A stretch of 64,000 nucleotides of DNA, from contig QPMI01000418.1 in the NCBI GenBank assembly GCA_004431415.1, positions 57,708 to 121,707 on the forward strand, given 5' to 3'. The notes beneath the pieces are model-generated. The model was given only the letters and a program-made list of their open reading frames with translations. It was not told where the DNA came from and made no database searches. Of the stretch, positions 1-64,000 are shown piece after piece. Numbering within the stretch: position 1 is the first letter of the stretch; every line of letters begins with the position of its first letter. The translations under genes and the position numbers were made by a program. This DNA comes from Cyanophora paradoxa CCMP329. Lineage: Eukaryota > Plantae > Glaucophyta.

Positions 1-1
1 A

Positions 2-2718
2 GTCTCTCCGGACGACACGGCCTCAGGCTGCCGGCGCTCTCTCCCGGAACAAGCCCGCAGCTCTCTCGCCCTCGTGGTCCCTTACACATCTTTCATGCCG
101 AACATGCCGCCCGGTTTTCTGGCCCTTTCGGAAGGCAAACTGACTCCCGCGAACCAAGATTACATCAAAGCCAACCGTGGCTACGGCAACAACTTTCTTC
201 GCGAACACCCAACTCACCCAGACCTTGGCCGGCTTAACATGAACGGGGCAGTCCCCACAATCTTCAGCGGAACTGAGCGGGACAGCCGCCGCTCTTACTT
301 GACCCAGGCAGTGGGTTTCCTGGTTCGCGCCCTCCTCACTCTCACCCGCTCTCTCCCGACGTTGACCCAGCCCCACAGCTGGAGCCCATGGGCCACTGGG
401 CTCCTGAATTCCAAGTTAAGTTGCTGGATTGGGCTGCCCAAGATCTCCCTCTCCCGGACCGCAAAAGCGCCCGCGGTGCGATCCTGGAGGACTACCGCGT
501 CTCGCTGGAAACCCAGGACGGCAAAGAGCTATACGAGTACGTGGTACGCACTTAAGCTTCTTCTCACCATTCATCACCCTCCCGCTCATCCTCCGCACGC
601 CCAGATCCGACACGTTGCCCCCGGCGGGCCCTTGCGCGCAGAGGACGGCTCCCCGGTCACCACCACGCTCGCAGAAGTCTTGACGGACTTTCAACGCTAT
701 CTCTTCGCTGTGTTCCAGGCCGGTGGTCAGACACCGGAGGCAGCCGCCCGCGCCGCTGTCAACGCTATGCACGCCCTCACGTACACCACTAAGGCCGACG
801 GTCACGAGGCCTACGTCCTCGTGGATAAAAGTACACACCGCGCACTGTGCGCAGCTGATCCAGCGGAGCAGCTCCCTCCTGCTGAGGCGGTCGTAGCCAG
901 CGCCTTCTTTCCTTCTCTTCTAGGCTGCGCCCTCTGCCTCCCGCGCGGCCTCCACTCGGACGACCACCTCCGGAGTGCCTCCTTCTCGCTTTTTATCCCT
1001 GGCTCCACTGCCCCCTCGTTTGCGGCCGTGTCGTTCATCATTCGCGCTTTACACCTCCAGGGGATTACGGTTCTCGGCACGCTCACGTCCTCCCTTCCCT
1101 CCGGGAACCCCACTCTCGTGCTAGTTTGCGCGATCGACTCCTACTCCTCGCTCCCCCCCCCGAAGCGCCGAGTCTCTTTCTCCGACGACGGCCTCGACCT
1201 TCAAGCTTTCCTTCGTACCTTTAATATTACGGTCCAAACCCTCCTTTCCGCCCATCCCTCCCTCGTACTCACTGGTACCCTCAGGGACCCGAGACCGCGC
1301 CGGTACTGGTGGACACCTACGAGATTCTTCTTGCCCCGCCGACCTCCTCCCCCCCAACAACGCTCACTTACGGCGATTTCAACCTCGAACTCACGGTCGC
1401 CCTCTCCAAATGCTGCTCTAAATGCCGCACCGGCGCGGACCCGGCCGACTGGTTCCACGGGCCCATCACATGCCGGGTACCCCCCGCTCGTCCGACCTCC
1501 CCCACCGTCCACCCTCCCTCACTCTCTCACAGGCCAAGCGTCAGCGCACATCCGACGTCATTATGGTGGCGGCCCCCCCGACCCTCGCCTCCCCGCCCGT
1601 ATCATCCCCGGTGATCGCGCGCCGCAAGGGCCGCTTCTAGTCCCTCTGACTCCGATTGTACGCGAACGTGTGTCCCCTCCTTCACGAATCTGCTTGGTCC
1701 AATACACTATTCTGGCACAGCTGCCTACTTTCCGCATTCACACAGAGCCCCCCGGCCACTACTCCGGCCGGTACACCTTACCCGAGCTCCACACCATATA
1801 TCTACCTAGAGCGACGCCGTCGGGCCCCTGCGCGCCGCTCGCCTCTCCTCCGCCCGCCCCGGTGCCGCGCGCCCTGCTGGACGCTGTCGGCCTCCCCGCC
1901 ACCCGGCGCTGCGCCCGTACTGCCGGACCTGGACCTGGAGCGACGCCGCCGCCGGGCCTCAGCGCGCCGCCCGTCTCGCCTCCGCCCGCGCCGACCCCTT
2001 GCGACCTGCACTACACTGTCAGCCCCTCCGATGCCCGGCTCTGCGCCTATGCTGACGGACCTGGATTAGCCGCGAGACCGCCGACTGGCCCCAGCACGCC
2101 GCCCGTCCCGCCTCCGCTCCGGGCGCCGCGCGATCTACAAGACGCTGTCAGCCTCTCCGCTGCCCGACTACGCGCCCGCGCTGACGGACCTGGATCTGCA
2201 GTGAAGCCGCCGCCGGGCCCCGGCGCGCCGCCCGTCTCGCCTCCGCTCGAGCCGGCGCCACCGGGCCCCCGCGCGCCTCCGGTCTCGCCCCCGCCCTCGC
2301 CGGCGCGGTGCGCCCTGCAGGACGCGGTCGGCTTCCCCGCTGCCCGGCGCCGCGCCCGCGCTGACGGACCTGGACCTGACGTGCAGCCACCGCCGAGCCC
2401 CATCGCGCCCCGCGCCTCGCCTCCGCCCGAGCCGCGCGACCTGCAGAACACTGTCGGCTGCCCCGCTGCCCGGCGCCGCGCCCGCACTGACGGACCTGGA
2501 CCTGAAGGGAAGCCGCCACCGAACCCCAGCGCGAGCCGCGCCTCGCCTCCGCCCGCGCCGTGCGACCTGCAGGATGCTGTCGGCCGCCCCGCTGCCCGGC
2601 GCCGCGCCCACACTGACGGACCTGGACCTGAAGAGAAGCCGGCGACGGGCTCCAGCGCGAGCCGAGCCTTGCCCCCGCCCGCGCCGCGCGACCTGCAGGA
2701 TGCTGTCGGTTGTCCTCG
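2..2718 (+). CDS. A0 polyprotein segment 1 (unknown N-terminal region plus start of Pro-rich repeat array); open from window start
   Basis: Frame of ORF 74..2824 has no stop from position 2. It runs into the TIR element at 2719 and rejoins the 10623 frame if 2719-10720 is removed (CG+G = Arg, then GAC). Confidence 0.6.
1850..2712 (+). repeat. Coding tandem repeat array, 120-126-bp units (PRDLQDAVGxPAARRRARADGPGPExKPPPxPSAPPVSPP)
   Basis: Recurrent GACCTGCAGGACGCTGTCGGC...GCTGACGGACCTGGACCTGA units. Confidence 0.9.
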
Positions 2719-2936
2719 CATTGTTTTTCAAATCGATTTTTTTCGCGCGGGACCGTCCCGCGCGGTAGTCCCGCGCGGGACGCCTGCCGCACCGCACGGG
2801 ACAGTCCAGCGTCTAGAACTTTGAAAGCAGTCTAGAAGTCCTGCGTCCGAGCTAGCCGCATCCCGGCTAGGCGGGTGCCGGGCACTGCCGGCAGCTGCAG
2901 CCGGCTTCGACTCCGATCCTCGGAACTTCGGAAAGT

Positions 2937-3095
2937 GGAAGGCCGCCCGCCCGGCGGCCTTCGCGGGCGCGGGACTTCGCTATTAGCGTGTAGAAGCATC
3001 ACCGGCGGCTAGTAACGCGGAAGGCCGCCCGGCCGACGGCCTTCGCGGGTGCTGCTGGACGTTGCTAGTAGCGTGTAGAAGCATCACCGGCGGCT
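2937..3095 (+). repeat. Subterminal direct repeats of the TIR element (2 copies, ~75-80 bp)
   Basis: GGAAGGCCGCCCG...GGCCTTCGCGGG...TAGCGTGTAGAAGCATCACCGGCGGCT occurs twice. Confidence 0.75.
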
Positions 3096-3282
3096 TCGAT
3101 CCGCGGCAGGCCGTGCAACGCGGGTCAGTAGCCTAGTAGCTTCTCACAGGCCTTGCTACTCGCTCAGGTGCGCAGGAAGTGCTCGCTTGACGCCCGCGGC
3201 TCAGACAGGCGGCTCGCGCAGCTCGCTGACCGCCGGAGACTCCTTCGCGAGGCACGAGCGCAGCGGCCAGCAGCCCCGCCGT

Positions 3283-4718
3283 TCGTCTGGCATCGTGCTC
3301 ACGCCCTGATTCCGTCCCCACGGAGCGCCGTGCTCGCTCGCTCGGCAGCTCTCCGCCGCGAAGATGCAGGGCCCCGTGGCCGCGCCGTGCGTCTTTCCGC
3401 GCTAGGAGGGCTTTTGATCCACCTCGTGGCTCACGTGGGTGCGCAGGGACGGTTCGGGAGGCCCCACGGCCGAGTTGACAGGATGCGCAGCTGCAGCGTT
3501 GACCGCCGTTCGCGTTCCCGCGCGCGAAGCTTCGACTCCCACAGTGCGTGGGTGTGATGTGAGCGAAGCGTGTGCAGCTCCAGTGCGTCTGTTGCCGCTT
3601 CCGGGCTGATCCGTTCTGAACCCTGCGGCTGACCAGCGGCTCGCCTCCCGCGCAGAGCTTTCGGACCTGTCGAGCGTCGACCTCGTCACGCTGATGCGTT
3701 TGGGCCACGGCGTTTGGACCGCGCCTGCCTCCGGAGGGCGGCGGCCTCAGGTGCGCGCATGCGCCGCGCGAGCCGCGCTTCGGGGCCGGCGGTCCGCGTT
3801 CGCGGCGCCTCCGTGTGCTCATGCTGATGCACGCGACTCACGCGCAGCTTCCGCGCGTCCTCCGCCGCCACGGTGCCGGCTCTCGCCTCAGGTGCGCCTT
3901 TCGAGCAGCATCGCTGCTCGCGATGATTTGGGGGCCGCGCGTGGCAGATGATGCAGAGCTAGACCGAGCTGGCGCTGCGCGGCTCCTCCTGCGGCAGCTG
4001 GCGAGCTGCGGCAGGCGATGTGGGGCGTCGGCCGCTTGGGGCAGGCGGGCTCTGTGCTTGCGCCGCGGGCTCTGCTGGCGGCGCGCGCTCAGCCTGGCAG
4101 CGGCCGCCGGTGCGAAGGTGCGGCAAGTGGTTGGGGCGCCCTCCGAGCTCCGCCCCGCACTGCTCGCCCCGCCTTCCCCGCCCCCGCCCTCATTCGCTCG
4201 TGGCGGCAGGGTGCCTCTCGCGGGGCAGGGCGGAGGCGCGGCAGGCGGCGGCGCGGCTCGCGGGCGGGGCAGAGGCGCGGCGGGCGACGGCGCCTCTCGC
4301 GGGGCGGGGCGGAGGCGTGGCGGGCAGCAGCGCGGCTCGCCGCGCGGAGCAGGGGCGCGGCGGGCGACGGCGCCTCTCGCGGAGCGGGGTGGAGGCGCTG
4401 CGGGCAGCGGCGCGGCTCGCCGCGCGGAGCGGGGGCGCGGCGGGCGGCGGCGCAGCTCGCGAGGCGGGGCGGAGGCGCGGTGGGCGGCGGCGCAGCTCGG
4501 CGAGCGGGGCGGGGGCGAGGCGGGCGGCGGGGCGGCTGGGCGGGCGGGCGGAGGAGCGGCGGGCAACGGCCACCGGTGCGAAGGTGCGGCAACTGGCGGG
4601 GCGCCGCGCCGGCGCCCTCCGAGCTCCGCCCCGCACCGCTCGCCCCGCCTTCCCCGCCCCCGCCCTCATTCGCTCGTGGCGGCAGGGTGCCTCTCGCGGG
4701 GCGGGGCGGAGGCGCGGC
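3283..4718 (+). repeat. Left arm of ~1.44-kb internal inverted repeat (partner 8817-10252)
   Basis: Mirror ORFs with identical translations on opposite strands (3133..3822- vs 9713..10465+, 3402..3689- vs 9846..10133+); coordinates sum to ~13535. Confidence 0.9.
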
Positions 4719-5257
4719 AGGCGGCGGCGCGGCTCGCGGGCGGGGCAGAGGCGCGGCGGGCGGCGGCGCGGCTCGCCGCGCGGAGTGGGGGCGCGGCGGG
4801 CGGCGGGGCTGGTCGCGGCGCAGGGCGGAGGCGTGGCGGGCGGCGCGGCGGCTCGCGGCGCGGGGCGGAGGCGCGGTGGGCGACGGCGCAGCTCGCCGCG
4901 CGGAGCGGGGCGCGGCGGGCGGCGGCGCAGCTCGCGAGGCGGAGCGGAGGCGCGGTGGGCGGCGGCGCGGCTCGGCGAGCGGGGCGGGGCGAGGCGGGCG
5001 GCGGGGCGGCTGGGGGGCGGGCGGAGGAGCGGCGGGCAACGGCCGCCGGTGCGAAGGTGCGGCAACTGGGCGGGGCGCCGCGCCGGCGCCCTCCGAGCTC
5101 CGCCCCGCACCGCTCGCCCCGCCTTCCCCGCCCCCGCCCTCATTCGCTCGTGGCGGCAGGGTGCCTCTCGCGGGGCGGGGCGGAGGCGCGGCAGGCGGCG
5201 GCGCGGCTCGCGGGGCGGGGCAGAGGCGCGGCGGGCGGCGGCGCGGCGGGCGGCGGC
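4200..5257. repeat. GC-rich GGCGG/GCGCGG low-complexity region with an internal ~200-bp direct duplication (~4550-4760 vs ~5020-5245)
   Basis: Direct reading; repeated CCCTCCGAGCTCCGCCCCGCAC...CATTCGCTCGTGGCGGCAGGGTGCCTCTCGCGGGG block. Confidence 0.8.
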
Positions 5258-7343
5258 GGCTCGCAGTGAGCATCTGATCATGAGCACCCATGCATGCAGT
5301 GCTCATGATGATCATGAGATTTGATCATGATGCCTGGAAAAGATCCCGACCTTCTAACTGACTGGCGAGGTGTACCTGGGCTATATCAAGGGTGCTGGAT
5401 TTGATTTTGATAGTGTTAACGCTGAAAAGGCGCTCTTGCCTCGCCAAGCAATAGTGGGCCCCAATTGCCAACACTTCATTTGTGCCAATTCGCAGGGCAG
5501 CACAGACTCGCAACCGTCTTAAACCGACTGCATAATCAAATCTAGCGCCCTCGAGAACCCCCAACAGCATGCTCAGGGGTGCATGCGATATGGGCCCTAG
5601 GTTTCAATATGGCTCGCAGTGAGCATCTGAGCACCCATGCATGCAGTGCTCATGATGATCATGAGATTTGATCATGATGCCTGGAAAAGATCCCGACCTT
5701 CTAACTGACTGGCGAGGTGTACCTGGGCTATATCAAGGGTGCTGGATTTGATTTTGATAGTGTTAACGCTGAAAAGGCGCTCTTGCCTCGCCAAGCAATA
5801 GTGGGCCCCAATTGCCAACACTTCATTTGTGCCAATTCGCAGGGCAGCACAGACTCGCAACCGTCTTAAACCGACTGCATAATCAAATCTAGCGCCCTCG
5901 AGAACCCCCAACAGCATGCTCAGGGGTGCATGCGATATGGGCCCTAGGTTTCAATATGGCTTGCAGTGAGCATCTGAGCACCCATGCATGCAGTGCTCAT
6001 GATGATCATGAGATTTGATCATGATGCCTGGAAAAGATCCCGACCTTCTAACTGACTGGCGAGGTGTACCTGGGCTATATCAAGGGTGCTGGATTTGATT
6101 TTGATAGTGTTAACGCTGAAAAGGCGCTCTTGCCTCGCCAAGCAATAGTGGGCCCCAATTGCCAACACTTCATTTGTGCCAATTCGCAGGGCAGCACAGG
6201 CTCGCAACCGTCTTAAACCGACTGCATAATCAAATCTAGCGCCCTCGAGAACCCCCAACAGCATGCTCAGGGGTGCATGCGATATGGGCCCTAGGTTTCA
6301 ATATGGCTTGCAGTGAGCATCTGAGCACCCATGCATGCAGTGCTCATGATGGTCATGAGATTTGATCATGATGCCTGGAAAAGATCCCGACCTTCTAACT
6401 GACTGGCGAGGTGTACCTGGGCTACTAGGCTATATCAAGGGTGCTGGATTTGATTTTGATAGTGGTTAGCGCTGAAAAGGCGCTCTTGCCTCGCCAAGCA
6501 ATAGTGGGCCCCAATTGCCAACACTTCATTTGTGCCAATTCGCAGGGCAGCACAGACTCGCAACCGTCTTAAACCGACTGCATAATCAAATCTAGCGCCC
6601 TCGAGAACCCCCAACAGCATGCTCAGGGGTGCATGCGATATGGGCCCTAGGTTTCAATATGGCTTGCAGTGAGCATCTGAGCACCCATGCATGCAGTGCT
6701 CATGATGGTCATGAGATTTGATCATGCCATGATGATGCCTGGAAAAGATCCCGACCTTCTAACTGACTGGCGAGGTGTACCTGGGCTATATCAAGGGTGC
6801 TGGATTTGATTTTGATAGTGTTAACGCTGAAAAGGCGCTCTTGCCTCGCCAAGCAATAGTGGGCCCCAATTGCCAACACTTCATTTGTGCCAATTCGCAG
6901 GGCAGCACAGGCTCGCAACCGTCTTAAACCGACTGCATAATCAAATCTAGCGCCCTCGAGAACCCCCAACAGCATGCTCAGGGGTGCATGCGATATAGGC
7001 CCTAGGTTTCAATCATTGAATATGGCTTGCAGTGAGCATCTGAGCACCCATGCATGCAGTGCTCATGATCATCGGATGGTCATGAGATTTGATCATGATG
7101 CCTGGAAAAGATCCCGACCTTCTAACTGACTGGCGAGGTGTACCTGGGCTATATCAAGGGTGCTGGATTTGATTTTGATAGTGGTAAGCGCTGAAAAGGC
7201 GCTCTTGCCTCGCCAAGCAATAGTGGGCCCCAATTGCCAGCACTTCATTTGTGCCAATTCGCAGGGCAGCACAGGCTCGCAACCGTCTTAAACCGACTGC
7301 ATAATCAAATCTAGCGCCCTCGAGAACCCCCAACAGCATGCTC
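5258..7343. repeat. Satellite-like tandem array, 347-bp unit, ~5.9 copies
   Basis: Unit starts at 5258, 5611, 5958, 6305, 6661, 7024; near-identical units, much lower GC than flanks. Confidence 0.97.
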
Positions 7344-7419
7344 TCACCCGCCGGAACGTCCCGGCAGTTTGAGCTTCGACAGGAATGTTTTATTTGAAAT
7401 ACATTTGCAATACACCACG

Positions 7420-7985
7420 CCTTCGCCCCGCCCGGCGAACCGCGCTGCCGCCCGCCTCACCCCCGCCCTGCCCAGCGAGCCGTGCCGCCGCCCGCCGCGC
7501 CCCCACCCAACCCCGCGAGCCCCGCCGCCCGCCGCGCCTCCCCCCGCCCGGCGAGCCGCGCCGCCGCCCGCCGCGCCCCCACCCAACCCCGCGAGAGGCG
7601 CCGCCGCCCGCCGCGCCCCCGCCCTGCCCAGCGAGCCGTGCTGCCGCCCGCCGCGCCCCCACCCAACCCGCGAGCCCCGCCGCGCGCCGCGCCTCCCCCC
7701 GCCTGGCGAGCCGCGCCGCAGCCTGCCGCGCCTCCGCCCCGCTCTGCGAGCCGCGCCGCCGCCCGCCGCGCCCCCGCCCCGCCCCGCGAGAGGCGCCGCC
7801 GCCCGTCGCGCGTCCGCCCGCCCGGCGAGCCAAGCCGCCGCCCGCCCGGCGAGCCGCGCCGCCGCCCGCCGCGTCGCCGCCCGTCGCGCGTCCACCCGCC
7901 CGGCGAGCTGCGCCGCCGCCCGCCGCGTCGCCGCCCGTCGCGCGTCCACCCGCCCGGCGAGCTGCGCCGCCGCCGCCGCGCCGCC
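7420..7985. repeat. GC-rich CCGCC low-complexity/minisatellite region
   Basis: Repeated CCGCCCGCCGCGCCCCC and CGTCGCGCGTCCACCCGCCCGGCGAGC motifs. Confidence 0.75.
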
Positions 7986-8645
7986 GGAGGAAGGTGCGGA
8001 GGAAGGCGGCGAGGGCGTCGAGGCGGCCGCGCAGCAGCGCCGCCATGCCCCCGAGCGCCGCCGCCATCCCCTCTGCCCGCCCCGCCTCCGTCGACCGCGG
8101 TCGACGGGAGGGGGCGGGGAGGGGGCGGGGAGGGGAGTCGAGGGCGATGCGGCGGAAGTAGCGGACGAGCTCCTCCGCGAGCGCCTCCGCCTCCGCCAGC
8201 CGCCCCTGCCCCGCCTCAGGCCGGGCCGGGCTGGGCCGGCAGGGCGGGGCGGGACGGGGCGGGGCGGGGAGTACGGTGGAGAGGAGGAGAAAGGCGTGCA
8301 TGAGGGCGGGGGCGGTGTCCCGGTTCCAGCCGCCGTAGCCCGCGAGCCGCAGCGACTCCTCCATCCACCCCGCCGCCTCCCCGAAGCTGCGCCCCGCCCC
8401 GCCCCGCTTGCCTTCGCGCCCCCGGGCCGCCGCGGCGCGCGCGGCGCGGGGCGCGCCTGACAGCAAAGCAGGAGCGGAGGACCTCGGCGTTGGAGCCAGC
8501 GGCGGGCGGCGGCGGCGTGGTGGACGGGGCCGGGGAGGGCGGCGCCGCCGGGGAGGCCGGCGCCGTCGAGGGCGTGGGCGATCTCGGCGAGGAGGCGGCT
8601 GGCCTCCGGGACGGTGCCCTGGGCGAGGGCGGCGAGGGCAGCTGC
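7985..8645 (-). pseudogene. Captured host gene fragment with two putative ~70-bp introns (helical, TPR-like peptide)
   Basis: Splicing 8387-8456 (GC..AG) and 8206-8274 (GT..AG) gives NAEVLRSCFAVSFGEAAGWMEESLRLAGYGGWNRDTAPALMHAFLLLST-GRLAEAEALAEELVRYFRRIAL; protein-like sequence amid low-complexity DNA. Confidence 0.5.
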
Positions 8646-8816
8646 TGCCCGCCCCCGCTCCGCGCGGCGAGCCACGCCGCCGTCTGCAGAGCCTCGCCCC
8701 GCCGCTCGCCCTGGCGCGAGTGGCCGCGTCGCCCGCCGCGCCCCCGCTTCGCGCGGCGAGCCGCGCCGCCGCCCGCAGATCCTCGCCCCGCCTCGCAAGA
8801 GGCGCCGTCGCCCGCC

Positions 8817-10252
8817 GCCGCGCCTCCGCCCCGCCCCGCGAGTGGCACCCTGCCGCCACGAGCGAATGAGGGCGGGGGCGGGGAAGGCGGGGCGAGCGGT
8901 GCGGGCGGAGCTCGGAGGGCGCCGGCGCGGCGCCCCGCCCAGTTGCCGCACCTTCGCACCGGCGGCCGTTGCCCGCCGCTCCTCCGCCCGCCCGCCCAGC
9001 CGCCCCGCCGCCCGCCTCGCCCCCGCCCCGCTCGCCGAGCCGCGCCGCCGCCCACCGCGCCTCCGCCCCGCCTCGCGAGCTGCGCCGCCGCCCGCCGCGC
9101 CCCCGCTCCGCGCGGCGAGCCGCGCCGCTGCCTGCAGCGCCTCCACCCCGCTCCGCGAGAGGCGCCGTCGCCCGCCGCGCCCCTGCTCCGCGCGGCGAGC
9201 CGCGCTGCTGCCCGCCACGCCTCCGCCCCGCCCGCGAGAGGCGCCGTCGCCCGCCGCGCCTCTGCCCCGCCCCGCGAGCCGCGCCGCCGCCTGCCGCGCC
9301 TCCGCCCTGCCCCGCGAGAGGCACCCTGCCGCCACGAGCGAATGAGGGCGGGGGCGGGGAAGGCGGGGCGAGCAGTGCGGGGCGGAGCTCGGAGGGCGCC
9401 CCAACCACTTGCCGCACCTTCGCACCGGCGGCCGCTGCCAGGCTGAGCGCGCGCCGCCAGCAGAGCCCGCGGCGCAAGCACAGAGCCCGCCTGCCCCAAG
9501 CGGCCGACGCCCCACATCGCCTGCCGCAGCTCGCCAGCTGCCGCAGGAGGAGCCGCGCAGCGCCAGCTCGGTCTAGCTCTGCATCATCTGCCACGCGCGG
9601 CCCCCAAATCATCGCGAGCAGCGATGCTGCTCGAAAGGCGCACCTGAGGCGAGAGCCGGCACCGTGGCGGCGGAGGACGCGCGGAAGCTGCGCGTGAGTC
9701 GCGTGCATCAGCATGAGCACACGGAGGCGCCGCGAACGCGGACCGCCGGCCCCGAAGCGCGGCTCGCGCGGCGCATGCGCGCACCTGAGGCCGCCGCCCT
9801 CCGGAGGCAGGCGCGGTCCAAACGCCGTGGCCCAAACGCATCAGCGTGACGAGGTCGACGCTCGACAGGTCCGAAAGCTCTGCGCGGGAGGCGAGCCGCT
9901 GGTCAGCCGCAGGGTTCAGAACGGATCAGCCCGGAAGCGGCAACAGACGCACTGGAGCTGCACACGCTTCGCTCACATCACACCCACGCACTGTGGGAGT
10001 CGAAGCTTCGCGCGCGGGAACGCGAACGGCGGTCAACGCTGCAGCTGCGCATCCTGTCAACTCGGCCGTGGGGCCTCCCGAACCGTCCCTGCGCACCCAC
10101 GTGAGCCACGAGGTGGATCAAAAGCCCTCCTAGCGCGGAAAGACGCACGGCGCGGCCACGGGGCCCTGCATCTTCGCGGCGGAGAGCTGCCGAGCGAGCG
10201 AGCACGGCGCTCCGTGGGGACGGAATCAGGGCGTGAGCACGACGCCAGACGA
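8817..10252 (-). repeat. Right arm of ~1.44-kb internal inverted repeat (partner 3283-4718)
   Basis: Reverse complement of 3283-4718 with few differences. Confidence 0.9.
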
Positions 10253-10720
10253 TCGCGAGCTGCTAACGATGATGCTGCACGCTGCCGGCCGAACTGCTTA
10301 CGATGTGCAAACAGACCGCCGCCCGGCCCTCCACGGCCAGCTCCGAACCGCTTACGGCATGCGACACACCACGGCCACCGAGCGACCGCTCCGATGCTTC
10401 TCCACGCTACTAGCATCCGCGGACTCCGGGAAGGCCGCCGAAGAGAGCTCCGACGAGAAGCTTGAACTTCGGAATCTGCTCAGCTAGCCGCGCTTGCGGA
10501 TCTTCGAGGCTCGGGCGCAGCACGAAACCGGAGCCGGCAGCTAGCTAGAGCCGTACGGTGCGGGACGCTGGAGGCGGCTAGACGCCCCGCGCGAGACGAA
10601 GCGCGCGGCGCGGGACTACCCCGTGGCTCTAGAAGCATTCGGAAATTTCCAAAATTCGGGACGGTACCGCGTCCCGCGCGGGACGGTCCCGCGCGAAAAA
10701 AATCGATTTGAAAAACATAG

Positions 10721-13700
10721 GGACCTTATCGGTCGCCCTGCTGCCCGGCACCGCGCCCGGACTGCCGGACCTGGACCTGAAGAGAACCCGTTGACGGGCC
10801 CCAGCGCGCCACCTGTCTCGCCTCCGCCCACCCCGCGCGACCTGCAGGGCGCTGTCGGCCGCCCCGCTGCCCGACGCCGCGCCCGGACCGAAGGACCTGG
10901 ACCTGAAGAGAACCCGCCGACGGATCCCAGCGCGCCGCCTGTCTCGCCCCCGTCCGTCCCGCGCGACCTGCAGGACGCTGTCGGCCGCCCCACTGCCCGG
11001 AGCCGCGCCCGCGCTGATGGACCTGGACCTGAAGAGAAACCGCCACCGAGCCCCAACGCGCCGCCTGTTTCGCCCCCGCCCGCGCCGCGCGACCTTCAGG
11101 ACGCCGCCGGCCGCCCCGCTGTCCCGCGCCGCGCCCGCGCTGACGGACCTGGATTTGAAGAGAAGCCGCCGCAGAGCCCCAGCGCGCCTCGCCCCTCGCC
11201 TCCGCCCGCGCCGCGCGACCTGCAGGACGCTGCCGGCCGCCCAGCTGCCCGGCACAGCGCCCGCGCTGACGGACCTCGACCGGCAGTGAAGCCGCCGCCG
11301 AACCCCAGCGCGCTCCGCGCCTTGCCTCCGCCTGCGCCGCGCGACCCGCAGGACGTTGTCGGCGTCCCCGCTGCCTGGCGCCGCGTTTGCGCTGACGGAC
11401 CTGTACCTGCCGGGAAGCCGCCGCATACGCACGGGACGCACGGCCCAATCATACAGCACGCACCACCGAGACCTTCGATATCCCACGCCCCGCATGGCGC
11501 TTACTCGCCCGCACGACAGCGATCACCGAACCCCAACGAGCCGACCGGATCGGACAGCGGACTTTGCTACATCACCTCCGCAACCCTCCTACGCCTAGCT
11601 TTGCGCACTCATAGTCCGACAAGACCGGAGACCGACGCCGCAGGAGTCCCCGCCGCTCAGCTGGCTCCTCCCTCGCTACCTGCGCTAGGCCTGATTCTCC
11701 CCCCCTCTCCCCGAGGGGTACTAGTCACCACGGACTCGCCACCCAACATGCGCCCACTCACGGCGGTGAACAGGCTTATGGCCTTCTCCCAGCACGCTCT
11801 ACGTACGCTCGTTGCTCTCACTATCACCCGCCGGCCCTGCGCACCTAACACACGCACAGAAGAGATCCACAGGGACCTCGCTCACTTCAACATCCCTGCC
11901 GACCAAGCGGACGACGACGAACGCGCCGACAACGCCCAAGCCCTAGCCGCCTACCTTCGCCAGCAGATCACGGGAATGGGCGGCTATCCCTCAGCGGAAT
12001 CCTACGCCAATGCACTCCCCAGCATCATCGGCTGTAACCTCTGCTACAGCATGGCCGGCGAGACAGCAGCGGAAGCCTCACTTAAGACCCAACTAGTCAA
12101 CCCGGCCGTCGTGGTTCTCAACTGCGAACCCGAATCCGACGACTCCAGCTCCGCTAGCACCATCAGCTACGCCTTGGAATCGCCCTCGGCCCAAACGCAG
12201 CGGACTGCCCTCGCGGCGGCGGAAGACTGGCGCGCCAGCGTCGCGTCTGAGCTCGCCAGACGGAACATCTTCTTGGCGCCCGCCTCGCCTACTTTCTTCC
12301 ACCCAGCCTGCACGGGCCCCCGCGAATGCGGCCTGGAGTCCGAACGCTCCCTCCCCGCCTTCACGGTCCGCACCACTGCACGTCACTTCGCTCTTCCCCC
12401 ACTCACACTCCGCCAGATCGACCCTCTCCTCCCCGCTGGCCGTGCAGCGAACGGACGCCGGGTCGCACTCGCTCAGACCTTGGCAGGTTACCTCCACAAC
12501 CTGTTCCAGGACTACTGCGACCCGAGCCGCCCCTACGGGGTCCTCGCGAACCCCACGTCGGCGGTCCTTCGGGAAGGAGACCATGTTCTCACTCGTCTAG
12601 TAGCCCTGGGCCGCGTTCCCCTCGCGGACCTCCTCTTGGGCGCCCTCACCCTCCTCATAGAAATCTCCTCCTCCGACGCGTTTGACGATTCCCCTGTCGA
12701 AGCCTTTCACGAGGCCATCCTCTCCCTGCGCCAGTTCGGCGTTATCTTCGACCCCGACCTTAACATCTCCGAACTCTCCCTTTTCCTCCCCTCAGAGGTC
12801 GCAACCTCCCTTCACCTTTTCTATCCTGACTTCCCCCTCGTCCCCTCCAAGCTTTGGGCGGCCATCACCCACGCCCGGACGCCCGCCCGCCGCTCCCTCA
12901 TGCTCCTCCACTACCCCTTTCGCGCCCACCATGACCGCGGCGACTTCATTGTCCTCGTCGCCCGCGCCTCCGATCTCATCCCCGACCCCCCCACCCACTC
13001 CCAGCGGGAGGCCTACTATGATAGGAAGTTCCGCACTGAGAACTTCTCTGCTCGACTGAAGTCTATCTACAGCCGCCTTCTCCCTTGCCTCCCCTTCGGG
13101 ATCCTTGCCGACCCTGAAAACCTGCCCTATATCCTCCTCTTCTTCCCCAAGGCCGCATACTCCATGCTTCCGCCCCCCGCTCCCCACCCGCTTACGTCCT
13201 TCTCCACCCCTTTCCACTCATGCGACTCCTACCTCCCCTCCCCACACCCACCGACCCTCGCCGCCCGCCCCCGCCTCCTTCCCGACCCCAAAGCAAAGGA
13301 CTATGCCGACTCCCCAGCCACCGTCCTCTGGGAACTCTTCGGTAGCGAAGGAGATCGCTATCTCCCCCCCTCTCCCGGCCTCCTCGCCGCCCTGATCTGC
13401 CACCGCTGCATCTCATCCGACTCCTTCTACCAGGACCCTTCTTGGCTACACCCTGCACACACGTGCCCGGTGCGCCGACACGGCCCTGCGCAGAAGGGGC
13501 GCTTCCCCACGTTTACCCGCCCCGCAGGCGGAGTGAACCCCTCCCCTCCTCCCCCTTCTCGCATCATCCACGCCCGGCCCTCCCCCTCCTTTCCCTCCCG
13601 CCGCCTCTCATACTCAGCTTGCTTTGTTTTTATGGGCACACTTCATAATCCCCGCTACCCCAGACACACTCCGGGCCGCCTCTCTATACGGGCTGCACAG

Positions 13701-15390
13701 CCACTGCCGGGCCCTCCTCCGCCACTTGCCTTGCCCTGGCCAGAGTCGCCCCCCCAGCCGGACGACACCAACCCTCCGGGGGCCCAGCGCCACACCCCCC
13801 TGCCTGCACCAGTACCGCCAGAAACTGCAGATGCCCCCGCCACCCAACGCCGCGCCCGCGCCGACGGCCCTGGCATCAAAGGAAAGCAGCTGCCGGACCT
13901 CCGCGCGCCGCCCACCTCACCTCCGCCTGTCCCGACGCCGCATGCCGGGCCGCCCGCCTCGCTCCCGCCCGCGCCGGCGCCGCGCGCCCTGCAATACACT
14001 GTCAGCCTTTCCGCTGCCCGGCTCCGCGCTCATGTGGACGGACCTGGACGACCTGTAGTGCAGCCGCCGCCGGGCTCCAACGCGCCGCCCGTCTCGCCTC
14101 CGCTCGTGCCGGCGCCACCGGGCCCCCGAGCGCCGCCCGCCTCGCCTCCGCTCACTCCGACGCTGTGCGATCTGCCGGACGCCGTCAGCTTCCCCGCCGC
14201 CCGGTGCCGCACCCGTGCGGACGGACCTGGATTTGCCGTGCAGCTGCCGCCGGACCCCCGTGCACCGCCCGTCTCGCCCCCGCCCGCACCGGAGCGACGC
14301 GCCCTGCTAGACGCCGTTGGCCTCTCCCCTGCCCGACGCCGCGCCCGTGCTGACGTACCTGGATCTGAAGTGAAGCCGACACCGGGCCCTCACGCGCTGC
14401 CCGCCTCGCCCCCGCTTGCACTGGCGCCGTGCGACCTGCACGACGTTATCGGCCTCCCCGCTGCCCGGCGACGCGCCCGTGCTGATGAACCTGGCTCTGC
14501 CGTGAAGCCACCGCTGGGCTCCCGCGCGCCGCCTGCCTCGCCTCCGCCCGCGCCGGCGCCGCGCCACCTACAGACTGTTGTCGGCCCCCCCGCGGCCCGG
14601 CGCCGCGCTCGGGCCGACGGACCTGGACCTGAGGTGAAGCCGCCACCGAGCCCCAGCGCGTCGCCCGTCTCGCCTCCGCCCGCGCCGGCGCAGCGTGACC
14701 TGCAGAACGCCGTCGGCTTCCCCGCTACCCAGCCCCGCGCCCGTGCTGGCGGACCTGGACCTGCAGAGAATCCGCCGCCGGGCCCCCGCGCGCCGCCCGC
14801 CTCGCCTCCGCTCGCGCCGGCGCCGCGCGACCTGCAGGCCGTTGTCGGCCTCCCCGCTGCCCGGCGCCGCGCTCGTGCCAACGGACCTGGACCTGAGGTG
14901 ACGCCGTCGCCGAACCCCAGCGCGTCGCCCGTCTCGCCTCCGCCCGCGCCGGCGCCGCGCGACCTGCAGGACGCTGTCGACTTCCCTGCTGCCCGGCGCC
15001 GCGCCCGCGCTGACGAACCTGGACCTGAAGTGAAGCCGCCGCCAGGCCCCAGCGCGCCGCCCGTCTCGCCCGGTGCGGACGGACCTGGATCTGAAGTGAA
15101 GCTGCCGCCGGGCCACCACGCGCCGCCCGCCTCGTCTCTGCCCGCGCCGGCGCCGCGTGACCCACAACACACTCTCAGCCTTTCCGCTGCCCGGCTTCGC
15201 GACCGCGCAACCGGACCTGGACCCGTTGTGAAGTTGCCGCCGGGCCCCAGCGAGCCGCTCGTCTTGCCTCCGCCCACGCCGGCGCTGCGCGACCTGCGGG
15301 CTGCCGTCGGCCTCCCTGCTGCCCGGCGTCATGCCTGTGCTGACGGACCTGCGGCACCGAGCGCCCTGCAGGACGCGGTCGACCTCCTTA
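10721..15390 (+). CDS. A0 polyprotein segment 2: repeat array, unknown globular module ending in C-x2-C-x13-H-x4-C knuckle, second repeat array
   Basis: ORF 10623..15623; CHRCISSDSFYQDPSWLHPAHTC at ~13398-13466; interrupted at 15390 by the poly(T) of A1. Confidence 0.7.
10722..11420 (+). repeat. Continuation of 120-bp coding repeat array after the TIR element
   Basis: Same unit as 1850-2712. Confidence 0.9.
13835..15385 (+). repeat. 126-bp coding repeat array (~12 units)
   Basis: Same unit family; 14549-15070 is near-identical to 35854-36375. Confidence 0.9.
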
Positions 15391-18300
15391 TTTTTTTTTT
15401 TGCAAAAGTGGACGTCGCATTGATACACCACGGCACATGTATCAATGTTCTACGTGACGCGCCCTTCCGACCGGTCATCTATCTAGCCGAAGATGCTAGC
15501 GAGGTGCCGGCCATGGGTCGCTCAATATGGGAGGTTCGCCTGAGTGGGGGAGCCATGGTTTTCGGGGATAGCCGTAACCAGACCCGCGCGCCCACCCTTG
15601 ATCAACTCCTCCATCCCTCATGAGCCCTGGAAGTGAAATGTCTCGCAGTCCGCCGCCCTCCCTTGTCGCCGCTCCGCCACCCTCCTCCTCCTCACTCTGC
15701 CTCCTCCCTCCTCCTCACCTGCGCCCCAGGACCCCGATTAATCGGTGTCCCGTTCTGTCAAGGTGAAGAAGGTGGTAGGAGGAAGATATGAGGAAGGAGA
15801 GGGAGTGGGCGGAGGCAGCGGTAGGGGGTGGCAGCGGATGCGGGCAGGCAGGGAGCGGTGCCGGGACGGCAGAGTGGAGTGAGCGTGGGCACTGACAGGC
15901 GGCGCAGAGAGCGGGGAGTGCGGAGGCGAGGCGGGTCGCGAGGGGTCGGGAGGGGTCGGTCTGAGTAGGGGGGTGGCCGAAGCCAGAGGGGTGGCCGAGG
16001 CCGATGGGGTGGCCGAAGCCGGGGGGGCCGAAGCCGATGGGGTGGCCGAAGCCGAGGGGGGGCCGAAGCCGAGGGGAGGGCCGAAGCCATAGGGGTGGCC
16101 GGAGTCAACGAGGGTTCGGCACTTGTGAGTCGGTTGGGGCTGGGGAGGAACCGTAGGGGGCCGCGGGGCGGCACCGTGCGGGTCCCGGTCGGGGGGCCGG
16201 CTGAAGCGAGGAGGGGGGGGAGGTCGGCTACTTGAAGCGTCGTTAGTGGTTTGTACACTCCAGGTGCGAAGAGGGACGTGATTGTGGGTTGTCCAGCAGG
16301 TATCGACACCGTTCGCGCTTTTTTGGTCCCGCGCTTGGGGGTCTTGCGACCGGCTGCCTTTCTTTTTGCCGTAGGTACGGGTGGGGCGGGTGCAGAGGCG
16401 GGAAGGGGAGGGGTCATGGGGCGCGGGCGTTTGGGTGCCGGGGCGGGGGGAGTAGCGGTTGTCCGTTTGCGTGAGGCAGGCGACGGGCGAGTTCGTTTCG
16501 AGGAGGGGCCAGGGGAGCGTTGGGGCGGGGCGCTTGGAAGGTTGAGTAGCGGACGTAGGGCCCGCGGGCCGAGCGGGCAGGGTGCCATTGTCGGGGTTCT
16601 TGTGGGAAGGCTGCGTTGGGGGTGCAGCAGGTTGGGAGGCAGGTCGAGAGTATGGGGTGGTCTCTGGGCGAGCGGGGCACTTTCCCCGTCTGGCGTCGGA
16701 GTGGGCCTGGAGGGCAGCTGCGGAGGCAAATTGGGTGCCACAGGTGCAAGAGAAGTCAGATGTCCCGGCGGTGGGTCCTGCATCGGGCGGTTGGGGGGAG
16801 GGAGGGGCCTGAGGGGAGGGGGCGGCCTGGGGTGAGGGGGCGGCAGGGAGTCGTGCTATTGCTTGGCGGATATTTTCCAGGAGAACCCAGGGTTGGCCTT
16901 CCGAGTCCAATCCGCAGCAGAAGTCAGTGATGGAGATGGTATCATGGAGGGAGGGGCGGGGGGGGCGGGGGGGAGGGAGGGACTAGGCGGCTGTACTGGC
17001 GGCGAGCGGGAGGGTTTGGTGTCGGCATGTTTGCGGTATCGACGTTTGGTTCTGTCAGTGATGCCTTGTCGGAGCTCCCAGGCGTGGTTGCGGGCGCAGC
17101 GGTCCCTCCAGATCGCACGGAGGTGTTGGTCGAGGAGTAGCGCTAAATCTTTTTGGATTGACATTGTGGTGGTCTTGTTGATGCCCAGGGCTGCGCAGAG
17201 GGCGGGCAATCCTGCCGGGGTACCGAGGCGCAGGAGGGCAGGGCGGGAAGGGGAGTATGTCAGCCAAGGCCGGGCTAAGCTTTGTCCATAGGTATCGGTA
17301 AGACCTGGGGGCGGAAAAGGGCCGGATTTTCGGTGGGGAGAGGAGGGCGGAATGGAGGGGAGAGGCGGGGTCAGGGGAGACGAGGCGGAGGAAGGGAAAG
17401 AGTTGAAAAATAGTGTCGTCGTGTCCTAAGGGTTTGGGCGAGTGGCGAGAACCCGGGTGCGGAGGAAGGTCACGAGTGCATCCTGGAAAGCTTGGAGGAG
17501 GAGGCGAGCGGCGGGGCAAGTAAATATGTGAATGAAGTCTTCGGGGGGTGGGTTGTAGGGTCGGGCTGTCTGGGGTCTGCGGCTCTCGGTGGGAAGAGGG
17601 CGGGGGGAGCCCGGGGGGTGCACGTGGCAGGGGGCGGGGAGGGTGGGGTGGGGAAGTAGGGTCCTCGGGACTGGGGCAGGGTGGGGGGAGGTGACAGAAG
17701 GGGCAGTGGCGATACCGTCAGGAAAGAGAGGGCCGTATAGGTCGGGGTCGTGGAGGAGGCGGACGGTGAGGGAGGGGAGGCCTCCAAGAATGCACTGGAA
17801 TCTGACTTTGCGGAGGTGATCGCCTGTGGGGGTACGGCGGTCCGGTGGCTTGTCGGACACGAGGGAGAGGGCTGGGGCGAGGGTAACGTGAGGATTGCTG
17901 AGGACGGCCCCGCGTTGCGAAGCTGGCGCCAGTCGAGGTATTGGGAGAGGGAGGCTTCGGCTAGGAAGTGAGAGCGGGGGTCCCCCTCAACGCGGTATGC
18001 ATGGAGTCTGCCTCTGTAAGGCTCGGCTCCTGGAACTGGGCCTTGGGATGACGGGGGCGGGAGGCCGACGCGGATGAGGAAGCATTTGAAACTGTGAGGA
18101 ATGAAGAGAAGGGCTGAGAGGGGGCGTCTGGGCCGTTTTGGCGAGCTTGTCAACGGCGTCATTGTGGCAGTTGTCAGGAGTATAGGCTGGGTTCGGGATA
18201 CGGCTCTTGGCCGGGGTCCTGGCCGCCTCTTTCTTAGCGGCCGTTTTAGATGCTTTGGCGGACCGTGGTGGCGGCTGGCGGCGTCGCGGTGAGCGGCTTC

Positions 18301-21300
18301 AGCTAGGATGGTCGCCGCCTCGAGTGGGGTCACGTGGGACGGCCGGAAGAGACGGCGTGCTGTTGCGGAGGCTTCGTTGCGGGCCAGGTCGGCGAGCTGA
18401 GAGGCGAGTTCTTGGGCGTAGCGAGCACCGGGAGGGAGGGGGTGGCGGGCCCTGCAGGGCGAGGCGGGGTAGACTCAAGCACAGTTGGGAGCGCGGGAGG
18501 GCTGGGCGGTCGGGGAGGTGGTGGGGAGTCGAGGTAGGGAGGGTGCCGCCGGTGGAGACCGGGGGGCGGCGTGGCGGTCGGTGGCGCCCCGGGAAGGTCG
18601 GTGGGGGTCTGAGGGCCGGAGGGCAGGGCCACAGCATATAGGGTCGAGGGTGACGGACCCGTAGCAGAGGCTGAGGGCAATATATTCACGGTATCTGCGG
18701 AGCGCAGCATTGTCGACCTGAATGTAGGCTGGGGGGCGGGGCAGGTCCGACGGGGCAAGTGCTGAGGAGCGACTGAGTAGGTCAGCTGTGAGGAGGAGGA
18801 GAGGGCCGCAGGCCGTGCTGTTGGGAGGCTGGAGAACGGAGAGGGATGTCTCCGGGCGTAGGTAGGTCCATCTGCAGAATGGAGTGAGGGGAGGGAGAGC
18901 CAGAGTCGCGTTGACTCCAAGTGGCCGCCAAGTCTTGTGCAAAGGAGACAAGGTGATCAGGGACGTCGAGGGAGCCGTTGTGAATGTAGAACGAGCGCGT
19001 CTGAGGAAATAAAGCAAGTAGGTGCCAGTGTCCCGGGGGGCCCTGAGGGTGCCGGGATCTGCCTGAGGGAAGGGTCGGCAAGGGGGCTGGTGGGGCATGA
19101 TGAGTGGGGCGATAGGTAAGGATGGGGACAAGGACGAGGCGGGCATCGAGAAGGCGTCCGGGGGGAAGGTAGTGGTGCAGGGGGAGGGGGGCAGAGCCCC
19201 GAGAGTCAAATTGAGAGGCTGCACTAGCGGGGTAAGAGCTGGACGACAGGAAGTAGGTAGGGTGAGGCGAGGCCAGGGCGGCTTCGCGGGAGGAGAGCAT
19301 GTCAAGGAAGGCTTCCACGAGGGGAGGCTGAGGGCGGCATTCGGCCGGAGGTGGATAAGGTCGCCTCGTCGAATGAGGGAGTGGCGTGAGGGTCAGGTCG
19401 GGGGGGGGGTGGGGGGGGGGTTTCGACATGAGAGTTTGCTCCGCGCAGTAATCATTGTCTGCAAACCGGAAGGCATTCCCCAGCCAACTTTTCTCCGCCA
19501 GCGTCAGGGGGCGAGGGAGGGGAAATTCAGTCGGGTGAGCGGGGGTTCGGCCTGGGGAAGCAGTTGGTCGGGCCTCGGGCGCCGGGGGGCGTGGGGGTGG
19601 GGGAGGGCAGGGTGGGGGGGGGGTGGGGAGCTGCGGGGAGGAGGGAGGGGAATTGGGGGACCGGGGGATTACCGGTGTAAGGGACGGGGGGGGGAGGGGA
19701 GGACGGAAGGGAGGAGGGGTGGGGTCTCGCTTGCGTCTAACCGGACGGCGGGCTTTGGCTGCCGTGTGCTGGGAAGGGCGGGAGCTGGTGCGCGGGGTCA
19801 TGCGCTGTCGTTTTGTTGTGAATGCCGGGTCGTTGGCCTGGACTGTCCCCAGGAGGACCTCAGGGTCCCGGAGAAGGAGAGCGGCCGCCCAACGCTCCCG
19901 GTAGATGGGGGCGTGGAAGGGGATGGGCGGCCCCGTCCTTTGCCGTACAGGTGGACTTCCTCACCGCGGCCAATGAACTCAGCAGCGGTCATGACGAAGA
20001 GAGCGTCTTCACCCGTGTGAACGTTTTCCAGGCTTGTGTGGGGAAGGTGCTGGTGTCGTACTTCCAGGCCGAGCGTGGGGAGGAGTCGCCGGGCGGAGAG
20101 TCGCCGTCCACCAGTTGATGACCCAGTCTTTAAGAGGGGCCGTGACGTCGGAGGCGGGTTTGCGGGTGACGTCCAGGATGCGGATTTCGCGGAGGCGGCC
20201 GAGATGATTGCTAGTCGCCAGGGTCGGGACCCAGAGGGGGGCAGGGGAGGAGAATATAATCGTATTCCGTTGGGGAGAAAGGGTGCGGGACGTAGGGTCG
20301 GTCCAGTTGTGGCTGGCCTGCGCGGGCTTTGATAGAAAGGGCAGTGGGGGCTGTGCCCATGAGGATCGAGGTTGCGTGGGAGGACGAGAGGAAGAGGCAC
20401 TTGGGGGTGGTCGGGGCATGCAGGCGGAAGGAGACTTGGCGGTTTTGGAGAAGTCTGAAGAAAGCGTCGACGGGTTCTGCAGGTATGGGTTGTGCGAGGA
20501 GAACGGGTGTGGCCAGGTGGGCCCCAGACCGAGGGTTGGGGTCGATGAGGGAGAGGGGGCCGCTTTAAGGGCAGCCAGGCGAGATTTTATGCCGTCGAGG
20601 AGGGGAAGTACTCGGCGATCATACCTGGGGCCGTCGGGGTCGATGGCAGCTGAGTAGGGGATGGCTCGGCGTCCATAGCGTTCGAATAAGACAGGAAGGG
20701 CGCCGGTTTGGTCGCGGAGAGGGAACGTGGGTGGGGGGCCAGGCGGGGCGGGGGTGGGGTGGCAGTGCGGGCAGGAGAGGGCGGGTCCCCGTGCCCATTG
20801 TTCTGCGATCAGGGAGGAAATAGGGGTGCCCCACATGCCAGGGTCGCAACGGTGGTACGCGACCAGAGGGGTGCCAGCCTCGGTCTGGGAGGTGGGGGCG
20901 AGTGTAAGGTCCTCGTCCCAGTACCAGGCGGGGAGAGGCGTGTCACGGTCGGCGGGACAGCGGGTTTGCAGAGGGAAGTGGGGTAGAAGTGCCAGGTGGG
21001 GCCGGAGCCCCTAGGTGGGCTAAGTAATAGTCGAGGGCGAGTTTCCTTGTAGGCCCAGGATCAGGGTGGTCAACATCAGGGGCGTCCTCGGGAGAGGTTG
21101 AAGGAAGATTGGGTTGGGAGGGGAGCAGCACTGGAAGGAGATGTTGTGAGTGATGTCTCTGCGTCCTAAGGCTGCAAGGAAAGCGGAGTAGGCGCGGAGG
21201 ATGTCACAGTCCGAGACGATAGTCAGGTGTTCGTCGGAAGGAAAGAGAGTATGAGCTTTGGGAAGTCGGATGCAGCGGTTCCAGATGACGGTGTCCTCCG

Positions 21301-22323
21301 CCATGAAGGCGCGTTCAAGTCTGGCGGACGCGAGGGGGACAAGGTCAAGGACCAGATGGGTGTTGGTAGTCTCGGAGGCATCTACATAGTCAACAAGGTC
21401 CGCTTGGCAGCGGAGGAAATGGTAGTCGGCGGGGCTGTCAGCTAGGATATATGTGCGAATGTGCCGGCGAGGCGGGAGGAGGGACGAGAATAGTGACGGA
21501 GGGAGGGGCGGGGAGGAGTCGTCCGAAAAGAGGAGTCGGGCGTCGGGGATGTCCATTCCACCAATATAGTGGTAAGGAGCCGAGGCAGGGAATGTCTGCG
21601 GGGCGGTAGGAAGGGGGGCAGCTGGTCCGCTGCGGGGGACACGGGGTCGGGGGGGGAAGAGGGGGCCGGGCGGCGGGTCGTCGTTGGTGTCGGAGCCGTT
21701 GCAGGTGGCCGCGGGATGGTCTTTGGTTGGTGAGAGGGGACCCACTGAAGCGTGACTTGGAAGTTCGGGTCTTGGGCGATACGAATGGCGTATTGCGTTC
21801 GAGCGTTGAGGAGAAGGGCCCCGTCCTCTCGGCGGAGCAGGGTGCGGAAGTTGATGGGATGGGAGAAAGATGAAGGGTCTTGAAAGGCGAAGGCTGTCAG
21901 GGCTCGGATAGTGTTCTGACTGTCCGTGATAATTTTCCCGCCCGTGGGCCCGAAATACGTGAATGCTGCGGAGATTGTGCCTGCTAGCTCTCCAGGTTCA
22001 CGTTATGTTGGACGCCGGGGAGGCGGTGGGCGAACTCGATTTTGTCAGGCAGGTCGGGATTATTTTCGAGGGGTGCAAGGCCGGCGTAAGTGGTTCGGAC
22101 AGAGGCGGAGCCCTGTTTTTGTGTGCTGGCGTCCGTGTATATTACCCGGGGAGTAGTTCCGGAGGGAAGGGGCGGGGAGTTTAGTGCGCGGAGTGTAGGG
22201 CAGAGCTCTGCGAAAAGGGCTCGGGAGGTAATGAAAAGGAAGTCGAGCCCGGCCGGGGATTCATAGAAGGCGCGGTCGGCTTGTGATGTGGGGGTCATAA
22301 GGCGTGGGCGTCTCTCGAGGGCA
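15391..22323 (-). mobile_element. Family A copy A1, 5'-truncated (6.9 kb), inserted in reverse orientation into A0
   Basis: T11 at 15391-15401 followed by GCAAAAGTGG (reverse complement of the A0 3' end). TSD ACGCGGTCGACCTCCTTA at 15373-15390 and 22324-22341 (AC microhomology at the 5' junction). Sequence matches A0 ~42600-50757 without insert C and carries frameshifted RNase H, Ulp1-like, zinc finger and PIP-like motifs. Confidence 0.95.
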
Positions 22324-22341
22324 ACGCGGTCGACCTCCTTA

Positions 22342-25300
22342 AGGAACAGTCCGCCTCGCCTAACTTGGCGCCCCTAACCACGCACCAGCCCCATCCTGCG
22401 AAGCCCCCGCCCTCAATTAATCGCGGATTCACCAACTCGCGGGCACTAGCTAAACATCGGACCTACTCCCACCAGCGCTCTGAAGTTGCGCACGAAAGCA
22501 CGTCTACCCCCGCCTGCCCGTACCCCCCCCTCGGCCCCGCCGAACCCGCGATGGCGACGCCGTCGAACCCCATTCCTTCTCTCGGACAGCTCCCTCCGCA
22601 AGCGATGGCGCTCCGAGCACGGATGCTTCCCGAACTTGGTCTGCACGCCGCCGCAACCGGTTCATGCAAACCCGCACCTCACTATCTCTCCCACTCTATC
22701 GCAGCGCGCATCACGGACCATCTGTATCCTCTCCTTCCCAGTCGCCCCTGGAGCCCGACTACAAACACGCTCTCGGTCCCCCACTGGTCATCCTTCGAGG
22801 AATGGACGGCCTGTTACTTCACCATTTTCCATTCCTTCCACGCCAGCCCGGGCCCGATCAGCGCGGCAACGTGGGACTCCATCGCCGACTGCGCCCGCTG
22901 TCGGTCGCTCCAAGCTCCCGCGACGAGCGTCACTTTACAGCTTCTCAACCCGGACATCTGCATAGTCTCTGCACGCCCGTATCAAGCGACCCGCGCGCTC
23001 CGTGCCGGGGCCGAGGCGACGACACAACGACTCCTCGAACTCGCATGTGGCAGCGGAGTGGACTCCTTCGACAACCTTGACATTGACTTCGTACGCCCCC
23101 ACAGCCACCATGGCCCGTGTTTCGGCCGCCGCCGCTCCCCCCGCGAGGCTGCGGAGACTAGCTCCTTCGTCCTCGAAGTACGCACTGCTCAGGCCTTCTT
23201 CCGCGTTGCTCTCCTACGCCCGCCTTTGCTCATGTGCTCTGTCCTCCGGCAGAACGCCACGGCACTCACCGACGAACTGGAGGCGGGCGCCCGCCTGACA
23301 CGCTGGGCCCGGGCGGCGAGCTCTCACCTCTTCAGCGACGACCTCTTCTGGGGCGACTTCGCCGACCCCGCCGATGTTCCTGAACCCGACATCGCCCTCC
23401 CTCTCTCCCCCCTTTCGGCCCTTCTCTCCAGCCCCGCTCACCCCTACGCCATAATCCGCCTTTATACCGTTGGAGAACCCGCCCCCATCGACGCGCTTGC
23501 CGGCTTGCTCCGGATTTTAGCCGACCGTCGTGCCCCCCTCGACCAGCCGCCCAGCCCTGGCTACCACACTCTACTAGAAGAAGCTAGGACGGCGGCCTTC
23601 CTAGAACTCCGCCAATGGTCTGGCCGATACCTCCCTGAACTGGGAGTTTCCGAAATCGCGGCCCTTGTCCCTCTTGAGACCGCCCGCTCCCTCTTCCATG
23701 CCTCTCTTCCTCTCTCATACCAGGCTACCAAGGCGGCGATCCTCGCGAGCTCCGCGGGTCAGCCGGCCCTCCTCCTCCACCACCCCCTCTCGACCCACAT
23801 CGAACGCCACGATCTTATCTTCCTGGTCCTCCGCCTCTCTGACCTAGACCTCCCCGCCCCCGACCCCGAAACTCTCCGCCGCACTCTTCAAGCCCTCCTC
23901 GTCGGCCCCCCGGGCACCCTCGCTGCTCTCCGTCCCCTCGGCCTCCTCTGTACCTCGTCCCTGGCCATCCTCGCCGTCCCATCCATTCTCTACGACCAGC
24001 TCCCTCCTCCCGCGCCCTACGCAGACCACCCCCCGACCCCGATCACCGCTCTCCTCCGCCCCATCCCCCGCGCCGCCCCTTACTATCAGACTCCCAGCCC
24101 GTCTCTCGCCGCCTGGGAACTCTTCCGCAGCGACCGCCCCACCTATACCCCTCTCTCTCCCGCGGCTATCCAGCAGACAACGTGCCAACGCTGCGTCTCG
24201 ACACCTGCCTTCCTCGCCAGCGCGGCCTGGCTCCACTCCACCCGGCAGTGCCCGGTACGCCCCTCAGACCCCTCCCCCTCCTCCCGTGCTTACCCCGCCC
24301 CCAGCTACACCCCTGAAGACCCCCTTCCCCCCCCTTCCTCCCCTCCCCCGCCCCGGAGTTACCCCCCCGAGCGTGTCCCCCTCTCACGCTCCTCCCTACC
24401 CGTTATGCGCTGGGAACTGTACATAATGGTCCATACCCTTTTCGTCTCCCCCGTGACCAATCGCACCCGCACCACCACCCCCCGGCCGTCGTTGCATCCT
24501 CCTCGCCCCCCTGCCCCCCCAGCGCCCCCTAGCGCCCAAACTTCCACGCACATCGAGCCCCACCAGACCAGCAGCATCGCAATGCAAAACTCCAAATTGC
24601 GTGGTTACAGCCGGCCGCGCCCCATCTCCTCCTGGCACAACGGGGACCGGACCCCTACTTTAGTGAGAGTCCAGCAGCTCCACCAATACTCGAGCCGCGG
24701 CCCGCAGAGCCGCCCCTCGGGTGGGGAAGACCATCTGAGCAACGGAAGCGCTAGTGTTGTGGCGCCCCACGGCACACAGCCGCCAAGGACACCGCTCAGA
24801 TCCACTCCCGCGCAGAACGGGCACTATCCCCTCGAAGCCTGCCACCTCCACAGCCTCTACGGTCACCTCGGTCGCCACCCGCAACAACGCCTGCACATCG
24901 CCCAGGTCCAACAACAACCTGCCGCGCGTAGCCGCGAAGCAGCGCAGCTCCACCTCCACGAAATCACTGCTCAATTGCACGATGTAGTCGCTCTGCAGAT
25001 ACTCCTTAGCCCGATGCGCCACGTCGCCCACAACGGACATGTACTCGAGGCGACGCAGCACTTCAGCGTCCGGCTGCAGCCCGCCCTGCGCACGCGAACT
25101 CAGCCACGAACGCCGCTCTCACAGATTACCTGCACGCACATGCCGGCACCTCCCAGGAAACGCTCTCCAGAGTACCGCCCCGATGTCACGCCTCACGATC
25201 ACAGGCCCAGCAAAGCGCACTTCCTCGTCCGACTCGCTCCCACTACCACGCTCCTCCACAACCCCGGCAGCTGGGACGGCTCTAGCACCGGGGACTGCCA

Positions 25301-26161
25301 TTCCTGGGGGAACCGGTACCCCTGCTCCCCTTACCCCCCCTGCTCCCTCAGCAGACTCAGCGAATCCGCATCCACACACCCAGCCCCGTGCAACCAGATG
25401 GGGGACTTTATCGATATCTACCACGAGCTCCAGCTCATTCTCCCGTCGGAGCATGCCGCCATGACCCGCCTACAAAAGCACGCGACAGACCTGGCGAAGG
25501 ACCCGGAGGCTGCTAGACATCTCACCAGCCTTTCCGTACAACAGCCACGCCACCGCTCGTCCGCCACCACCACTCGCTTTCTTGGCCCGGTCGACAGCGC
25601 CCCCCGTCACGCGTGGCACGCTGGGCTCCGCCACTTCGGTCTCCAGGAATTTGCACCTGCTCACGCCAACTACATAGCCGCAGCCATGGCAGCCGTGATA
25701 GAAACAGCGGAACGCCCGCTCACTACACTAGCCCCGTCTCCTGAGCCAGAACTGCAGCTCAACAGCCTGATCCTGTCGGCCCTCAGCGATCTCTTGGATC
25801 TCGCAGCGCTCACGGGTGACGTCTTCGCCTTCGATGTCCCCTGGAAGCACCTCACAGCTCGTCCTCTCGCATCACAGGACGCGATCCAAACCTTCAAGAA
25901 CGCGGCGTTCCGCCAAGGCTACATCAAGGTCGCAATCACCAAAGCCTTCATCGACCATGAGACCACCCTCCACGCGCTTCACCCGACCGGCACGATCACG
26001 TCCAGCACGTACATCCATGCGGATCACCCGGGCACCACCCGCACCGGCCGGTCGGAACGCGCCTCAATCACATTGGCCCTCGCATTCCTCGATGCGGCAC
26101 TATCCCGTGCCCACCATCTTGAGAAATTCCTCCGCCGCGCCTTTTCCCTCCTTAACTGCCG
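22342..26161 (+). CDS. A0 polyprotein segment 3: second copy of the CCHC-knuckle module plus further unknown region
   Basis: ORF 22365..26210 is in frame with segment 2 after removal of A1+TSD (DAVDLL-KEQSASPNLA); CQRCVSTPAFLASAAWLHSTRQC at ~24183-24251. Confidence 0.7.
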
Positions 26162-26228
26162 GATACCCCCCGTGGGAAAAAAACAGGAAGGCGCCTGCCA
26201 ACCCGCCTAGCTCGCAGCGTAGCGCTGC

Positions 26229-29200
26229 GTGCGCGATCACCAGTGCGAGAGTAGAGGCCGCGACAGCCTAGGTAGCGTCCGCCGCGATGTCTGCGTAGGT
26301 ATGCCGGCCACTCTCTCCAAACCGCCCCGCCAACGCGGCAACATCGCCCGGGAGTCCCTGGGTGATGTAACTGCAAGCAGTTACCGCGTCTCACGCACAC
26401 CCTGGACCGCCCTCTTGAATCAATCTCCTTGCCGAGCTACGTCTGGCCTCCCTGGCCACGCCTCGCCATACACCCGCTGCCGACCCGCTCTCTACCGACC
26501 CGCTCTCAGACCCGCCTCCTCCTCCTCCCCCAAGCGCCAAGTCGCTGAGGCTGGGCAAGCCGCATCGCCCATTTCCCGCCCAGACGCGCATTTAGCGCCC
26601 CTTTCCTGCGAGGCCGCTACTGTACGTGTCAGCTGTAATTTGACGGCTTCCCGACCGCAGACTTTTGAGACTTGGACGATGCGGCGCACAGGCGACGGGT
26701 CCGGGGCGGCTAGGCACACGCACGCCTGGAACCACGTGCACGCGCATCTCTGGGCAGCCAGATGTGACCAACTAGCTGATCAGTCGGACCGCTGCGCGCG
26801 TCCCGCCGAGCACAGACATCCTCCAACCCTAGACGCTGTCCGACCCCCTAACGTGTCTGCCGCTGTAGACGTCAACACTAACGCTCCGGGGCATATCTCG
26901 TTTGGCGACCTTTTCCCAACCACCCATTACGCCTCAGGGAGCCCCCTCATAGGCCCGCCCCCATCGCTCATGCGCCACAAGCCGGAGGGGAATCTCAGGA
27001 TGATGACCTTTAACGTGCGGGGCACGTCCAAGGGCCGGCTTCAGCAGGCCGAAGACTTCGCCGTGAAATGGGGGGTCGACGTGATGGCTCTCCAAGAGCT
27101 CTCAGTCACGCGCGCCGAACTGCACTCGGCGCTCTTCACCCCGGCAGCGGAGCCCGGCGAGCCCCCCAAGAGCTCGATCACGCGGGGTCGCCTAATCCAC
27201 TCAATTAAGAAAACAAAACCGAAAGGAAACGGAGCGGCGCTATGGGTGGCGGCGCCCTGGGCGCGGCACATCGCGCGCCACTATCACTACCCGGGCCGGC
27301 TTGCCGGCTGTGAAATGCGCTTTAAGGGAAACCGCCAGCTCTTCGTAGTGAGCGTATACATGCCGGCCACCCAGCGGAAGCCTGAGCACAAGACCGATCA
27401 GGCGGCGCTCCTCGAATGCATCGAGCGCATCTACGCGGACTTCCGATCGCGCTCGACCGCGCACCTCATCCTTCTCGGCGACTGGAACTCCGTGAAGACG
27501 CCGGCCACGTCCCGCATCCGCGCGGGACGGTTCGTCCAGTCCTGGACGCCGGAACGCGAGTGGTGGGGAAAACTGACCGGCACCTGGGCACTAGTTGACG
27601 CGGCGACACAGAAAGGCCACGAACACGAAGTTACCTTCATCAGGCGCGGCCCGAGCCAGCACGGCGCCGAAGAGGATGGCGGGGACGACGGCGCCGACGA
27701 CTCGGACTCGGAACAGGACCAGCAAATGGACGGGCCCGCCGTCGCCGAAGGCGCCGCGGTCATCTCGGCAGGACGTATCGATGCGGTGTTGCACTCTGCA
27801 GGTCTCGCGCCAGCGCTCCTGGCGGTGCACCCGCTGCCGCCAGAGGTGGCGCTACCGCACCCCTCTGACCACTTCCCGGTCATGGCCGACTACGATCTGC
27901 TCAAAGCCGAACTCGCCAGACCGCCGCGGGCGATGCCCGCCCGGCGCACCCGCCGCCGCTCTTCGCACCGCACCTACTTGAGAAGGAGAAGCTGCCGGCC
28001 TTCCGAAAGGCTGTAGAAGACCGTCTGCAAGCCCTGGAAAGCGATCTTGAGAAAGCGCTAGGCGCGGCGGGCACGGAACAAGAGCGCAGGACCGGGTCAG
28101 CTCTCTCTACCGACAGGCCACGGAGGCGGTGCTGACACTCGCTAAGGAACACAAATGCTTGAAAGCCGCGGATCGCGCCCGCCCACTCGCAGAGCGGTGC
28201 CGTGGCAGCTGGTCATGTCCAAGAAAGTGGAGCGCCTGATCGCTGGATGGACTGTTGAAGCGCCCGGAGGCTTGCCGTCGGCCCCGCTGGTCGCCCGGAT
28301 CGAGAAACTGGAGGCTCTCATCAAAGGGCTCGTCCCCGGACCCGAACCATGCCCCGCCGCCCCGTACGCGACGCTGACGACGAGGCGCCGTTCCCGGGGC
28401 GCTACGTAGCGTGGCGGCTGTACTTCCGGTCGCTGAACGCATGGCGCAACCGCGTCCGCCGGCGCCACCAACACGAGACGCGCGCAGAGAAGCAGCGACA
28501 GATCCAGGAATTCGTTACTGCGCGCCAGGCCCGGTTTGCAGACCCGCGCAAGCTGCGCAGCTATCTAGACTCCATTCTGGAGCGGTCCAGGGGGGAGCCG
28601 ATCATGCACGTCACCCGCCTCGCGCGCGAAGGCAACTTCTATGAAATTTACACGGCCCCCGAGGAGGTGAAGGCAGTGATGGCGGAGCACTGGCGTCAGT
28701 GGTGTGCGAAGAGAAACCCCCTGGTAGGGTGCACAGCGGACTTAATACCCGACTCCCAGCTAGCCTTCCTGCCCCCCGACTTCTGGCGCGCGCTCTACCG
28801 CCCCCTCGGGACGCACGTGGCGACCGCGGAAGCCTTCGCGGGAGTCATGGCTGAGCCTACGTACGAAGAGCTAGGGGCACACGTGCGCTCGCTCACGGAT
28901 GGAGCGGGAGGGCCCTCCAACTGCACGAACGCGATCCTGAAGACGCTCTGGAACCCCGACCTGCCGGACGCCATGGATCCAGAGGCGTACCCCCCCCGCG
29001 GTCGTCGGCTCCTGATGGCCATCGTCTGCGAGGCCCTCCGCCTGCGCGACCTGCCCGCCGAGATGTGTGAGAGCAATATCTTCGGGATCCCCAAGAACGG
29101 GAGCTGGGACGGAGACATTGAAGGGAACCTCCGCCCGATCACGCTGCAGGAAGTTGGCCTCAAGCTAACGACGGGCCTCGTCACGAAACGGCTAGCCGAG

Positions 29201-32200
29201 GCCATCGAGAAGCACGGAATCCTTAAGGGGGTAAATTATGGCTTCAGGAAGGCTAAGGCGACCGATGATGCCCTTCACCTAATGGTCGCTATTCTAGAGG
29301 ACGCTAAGGAGCACCGCAAGCCCATCTACCTCTTGCTACAGGATATCAGACGGGCGTACGATTCAGTTTCCTGGGCCAGCATGGAGCTCTCCCTCCGACG
29401 CATCGGGGCCCCCGAGACGTACATCGACCTGCACCGCAACATATTCGAACGACGCCGGGCGCGAGCTATCACGGGCCACGGACTGTCAGACGTGTTTGAA
29501 CTCGAATGTGGGCTCCCGCAGGGCGGCATCGAATCCCCGCTCCACTGGCTCATCTTCTACGATGCCTTGCTCTGCGCTCAACAAGAATTGGACAGGCTCG
29601 AGCAGGAAAAGGGGGGCGCGGGGGTCGCGTACGTCATGGGCATGGGCGAAGACGACGCGGACTTCGCCCCCGCACGGGTGACCGGGAGCGCCTACGCGAA
29701 CGACACGCAGTGGATGAGCGGATCGGCCGAAGGGATCCAGATGCTCGCGGACGTGGCGTCTGAATTCTTCCGCCTGCACGACATCGCCGTCAACGCGCGG
29801 AAAACAGAGTTTGCGTACAACAACGTCTCACCCGAGCCTGAACCCCGCTGCTCGGCAATCCCCGCGTCCCGGTCGGCAAGAAGCTGAAACCGGGCGAGCA
29901 TTTCAAGCTGCTCGGCGTCTACCTGACCGCGAACCTGTCGTGGAAGGAGCAGATCAGACAGATGGAAACGCAGGCTCGCGAGACGGTGGCGGTCATAGCT
30001 CGTAAGCAGCTGACCGCGCAAGAGGCCTGCTACGTTGTCGAGGCCGTCGTGCAGGCGCGGATCGCCTACGGGCTCAAAGTGACGCCGCTCACAGAGAGGC
30101 AGTGCGATCGCCTAGATGCCATCTGGATGCGCGTGGTTAAGCACCATGGGGCCTGGCGGCATCGACTTCCAACTACGCGCTCTGGAGCCACGGCACGTAC
30201 AGCCTGCCGCGCACAGCGCACATGATGGCCAAGAACCAAATCACGGATCTGCTCGTCCGCCTCTGTGGCGAGCCGGAAGAGCTGCTATCTCAGGTGATGA
30301 TGCACCGCATCCGGGACCTCCAGCGCAAGCTAGGCGTCCCGCTGCTGCCGACCGAGTTCCTGAACGCCCAGTGTCACGCCAGCTTGCTCGATCGAATGCG
30401 ATCGCCGCAGTGATGCCGCTCCTGCAGCGCCGGCTCTACCGGATCCAGTCCAACCACGCCCGCTTCTTGTTCACGCCGTACCCCCCCGCAGCCACTTGGC
30501 CCGACCCCGCGGAACTGCGCCGGGAATTCGTGCTTACCTCACACATTCCCCGGGAAGTGTTCAGCACGGCTGCGCCCGCCCTCCACCGCGCACGGCTCTA
30601 CTGGATGTCCGACGTCACGGCGCGCGATGGGGAACGCCTCTGCACCTGGCGAGACCTGCACCTCCGCGCCCCCCGCGGCACGCTCCCTTGGGCAGCGCCC
30701 GCCTGGTGGAAGGCGGTGGCCAAGGCCCTCACGATCGACGGGCGCGGTTCGGGCGCCCTCCGATACCCCATGCGGCAACCGCCCGGTACCCCTTCCTCGG
30801 CCATGGTACAGCTTCCGGGCGGGGCAAGGAAGTTAATTCACCAACCGGGAGACTTCGTCTGCTACTACGACCTCGCAACGATTCACGAGACGGATGCCGG
30901 TACCGGAAATCGGCCGGGTCCGCTCCGCTGAGGCCGAGGCCGCAGCCTAGTAGCGACGGAGTGCCGGCTGGAGCACTGGGTCCCCGTCCCAGAAGAGGCC
31001 GACGACGAGGCCAACGGAGCCTACTGCCGCTGCGATGGCCACTGTCAGCTCGGACCCCGCGAAGGGCCGCCCGCCCCAGCTGCGCGCCGCTTTAATATCG
31101 TACCGGGAGAGGGCCGCCGCCACTGGCACGACAACCACGTCTGCCCTCAAGGCGCCGGCGCGGCCTGCCGGGCGACGAGCACCTGCGATGACGAGGGCAA
31201 GTACGGGACGGCGGTGGGAGGATGGGTAGAGCACGCGTCCGCACTCTGCACGATCCCCGGCACGGTGGAGCTAGTAGAAGTGTCGGGCGCCCCCGTGGAA
31301 GAATGCGAGGGGCAGGTACAGACGCGCTCGGGGCGCGCCAGTCGCCAGGTCCTGCGCCAAGCCCGTCTTGAATACTTCAAGCCCTTCAGGCAGGCGGCCG
31401 CGACCATCACTGCGCACCGATGGCGGATGCTGCTGCAGGCAAAGCAGGAGGGCGATGAGAGGGTCAACTGGCACCTCCTCTCCGAGCCCGACGCCGCTCA
31501 CCTCGCCACGCTCGAGGCGAACCCGCCCGACTTGCCCCCCTGCCGCAAGATGAAGCGCCCCCGGTCAGCTCCAACAAGGAGGCGCGCGAGCTATATTACT
31601 ATCAGGCCGATCCGTACAGTTGGGTTGCATACCTGGAGACCTGGAAGGGCCTCGAAGCCCGCTACCGCAAAGAGCACCTGGAGGCCGAGGCGGCGTCCGG
31701 CGGCTCATACGTGGCCGACGCCCCAGCGTACGCCTGGACGGACGGGAGCCTGAAAGAGGGCCAGACGGTTAACGCTCGCGCGGGCTACGCAGTACACTGG
31801 CCGGAAACGGACCTCAGAACTGGCGCAAGCCTGCACCCGCCGGGTATCCTCACGGACTTCTTTGCCCGGCTCCGGGGCCTGCAGGAGATCAACAAGGCGG
31901 AACTCCAGGCGGTGCTCATGGCTGACCTGCTCTCGCCTTTCGGAGCGGTTCTACACGTCGACAACATGAACGCGATCCGCTGGTATTCCGATTTCGTCCA
32001 GCACGCGAGCTGCCGCAGCCGCGGGAATACATCCGGCACGCCTGCTCCGCGGAACTGTACGCATGGAGCAAGCTCAGGACAATGCTAGAGGAGCGCGGGC
32101 GGCCGCTCAAACTCGTCAAAGTCAAAGCGCACGCGAAGGGCGACGCCCGCGACCCCACAACGACATCGCGGACGCCGGAGCGAACGTGGCGGCCGACCTG

Positions 32201-33426
32201 GATCTGGCGGACGAAAACCGGCATGAACCTCTCTTTCTGCCGCCGGCCTTCAGCATGCCTGCGGTGCTCACCATCAGCGACCCGACGGGCGCACACGACG
32301 GGTGGAAGGGGACCCCAAGGCACACATGGACGCACTTCACGAGCACCAGACGCACTTTGCCTGGACCCAACAACCGCTGGCTGGCGCGCTCCTGCGCCGA
32401 GCGCCGACGGCGCAGACATAGCAGGGCTATATGCGGAAACGAGCGTAGGCTCCCGATTCCAAGGCGCCAATGGAGCCCGCAACGCGCTATTCAAGTTTCG
32501 GACGCAGCTGCTCTGTAGCTCGCTACCAGCGAACGAAGTCCGGGTACGTGACCAGAAGGAACTCTACGCCGCCTGCAACCCTGGGGACGCTGTGCGGGCT
32601 GCGCCACCAGAACGCCTTTCCCTCGTGCAGAGACTAGCGGCCCGACAGCCTCACAGAACAGCCAGACTGCACCAGAGGCCTCGCATGCCCAACCAGCAGC
32701 GGCCCCAGCCGCCCGAACCGGGCACCGACGGCTCTTACCGCAGGCCCGACTGAAACTTTCCCGCACGTCTTCCTGTGCCCGGGTCCGCATGCGGTCGCGC
32801 ACCGCGCGGAGACTGCTCGCGAACTGAACCGACTTCTGCTCTGCGCATACAGAGAGGCCCACGGACTCACAGCGCCGCCAGCAGGAGCCCTCCTTGCCCC
32901 CGACCTGGTCCCAATCTTCCTCCGCGTCGCGGACGACGACGCCGAGGCGCGCAGCTACGATGGTAGGCCGTACGCGTACCCGCGCCTCTGGGTGCTCCAG
33001 GGCCTTGCTCCGCAGAGTCTAGAAAGCGCCCTCGCACGCTGCCTGAACCTTGCACCCCGGTACGCGGCACGCGCAGCTAAACGCGTTCGGCAGACGCTTC
33101 TGGAGCGGGCCCGACGCCTCTGGTCACGTCGCTGCGAAATCAACGCGGAGTGGGAACGCGACTGCCGCGTCTCCCAGGCCTCAAAGAAGCGACCGCGCCC
33201 GCCCCGCACGGGCGCCCGCGCCCGAGAGCGGGCCCGCGGCCCCCGGACCTGTAAGGAAGTCTGCGCCGCCTGCGACGGGCCGATTCGCCTTCACAATCTA
33301 CTCAACGCCGCTCGGAACGCAGACTGCCCACCGGAGTACGCGGGCTGGAAGGCGGCGCTCCGCGCCCAAGAGCTCTACGATTGCGTCAAGGTACGCCCTT
33401 GGGAGCCACATCCTAGCCCGCTCTAA
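26229..33426 (+). pseudogene. Family B polyprotein (frameshifted): APE ~26990-27895, RT ~29060-29950, RNase H ~31725-32190, CCHC ~32590-32780
   Basis: APE motifs MMTFNVRG, ALQEL, SVYMP, LLGDWN, GRID, SDHFPV. RT motifs LRPITLQE, QDIRRAYDSV, GLPQGG, YAND(D>N), FKLLG. RNase H motifs AWTDGS, NKAELQA, HVDN, KVKAH..HNDIAD. Also ETFPHVFLCP and LWSRRC..WE. Confidence 0.88.
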
Positions 33427-33449
33427 ACGGTACCCCGAGTCGCGCGAAA

Positions 33450-33471
33450 GGGGGGGGGGGGGGGGGGGGGG
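33450..33471 (+). repeat. G22 homopolymer at the start of the family B 3' UTR
   Basis: Direct reading, ~23 nt after the stop at 33426. Confidence 0.9.
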
Positions 33472-34458
33472 CTACGTCGGGAGGAGACTCTCGACACCAC
33501 CTACCTACTACTTCACCATACCTAGTCCTCGAGAAACTTCCCTGCTCTACTCTTAGCCTCGCACACACTAGATATAGCCGCCCCGTCCGACTCGCTGGGC
33601 CCCGCCCAAGCGAGCGCCTGCCTTGCCTCCCTCTCCCGTTCTGCCCTCCTGCTCGCTCTCTTGGCCCTGCTCCCACTCACGACCTCGCCAACGCTCCTCG
33701 CGCCTCGACAGGGAGGGAACGATGGACCGGAAGGCTTGGCGGAAGGCTTCGGCTGGTCGTTGCACCCACCAGATACCCCGGCCATCGTGCCAGGACCGTG
33801 GGTTGAAGGACCGCCGCGGAGGGGGCTCGCAATTGCCCGCGGCGGGGGTGCGGCGGCTGGTTCGAGGCTGGAAGCCCTGCTGACCGAGAAATCCGACCCT
33901 CCCCCTCCCCGCCACGGCCGGCGCCGACCTTCTCCGTCCCGCCCCACTTCTTCCCCGCAACGTCCCCCCTCGCCTCATTCCCCTCGGCCCCTCTACGCCA
34001 ACGTGCTTCCACCCGCGCTTCGGGCGAGCGGCCCCCTCGACGCGGAGCCCGCCGCGCTAACTGTAGTCGCGGCCGCGTCGAGAGTAGGCAGATTAGACGC
34101 GGGTCCGTCCTGGCTTTCCTACCGTACAGTAGAACAGCCCGCGAGCTCCGGACGTCCCGACGGTCCCTAGGCAGGCAGCACTAGCAGGCAGCACTCGTAG
34201 ACCCCTGGGTAGTCCTCTCTGTAGCCTAGTCCTAAGCTAGGCTAGATGTATAGGTAGTAGCTCTCTGCTCTGGGTTAGCTTTGCTTTAGTTTACGTCTCC
34301 TTGACTAGCTCCACCCTGTCCGATGGCTGTTAGGTTCCCTACCCGGCGTAACCAGTAGGCTCATCTTTCGACTTGACACTTTACGGACACCTCAGTTCTA
34401 TCATTAGCCGTATTGTCTCGGTGTGTGCGAATTCATTGAATAACCTCCTTAACTGCCG

Positions 34459-37400
34459 TCAATTTCCCTACGCGGTCTGCTGCACCCTCTCCCCCGGCCC
34501 CTCAAACCCGGCCCTAATCCTCGCCTCAGACCGCTACCCTGGCCCCCTGGCTCTCTGGTCCGACCCAATCGACACCCCTCACCCCCACTCCCAGCACGAG
34601 CTGACCCCGGCCCGCACAGGCTTTCCGCGCACCATTAACACCTTTTCCGGAGCACTGCGAGACCTCCGCCGTCATTTCGTCCCGGGCCAGGGCACCACTG
34701 CAGAGTACCGCCAAGCTGTCTTTGCCTCGGATCTCGCCCCTGCAACCCACACCCTCATTTTGGAAACGTGGCTGACTCTAGTCCTCCGCTATGGTATTAG
34801 CGCTGCAATCCAGAGCCGACCCCTCCCTACCATCTTCCTCGCCTCCATCCCTACCCAACTTGGGGACCTGCACCGCGGGTTTGCTCCGCCCGATTCCCCC
34901 AACACCACGTCCTCCCTCTCACCCTCACCCACAGATGGACCCGTGTGTCCCCCCGCACGAAGGAATGGATCCGTCTTCTCTCAGGCGAAAGTCCCGGGGG
35001 CCCGTCCCGCTCCCCTCGCATCTCCCTCTAACCGACCCAGACCCCTTCACCCTCCCCTCCCCCCCCTCGGCTGTCCCACACTCTGCTCTTCCAACCCCCT
35101 GTCATGTACGGAAACAATATGGCAATCCCGAGCAGACACTGCCCTTTCGCTACTCCCCCGCGCCGTACCCGCCGGAATGAGCCCTGCACCCTACCCGCCC
35201 CCGACACCCCGCACGATAGAGCCCCCACACGCCGGAAAACCGCCGTCGCGCCTCCGCGAGCCGCCCGCCTCGCCCCCGATCGTGTCAGCCCCAGACGCCC
35301 TGCAGACGGCGGCCGGTCTCCCCGCCGCCCGCCACCGCACTAGGGCCGAAGCACCAGGGCCCCAATGGACGTCGGCGTCGGGCCCCCGAACGCCACTCGC
35401 CCCGCCCCCGCCCGCGCCAGCCCCGCGCGACCTGCAGGACACCCTCAACCTCCCCGACGCGCAAAGCCGAGCGCGGGCCGATGGACCTTTGCCTGAAGCG
35501 ACACCGCCGTCGAGCCCTCGAGCGCCACCCGCCCCACCCCCGCCCGCGCCAGCCCTGCGCGACCCGCAGGACGCTCTCAGCCCCCCCGACGCCCAAAGCC
35601 GAGCGAGGGCCGATGGACCTGCGCCTGAGGCGAGACCGTCGTCGGGCGCTCGTGCGCCGCCCGCCTCGTCTCCGCCCGCACCAGCCCCGCGTGACGTGCG
35701 GGACGTCCCCAACCTCCCCGACGCCCAAAGCCGCGCGAGGGCCAATGGGCCTGCGCCTGAGGCGAGACCGTCGTCGGGCGCCCGTGCTGACGGACCTGGA
35801 TCTGAAGTGAAGCCGCCGCCGGGCCCCCGCGCGCCGCCCGTCTCGCCCCCGCTCGCGCCGGCGCCGCGCCACCTACAGACTGTTGTCGGCCCCCCCGCGG
35901 CCCGGCGCCGCGCTCGTGCCGACGGACCTGGACCTGAGGTGAAGCCGCCACCGAGCCCCAGCGCGTCGCCCGTCTCGCCTCCGCCCGCGCCGGCGCAGCG
36001 TGACCTGCAGAACGCCGTCGGCTTCCCCGCTACCCCGCCCCGCGCCCGTGCTGGCGGACCTGGACCTGCAGAGAATCCGCCGCCGGGCCCCCGCGCGCCG
36101 CCCGCCTCGCCTCCGCTCGCGCCGGCGCCGCGCGACCTGCAGGCCGTTATCGGCCTCCCCGCTGCCCGGCGCCGCGCTCGTGCCAACGGACCTGGACCTG
36201 AGGTGACGCCGTCGCCGAACCCCAGCGCGTCGCCCGTCTCGCCTCCGCCCGCGCCGGCGCCGCGCGACCTGCAGGACGCTGTCGACTTCCCTGCTGCCCG
36301 GCGCCGCGCCCGCGCTGACGAACCTGGACCTGAAGTGAAGCCGCCGCCAGGCCCCAGCGCGCCGCCCGTCTCGCCTTCGCCCGCGCCGGCGCCGCGCGAC
36401 CTGCAGGACGCTGTCGGCTTCCCCGCTGCCCGGCGCCGCGCCCGTGATGACGGACCCGGACCCGAAGTGAAGCCGCTGCCGGGCCCCAGCGCGCCGCCCG
36501 TCTCGCCTCCGCCCGCGCCGGTGCCGCGCGACCTGCAGGACGCGGTTGGCCTCCCCGCCGCCCGGCGCCGCGCCCGCGCTGACGGACCTGGACCTGAAGC
36601 GAAGCCGCCACCGGGCCTCAGAGCGCCGCCCGTCTCGCTCCCGCCCACGCCGCGCGACCTGCAGGACGCTGTTGGCCCGGCGGCTCGGTGCCGCGCCCGC
36701 GACGACTGTTCGATCCCTAGAGCAAACCTAGGGTTGCAGCAGTGTTCCGGAGGCCCGTCTGCAACGCCTCGCCCATCGAACACGTCGCCAGGCCCGCCGC
36801 AAGAGGTCAATCCCCGTCGTGATGCTGTTGTCGCTGCCGCGCCACGCCGCGCTGCCCGCCTCGGCATCCAGCAGGCCGCGCAAGTACTTTCGCAGCTCAG
36901 TCGCCGTGTCTGCATCTGGAGCACCCCCTGGACCACGGTCGCTAGACCGTGCTACGGCATGCTCCAGAACTTGATCGCTGGACTGGAGCACGGAAGCCCC
37001 ATCAGAGCCGTCGCATACTGCAGTAGCCGGTGGAGCTTCCCTCTCCGGTCGGAAAGTCCCAGGGCCCCGGACGAACCTGCGCCTACCGGTACCCCCACCG
37101 CGTGCCGTCAAAAAATCCCAACGCGAACAGGTTTTTTTATTCATTCGATTGGTGAATCGGACAATAATTCGAAGCGGCCCAGTACCTCCGCAATCCGCGA
37201 TTGGGGCTTGAATAGCTGCACTATAGCTAGTAACACTAACCCCGCGTCCGGCCACGTGCCGGGGTCTAGCTGTAACACCGATACTACCATTGCAGGTTAC
37301 GCAGCTAGCACTGGCGCCCACGCTAGTGCTGGCCCCACCAACACCGGCGCCTCGAGCTCAGACGCAGCGCTGCATGACGCCGAGAGTTGTCGTACGAACC

Positions 37401-40400
37401 ACGCGTACGGATCCGGACGTGTACTAGCCATGTGTACGGCTGCGTACCTCGCAGTCAGCCCCCGTGCTAGCGCCCACGTGCACGCTAGCGCTGGCCTCGC
37501 CGACGCAGGCGTCACGGACTCTGCGCCGCTTGATGTCGACGCCGGTCTCGAGCTCCTGGGCCGGCGCCGGCCTGCGCGCCGCGCCCCACACACCCAACGG
37601 TCCTTCAGCCGCCCGGCCCCTCTCCCCACGCGCCTCCTCCTCTGTGTTCTCCTCGCCGCCCTTGCCCCCGTCGCCCTTGCGGACATCGAGCCCAGCACAG
37701 CAACGGCCGCCGCAGTCGCTACCGCCGCCGCCGCCCTCTCCTCTCCGCCACTAGTCACGGCGGCCTCGTCCCTTCTAACATTATACCCTCCCTCTCTGTA
37801 CACCGCTGACCGTATTGACGCTCGCCACCACCGTGATGCGCTCCAGATCCCTGTCCTAGCACACCCCCCGGACGCGGCAAATGCGAAGCTGAACCTCCGC
37901 GCCCTCACGTGGAATATTCGCCGCTTGGAGGGGAAGGCGAGCGGCAACAATATTGCAACTAAATTTATCAGCGCAATTGACTATGGCCGCCGTGACTGGG
38001 ACTGCCACTTCGTTGCTCTTCAAGAGGTCGACATGGTCCCTACCGACCGCCCCCCCTCGAAGCCCTTTCCGCCCAATATCCGCGATCACCTGATTATGAC
38101 AGCAGTCCGCCGCCATAAATCTAGCTACCTTGTCTACTCTCCTCCATCCGCGGCCCGCCCTGGCACCGCCGGCTCCGCGCTGTGGATCTCAGCAAGCTAT
38201 GCAGCGCACCGCCAGGCGGATTACGCGTTTGACGGCCGAGTAGCCGGCGCCCGGTTTGACTTCCCGCGCACGCGCGAGCGCCTCATTGTCCTCTCACTCT
38301 ACGTACCGGACTGCGGGCACGACAATTTGCAAAAAGAGCTCCACGACCTCACCGAATACCTGACCGCGAAGGTCGCACCTGACCTCCACGAGCCTGACTG
38401 GCAGACGCATCTCCTGGTACTCGGCGATATGAATAGCACATACTCTCCGTGCAACGACCGGATCACCGGGGGCAACCGGCGCACTGAAACTATCCCCCCG
38501 AACTCCTACGCAGAAATATGGACCCTTTTCCGCGAGACCTGGGGTCTTTATGATACCGGAACCCCGGGCGATTTCACACATGTTTCCCGCCACGCCGACT
38601 TTCTTGACGATCAGGGCCACCGCCCCCTCCTGGACGCCGCCCGCATCGACTACGCCCTTGCCTCCCCCACTCTTGCGGCCCGATCACTAGGGACTCGCAC
38701 GCTCTATGTCCCTGGCCGACCGTCCCCTTTACTCACAGCCGACCATCTCCCCGTACTTGCGACCTTCAAAACCGAAGGCGTGCTCTCTGCCCCCCCTACG
38801 GAGCCCCGCCAGCCCCGATTCCAACCTCTCCCTCCTCTCTTCAACTATGCCGCCCAACCTGCACCCATCCGACTTGCTTTCAAGCTCGCTGTCGAAACTT
38901 TTCTCAATAAACACGGCCAGCGGTATATCCAGCTCCTTCTCACTCCCGAGAGCAGCCCCGACTACGCCCAACGCGCCACGAAATCCCACCGCTCCCTCCT
39001 CTGTGCTATCGCCCAAAGTATCAAGTCCGTCGCCCATTCCCAAGAATTCTCTACTGCTAAAGTCCTCCAACACCGCGTAGCTGCCCAGGGAGATATGGCT
39101 AAGTTCAACCATCTATCTGCACTGGACGCTGACGACGAACAACTCGTTGGCCGCGTTGGACAGGCCTTACATGACTGGGCGCACCAAGGCTCCACAGACC
39201 ACCCGCCTGACGAGACTATCCGGGCCGTCCTCCGGGACCTTCCCAAAGACGTGACGGACATCCGAAAAGCTGCGGGCTCGGACACCACACTGACATTCTG
39301 CCCCTCCCTCCTCGCTTTCCCCGACCCTCCCACTTACCCTGAATTCGAGAATGGTACCATCACAGGCTCTGAAATCGCCGAGTACCATACTCAACTAAGT
39401 ACATGGCACTTACAGGCGCGGGCCGCCCTGGACAATCATCGCCGCGCATACACCGAAGCCGACATCGCTCGCAATATTGACACCCGCCGCCACCTCCTGT
39501 CCCACTGTCGAAGCATGGGTCGGGCTATTCAACTCCTTCTCTCCCGCTTCCGATCCGCCCCTCGCCTGTATCTTACCCGCACGGCAGCGGGACTCCCCGA
39601 AGTGCTCACTGATCCCAATGAAATTAAACGCGCACATCTGGATCACTTCAAAAATTTCTGGCGACTCCGCAAGGCTGCCCCAAACCTGGATGCCATAACT
39701 ACGAAATTCGCGGACATTGAAAACGGCGCCTGGTTGGGCAGATTTTGGAAACGCCAGTACCGACCCCTTTCCCACTTCACCCCCGCCGTCTGGGACGGAC
39801 TAATGGCCATGCCAGAGGACCCCGAACTCGATCGCCTCATCTCGTCCCTGTCCAATGGTGCAGGCGGTCCCTCCGGCCTCACGAACGGAATGATTAAAAT
39901 GCTCTGGTCCCCCCTCCGCCTCTCCAAGACGGAACGCCAGGCCTTAGCCGCCTCACACTCTACCGACGAGATAAACAGCTTCGAGTCCGCGGCTCACTGG
40001 ACCACCTCGCGCGACGCTATCCGAGCTCTAGTCCAATCCACTCTTCTCGGCCACGTGCCCGACCACGCACTTCGCGGTCAAGTCTACGCTATCCCGAAAC
40101 GTGAGAATTCAGCAGATCTTGCCGATCTCCGCCCCATCACCCTTCAAGAAGTCACTTGGAAGCTGGTCACGGGCCTCCTGACCCACCGCATGGAAGACCG
40201 CATCGACACACATAACATACTACGCGGCCGCAACTATGGTTTTTGTCGCCGCGAATCTACCGACCCTGTTCTCTACGCCCTCCGATCCTCCCTCGAGGAC
40301 GCGCACCAGTTCAAAAAGCCAATCTTCGGCGGCCTGGGGGATATTGCCAGCGCCTACGACAGTGTCTCCTGGCATAGCCAAGAGCTCAGCCTTAATCGTA

Positions 40401-43400
40401 TCCAACTCCACCTCCATCCTGAAGGAAAACGCTATATAGCTCTCCACAAAAAAGCAGCTCAACACCGCACGGCGTGCATCCTTACCCCCCACGGCCGCAC
40501 GGACTATTTTCAAGTCCCCTGTGGCCTCCCCCAAGGAGGCATCGAAGCCCCTCTCCACTGGCGCATTTTCTTCGACGCCGCTCTCACCGCCATAGAAGAA
40601 CGAGCGACTCAGTCCAATTTCGGCTACCAGCTCGGGCCGCACCGATCTGACCCTACCCGCCCCCGTTCCCCCCGCCCACCATGTCCTGGCGAACCCCTCT
40701 ACTTCCCCGCCGGTCCCTGCCCCACAGTCTCTGTGCTCGCATACGCCGATGACACCACCATGCTTGCCAGCTCGGCTCAGGGTCTCCAACATATGCTTGA
40801 CTGGTTGTCCGAATTTCTCCATATCCATGGCATGAACCTGAACGCCAAAAAGACGGAAATTTTCCACTGGAAACCCCCCCGATCCGAAGCGCCAGTCAAG
40901 AGCAAATATTATGTCGGCGTCGGCGATTCCAGAGCTGAGGTTGGCCACATCCTCTCCCCCACAACACCATTCCGCGTCCTCGGCGTACAGTTTACGGCGA
41001 ACCTGTCTTGGACCCACCAAGTCCGTCTACTCAAGTCCCAGCTCCAGTCCGCAATCTCCGTCCTAGCAGCAAAGAAGATTACCGTCCACGAATTCCAAGT
41101 GATCCTACATCGGGTTCTCTTCCCCAAACTGGCATACCCTCTCCGCATCATGACCTTAACGCCATCCCAATGCCAATCCCTCGACGCTGTCTGGCTCACC
41201 GCGGCCAAACACACGGCCAACCTGGCCCAGTCCATTTCCACGGCTGCCTTCTCTTCCATCTATCGCCTTCCCTCAATAGCTGTCATCCAACGCCAACAGC
41301 AGTGCGTCGACGAGCGCCTCCGCCAAGAACTAGCCTCTCACACATCATCACTCTACGGCCAAATATACCGACAACGTGTCCTCGACACCCAGGCCCGATA
41401 CGGGCTTCCCCTTCTCCCACACGAATATCCGAACCTTCCCTCGGGGCCCCTCACACTACAGAAAAATATTACGCTTGCCATCACGGCAGACCTGACCTCC
41501 ACCTCCCATCACATCCTCACAACGTGCGACTCCTGGACACATGGCCTCCCCTCCCGCCGCTCCCATCTTCGACGAGAATATATTATATCAACGCAATTGT
41601 CGCCCCTCACCCTCCAACAAGCCGGCCAGCGACTCTATCGCTGCGGCCTCCTCACAATCCGCGACATCACGGCCCCTGACGGCTCCCTTGCCGAATGGCC
41701 CCTCCTCTGGAGTCACGGCCGTGTCCCGGCATACTACAAACGTGCCCCCTCCTGGTGGGACGCTGTCCGCGAAGAACTCTCTCTTCCCCGCCCCTCCACC
41801 CGGTCCCCTTTCCTCCCCCGCCACCGTATGCCTCCGCCGCCCTCTATCCCAGACATTCGTCGCTCTCTCCAAGCTAATGCCGTCCTTGCGGGACTCAACA
41901 TTGGTGACTTTGTCTGGACATCCCAAGGCCTGGTCGGCCGCGTCGTGGGGAAACCCCCTATCCCAGACGAAAACCCGGACGAACTAGCCTCGGAGGACTC
42001 CGATGCGGATCCTAACTGCCCCCGAGATTCAGAGTATAACTATGGGGTGGAACTCGTCCATTACTGCCTCACCCCATATGATGGTTTCTCCATGCGCGAC
42101 CCCGGTCTATCGGCGCTTGAGCTCGACCCCGCCTGGCGTGAACGCAGACTGGAATTCCAATTTTGCCCTCACCCAAAATACTGCGGCTCTGAACAGCTTC
42201 ATCGCGAGCTGGGCCTATCTACGACTGCTTGCCGATGGGTCGAGTACGCATCTCACGTCCGCCGAATCCCGGCAGGCTCGTCGTGCGAATCGAAGGGCTG
42301 GTCTCCGAGCCTCTCCAATCTCAATAGGCCGGTGCCCACCCACTCCCGGCAACTGCCCGACTCCACCTCCGCTTTCACATGCTCCCACTCTAGAGGGCAG
42401 CAGCCCTCCCGTGCTCAACCCACACGAGCAGCTAAAAAGGCCCGCCTTGACCCCTCCTCAGCTACCCCTCCTGCTCAATATGACCCAGAACTCCCCCCTC
42501 CCAACCTCCCCCGCGAAATCACACACATTGGCTTCATCGACCTCTGGCTCCGGGAAACCGACTGGTGGGACTCTTTCCGAGCGGAGGCCCAGGCTACCAA
42601 TGTTGCCCTCGAGAGACGCCCACGCCTTATGACCCCAGCATCACAAGCCGACCGCGACTTCTATGAATCCCCGGCCGGGCTCGACTTCCTTTTCACTACC
42701 TCTCGAGCCCTTTTCGCAGAGCTCTGCCCTACACTCCGCGCACTCAACTCCCCGCCCCTTCCCTCCGGACCTACTCCCCGGGTAATATACACGGACGCCA
42801 GCACACAAAAACAGGGCTCCGCCTCCGTCCGAACCACTTACGCCGGCCTTGCACCCCTCGAAAGTAATCCCGACCTGCCTGACAAAATCGAGTTCGCCCA
42901 CCGTCTCCCCGGCGTCCAACACAACGTGAACCTGGGAGAGCTAGCAGGCACAATCTCCGCAGCATTCACGTATTTCGGGCCCACGGGCGGGAAAATTATC
43001 ACGGACAGTCAGAACACTATCCGAGCCCTGACAGCCTTCGCCTTTCAAGACCCTTCATCTTTCTCCCATCCCATCAACTTCCGCACCCTGCTCCGCCGAG
43101 AAGACGGGGCCCTTCTCCTCAACGCTCGAACGCAATACGCCATTCGTATCGCCCAAGACCCGAACTTCCAAGTCACGCTTCAGTGGGTCCCCTCTCACCA
43201 ACCAAAGACCATCCCGCGGCCACCTGCAACGGCTCAGACACCAACGACGACCCGCCGCCCGGCCCCCTCTTCCCCCCGCCGACCCCGTGTCCCCCTCAGC
43301 GGACCAGCTGCCCCCCTACCTACCGCCCCGCAGACGTTCTCTGCCTCGGCTCCTTACCACTATATTGGTGGAATGGACATCCCCGATGCCCGCCTCCTTT

Positions 43401-45364
43401 TTTCGGACGACTCCCCCCCACCCCTCCCCCCGTCCCTATTCTCGTCCCTCTTCCCGCCTCGCCGGCACATTCACACATATATTCTCGCTGACAGCCCCGC
43501 CGACTACCATTTCCTCCGATGCCAAGCGGACCTCGTTGACTATATAGACGCATCTGAGACTACCAACACCCACCTGGTCCTCGACCTCGTCCCCCTCGCG
43601 TCCGCCAGACTTGAACGCGCCTTCACGGCGGCGGAAACCGTCATCTGGAACCGCTGCATCCGACTTCCCAAGGATCATGCTCTCTTCCCCTCCGACGAAC
43701 ACCTGACCATTGTCTCGGACTGCGACATCCTCCGAGCCTACTCCGCTTTCCTTGAAGCCTTAGGACGCAGAGACATCACTCACAGCATCTCCTTCCAGTG
43801 CTGCTCCCCCCCCAACCCAATCTTCCTTCAACCACTCCCCGAGGACGCCCCTGATGTTGACTACCCTGATCCCGGGCCCACAAGGAAACTCGCCCTCGAC
43901 TATTACTTAGCCCATCCTAGGGTTTCCGGCCCCACCTGGCATTTCTACCCCACTTCCCTCTGCAAACCCGCTGTCCCCGCCGACCGTGACACGCCTCTCC
44001 CCGCCTGGTACTGGGACGAAGATCTTACACTCGCCCCCCCCTCCCCGACCGAGGCTGGCACCCCCCTGATCGCGTACCACCGTTGCGACCCTGGCATGTG
44101 GGGCGTTCCTATTTCCTCCCTGATCGCAGAACAATGGGCACGGGGACCCGCCCTGTCCTGCCCGCACTGCCACCCCACCCCCGCCCCGCCTGGCCCCCCA
44201 CCCACGTTCCCTCTCCGCGACCAAACCGGCGCCCTTCCTGTTTTATTCGAACGCTATGGACGCCGAGCCATCCCTTACTCAACTGCCATCGACCCTGACG
44301 GCCCCAGGTATGATCGCCGAGTACTTCCCCTCCTCGACGGCATAAAATCTCGCCTGGCTGCCCTTAAAGCGGCCCCTCTCTCCCTCATCGACCCCAACCC
44401 TCGGTCTGGGGCCCACCTGGCCACACCCGTTCTCCTCGCACAACCCATACCTGCAGAACCCGTCGACGCTTTCTTCAGACTTCTTCAAAACCGACAAGTC
44501 TCTTTCCGCCTGCATGCCCCGACCACCCCCAAGTGCCTCTTCCTCTCGTCCTCCCACGCAACCTCGATCCTCATGGGCACAGCCCCCACTGCCCTCTCTC
44601 TCAAGGCCCGCGCAGGCCAGCCACACCTGGACCGACCCTACGTCCCGCACCCTTTCTCCCCAACGGAATACGATTATATTCTCCTCCCCCTGCCCCCCTC
44701 TGGGTCCCGACCCTGGCGACTAGCAATCATCTCGGCCCGCCTCCGCGAAATCCGCATCCTGGACGTCACCCGCAAACCCGCCTCCGACGTCACGGCCCCT
44801 CTTAAAGACTGGGTCATCAGCTGGTGGACGGCGACTCTCCGCCCCGGCGACCCCTCCCCACGCTCGGCCTGGAAGTACGACACCAGCACCTTCCCCACAC
44901 AAGCCTGGAAAAACGTTCACACGGGTGAAGACGCTCTCTTCGTCATGACCGCTGCTGAGTTCATTGGCCGCGGTGAGGAAGTCCACCTGTATGGCAAAGG
45001 ACGGGGCCGTCCTATCCCCTTCCACGCCCCCATCTACCGGGAGCGTTGGGCGGCCGCTCTCCTTCTCCGGGACCCTGAGGTTCTCCTGGGGACAGTCCAG
45101 GCTAACGACCCGGCATTCACAACAAAACGACAGCGCATGACCCCGCGCACCAGCTCCCGCCCCTCCCAGCACACGGCAGCCAAAGCCCGCCGTCCGGTCA
45201 GACGCAAGCGAGACCCCACCCCTCCTCCCTTCCGTCCTCCCTCTCCCCCCGTCCCTTACACCGGTAACCCCCGGTCCCCAATTCCCCTCCCTCCCCCACA
45301 GCCCCCACCCCCCCCACCCTGCCCTTCCCCACCCCCACGCCCCCGGCGCCCGAGGCCCGATTAA
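34459..45364 (+). CDS. A0 polyprotein segment 4: repeat array, APE endonuclease, reverse transcriptase, RNase H (N-part), inserted domains
   Basis: 3663-aa ORF 34373..45364; in frame with segment 3 across the B TSD (SLLNCR-QFP). The stop at 45364 follows C-run frameshifts that A1/A3 read through. Confidence 0.9.
35290..36705 (+). repeat. 126-bp coding repeat array (~11 units)
   Basis: Same unit family as the earlier arrays. Confidence 0.9.
37889..38767 (+). other. APE (apurinic-like) endonuclease domain of A0
   Basis: LTWNI, ALQEVD, LSLYVP, VLGDMN, FTH, ARIDY, ADHLPV motifs. Confidence 0.92.
40060..41010 (+). other. Non-LTR reverse transcriptase domain of A0
   Basis: AIPK, LRPITLQE, NYGF, DIASAYDSV, GLPQGG, YADD (40742-40753), NAKKT, FRVLG. 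Confidence 0.96.
44380..45090 (+). other. Ulp1/C48-like pseudo-protease domain (catalytic His and Cys absent)
   Basis: PVDAFFRLL, CLFLSSS, YILLPL...PWRLAII...IRILDV, TQ...GEDALFVM, YRERW align motif by motif with the downstream domain. Confidence 0.55.
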
Positions 45365-45549
45365 CTACTTCCCCAGGCCGAACCCCCGCTCACCCGACTG
45401 AATTTCCCCTCCCTCGCCCCCTGACGCTGGCGGAGAAAAGTTGGCTGGGGAATGCCTTCCGGTTTGCAGACAATGATTACTGCGCGGAGCAAATTCTCAT
45501 GTCAAAACCCCCCCTCCCACCCGCCCCCCGACCTGACCCTCATCGTCAC

Positions 45550-46280
45550 TCCCTCATTCGACGAGGCGACCTTATCCACCTCCGGCCGCATGCCGCCCTC
45601 AGCCTCCCCCTTGTGGAAGCTTTCCTTGACAGGCTCTCCTCCCGTGAAGCCGCCCTGGCCTCGCCTCACCCTGCCTACTTCCTGTCGTCCAGCTCCTATC
45701 CCGCTAGTGCAGCCTCCCAATTTGACTCTCAGGGCTCTGCCCTTCTCCCCCTGCACCAATACCTTCCCCCCGGACGCCTTCTCGATGCCCGCCTTGTCCT
45801 TGTCCCCATCCTTACCTATCGCCCCACTCATCATACCCCACCAGCCCCCTCGCCGACCCTTCCCTCAGGCAGATCCCGGCACCCTCCGGTCCCCCCGGGA
45901 CACTGGCACCTACTCGCTTTATTTCCTCAGACGCGCTCGTTCTACATTCACAACGGCTCCCTCGACGTCCCTGATCACCTTGTCTCCTTTGCACAAGACT
46001 TGGCCGCCACTTGGAGTCACCGCGACTCTGGTTCCCCCCTCCCCCTCACTCCATTCTGCAGATGGACCTATTTACGCCCGGAGACATCCCTATCCGTTCT
46101 CCAGCCCCCCAACAGCACGGCCTGCGGCCCTCTCCTCCTCCTCACAGCCGACCTACTCAGTCGCTCCTCAGCACTTGCCCCGTCGGACTTGCCCCGCCCC
46201 CCAGCCTATATTCAGGTCGACAATGCATCGCTCCGCAGATATCGTGAATATATTGCCCTCAGCCTCTGCTACGGGTCCGT
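45550..46280 (+). other. Ulp1/SENP-like (peptidase C48, clan CE) cysteine protease domain
   Basis: DLIHLRP..LSLPLVEAFL, LVLVPI...GHWHLLAL...FYIHNGSLD...LQPPNSTACG; His codon 45901, Gln 46102, Cys 46123; retained in A1 and A3. Confidence 0.8.
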
Positions 46281-48394
46281 CACCCTTGACCCTATATGCT
46301 GTGGTCCTGCCCTCCCGGCCCTCAGACCCCCACCGACCTTCCCGGGGCGTCCCCAACCGCCACGCCGCCCCCCGGTCTCCACTGGCGGCACCCTACCTAC
46401 CCTAGACTCCCCACCATCCTCCCCCGACCACCCAGCCCTCCCGCGCTCCCCAACTGTGCTTGAGTCTACCCCGCCTCGCCCTGCAGGGCCCGCCACCCCC
46501 CTCCCTCCCGGTGCTCGCTACGCCCAAGAACTCGCCTCTCAGCTCGCTGACCTGGCCCGCAACGAAGCTTCCGCAACAGCACGCCGTCTCTTCCGGCCGT
46601 CCCACGTGACCCCACTCGAGGCGGCGACCATCCTAGCTGAAGCCGCTCACCGCGACGCCGCCCAGCCGCCACCACGGTCCGCCAAAACATCTAAAACGGT
46701 CGCAAAGAAAGAGGCGGCCCGGACTCCGGCCAAGAACCGTATCCCGAACCCAGCCTATACTCCTGACAACTGCCACAATGACGCCGTTGACAAGCTCGCC
46801 AAAACGACCCCAGACGCCCCCCTCTCAGCCCTTCTCTTCATTCCCTACAGCTTCAAATGCTTCCTCATCCGCATCGGCCTCCCGCCCCCGTCATCCCAAG
46901 GCCCAGTTCCAGGAGCCGAGCCCTACAGAGGCAGACTACATGCATACCGCGTTGAGGGGGACCCCCGCTCTCACTTCCTAGCCGAAGCCTCCCTCTCCCA
47001 ATACCTCGACTGGCGCCAGCTTCGCAACGCGGGGGCCGTCCTCAGCAATCCCCACGTTACCCTCGCCCCAGCCCTCTCCCTCGTGTCCGACAAGCCACCG
47101 GACCGCCGTACCCCCACAGGCGATCACCTCCGCAAAGTCAGATTCCAGTGCATTCTTGGAGGCCTCCCCTCCCTCACCATCCGCCTCCTCCATGACCCCG
47201 ACCTATACGGCCCTCTCTTTCCTGACGGTATCGCCCACTGCCCCTTCTGTCACCTCCCTCCCACCCCGGCCCCAGTCCCCGAGGATCCTGCTTCCCCACC
47301 CCCACCCTCCCCGCCCCCTGCCACGCTCACCCCCCCGGGCTCCCCACCGCCCCCTTCCCCACCGAGGGCCGCAGACCCCAGACAGCCCGACCCCACAACC
47401 CACCCCCCGAAGACTTCATTCACATATTTACTTGCCCCGCCGCTCGCCTCCTCCTCCAAGCTCTCCAGGACGCACTCGTGACCTTCCTCCGCACCCGGGT
47501 TCTCCGCCACTCGCCCAAACCCTTAGGACACGACGATACTATTTTTCAACTCTTTCCCTTCCTCCGCCTCGTCTCCCCTGACCCCGCCTCTCCCCTCCAA
47601 TCCGCCCTCCTCTCCCCCACTGAAAATCCGGCCCTTTTCCGCCCCCCAGGTCTCACCGATACCCTATGGACAAAGCTTAGCCCGGCCTTGGCTGACCTGC
47701 TCCCCTTCCCCGCCCCTGCCCTCCTGCGCCTCGGTACCCCGGCAGGAATGCCCGCCCTCTGCACAGCCCTGGGCATCAACAAGACCACCACAATGTCCAT
47801 CCAAAAAGATTTAGCGCTACTCCTTGACCAACACCTCCGTGCGATCTGGAGGGACCGCTGCGCCCGCAACCACGCCTGGGAGCTCCGACAAGGCATCACT
47901 GACAGAACCAAACGTCGATACCGCAAACATGCCGACACCAAACCCTCCCGCTCGCCGCCAGTACAGCCGCCTGGTCCCCCCCTCCCCCCCCGCCCCTCCC
48001 CGCCCCCTCCCTCCATGATACTATCTCCATCACTGACTTCTGCTGCGGATTGGACTCGGAAAGCCAACCATGGGTTCTCCTGGAAAATTTCCGCCAGGCA
48101 ACTGCACGACTCCCTGCCTCCCCCTCGCCCCAGACCGCCCCCTCCCCCCAGGCCCCCCCCGCCCCCCAGCCGCCCAATACCAGCACCGTAGCCATGACAT
48201 CGGACTTCTCTTGTACCTGTGGCACCCGATTTGCCTCCGCAGCTGCCCTCCAAGCCCACTCCGACGCCAGACGGGGAAAGTGCCCCGCTCGCCCTGAGAC
48301 CACCCCATACCCTAGATCTGCCTCCCAACCTGCTGCACCCCCAACGCAACCTTCTCACAAGAACCCCGACAATGGCACCCTGCCCGCTTTGCCC

Positions 48395-49557
48395 TTTTTT
48401 TTGCAAAAATGACGGTATATTGACGGCACTACCACATCAATCTACCGGACCCTTCCGAAAGTAGACAAGTCGAATCTACCCAAAACCGAAGTTTACCAGT
48501 CTGCCTCACTAACAAGTAGAGAATAGCAAGACAGCTGCCCATGGGCCCATCCTCATAAAAGGTCCTGAAAAAACAGACCTATGTACTGCGGGGAGCAAGG
48601 GTTCTCGTTTTCCGATAGCCTGCCCACGTACACCTCAGTACATAATAGCCTATATTCCAGGATGCACGAGGCATATCCCTACGAGGAGTCACGAAAGCAG
48701 GAAAGGATCTGCGAAGGAACCCAACCTCAGAGATAGACGACGAGAAAGAAAGAAACGTAGCGTCGCGCGCGTCGCCTACTCCTACTTCTATATCTAGGAC
48801 GAGAGAAAGAGAAAGGGGGACGACTGCGGGTGGCGCGCGGCGCCCCCAACTCCGCCCACGGCGACCCGCGCGGGGCCGCCGCTGGAGCGGTTTGCCAGGG
48901 GTGAGCCGCCACCTCGCGCCGCGGTTCCTCCTCCTCGAGCTCCCGCCACCAGTGCGTGAGAACCAGTCCGCCGCCGCCAGACACCTGCCCCCGATCGCAG
49001 CGCGGCCGCGGCGAGGCTCCACCGTCGCCGACCCGCTGGCGGGCGCCCCCGGGTGCCCGCAGGAGAGAGACGCGGGCCGCCGGAGGACGAGGACCCGAGA
49101 GCGGAGCAGAGAGGAGAGTCCCGGCGCCGGAGGAGACGCACAGGAGGACCCCCGCGCGGCGGAACCTCGGCGGCCGCCGGTCATCGAGAGGCCGGCGTCA
49201 TCTGGCGGGAGGAATGGTCCTACTCGCTCCGCCTCTGCCGCCTTCTCCTTTGCCGGGCGCTGTTGGATGGTGCGTCCGAAGAGCAACCTGCGCGCACGCG
49301 GAGGATCCGCCGCGCCCGGGGCGTCCTTACGCGCACGGCGTACGATCCAGGACGAGCCCAGATCGGCGCCGGACCCGCCAGGCGCGGCTGTCGATCTTTC
49401 CCGAGATTGCGCTAGCTGCCAGCGGGCGCGATGATCCCGGGCTTGCCGGAACGCCAGCAGGCTGTAGAAGACGAAGCTGCTACGCACTGTCCCCCGCGGG
49501 GTGCACAAGGGCGCCGCCAGAGGCGGCCCTCGCAACCCCGTACCCCCCCGAGGGAAT
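48395..49557 (-). mobile_element. Short poly(A) retroposon C (1.16 kb, SINE-like or 3' remnant of a related LINE)
   Basis: T8 at 48395-48402; 19-bp TSD CACCCTGCCCGCTTTGCCC at 48376-48394 and 49558-49576; absent from A1 and A3; no recognisable coding domain. Confidence 0.9.
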
Positions 49558-50060
49558 CACCCTGCCCGCTTTGCCCACGGGCCCTACGTCCGCTACTCAA
49601 CCTTCCAAGCGCCCCGCCCTAACGCCCCCCCTGGCCCCTCCCTCGAAACGAACTCGCCCTTCGCCTACCTCACGCAAACGGACAACCGATACTCCCCCCG
49701 CCCCGGCACCCAAACGCCCGTGCCCCATGACCCCTCCCCTTCCCGCCTCTGCACCCGCCCCACCCGTACATACGGCGAAAAGAAAGGCAGCCGGTCGCAA
49801 GACTCCCAAGCGCGGGACCAAAAAAGCGCGAACGGTTTCGATACCCGCTGGACAACTCACAATCACGTCCCTCTTCGCACCTGGAGTGTACAAACCACTA
49901 ACGACGCTTCCAGTAGCCGACTCTCCCCCCCCCTCCTCGCTTCAGCCGGCCCCCCCGACCGAGACCCCGCACGATGCCGCCCCGCCGCCCCCTACGGTAC
50001 CTCCCCCGGCCCCAACCGACTCACAAGTGTCGAACCCCTCGTTGACTCCGGCCAACCCTA

Positions 50061-50185
50061 TGGCTTCGGCCCTCCCATTGGCTTCGGCCCCCCCCCCGGC
50101 TTCGGCCACCCCATCGGCTTCGGCCCCCCCCCCGGCTTCGGCCACCCCATCGGCCTCGGCCACCCCTCTGGCCTCGGCCACCCCC
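50061..50185 (+). repeat. 18-bp coding microrepeat (GGCTTCGGCCACCCCATC-like), also in A1 (~15970-16100) and A3 (~52330-52445)
   Basis: Direct reading. Confidence 0.8.
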
Positions 50186-50443
50186 CCTACTCAGACCGAC
50201 CCCTCCCGACCCCTCGCGACCCGCCTCCTCTCCGCACTCCCCGCTCTCTGCGCCGCCTGTCAGTGCCCACGCTCACTCCACTCTGCCGTCCCGGCACCGC
50301 TCCCTGCCCTGCCCCGCATCCGCTGCCCACCCCCTCCCGCTGCCGCCGCCCACTCCCTCTCCTTCCTCATATCTTCCTCCTACCACCTTCTTCACCTCGA
50401 CAGAACGGGACACCGATTAATCGGGGTCCTGGGGCGCAGGTGA

Positions 50444-50767
50444 GGAGGAGGGAGGAGGCAGAGTGAGGAGGAGGAAGGGTGGCGGCGCGGCGGCAAGGGA
50501 GGGCGGCGGACTGCGAGACATTTCACTTCCAGGGCTCATGAGGGATGGAGGAGTTGATCAAGGGGTGGGCGCGCGGGCCTGGTTACGGCTATCACCGAAA
50601 ACCATGGCTCCCCCACTCAGGCGAACCTCCCATATTGAGCGACCCATGGCCGGCACCTTGCTAGCGTCTTCGGCTAGACAGATGACCGGTCGGAAGGGCA
50701 CGTCACGTAGAACATTGATACATGTGCCGTGGTGTATCAATGCGACGTCCACTTTTGCAAAAAAAAA
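50444..50767 (+). promoter_or_regulatory. Family A 3' UTR with terminal stem-loop and poly(A)
   Basis: Near-identical in A0, A1 and A3; perfect 10-bp stem CATTGATACA (50713-50722) / TGTATCAATG (50733-50742) ~15 nt before the poly(A). Confidence 0.75.
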
Positions 50768-51454
50768 GCGTACTGGCGCGCATAGACATAGCAGGGCCTG
50801 CGCACCCCCGAAATCCGCTTTTCGGAGCCGGAGCAGCGCAGGAAGGTACCCGACGGCAAAAATTCGATCCTGCACGGGCCCGGACATCTTTCCGTGCGCC
50901 CACGCCGCGGCGCACGCGCGGAACGATAGCATAAGCATTTGAGATGTAGACAAAGCCTTCCGCACGCTTTGCCGATGCGCGGGGCCGCGAGGACCCAGCC
51001 GACCCCGAAAATTCGATCCTGCATGGACCTGCACGTCTTTCCGCGCGCCCTCGCCTCCGCAGCCCCGCACATCGATGCTATATGCATTCGAGATTCTGTT
51101 TAAGCGATTCGCAAGCTCTGTGCATGCGCCTGGCCGCGAGAACCTCGCCCCTCCCGGGCCTCCCGGGAGGAAGCCCAGGGCTGCCGCCGCCCTACTCGCC
51201 AGGCGCGCACTCGATCGACGTACCCCCGTCGTCTTCTGTCGCAGCTAGCCTAGCTATAGTGGTAGTATCGGTGGCTTTAATTTTCTTAGCAGCATTTCCG
51301 AGCCATGCGTACGGTGCGCACGCATTTAAATTTCACGGTGCGCGTGCGCATGCGTGATCCCTCTGGGCGTGGGCTCTCTCATCTCTTTCAAGTTTGATCG
51401 ATACCCGTCTCGGGCAGCGCTCTTCCGACGACCGGCCCGGATCACCGCATCGCA

Positions 51455-51742
51455 ATGGCTCCCGATCTCTTCGACGTGGAGTCGATTTTCGACGACGTGA
51501 AAACGGGGCTGGATACATTCAAAGTGCCATTCTTGATCATCGAGGCAGATAGGGAGGCCTTCCTTTGTTTTGCTTATCGGGAGATCGACGCGCCCTCTCT
51601 CCCCGAGGACGGGGATCCCCCGCGCGCCGCACTCAAGGTCTGCGCACGCCCTCCAGATGTATGCGGCCTCGGGGCCTTCTGATCCCGTTGCGCTCGCGCA
51701 TGCAGGCTGCAGTAAAATCGCTCACGGCCTTCATCGACGAGG
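51455..51742 (+). pseudogene. 5' part of a spliced gene of unknown function, interrupted by A3
   Basis: ATG 51455, 61-codon exon, GT..CTGAT..CAG intron 51638-51705, in-frame exon 2 AAVKSLTAFIDE cut by the A3 poly(T); AT-rich ATTTAAATTT ~130 bp upstream. Confidence 0.55.
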
Positions 51743-54700
51743 TTTTTTTGCAAAAGTGGACGTCGCATTGATACACCACGGCACATGTATCAATGTTCTA
51801 CGTGACGTGCCCTTCCGACCGGTCAACTATCTAGCCGAAGGTGCTAGCTAGGTGCCGGCCATGGGTCGCTCAATATGGGAGGTTCGCCTGAGTGGGGGAG
51901 CCATGGTTTTCGGTGATAGCCGTAACCAGACCCGCGCGCCCACCCCTTGATCAACTCCTCCATCCCTCATGAGCCCTGGAAGTGAAATGTCTCGCAGTCC
52001 GCCGCCCTCCCTTGCCGCCGCTCCGCCACGCCTCCTCCTCCCCACTCCGCCTCCTCCCTCCTCCTCACCTGCGCCCCAGGACCCCGATTAATCGGTGTCC
52101 CGTTTTGTCGAGGTGAAGAAGGTGGTAGGAGGAAGATATGAGGAAGGAGAGGGAGTGGGCGGAGGCAGCAGCTTGGGGCGGGCAGCGGATGCGGGGCAAG
52201 GCAGGGGGAGGTGCCGGGACAGCAGTGTGGAGTGAGCGTGGGCATTGGCAGGCGGCGCAGAGAGCTGGGAGTGCGGAGACGAGGCGGGCCGCGAGGGGTC
52301 GGGAGGGGTCGACCGGGTGAGAGGGGGGGGCCGAGGCCAGGGGGGTGGCCGAAGCCATGGGGTTGGCCGAAGCCAGGGGGGTGGCCGAAGCCAAAGGGGG
52401 GGCCGAGGCCATTGGGGGGGCCGAAGCCATAGGGGTGGCCGGAGCCAGCGGGGGGTCTGGCACTTGAGGGCCGGTTGGGGTCGGGGGGGAGACCGTAGGG
52501 GGCTGAGGGGCAGCGTCTTGCGAGGTCCCGAGCGGGGGGGTCAGCTGGAGCGAGGGGGGGGAGGGGGAGTTGGCTGCTTGCAGCGTCGTAAGTGGTTTGT
52601 ACACTCCGGGTGCAAAGAGGGACGTGATTGTGGGTTGCCCCGTGGGTATCGGCACCGTTCGCGCTTTTTTGGTCATGCGCCTGGGAGTCTTGCGGCCGGT
52701 TGCCTTTCTTTTTGCCGTAGGTACGGGCCGGGCGGGTGTAGAGGCGGGAGGGGGAGGGGTCGCGGGGCGCGGGCATTTTGGTGCCGGGGCGGAGGGGGTA
52801 TCGGCTGTCCGTTTACGTGAGGCAGGCGACGGGCGTGTTCGTTTTGGGGGAGGGGCCAGGGGGGGCCCCGGAGCGGGGCGTTTGGAAGGTTGGGTAGTGT
52901 TCGTAGGACCCGCGGGCGAAGCGGGCAGGATGCCAGTGTCGGAGTTCTCGTGTGACTGTCGTGCTGGGGGTACCGCAGGTGGGGAGGCAGGGCAGGAGGT
53001 GATCTCAGGGCGGGCGGGGCATTTTCCCCGTCTGGCGTCGGAGTGGGCCTGGAGGGCAGATGCAGAGGCGAACCGAGTGCCGCAGGTGCAGGAGAAGTCA
53101 GACGTCCCGGCGGCGGGTCCTGCATCGGGCAGCTGGGAGGAGGGGGGGGCCTGGGGTGAGGGGCGACGGGGAGTCGTGCAATTGCTTGGCGGAAGTTTTC
53201 CAAGAGAATCCATGGTTGGCCTTCCGAGCCCAATTCGCAGCAGAAGTCGGTGATGGAGATGGTATCATGGAGGGAGGGGGCGGGGGGAGGGCGGGGGGGA
53301 GGGGGGGGACTGGGCGGCTGTATTAGAGGCGAGCGGGAGGGTTTGGAGTCTGCATGTTTGCGGTACCGACGTTTGGTTCTGTCATTGATGCCGTGTCGGA
53401 GCTCCCAGGCGTGGTTGCGGGCGCAGCGGTCTCTCCAGATTGCACGGAGGTGTTGGTCGAGGAGCAGCGCTAGGTCTTTTTGGATTGACGATGAGGTGGT
53501 CTTGTTGATACCCAGAGCTGTGCAGAGGGCAGGCAGTCCTGCCGGTGTACCGAGGCGTAGGAGAGCGAGGGCGGGGAAGGGAAGCATGTCGGCCAGGGCC
53601 GGGCTGAGTTTTTTCCATAGTGTATCGGCGAGGCCGGGGGGGCGGAAGAGAGCCGGATTTGCGGTGGGGGAGAGAAGGGCGGAATGGAGGGGAGAGGCGG
53701 GGTCAGGAGAAACGAGGCGGAGGAAGGGGAAGAGTTGAAAGATGGTATCGTCGTGTCCTAGTGGTTTGGGCGAGTGGCGGAGAACCCGGGTACGGAGGAA
53801 GGTCACGAGTGCGTCCTGGAAAGCTTGGAGAAGGAGGCGAGCGGCGGGGCAAGTAAATATGTGGACGAAGTCTTCGGGGGGGTGGGTTGTGGGGTCGGGC
53901 GGTCTGGGGTCTGCGGCCGCCGGTGGGGAAGAGGGCGAGGGGGAGCCCGGGGGGGTGCATGTGGCAGGGGGCGGGGAGGGGGAGGGTGGGGAAGCAGCAT
54001 CTTCGGGGATGGGGGCAGGGGTGGGAGGGAGGTGACAGAAGGGGCAGTGGGCGGTGCCGTCGGGGAAGAGAGGGCCGTAGAGGTCGGGGTCGTGGAGAAG
54101 GCGGATGGTGAGGGAGGGAAGGCTTCCAAGCATGCATTGGAATCTGACTTTGCGGAGGTGGTCGCCTGTGGGGGTGCGGCGGTCCGGTGGCTTGTCGGAC
54201 ACTAGGGAGAGGGCTGGAGCAAGGGTAACATGGGGGTTGCTGAGGACGGCCCCCGCGTTGCGAAGCTGGCGCCAGTCGAGGTATTGGGAGAGGGAGGCTT
54301 CGGCTAGGAAGTGAGAGCGGGGGTCCCCCTCGACGCGGTACGCATGGAGTCTGCCTCGGTAGGGCTCGGCCCCGGGGACTGGGCCGTGGGATAGTGGGGG
54401 CGGGAGGCCAACACGGATGAGGAAGCATTTGAAACTGTGGGGAATGAAAAGAAGGGCGGAGAGGGGGCGTCGGGGGCTGTTTTAGCAAGCTTGTCAACGG
54501 CGTCATTGTGGCGGTTGTCAGGGGTGTAGGCTGGGTTCGGGATACGATTCTTAGCCGGGGTGCGGGCCGCCTCTTTCTGTGCGGCTGTTTTGGATGTTTT
54601 GGCGGACCGTGGTTGCGGCAGGGTGGCTTCACGGTGAGCGGCTTCAGTTAGGATGGACGCCGCTTCGAGTGGGGTAACGTGGGACGGCCGGAAGAGACGG

Positions 54701-57700
54701 CGCGCTGTGGCGGAGGCTTCGTTGCGAGCCAGGTCGGCGAGCTGAGAGGCGAGTTCTTGGGCGTAGCGGGCGCCGGGAGGGAGGGGGGTGGCGGGCCCTT
54801 CGGGGCGGGGCGGGGAGACTCAAGCACAGTTGGGGAGCGCGGGAGGGCTGGATGGTTGGGGAGGATGGTGGGGAGTCGAGGGTAGGGAGGGTGCCGCCGG
54901 TGGAGACTGGGGGCGGCGCGGCGGATGGGTACGCCCGGGGAAGGTCGGCGGGGCCGGAGGGCCGGGAGGGTTGGGCTGCAGCATAGGGGGTCAAGGGTGA
55001 CGGACCCGTAGCAGAGGCTGAGGGCAATATATTCACGGTATCTGCGGAGCGCTGCAGCGTCGGCCTGAATGTAGGCTGGGGGGCGGGGCAGGTCCGACGG
55101 GGTAAGTGCTGAGGAGCGACTGAGTAGGTCAGCTGTGAGGAGGAGGAGTGGACCGCAGGCCGTGCTGTTTGGGGGCTGGAGAACGGAAAGGGATGTCTCC
55201 GGCGTAGATAGGTCCATCTGCAGAAGGGAGTGGGGGGGAGGGGGGTCCAGAGTCGCGCTGACTCCAAGTGGCCGCCAAGTCTTGTGCAAAGGAGACAAGG
55301 TGATCAGGGACGTCGAGGGAGCCATTGTAGAAGTAGAATGAGCGCGTCTGTGGAAATAGAGCAAGTAGGTGCCAGTGTCCCGGAGGTCTGCTGGAGGAAG
55401 GGGTCAGCGAGGGGGCTGGTGGGGTCTGTTGAATTGGGCAATAGGTGAGGATGGGGACGAGAACGAGGCGGGCATCGAGGAGTCGTCCGTGGGGGATGTA
55501 TCGGTGTAGGGGGAGGAGGGCAGAACCCCGAGAGTCGAAGTGGGAGGCTGCTCTAGCAGGGTAGGAGCTGGACGATAGGAGGTGAGCAGGGTGGGGTGAG
55601 GCCAGGGCGGCTTCCCGGGAAGAGAGCAGGTCAAAAAAGGCTTCCACGAGGGGGAGGCTGAGGGGGGCATTCGGACGGAGGTGTATAAGGTCGCCTCGTC
55701 GAATGAGTGAGTAACAGTGAGGGTCGGCTCGGGGGGCGGGTGGGAGGGGGGGCTTCGACGCGAGGGTTTGCTCCGCGCAATAATCATTGTCTGCGAAGCG
55801 GAAGGCATTCCCCAGCCAGCTTTTCTCCGCCAGCGTCAGCGGGCGAGGGAGGGGGAATTCAGTCGGGTGGACGGGGGTTCGGCCTGGGGAGGCATGCGCA
55901 ACGGGGTGGGCCGCGGGCGACGGAGGGCGTGGGATTGAGGAGTGGGCGTGGGAGGGGGTGGAGGGATGCGGGGAGGGGGGAGGGGAGTTGGGGGATCGGG
56001 GGGGTGTAAGGGGCAAGGGGGAAGGGGGGGGACGGAAGGGAGGGGGGGTGGGGTCTCGTTTGCGTCGGACCCGGCGGCGGGCTTTTGCTGCCGTGTGCTG
56101 GGAGGGGCGGGAGCTGGTGCGTGGGGTCGTGCGCTGCCGTTTTGTTGTGAAAGCCGGGCCGTTGGCCTGGATTGTCCCCAGGAGGACCTCAGGGTCCCGG
56201 AGGAGGAGAGCGGCCGCCCAGCGTTCCCGGTAGATGGGGGCGTGGAAGGGGATGGGGCGGCCCCGTCCTTTGCCGTACAGGTGGACTTCCTCGCCGCGGC
56301 CAATGAACTCAGCGGCGGTCATGACGAAGAGAGCGTCTTCACCCGTGTGGACGTGTTTCCAAGCTTGCGTGGGGAAGGTGCTGGTGTCGTATTTCCAGGC
56401 CGAGCGTGGAGAGGGGTCGCCAGGGCGGAGGGTCGCCGTCCACCATTTGAGGACCCAGTCTTTAAGAAGGACCGTGACGTCGGAGGCGGGTTTGCGGGTG
56501 ACGTCCAGGATGCGGATTTCGCGGAGGCGGGCTGAGATGATTGCTAGTCGCCAGGGTCGGGACCAGAGGGTGGTAGGGGAAGGAGAATATAGTCGTACTC
56601 CGTTGGGGAGAAGGGGTGCGGGACGTAGATCGGTCCGTTAGCGGCCGGCCTGCGCGGGTCTTGAGCGAGAGGGTGGAAGGGCTGTGCCCATGAGGATTGA
56701 GGTTGCGTGGGAGGACGAAAGAAAGAGGCACTTGGGGGTGGTGGGGGCGTGCAGCCGGAAGGAGACTTGCCGGTTCTGAAGAAGTCTGAAGAAAGCGTCA
56801 ATGGGTTCTGCAGGTATGGGTTGTTCGAGGAGAAGGGGTGTGGCCAGGTGGGCCCCAGACCGGGGGTTGGGGTCGATGAGGGAGAGAGGAGCCGCTCTAA
56901 GGGCGGCCAGGCGAGATTTTATGCCATCGAGGAGGGGAAGTACTCGGCGGTCATACCGGGGGCCGTCAGGATCGATGGCAGCCGAGTAGGGAATGGCTCG
57001 GCGGCCATATCGTTCGAACAGTATGGGGAGGGCGCCGGTTTGGTCGCGGAGTGGGAAAGTGGGTGGGGGGCCGGGCGGGGCGGGGGTGGGGTGGCAGTGC
57101 GGGCAGGATAGGGCAGGTCCCCGTGCCCATTGTTCTGCGATCAGGGAGGAAATGGGGAGTCCCCACATGCCAGGATCACAGCGGTGGTACGCGATCGGAG
57201 GGGCACCAGCCTCAGCTTGGGGAGTGGGGGCAAGCGTGAGATCTTCGTCCCAATACCAGGCGGGGAGAGGCGTGTCGCGGTCGGCGGGGACAGCCGGTTT
57301 GCAGAGGGAAGTGTGATAGAAAGTCCAGCTGGGGCCGGGGGCCCGAGGGTGGGCGAGGTGGTGGTCGAGGGCGAGCTTCCTTGTAGGCCCGGGGTCGGGA
57401 TATTCGGCGTCGGGGGGGTCCTCGGGGAGTGGTTGAAGGAAGATTGGGTTGGGAGGGGAGTAACATTGGAAGGAGATGTTGCGAGTGATGTTTTTGCGTC
57501 CGAAGGCTTCTAGGAAGGCTGAGTAGGCGCGGAGGATGTCGCAGTCCGAAGTGATGGTGAGATGTTCGTCGGAGGGGAGGAGAGCGTGGTTTTTGGGGAT
57601 GCGGATGCAGCGGTTCCAGATGAGAGTTTCCTCCGCTACGAATGCTCGTTCGAGTCTAGCCGACGCGAGGGGGACGAGGTCTGGGATCAGGTGGATGTTG

Positions 57701-60700
57701 GTAGTATCAGAGGCGTCGACATATTCGGCTAGGTCCGCCTGGCAGCGGAGGAAGTTGTAGTCGGCCGGGCTATCTGCTAGAATATATGTGCGAAGATGCC
57801 GGCGAGGCGGAAAGAGGGACGAGAATAGCGACGGGGGGAGGGGCGGGGAGGAGTCGTCCGAAAAAAGGAGTCGAGCGTCGGGGATGTCCATTCCACCAAT
57901 ATAATGATAAGGGGCCGAGGCAGGGAACGTCTGCGGGGCAGTAGGTGGGGGGGCAGCTGGTCCGCTGAGGGGGACGCGGGGTCGGCGGGGGGAGGAGGGG
58001 ACCGGGCGTCGGGTTGCCTGTGGGGTTGTAGCCGTTGCGGTTGGCCGCGGAATGGTCTTTGGTTGGTGAGAGGGGACCCATTGGAGCGTGATTTGAAAGT
58101 TTGGGTCTTGAGCGATACGAATGGCGTATTGCGTGCGAGCGTTGAGGAGAAGGGCCCCGTCTTCTCGGCGGAGCAGGGTGCGGAAGTTGATAGGGTGGGA
58201 GAAAGAGGAGGGGTCTCGGAAGGCGAAGGCTGTCAGGGCCCGGATAGTGTTTTGGCTGTCCGTGATAATTTTCCCACCCGTGGGCCCGAAGTACGTGAAT
58301 GCTGCGGAGATCGCGCCTGCTAGCTCTCCAGGTTCACGTTGTGTTGGACACCGGGGAGGCGGTGGGCGAACTCGATGTGGTTAGGTAAGTCGGGATTATT
58401 TTCGAGGGGTGCAAGGCCGGCGTAGGTGGTTCGGACTGATGCGGAGCCCTGTTTTTGTGTGCTGGCGTCCGTGTATATGACCCGGGGAGTAGGGTCGGGG
58501 GGAGGAGGTGGGGAGTTTAGGGCACGGAGCGTGGGGCAGAGCTCAGCGAAGAGGGCTCGGGAGGTGGCGAAGAGGAAGTCGAGCCCGGCCGAGGAATCAT
58601 AGAATTCGCGGTCGGCTTGTGAGGGAGGGGTCCTCGGGCGTGGGCGTCGCTCGAGGGCGACATTGGTGGCCTGGGCTTCCGCGCGGAAGGAGTCCCACCA
58701 GTCAGTTTCCCGAAGCCAGAGGTCGATGAAACCAATATGTGTGATTTCGCGGGGGAGGTTGGGAGGGGGGAGTTCGGGGTCATATTGGGCGGAGGGGGTT
58801 TCTGAGGAGGGGTCGAGGCGGGCTTTTTTAGCTGCTCTTGTGGGTTGAGCGCGGGTGGGCTGTTGTCCTCTGAAGCGGGAGCATGGGAAGGCGGGGGCGG
58901 AGTCGGGCAGCTGCCGGGAGCGGGTGGGAGCCGGCCTATTTAGGTTGGAGAGGCTCGGAGACCAGCCCTTCGATTCGCACGAGGAGCCCGCTGGAATTCG
59001 GCGAACGTGGGATGCGTACTCGACCCAGCGGCAGGCCGTTGTGGAGAGGCCCAGCTCGCGATGGAGCTGTTCGGAGCCGCAAAATTTTGGGTGGGGGCAG
59101 AATTGGAATTCGAGTCTGCGTTCACGCCAGGCAGGGTCGAGTTCAAGAGCCGATAGGCCGGGGTCGCGTGTGGAAAGTCCATCGTATGGGGTGAGGCAGT
59201 AATGGACGAGTTCCACCCCATAATTATACTCTGAGTCTCGGGGGCAGTTAGGGTCCGCGTCGGGGTCCTCGGGAGCCAGTTCGTCCGGGTTGTCGTCCGG
59301 GAGAGGGGGTTTCCCGACGACGCGACCAACTAGGCCTTGGGACGTCCAGACAAAGTCACCGATTTTGAGTCCCGCAAGGACGGCGTCGGCTTGGAGAGAG
59401 CGACGGATGTCTGGGATAGAGGGCGGCGGGGGCATGGGGTATCGGGGGAGGAAGGGGGACTGGATGGAAGGGCGGGGAAGAGAGAGTTCTTCGCGGACCG
59501 CGTCCCACCAGGAGGGGCATGTTTGTAGTATGCCGGGACACGACCATGACTCCAGAGGAGGGACCAATCAGCTAGTGAGCCTCGGAGGACGTAATGTCAC
59601 GGATGGTGAGGAGGCCGCAGCGATAGAGGCGCTGGCCGGCTTGTTGGAGGGTGAGGGGCGTCAATTGTGATGATATAATGTATTCTCGTCGAAGGTGGGA
59701 CCGTCGGGAGGGGAGGCCGTGCGTCCAGGAATCGCATGTTGTGAGGATGTGGTGGGAGGTGGAAGTCAAGTCTGCCGTGATGGCGAGCGTAATATTTTTC
59801 TGTAGTGTAAGGGGCCCCGAAGGAAGGTTCGGGTATTCATGTGGGAGGAGGGTGAGCCCGTACCGGGCCTGGGTGTCGAGGACGCGTTGTCGGTATATTT
59901 GGCCGTAGAGTGATGATGTGTGGGAGGCGAGTTCCTGGCGGAGGCGCTCGTCGACGCACTGCTGTTGGCGTTGGATGACTGCTATTGAGGGAAGGCGATA
60001 GATGGAGGAGAATGCAGCCGTGGAGACGGACTGGGCCAGGTTGGCAGTGTGTTTGGCCGCGGTGAGCCAAACAGCGTCGAGGGACTGGCATTGGGATGGC
60101 GTTAGGGTCATGATGCGGAGGGGGTATGACAGTTTAGGGAAGAGGACCCGGTGTAATATCACTTGGAATTCGTGAACGGTAATCTTTTTCGTGGCTAGGA
60201 TCGAGATTGCAGATTGGAGCTGGGATTTGAGTAGGCGGACTTGGTGGGTCCAAGACAGGTTCGCAGTAAACTGGACGCCGAGGACGCGGAAGGGCGTTGT
60301 GGGGGAGAGGATGTGGCCAACCTCAGCTCTGGAATCGCCAACTCCGACATAGTATTTGCTCTTGACCGGCTCTTCGGATCGGGGGGGTTTCCAGTGAAAG
60401 ATTTCCGTCTTTTTGGCGTTCAAGTTCATGCCATGGATATGTAGAAATTCGGACAGCCAGTCAAGCATATGTTGGAGGCCCTGAGCCGAGCTGGCAAGCA
60501 TGGTGGTATCGTCGGCGTATGCAAGCACAGAGACTTTGGGGCAGGGACCGGCGGGGAAGTAGAGGGGTTCGCCAGGGCATGGTGGGCGGGGGGAACGGGG
60601 GCGGGTCGGATCAGATCGGTGCGGCCCAAGCTGGTAGCCGAAATTGGACTGAGTCGCTCGTTCTTCAATGGCGTGAGAGCGGCGTCGAAGAAAATGCGCC

Positions 60701-63700
60701 AGTGGAGGGGGGCTTCGATGCCACCTTGGGGAGGCCACAGGGGACTTGAAATATTCAGTGCGGCCGTGGGGGTAAGGATGCACGCCGTGCGGTGTTGAGC
60801 TGCTTTTTTGTGGAGGGCTATATTCGTTTCCCTTCAGGATGGAGGTGGAGTTGGATACGGTTAAGGCTGAGCTCTTGGCTATGCCAGGAGACACTGTCGT
60901 AGCGCTGGCGATATCCCCAGGCCGCCAAAGATTGGCTTTTTGAACTGGTGCGCGTCCTCGAGGGAGGATCGGAGGGCGTAGAGGACAGGGTCGGTAGATT
61001 CGCGGCGACAGAAACCATAATTACGGCCGCGTAAAATGTTATGTGTATCAATGCGTCTTCCATGCGGTGGGTCAGGAGGCCCGTGACCAGCTTCCAGGTG
61101 ACTTCTTGAAGGGTGAGGGCGGAGATCGGCGAGATCTGCTGAATTATCTCGTTTCGGGATAGCGTAGACTTGGCCGCGAAGTGCGTGGTCGGGCACGTGG
61201 CCGAGAAGAGTGGATTGAACTAGAGCTCGATGGCGTCGCGCGAGGTGGTCCAGTGGGCCGCGGACTCGAAGCTGTTTATCTCGTCTGTAGAGTGTGAGGC
61301 GGTTAGGGTCTGGCGTTCCGTCTTGGAGAGGCGGAGGGGGGACCAGAGCATTTTAAGCATTCCGTTCGTGAGGCCGGAGGGGCCGCCAGCGCCATTGGAC
61401 AGGGACGAGATGAGGCGATCGAGTTCGGGGTCCTCTGCATGGCCATTAGCCGTCCCAGACGGCGGGGCGAAGTGGGAAAGGGGTCGGTACTGGCGTTTCC
61501 AAAATCTGCCCAACCAGGCGCCGTTTTCAATGACCTCGAATTTCGTAGCTATGGCATCCAGGTTTGGGGCGCCTTGCGGAGTCGCCAGAAATTTTTGAAG
61601 TATCCAGATGTGCGCGTTTAATTTCAGTGGGATCAGTGAGCACTTCGGGGAGTCCCGCTGCCGTGCGGGTAAGATACAGGCGAGGGCGGATCGGAAGCGG
61701 GAGAGAAGGAGTTGAATAGCCCGACCCATGCTTCGACAGTGGGACAGGAGGTGGCGGCGGGTGTCAATATTGCGAGCGATGTCGGCTTCAGTGTATGCGC
61801 GGCGATGGTTGTCCAGGGCGGCCCGCGCCTGTAAATGCCACATGCTGAGTTGAGCATGGTACTCGGCGATTTCAGATCCTGTAATGATACCCTTCTCGAA
61901 CTCAGGGTAATTAGGAGGGTCGGGGAAAGCGAGGAGGGAGGGGCAAAATGCCAGCGTGGTGTCCGAGCCCGCGGATTTTCGGATGTCTGTCACGTCTTTG
62001 GGAAGGTCCCGGAAAACAGCCCGAATAGTTTCGTCAGGCGGGTGGTCTGTGGAACCTTGGCGGGACCAGTCGTTTAGGGCCTGTCCGACGCGGCCAACAA
62101 GTTGTTCGTCGTCAGCGTCCAGCGCAGACAAGTGGTTGAATTTAGCCATATCGCCCTGGGCGGCTACTCGGTGTTGGAGGACTTTTGCAGTAGAGAATTC
62201 TTTAGCGTGAGCGACGGACTTGATACTCTGGGCGATTGCGCAGAGGAGGGAGCGGTGGGATTTCGTGGCGCGGCGGGCGTAGTCGGGGCTGTTTTCGGGA
62301 GTGAGAAGGAGCTGGATATACCGCTGACCGTGTTTATTGAGAAAGGCTTCGACAGCGAGCTTGAAAGCAAGCCGGATTGGTGCAGGCTGGGCGGCATAGT
62401 TGAAGAGAGGGGGGAGAGGCTGGGGTCGGGGCTGGCGGGGGGCGGTCGGGGGGGCAGAGAGCACTCCTTCGGTTGTGAAAGTCGCCAGTACTGGGAAGTG
62501 ATCGGCTGAGAGCAGGGGGGAGGGTCGTCCAGGGACAGCCAGTGTACGAGTGCCCAGCGATCGGGCCGCTAGGGTGGGGGAGGCGAGGGCATAGTCGAGG
62601 CGGGCGGCGTTCAGGAGAGGGCGGTGGCCTTGCTCGTCGATGAAGTCTGCGTGGTGTGAGATGTGCGTGAAATCGCCGGGGGTACCGGTGTCGATGAGGC
62701 CCCAGGTCGCTCGGAGGAGGGTCCAGATTTCCGCGTAGGAGTTCGGGGGTGTAGTTTCGGTGCGCCGGTTGCCCCCGGTGATCCGGTCGTTGCACGGAGA
62801 GTGTGTGCTATTCATATCGCCGAGTACCAGGAGATGTGTCTGCCAGTCAGGCTCGTGGAGGTCAGGTGCGACCTTCGCGGTCAGGTATTCGGTGAGGTCG
62901 TGGAGCTCTTTTTGCAAATTGTCGTGCCCGCAGTCCGGTACATAGAGTGAGAGGACAATGAGGCGCTCGCGCGTGCGCGGGAAGTCAAACCGAGCGCCGG
63001 CTACTCGGCCGTCAAACGCGTAATCCGCCTGGCGGTGCGCTGCATAGCTTGCTGAGATCCACAGCGCGGAGCCGGCGGTGCCAGGACGGGCCGCGGAGGG
63101 AGGGGAGTAGACAAGGTAGCTAGATTTATGGCGGCGGACTGCCGTCTTAATCAGGTGATCGCGGATATTGGGCGGAAAGGGCTTCGAGGGGGGCGGTCAA
63201 CGGGGACCATGTCGACCTCTTGAAGAGCAACGAAGTGACAGTCCCAATCACGGCGGCCATAGTCGATTGCGCTGATAAATTTAGTTGCAATATTGTTGCC
63301 GCTCGTCTTCCCCTCCAAGCGGCGAATATTCCACGTGAGGGCGCGGAGGTTCAGCTTCGCATTAGCCGCGTCCGGGGGATGTGCTAGGACGGGGATCTGG
63401 AGCACATCACGATGGCGGCGAGCGTCAATACGGTCAGCGGTGTAGAGGGAGGGAGGGTATAGCGTTAGAAGGGACGAGGCCGCCGTGACTAGTGTCGGGG
63501 AGGAGAGGGCAGCGGCGGCGGTAGCGACTGCAGCGGCCGTAGCTGTGCTGGGCTCAATGTCCGCAAGAGCGACGGGGACAAGGGCGACGAGGAGAGCACA
63601 AAGGAGGAGGCGCGCGGGAAGAGGGGCCGGGCGGCTGAAGGTCCGTTGGACTTGTGGGGCGCGGCGCGCAGGCCGCCCAGGAGTTCGAGACCGGCGTCAT

Positions 63701-64000
63701 GCGGCGCAGCGTCCGTGGCGCCGGCGTCAGCGGGGCCAGCGCTGGCGTGCACGTAGGCACTGGCGCGGATGCTAACTGCGAGGTACGCGGCCGTGCGCGT
63801 GGCTGGTACGCGTCCGGATCCGTACACGGGGCTCGTACGACAGCTCTCGGCGTCATGCAGCGCGGCGTCCGCGGCCGAGCTCGAGGCGCCGGCGTTGGCG
63901 GGCTAGCACTAGCGTGGGCGCCGGAGCTAGCTGCGAAACCTGCAGTGGTAGTATCGGTGCTATAGCTAGGCGCCGGCACGCGACCGTACGCAGGGTTGGT
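51743..64000 (-). mobile_element. Family A copy A3 (diverged subfamily), runs off the window; APE ~62480-63350, RT ~60240-61180, RNase H ~58067-58490, Ulp1-like ~55000-55710
   Basis: T7-GCAAAAGTGG at 51743; colinear reverse-strand homology to A0 ~37250-50757; YADD at 60508-60519; multiple frameshifts. Confidence 0.95.

Follow-up and report, generated by a model that had tools for sequence, protein, structure and literature searches.

LINEs are usually regarded as compact elements of 3–8 kb that carry one or two ORFs and lack introns, since introns are lost when spliced RNA is copied. The L1 clade is characterized by an ORF1 with coiled coil, RRM, and CTD and by an L1-type RT in phylogenies. 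In mouse L1, monomer arrays are found at the 5′ end. The balance between spliced messages and unspliced template has so far been tied to retroviruses and LTR elements. Among the APE-type LINEs, RNase H is found in the clades I, Tad1, LOA, Ingi, Nimb, and R1, and also in plant L1 (PMC4640811). Extra coding capacity has been described in SymbioLINE-Dnmt and in NeSL and Utopia, the latter two with an Ulp1-like protease (PMC5890265, PMC4640811). No giant LINE comparable to the candidate described here was found in the searchable literature.

The window, i.e., the whole 64,000-nucleotide stretch of DNA that was analyzed, belongs to contig tig00020571 of the published Cyanophora paradoxa assembly and includes the gene models g11493, g11498, and g11500. 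With a probability of roughly 0.55, we propose that a composite LINE of ~27 kb lies almost entirely in this window and that its frame, in unspliced form, spans the first gene through the RT. The features, in window coordinates, are as follows.

1–2718, + strand: piece 1 of the giant frame, which continues open to the left edge of the window; contains gene g11493 (P0009) and the left portion of array 1
2719–10720, no strand assigned: inserted TIR element of 8.0 kb with ~47-bp terminal inverted repeats, not part of the LINE
10721–15390, + strand: piece 2, with the right part of array 1, gene g11498 and array 2
15391–22341, − strand: A1, a 5′-truncated LINE copy of the same family; coordinates include one copy of the 17-bp TSD
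22342–26161, + strand: piece 3, with gene g11500 and a further gene start at 25398
26162–34458, + strand: B, an inserted 8.3-kb LINE of a different family (APE and RT); one copy of the 15-bp TSD included
34459–35253, + strand: start of piece 4, 3′ exons of a P0007-type gene with an off-frame stop at 35029–35031
35254–36700, + strand: array 3, about eleven 132-bp units of 44 aa, proline-rich
36701–45364, + strand: core ORF of the LINE, read in the giant frame, with a pre-APE stretch, putative APE, RT, RNase H and a long post-RNase H stretch
37904–38710, + strand: putative APE, in the LINE core ORF
40091–40993, + strand: RT, in the LINE core ORF
42782–43201, + strand: RNase H, in the LINE core ORF
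45268–48188, + strand: continuation of the family ORF in two other frames (ORFb, 45268–47478; ORFc, 47226–48188)
48395–49557, − strand: C, the inserted 5′-truncated tail of a LINE of a related family, with a 19-bp TSD at 48376–48394 and 49558–49576
49577–50767, + strand: 3′ untranslated region, in which a codon-position signal is absent; short poly(A) at 50759–50767
51743–64000, − strand: A3, a second LINE-core copy that matches host 37235–50765 and runs off the window end at host 37235

The giant reading frame

The initial annotation had claimed that four separately listed ORFs join in frame once the inserts are removed. Excision in silico and translation of the remaining segments (2–2718, 10721–15390, 22342–26161, and 34459–45364) reproduced the claimed 22,113 nt: the frame is open through all three joints, reads for 7,370 codons with a sole, terminal stop at 45364 and remains open at the left edge of the window. 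The annotation's other figures were also recovered, as excision of insert C too gives at least 26,335 bp up to the poly(A), and 4,884 codons (claimed, >4,800) were counted upstream of the endonuclease. Each of the five alternative frames of the joined sequence contains 119–281 stops, and the longest stop-free run in any of them is 586 codons. Over the 9.75 kb beyond the annotated in-frame exons (i.e., introns, off-frame exons, linkers, and arrays), the giant frame has no stop, vs. 53 and 85 in the other frames. Introns, off-frame exons and true linkers together make up ~1,350 codons, in which 18–35 stops would be expected and none is found. The long frame is real and lies far above chance expectation.

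Two of the three joints are set by exact TSDs, and each of these two restores the frame. The A1 joint has an exact 17-bp TSD, CGCGGTCGACCTCCTTA, and A1 begins with poly-T; the B joint has a 15-bp TSD, CCTCCTTAACTGCCG. The B joint is also found uninterrupted in the gene model P0007 (tig00020952_g16491) of another contig, which reads ...SLLNC-R-QFPYA..., and RNA contigs contain the letters of this joint in joined form. At the joint of the TIR element, the ~47-bp inverted ends differ by 2 mismatches, and no TSD was recognizable, so that this joint is placed only by the TIRs and by the shared codon phase of the flanking repeat units. Insert C is likewise bounded by its 19-bp TSD.

The upstream 15 kb contains three in-phase arrays of 126/132-bp units. 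The left part of array 1 extends from ~1798 and its right part ends at 11426, with the TIR element between them, while array 2 occupies 13821–15351. All 34 array units are in one codon phase, all three joints included, and the five indels found among copies in 36251–37560 are all multiples of 3. Constraint at the amino-acid level was not detected in the array units. Judged by stop counts, array phase and the multiple-of-3 indels, the frame is a single uninterrupted ORF kept by selection.

These observations bear on the possibility that GC-rich, C-skewed, stop-poor DNA, combined with the choice of excision points, produced the long frame incidentally. The DNA is 60–80% GC, the other frames hold open runs of 200–586 codons, no TSD anchors the TIR joint, and the published genome paper mentions stop-free alternative frames in the C. 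paradoxa genome. The same letters, however, hold 124 and 192 stops in the two remaining sense frames, two of the joints are fixed by TSDs, one joint is uninterrupted elsewhere, and the array phase is constant over all joints. We thus regard this explanation as extremely improbable.

An assembly chimera of the long-read contig in this repeat-rich region, with the frame as an effect of consensus polishing, is also very improbable. A1 and A3 contain many 1-bp deletions, mostly within C runs of ≥3, which resemble long-read consensus errors, and the frameshift before 45364 sits in C runs as well. Against a chimera, short-read contigs from independent runs match array 3 exactly (depth 45.5, zero differences) and reproduce the p3–p4N junction, and the gene models on two further contigs keep the same order.

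The LINE core and its copies

The recognizable LINE features are confined to the final ~13 kb and comprise a putative APE, RT, RNase H, poly(A), and truncated, TSD-flanked copies. Database searches and fold predictions were run on the individual pieces rather than on the joined sequence. The RT matched PF00078 with E = 6.5e-18 and 65.6 bits (cut-off 29.6), and its best matches among solved structures were R2 RTs, rather than L1, with E about 1e-6. The putative APE matched profile positions 1–218 of 225 of PF03372 with E = 3.2e-4, and its 21.0 bits are under the cut-off of 24.5. The RVT_1 match, the poly(A) and the truncated, TSD-flanked copies bear out the earlier claim that the frame ends in a non-LTR element. 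The 3′ tail of the host copy, GCAAAAAAAAA, is at 50757–50767, and the flank begins GCGTACTGGCGCGC.

The stop at 45362–45364 had been taken as the end of the ORF. It is, instead, downstream of a derived frameshift in the C-rich stretch 45241–45339, by which the host copy is damaged; the family ORF continues to ~48.2 kb and, in the host copy, is split beyond 45364 over two further frames, ORFb and ORFc. Substitutions between the host copy and A3 have a third-position excess in precisely these two frames, and CPFC...H-x4-C motifs are found in this continuation near 47209–47441. The full-length family ORF probably comprises ~8,300 codons. From 37.8 to 48 kb, the host copy and A3 differ by ~0.05/0.03/0.25 at the three codon positions; by this pattern, the core ORF is under purifying selection between copies.

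No Pfam or PDB signal for an RLE was found in ORFb and ORFc, nor, by Pfam only, in the post-RNase H stretch, results that a divergent RLE could escape; inspection of the core sequence by eye, a weak test for an RLE, revealed no PD-(D/E)xK pattern. ORFb contains an H..D..Q..C pattern that appears Ulp1-like by eye, and support from Pfam and PDB is absent for this resemblance to a protease.

A1 has the hallmarks of a LINE insertion, as it is 5′-truncated at host 42602, starts with poly-T and carries a TSD; it spans host 42602 to the tail and is 95.9% identical to the host copy. The identity between A3 and the host copy is 88.6–89.4%, varying by stretch. By summed contig depth, which is a rough guide and not a copy number, there are ~3 copies of 34459–35258 vs. 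~15–20 of 36.7–40.4 kb, so that the upstream part and the core do not match. Depth is even between 36.7 and 40.4 kb, the step lies near array 3, and 12 DNA contigs diverge just ahead of 35398. This suggests that most genomic copies consist of the core only, without the upstream genes. Such core-only copies could have arisen by 5′ truncation at array 3 or by a start within it, and most LINE copies may have their discrete 5′ start at array 3. Full copies beginning near the APE had been named beforehand as evidence against a giant LINE, and the depth step and the diverging contigs point that way.

Copies of the upstream modules were also identified. According to gene-model numbering and sequences, from which module order on other contigs was read, p1, p2, and p3 occur in the same order on tig00020849 (g14649, g14650, and g14652) with 72–97% protein identity, and the p3 module and the p3–p4N gene are present on tig00020952. 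Divergence between these copies is uneven, with identities of 72% for p2 vs. 97% for p3. Searching the gene models with the RT as a query yielded no match.

The upstream genes and their splicing

Four intron-containing genes are found in the upstream 15 kb. In g11493, the exons 239–322 and 605–1231 are in the giant frame, the exons 379–543, 1285–1476, and 1533–1640 are in other frames, and the introns are 56, 61, 53, and 56 nt long. The gene g11498 (P0003; 11748–13536) has a CCHC-like motif at 13398, followed by a 58-nt intron (13470–13527) and then an off-frame stop. Its paralogue g11500 (P0001; 22551–24316) is built alike, with a CCHC-like motif at 24183, a 50-nt intron (24255–24304) and then an off-frame stop. 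The fourth gene starts at 25398 and is represented by P0002 in the host copy and by P0007 in another copy; the introns of the P0007-type gene at ~34475–34529, 34558–34619, and 34879–34934 are visible in RNA contigs only. A CCHC-like motif terminates three of the four genes. The upstream proteins had no Pfam, PDB or Atlas match, and their predicted folds are poor (pLDDT of 31–36). In the published annotation, the accessory genes figure as ordinary genes of the host.

The upstream genes have their main exons in the LINE frame, and the stops of all four genes are outside it. Three of these stops come directly after an intron not divisible by 3 in length, and the fourth is in an exon shifted by earlier introns of this kind. 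The 62- and 56-nt GT..AG introns of one gene are confirmed by RNA contigs, whereas DNA contigs do not contain these joints. RNA contig depth is 300–990 over the spliced gene vs. 2–6 over the APE/RT, a difference of ~100-fold; RNA contigs are missing over 35059–35658, and no long unspliced transcript was seen among them. Rather than plain LINE ORF, the upstream 15 kb is a set of separately spliced, strongly expressed genes.

A serious, though in our view doubtful, alternative is that the mobile element is only the ~13–14-kb core from array 3 to the poly(A), and that the upstream part is a separate family of ~3 copies, made up of host genes or of another element, beside which the LINE sits and which was spread by segmental duplication or gene conversion. 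In its favor are the step in depth from ~3 to ~15–20, the flat depth of the core and the divergence of 12 contigs ahead of 35398. So are the abundant spliced mRNAs of the upstream genes, which end near 35050, short of array 3, and the unequal divergence of p2 and p3, which is as expected from gene conversion. This alternative, however, gives no reason for the ~1,350 stop-free codons in an RT-linked frame, for main exons that share the LINE frame or for gene stops that are all hidden off-frame. Moreover, the upstream DNA has the strand skew of the core: the C>G skew is −0.29 to −0.41 in the upstream unique parts and −0.29 to −0.43 in the core, and it has no counterpart in inserts B and C, the TIR element or the flank. 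The host core is also intact across 7.4 kb and close to A1, a recently active copy, and this would not be expected of an old passenger. Even if only the core is mobile, the strict avoidance of stops over introns and intergenic linkers still demands explanation.

In the composite LINE that we propose, the 3′ 13–14 kb would be a large but normal core, consisting of the 132-bp array, APE, RT, RNase H, CCHC extension, 3′ UTR, and poly(A), and the 5′ 15 kb would hold four accessory genes separated by two further copies of the array. The unspliced RNA would be one open frame, with no stop in any intron, off-frame exon or linker, and could serve as template and as the message on which ribosomes get as far as the RT, a retrovirus-like division of labor. 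Splicing out of the introns that are not multiples of 3 would expose the accessory stops, and the spliced RNAs would yield separate small proteins. Somewhat more tentatively, and at less than even odds, splicing may act as a switch in which the unspliced ORF of ~8,300 or more codons escapes premature termination and gives RT in cis, and the spliced forms give the four accessory proteins. It should be noted that the giant frame reads three g11493 exons and two exons of the p4N gene out of their own frame, and a read-through product would therefore be partly nonsense protein. We infer that a single long transcript exists, that ribosomes read through and that the 27 kb is mobile as a whole. Given that the 5′ end and its TSD are beyond the window and that A3 is cut by the window end, joint mobility is unproven, and the reading of the whole unit of at least 26 kb as one giant LINE is supported in part. 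The selected frame of the earlier claim stands and its modules recur on other contigs, but the upstream part has turned out to be separately spliced genes whose copy number, by contig depth, seems unequal to that of the core.

Comparison with known retroelements

If the proposed structure is correct, this would be a ~27-kb LINE family with 13 working introns in four accessory genes, all in one open frame, and the longest LINE and LINE ORF known to us, with functional spliceosomal introns retained. It would extend the limits of non-LTR elements in size, coding capacity and expression strategy, and would allow the balance between spliced messages and unspliced template in a retroelement to be tested directly.

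The core resembles APE-type LINEs with RNase H in its order of putative APE, RT, and RNase H followed by a Cys/His motif, and in its poly(A), variable TSDs of 15–19 bp and 5′-truncated copies. CCHC-like motifs close the upstream genes, as they do many ORF1 proteins, but the CCHC spacing, C-x2-C-x10-13-H-x4-5-C, is not that of a gag-type knuckle. In contrast to the APE-type LINEs, the core alone is 13–14 kb, the ORF has at least 7,370 codons vs. their 1,000–1,500, and four genes with spliceosomal introns, all in one frame, are found instead of a single intronless ORF1. Dualen/RandI of Chlamydomonas is likewise a large algal LINE with a single long ORF for APE, RT, and RNase H (PMC4640811). The RLE that defines Dualen/RandI was not found here, so the comparison is by size only; the host unit is ~2 times longer and has spliced upstream genes.

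The tandem units of ~130 bp, variable in number, at what may be the 5′ start of the majority of core copies recall the 5′ monomers of mouse L1. The units of the host copy differ from those monomers in being multiples of 3, in phase with the ORF and stop-free, and two further arrays are found between the upstream genes. With retroviruses and LTR elements, the locus would share an unspliced RNA that is both genome and polymerase message and spliced RNAs for other proteins, to judge from frames and splice sites. Unlike them, the host copy has no LTRs, gag-pol-env or integrase, and it inserts by target-primed reverse transcription. In SymbioLINE-Dnmt, NeSL, and Utopia, the additions are intronless domains or the replacement of one ORF1, in contrast to the four spliced genes found here.

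The open frame and its excision joints

The host, a long LINE copy of family A, is interrupted by four inserts and is followed by a second copy of its family; its long ORF is referred to here as the giant frame. The features discussed are as follows.

2719-10720, TIR element (8.0 kb), splitting array 1
13821-15351, array 2
15391-22341, insert A1, a further copy of family A
26162-34458, insert B, a LINE of another family
35254-36700, array 3, the start of the core, which runs to the poly(A) tail
37904-38710, APE domain
40091-40993, reverse transcriptase (RT) domain
42782-43201, RNase H domain
48395-49557, minus strand, insert C, 5'-truncated, with a 19-bp TSD
50759-50767, poly(A) tail of the host
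directly beyond the poly(A) tail, host 3' flank, beginning GCGTACTGGCGCGC
51743-64000, minus strand, A3, the second copy of family A

Removal of the TIR element, A1 and B by script joined 22,113 nt, or 7,370 codons. As the initial annotation had claimed, four ORFs are thereby connected in frame, with a sole stop at the far end and the frame open at the window start. The remaining two sense frames of the joined sequence contained 124 and 192 stops and the antisense frames 119-281; across these five, open runs reached 586 codons at most. A1, which has poly-T at its start, is bordered on both sides by an exact 17-bp duplication, and B by an exact 15-bp duplication at both flanks; these boundaries were set independently of the frame, yet each of them restores it. 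The B joint is crossed uninterrupted by the gene model P0007 of contig tig00020952, and in RNA contigs the 15 letters 5' of B are fused to the 15 letters 3' of B. The TIR element has inverted ends of ~47 bp, and its joint is based on these ends, on units of one array, which flank it left and right in a single codon phase, and on another contig, where the first two upstream genes (p1 and p2) adjoin as g14649 and g14650. The joined model was translated by script, and searches and folds were run on its separate pieces. A chance origin of the frame was rejected on the stop counts in the other frames together with the complete lack of stops outside the in-frame exons, and the frame is accounted for neither by chance nor by assembly error.

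Relative to the host, 38 one-base deletions are present in the 6.9 kb of A1 and 30 in A3, mostly in C runs of at least 3, and no frameshift was found in the host over 22 kb. Given that A1 is nested in the host, it arrived later; yet this later arrival is rich in one-base deletions and the host frame is intact. Such deletions may stem from consensus errors of long reads or may reflect copying from damaged sources. The assembly was built from PacBio reads with Illumina correction (PMC6704402).

Several further observations concern the inserts. The sites of A1 (15374-15390) and B (26147-26161), which belong to different LINE families, have the motif CCTCCTTAA in common, which suggests that their endonucleases may have similar target preferences. 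Insert B encodes APE (48 bits) and RT (67 bits) domains, and ~4 kb 3' of its RT contain ORFs on both strands. The tail of insert C (poly-T, then GCAAAA...) is like that of family A, and the rest of C is unlike it. The TIR element contains 1.6-kb subterminal inverted repeats (3269-4873 vs. 10264-8650, 97%), an array of 5.8 units of 347 bp (5281-7343), as well as GC-rich 40-bp arrays. Neither of the two longest ORFs in it had a Pfam match, and a recognisable TSD was looked for and not seen; ~21 nt of the array unit, corresponding to its positions 6-26, are present in diverged form on both sides of the element.

The LINE core and the end of its ORF

Pfam matches were confined to the last piece of the frame and comprised RT (65.6 bits) together with weak matches to APE (21 bits) and RNase H. 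In the ESM Atlas the RT matched generic RVT_1 clusters only, and an Rfam search of the whole window returned no family. The family of the host core is present twice more within the window. A1 is 95.9% identical to the host and 5'-truncated at host 42602. A3 corresponds to the host from 37235 through the tail and is incomplete, since the window ends within it; its identity to the host is 88.6-89.4% and varies with the region chosen for comparison. Between 37.8 and 45 kb, host and A3 typically differ, by giant-frame codon position, at 0.05/0.03/0.25 of the first, second and third positions, an overwhelming third-position bias which shows that the core evolved as a working gene.

The initial annotation had read the frame as open up to a stop at 45364, which is not the stop of the family. 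A1 and A3 are both open across the place of this stop, the C-rich stretch 45241-45339 is net +1 (mod 3) in both, and the third-position excess persists beyond it, at first in the ORFb frame (45268-47478) and further on in the ORFc frame (47226-48188). Given that A1 is the sister of the host relative to A3, the stop goes back either to a derived frameshift or to an error of the consensus in C runs. The ORF of the family extends to about 48.2 kb, for a total of about 8,300 codons; beyond it lie insert C, a stretch that lacks codon signal, and the short poly(A) tail.

It should be noted that ORFb contains an H-W...S-L-D...Q-x5-A-C-G pattern like the Ulp1/C48 protease triad, a degenerate version of which is found at 44700-45000, in the stretch after RNase H. 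An Ulp1-type protease was rejected as an assignment for ORFb, the likeness being one seen by eye that Pfam and PDB searches did not support. At 47209-47441, CPFC in the ORFb frame and H-x4-C-P in the ORFc frame appear to be the two parts of the zinc motif usual at LINE C termini, and a frame change and ~190 nt of proline-rich sequence lie between them. This gap could be explained by a 1-nt loss (A3 is +1 at 47402) or by an intron.

Arrays and spliced genes upstream of the endonuclease

The 14.65 kb (4,884 codons) upstream of APE consist of four parts, parted by three arrays of 126/132-bp units. All 34 array units are in a single codon phase, and their variability by codon position is 0.20/0.25/0.26. 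Since this variation is not third-position-biased, the frame and its openness have been preserved and the peptide sequence has not; a conserved array-encoded peptide, which would show amino-acid constraint, was excluded by the same values. That array 3 is an AUG-free leader was likewise excluded (5 ATGs observed vs. 6.5 expected). Positions 14473-15070 of array 2 and 35778-36375 of array 3 are 97.5% identical over 598 bp, while other unit pairs are at 75-85%, which suggests that arrays within one element may have recently exchanged sequence.

Four gene models match the window with 100% identity and place it on contig tig00020571 of the published Cyanophora paradoxa assembly.

P0009 (tig00020571_g11493), p1
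P0003 (g11498), p2
P0001 (g11500), p3
P0002, the fourth upstream gene (P0007 in another copy)

C. paradoxa genes were predicted with BRAKER/Augustus and RNA-seq hints, and the genome has a mean intron of 86 bp and 67.6% GC (PMC6704402). The models between the arrays have short GT..AG introns of 50-75 nt. The paralogues g11498 and g11500 (27-34% identical by BLAST or profile alignment) have an intron position in common, and both end with C-x2-C-x13-H-x5-C; directly after this motif lies a non-3n intron (58 nt in g11498, 50 nt in g11500), beyond which two or three codons lead to an off-frame TGA. The first gene, g11493, whose start lies ~98 codons 5' of the window start as judged from P0008, switches between the giant frame and two others via introns of 56, 61, 53 and 56 nt, and its stop, as well as its CCHC-like motif, falls outside the giant frame. 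Its off-frame exons appear ordinary and protein-like and are conserved in the tig00020849 copy about as much as the in-frame exons; read in the giant frame, they are S/R/T/W/P-rich. The fourth gene straddles the B insertion site and has its stop (35029-35031) outside the giant frame, and the GT..AG joints of its 62- and 56-nt introns were found in each of the two RNA runs but were absent from the two DNA runs.

No giant-frame stop occurs in the 13 introns, the off-frame exons or the linkers. The 9.75 kb outside annotated in-frame exons contain 0 stops in the giant frame, whereas the other frames have 53 and 85 there; without the arrays and probable coding linkers, ~1,350 codons are left, in which 18-35 stops were expected and none was found.

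The upstream proteins, as giant-frame pieces and as spliced gene models, had no match in Pfam, the PDB sequence search or the ESM Atlas, and no relative turned up when metagenomes were scanned with the alignment of the module. Mean AlphaFold2 pLDDT was 35.5 for the p3 module (7 sequences) and 30.6 for the p1 product (2 sequences), a model quality insufficient for searching by fold. In profile comparison, the likeness of the p1 protein to the p2/p3 module was limited to a short CxxC stretch.

Other copies of the upstream part, known from gene models alone, are found on tig00020849, with p1, p2 and p3 in the same order (g14649, g14650, g14652), and on tig00020952, with a p3 module and a gene running from p3 into the start of the fourth gene (g16489, g16491; 98% identity). 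Protein identity between the window and tig00020849 is ~80% for p1, 72% for p2 and 97% for p3. With differences of 28% in p2 (P0003/P0004), ~20% in p1 and 3% in p3 (P0001/P0005), divergence is mosaic along the unit, and this unevenness points to exchange between long copies. No gene model within its length range matched the 1,801-aa APE-RT query.

Copy number, transcripts and known parallels

Depth was taken from contigs only and is a rough guide. One contig of DNA run X1 is identical to the window and has a depth of 45.5. Summed over contigs, depth in this run amounts to 117-175 at 34459-35258, rises to about 385-480 across array 3's first divergent units, and is 530-1,500 with a flat profile at 36.7-40.4 kb. 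DNA run X14 has the same step, and twelve X1 contigs match from 35398 on and diverge 5' of it. These depths suggest ~3 copies of the upstream part vs. ~15-20 of the core, many cores beginning at array 3. The five indels that are listed between copies at 36251-37560 all have lengths divisible by three, so array 3 and the pre-APE stretch are part of the ORF in the multi-copy set too. RNA contig depth is 300-990 over the spliced fourth gene and 2-6 over APE and RT, with no contig over 35059-35658.

The depth step, together with the separate and abundant mRNAs of the upstream genes, favors a reading in which the mobile unit would be the 13-14-kb core alone and the upstream genes a separate three-copy cluster. 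We regard this as a real but less probable explanation, as it leaves unaccounted for the absence of stops in introns and linkers precisely in the RT's frame, the placement of the main exons of the upstream genes in that frame, and the hiding of every upstream-gene stop. Considering stop positions, intron lengths and RNA joints, we somewhat favor (probability roughly 0.55) a composite LINE of ~27 kb, whose unspliced RNA would be a single ORF and in which splicing would uncover hidden stops, so that accessory proteins could be made. Core-only copies would then arise by truncation at array 3 or by a start inside it. A C>G skew is common to the upstream part and the core and absent from the inserts and flank, which fits a single history for the two parts. 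The proposal of one giant LINE in the initial annotation is thus retained in part: the stop-free frame from the upstream genes to the RT supports it, but the depth step suggests that most copies are core-only.

The genome paper reports only a LINE content of 2.47% (PMC6704402), and in the searchable literature we found no account of LINEs this large or containing functional introns, nor of any LINE family from Cyanophora. Partial parallels are the Ulp1-like proteases carried by NeSL and Utopia and the RNase H of the I group, plant L1 and Dualen (PMC4640811), as well as SymbioLINEs with an extra gene (PMC5890265).
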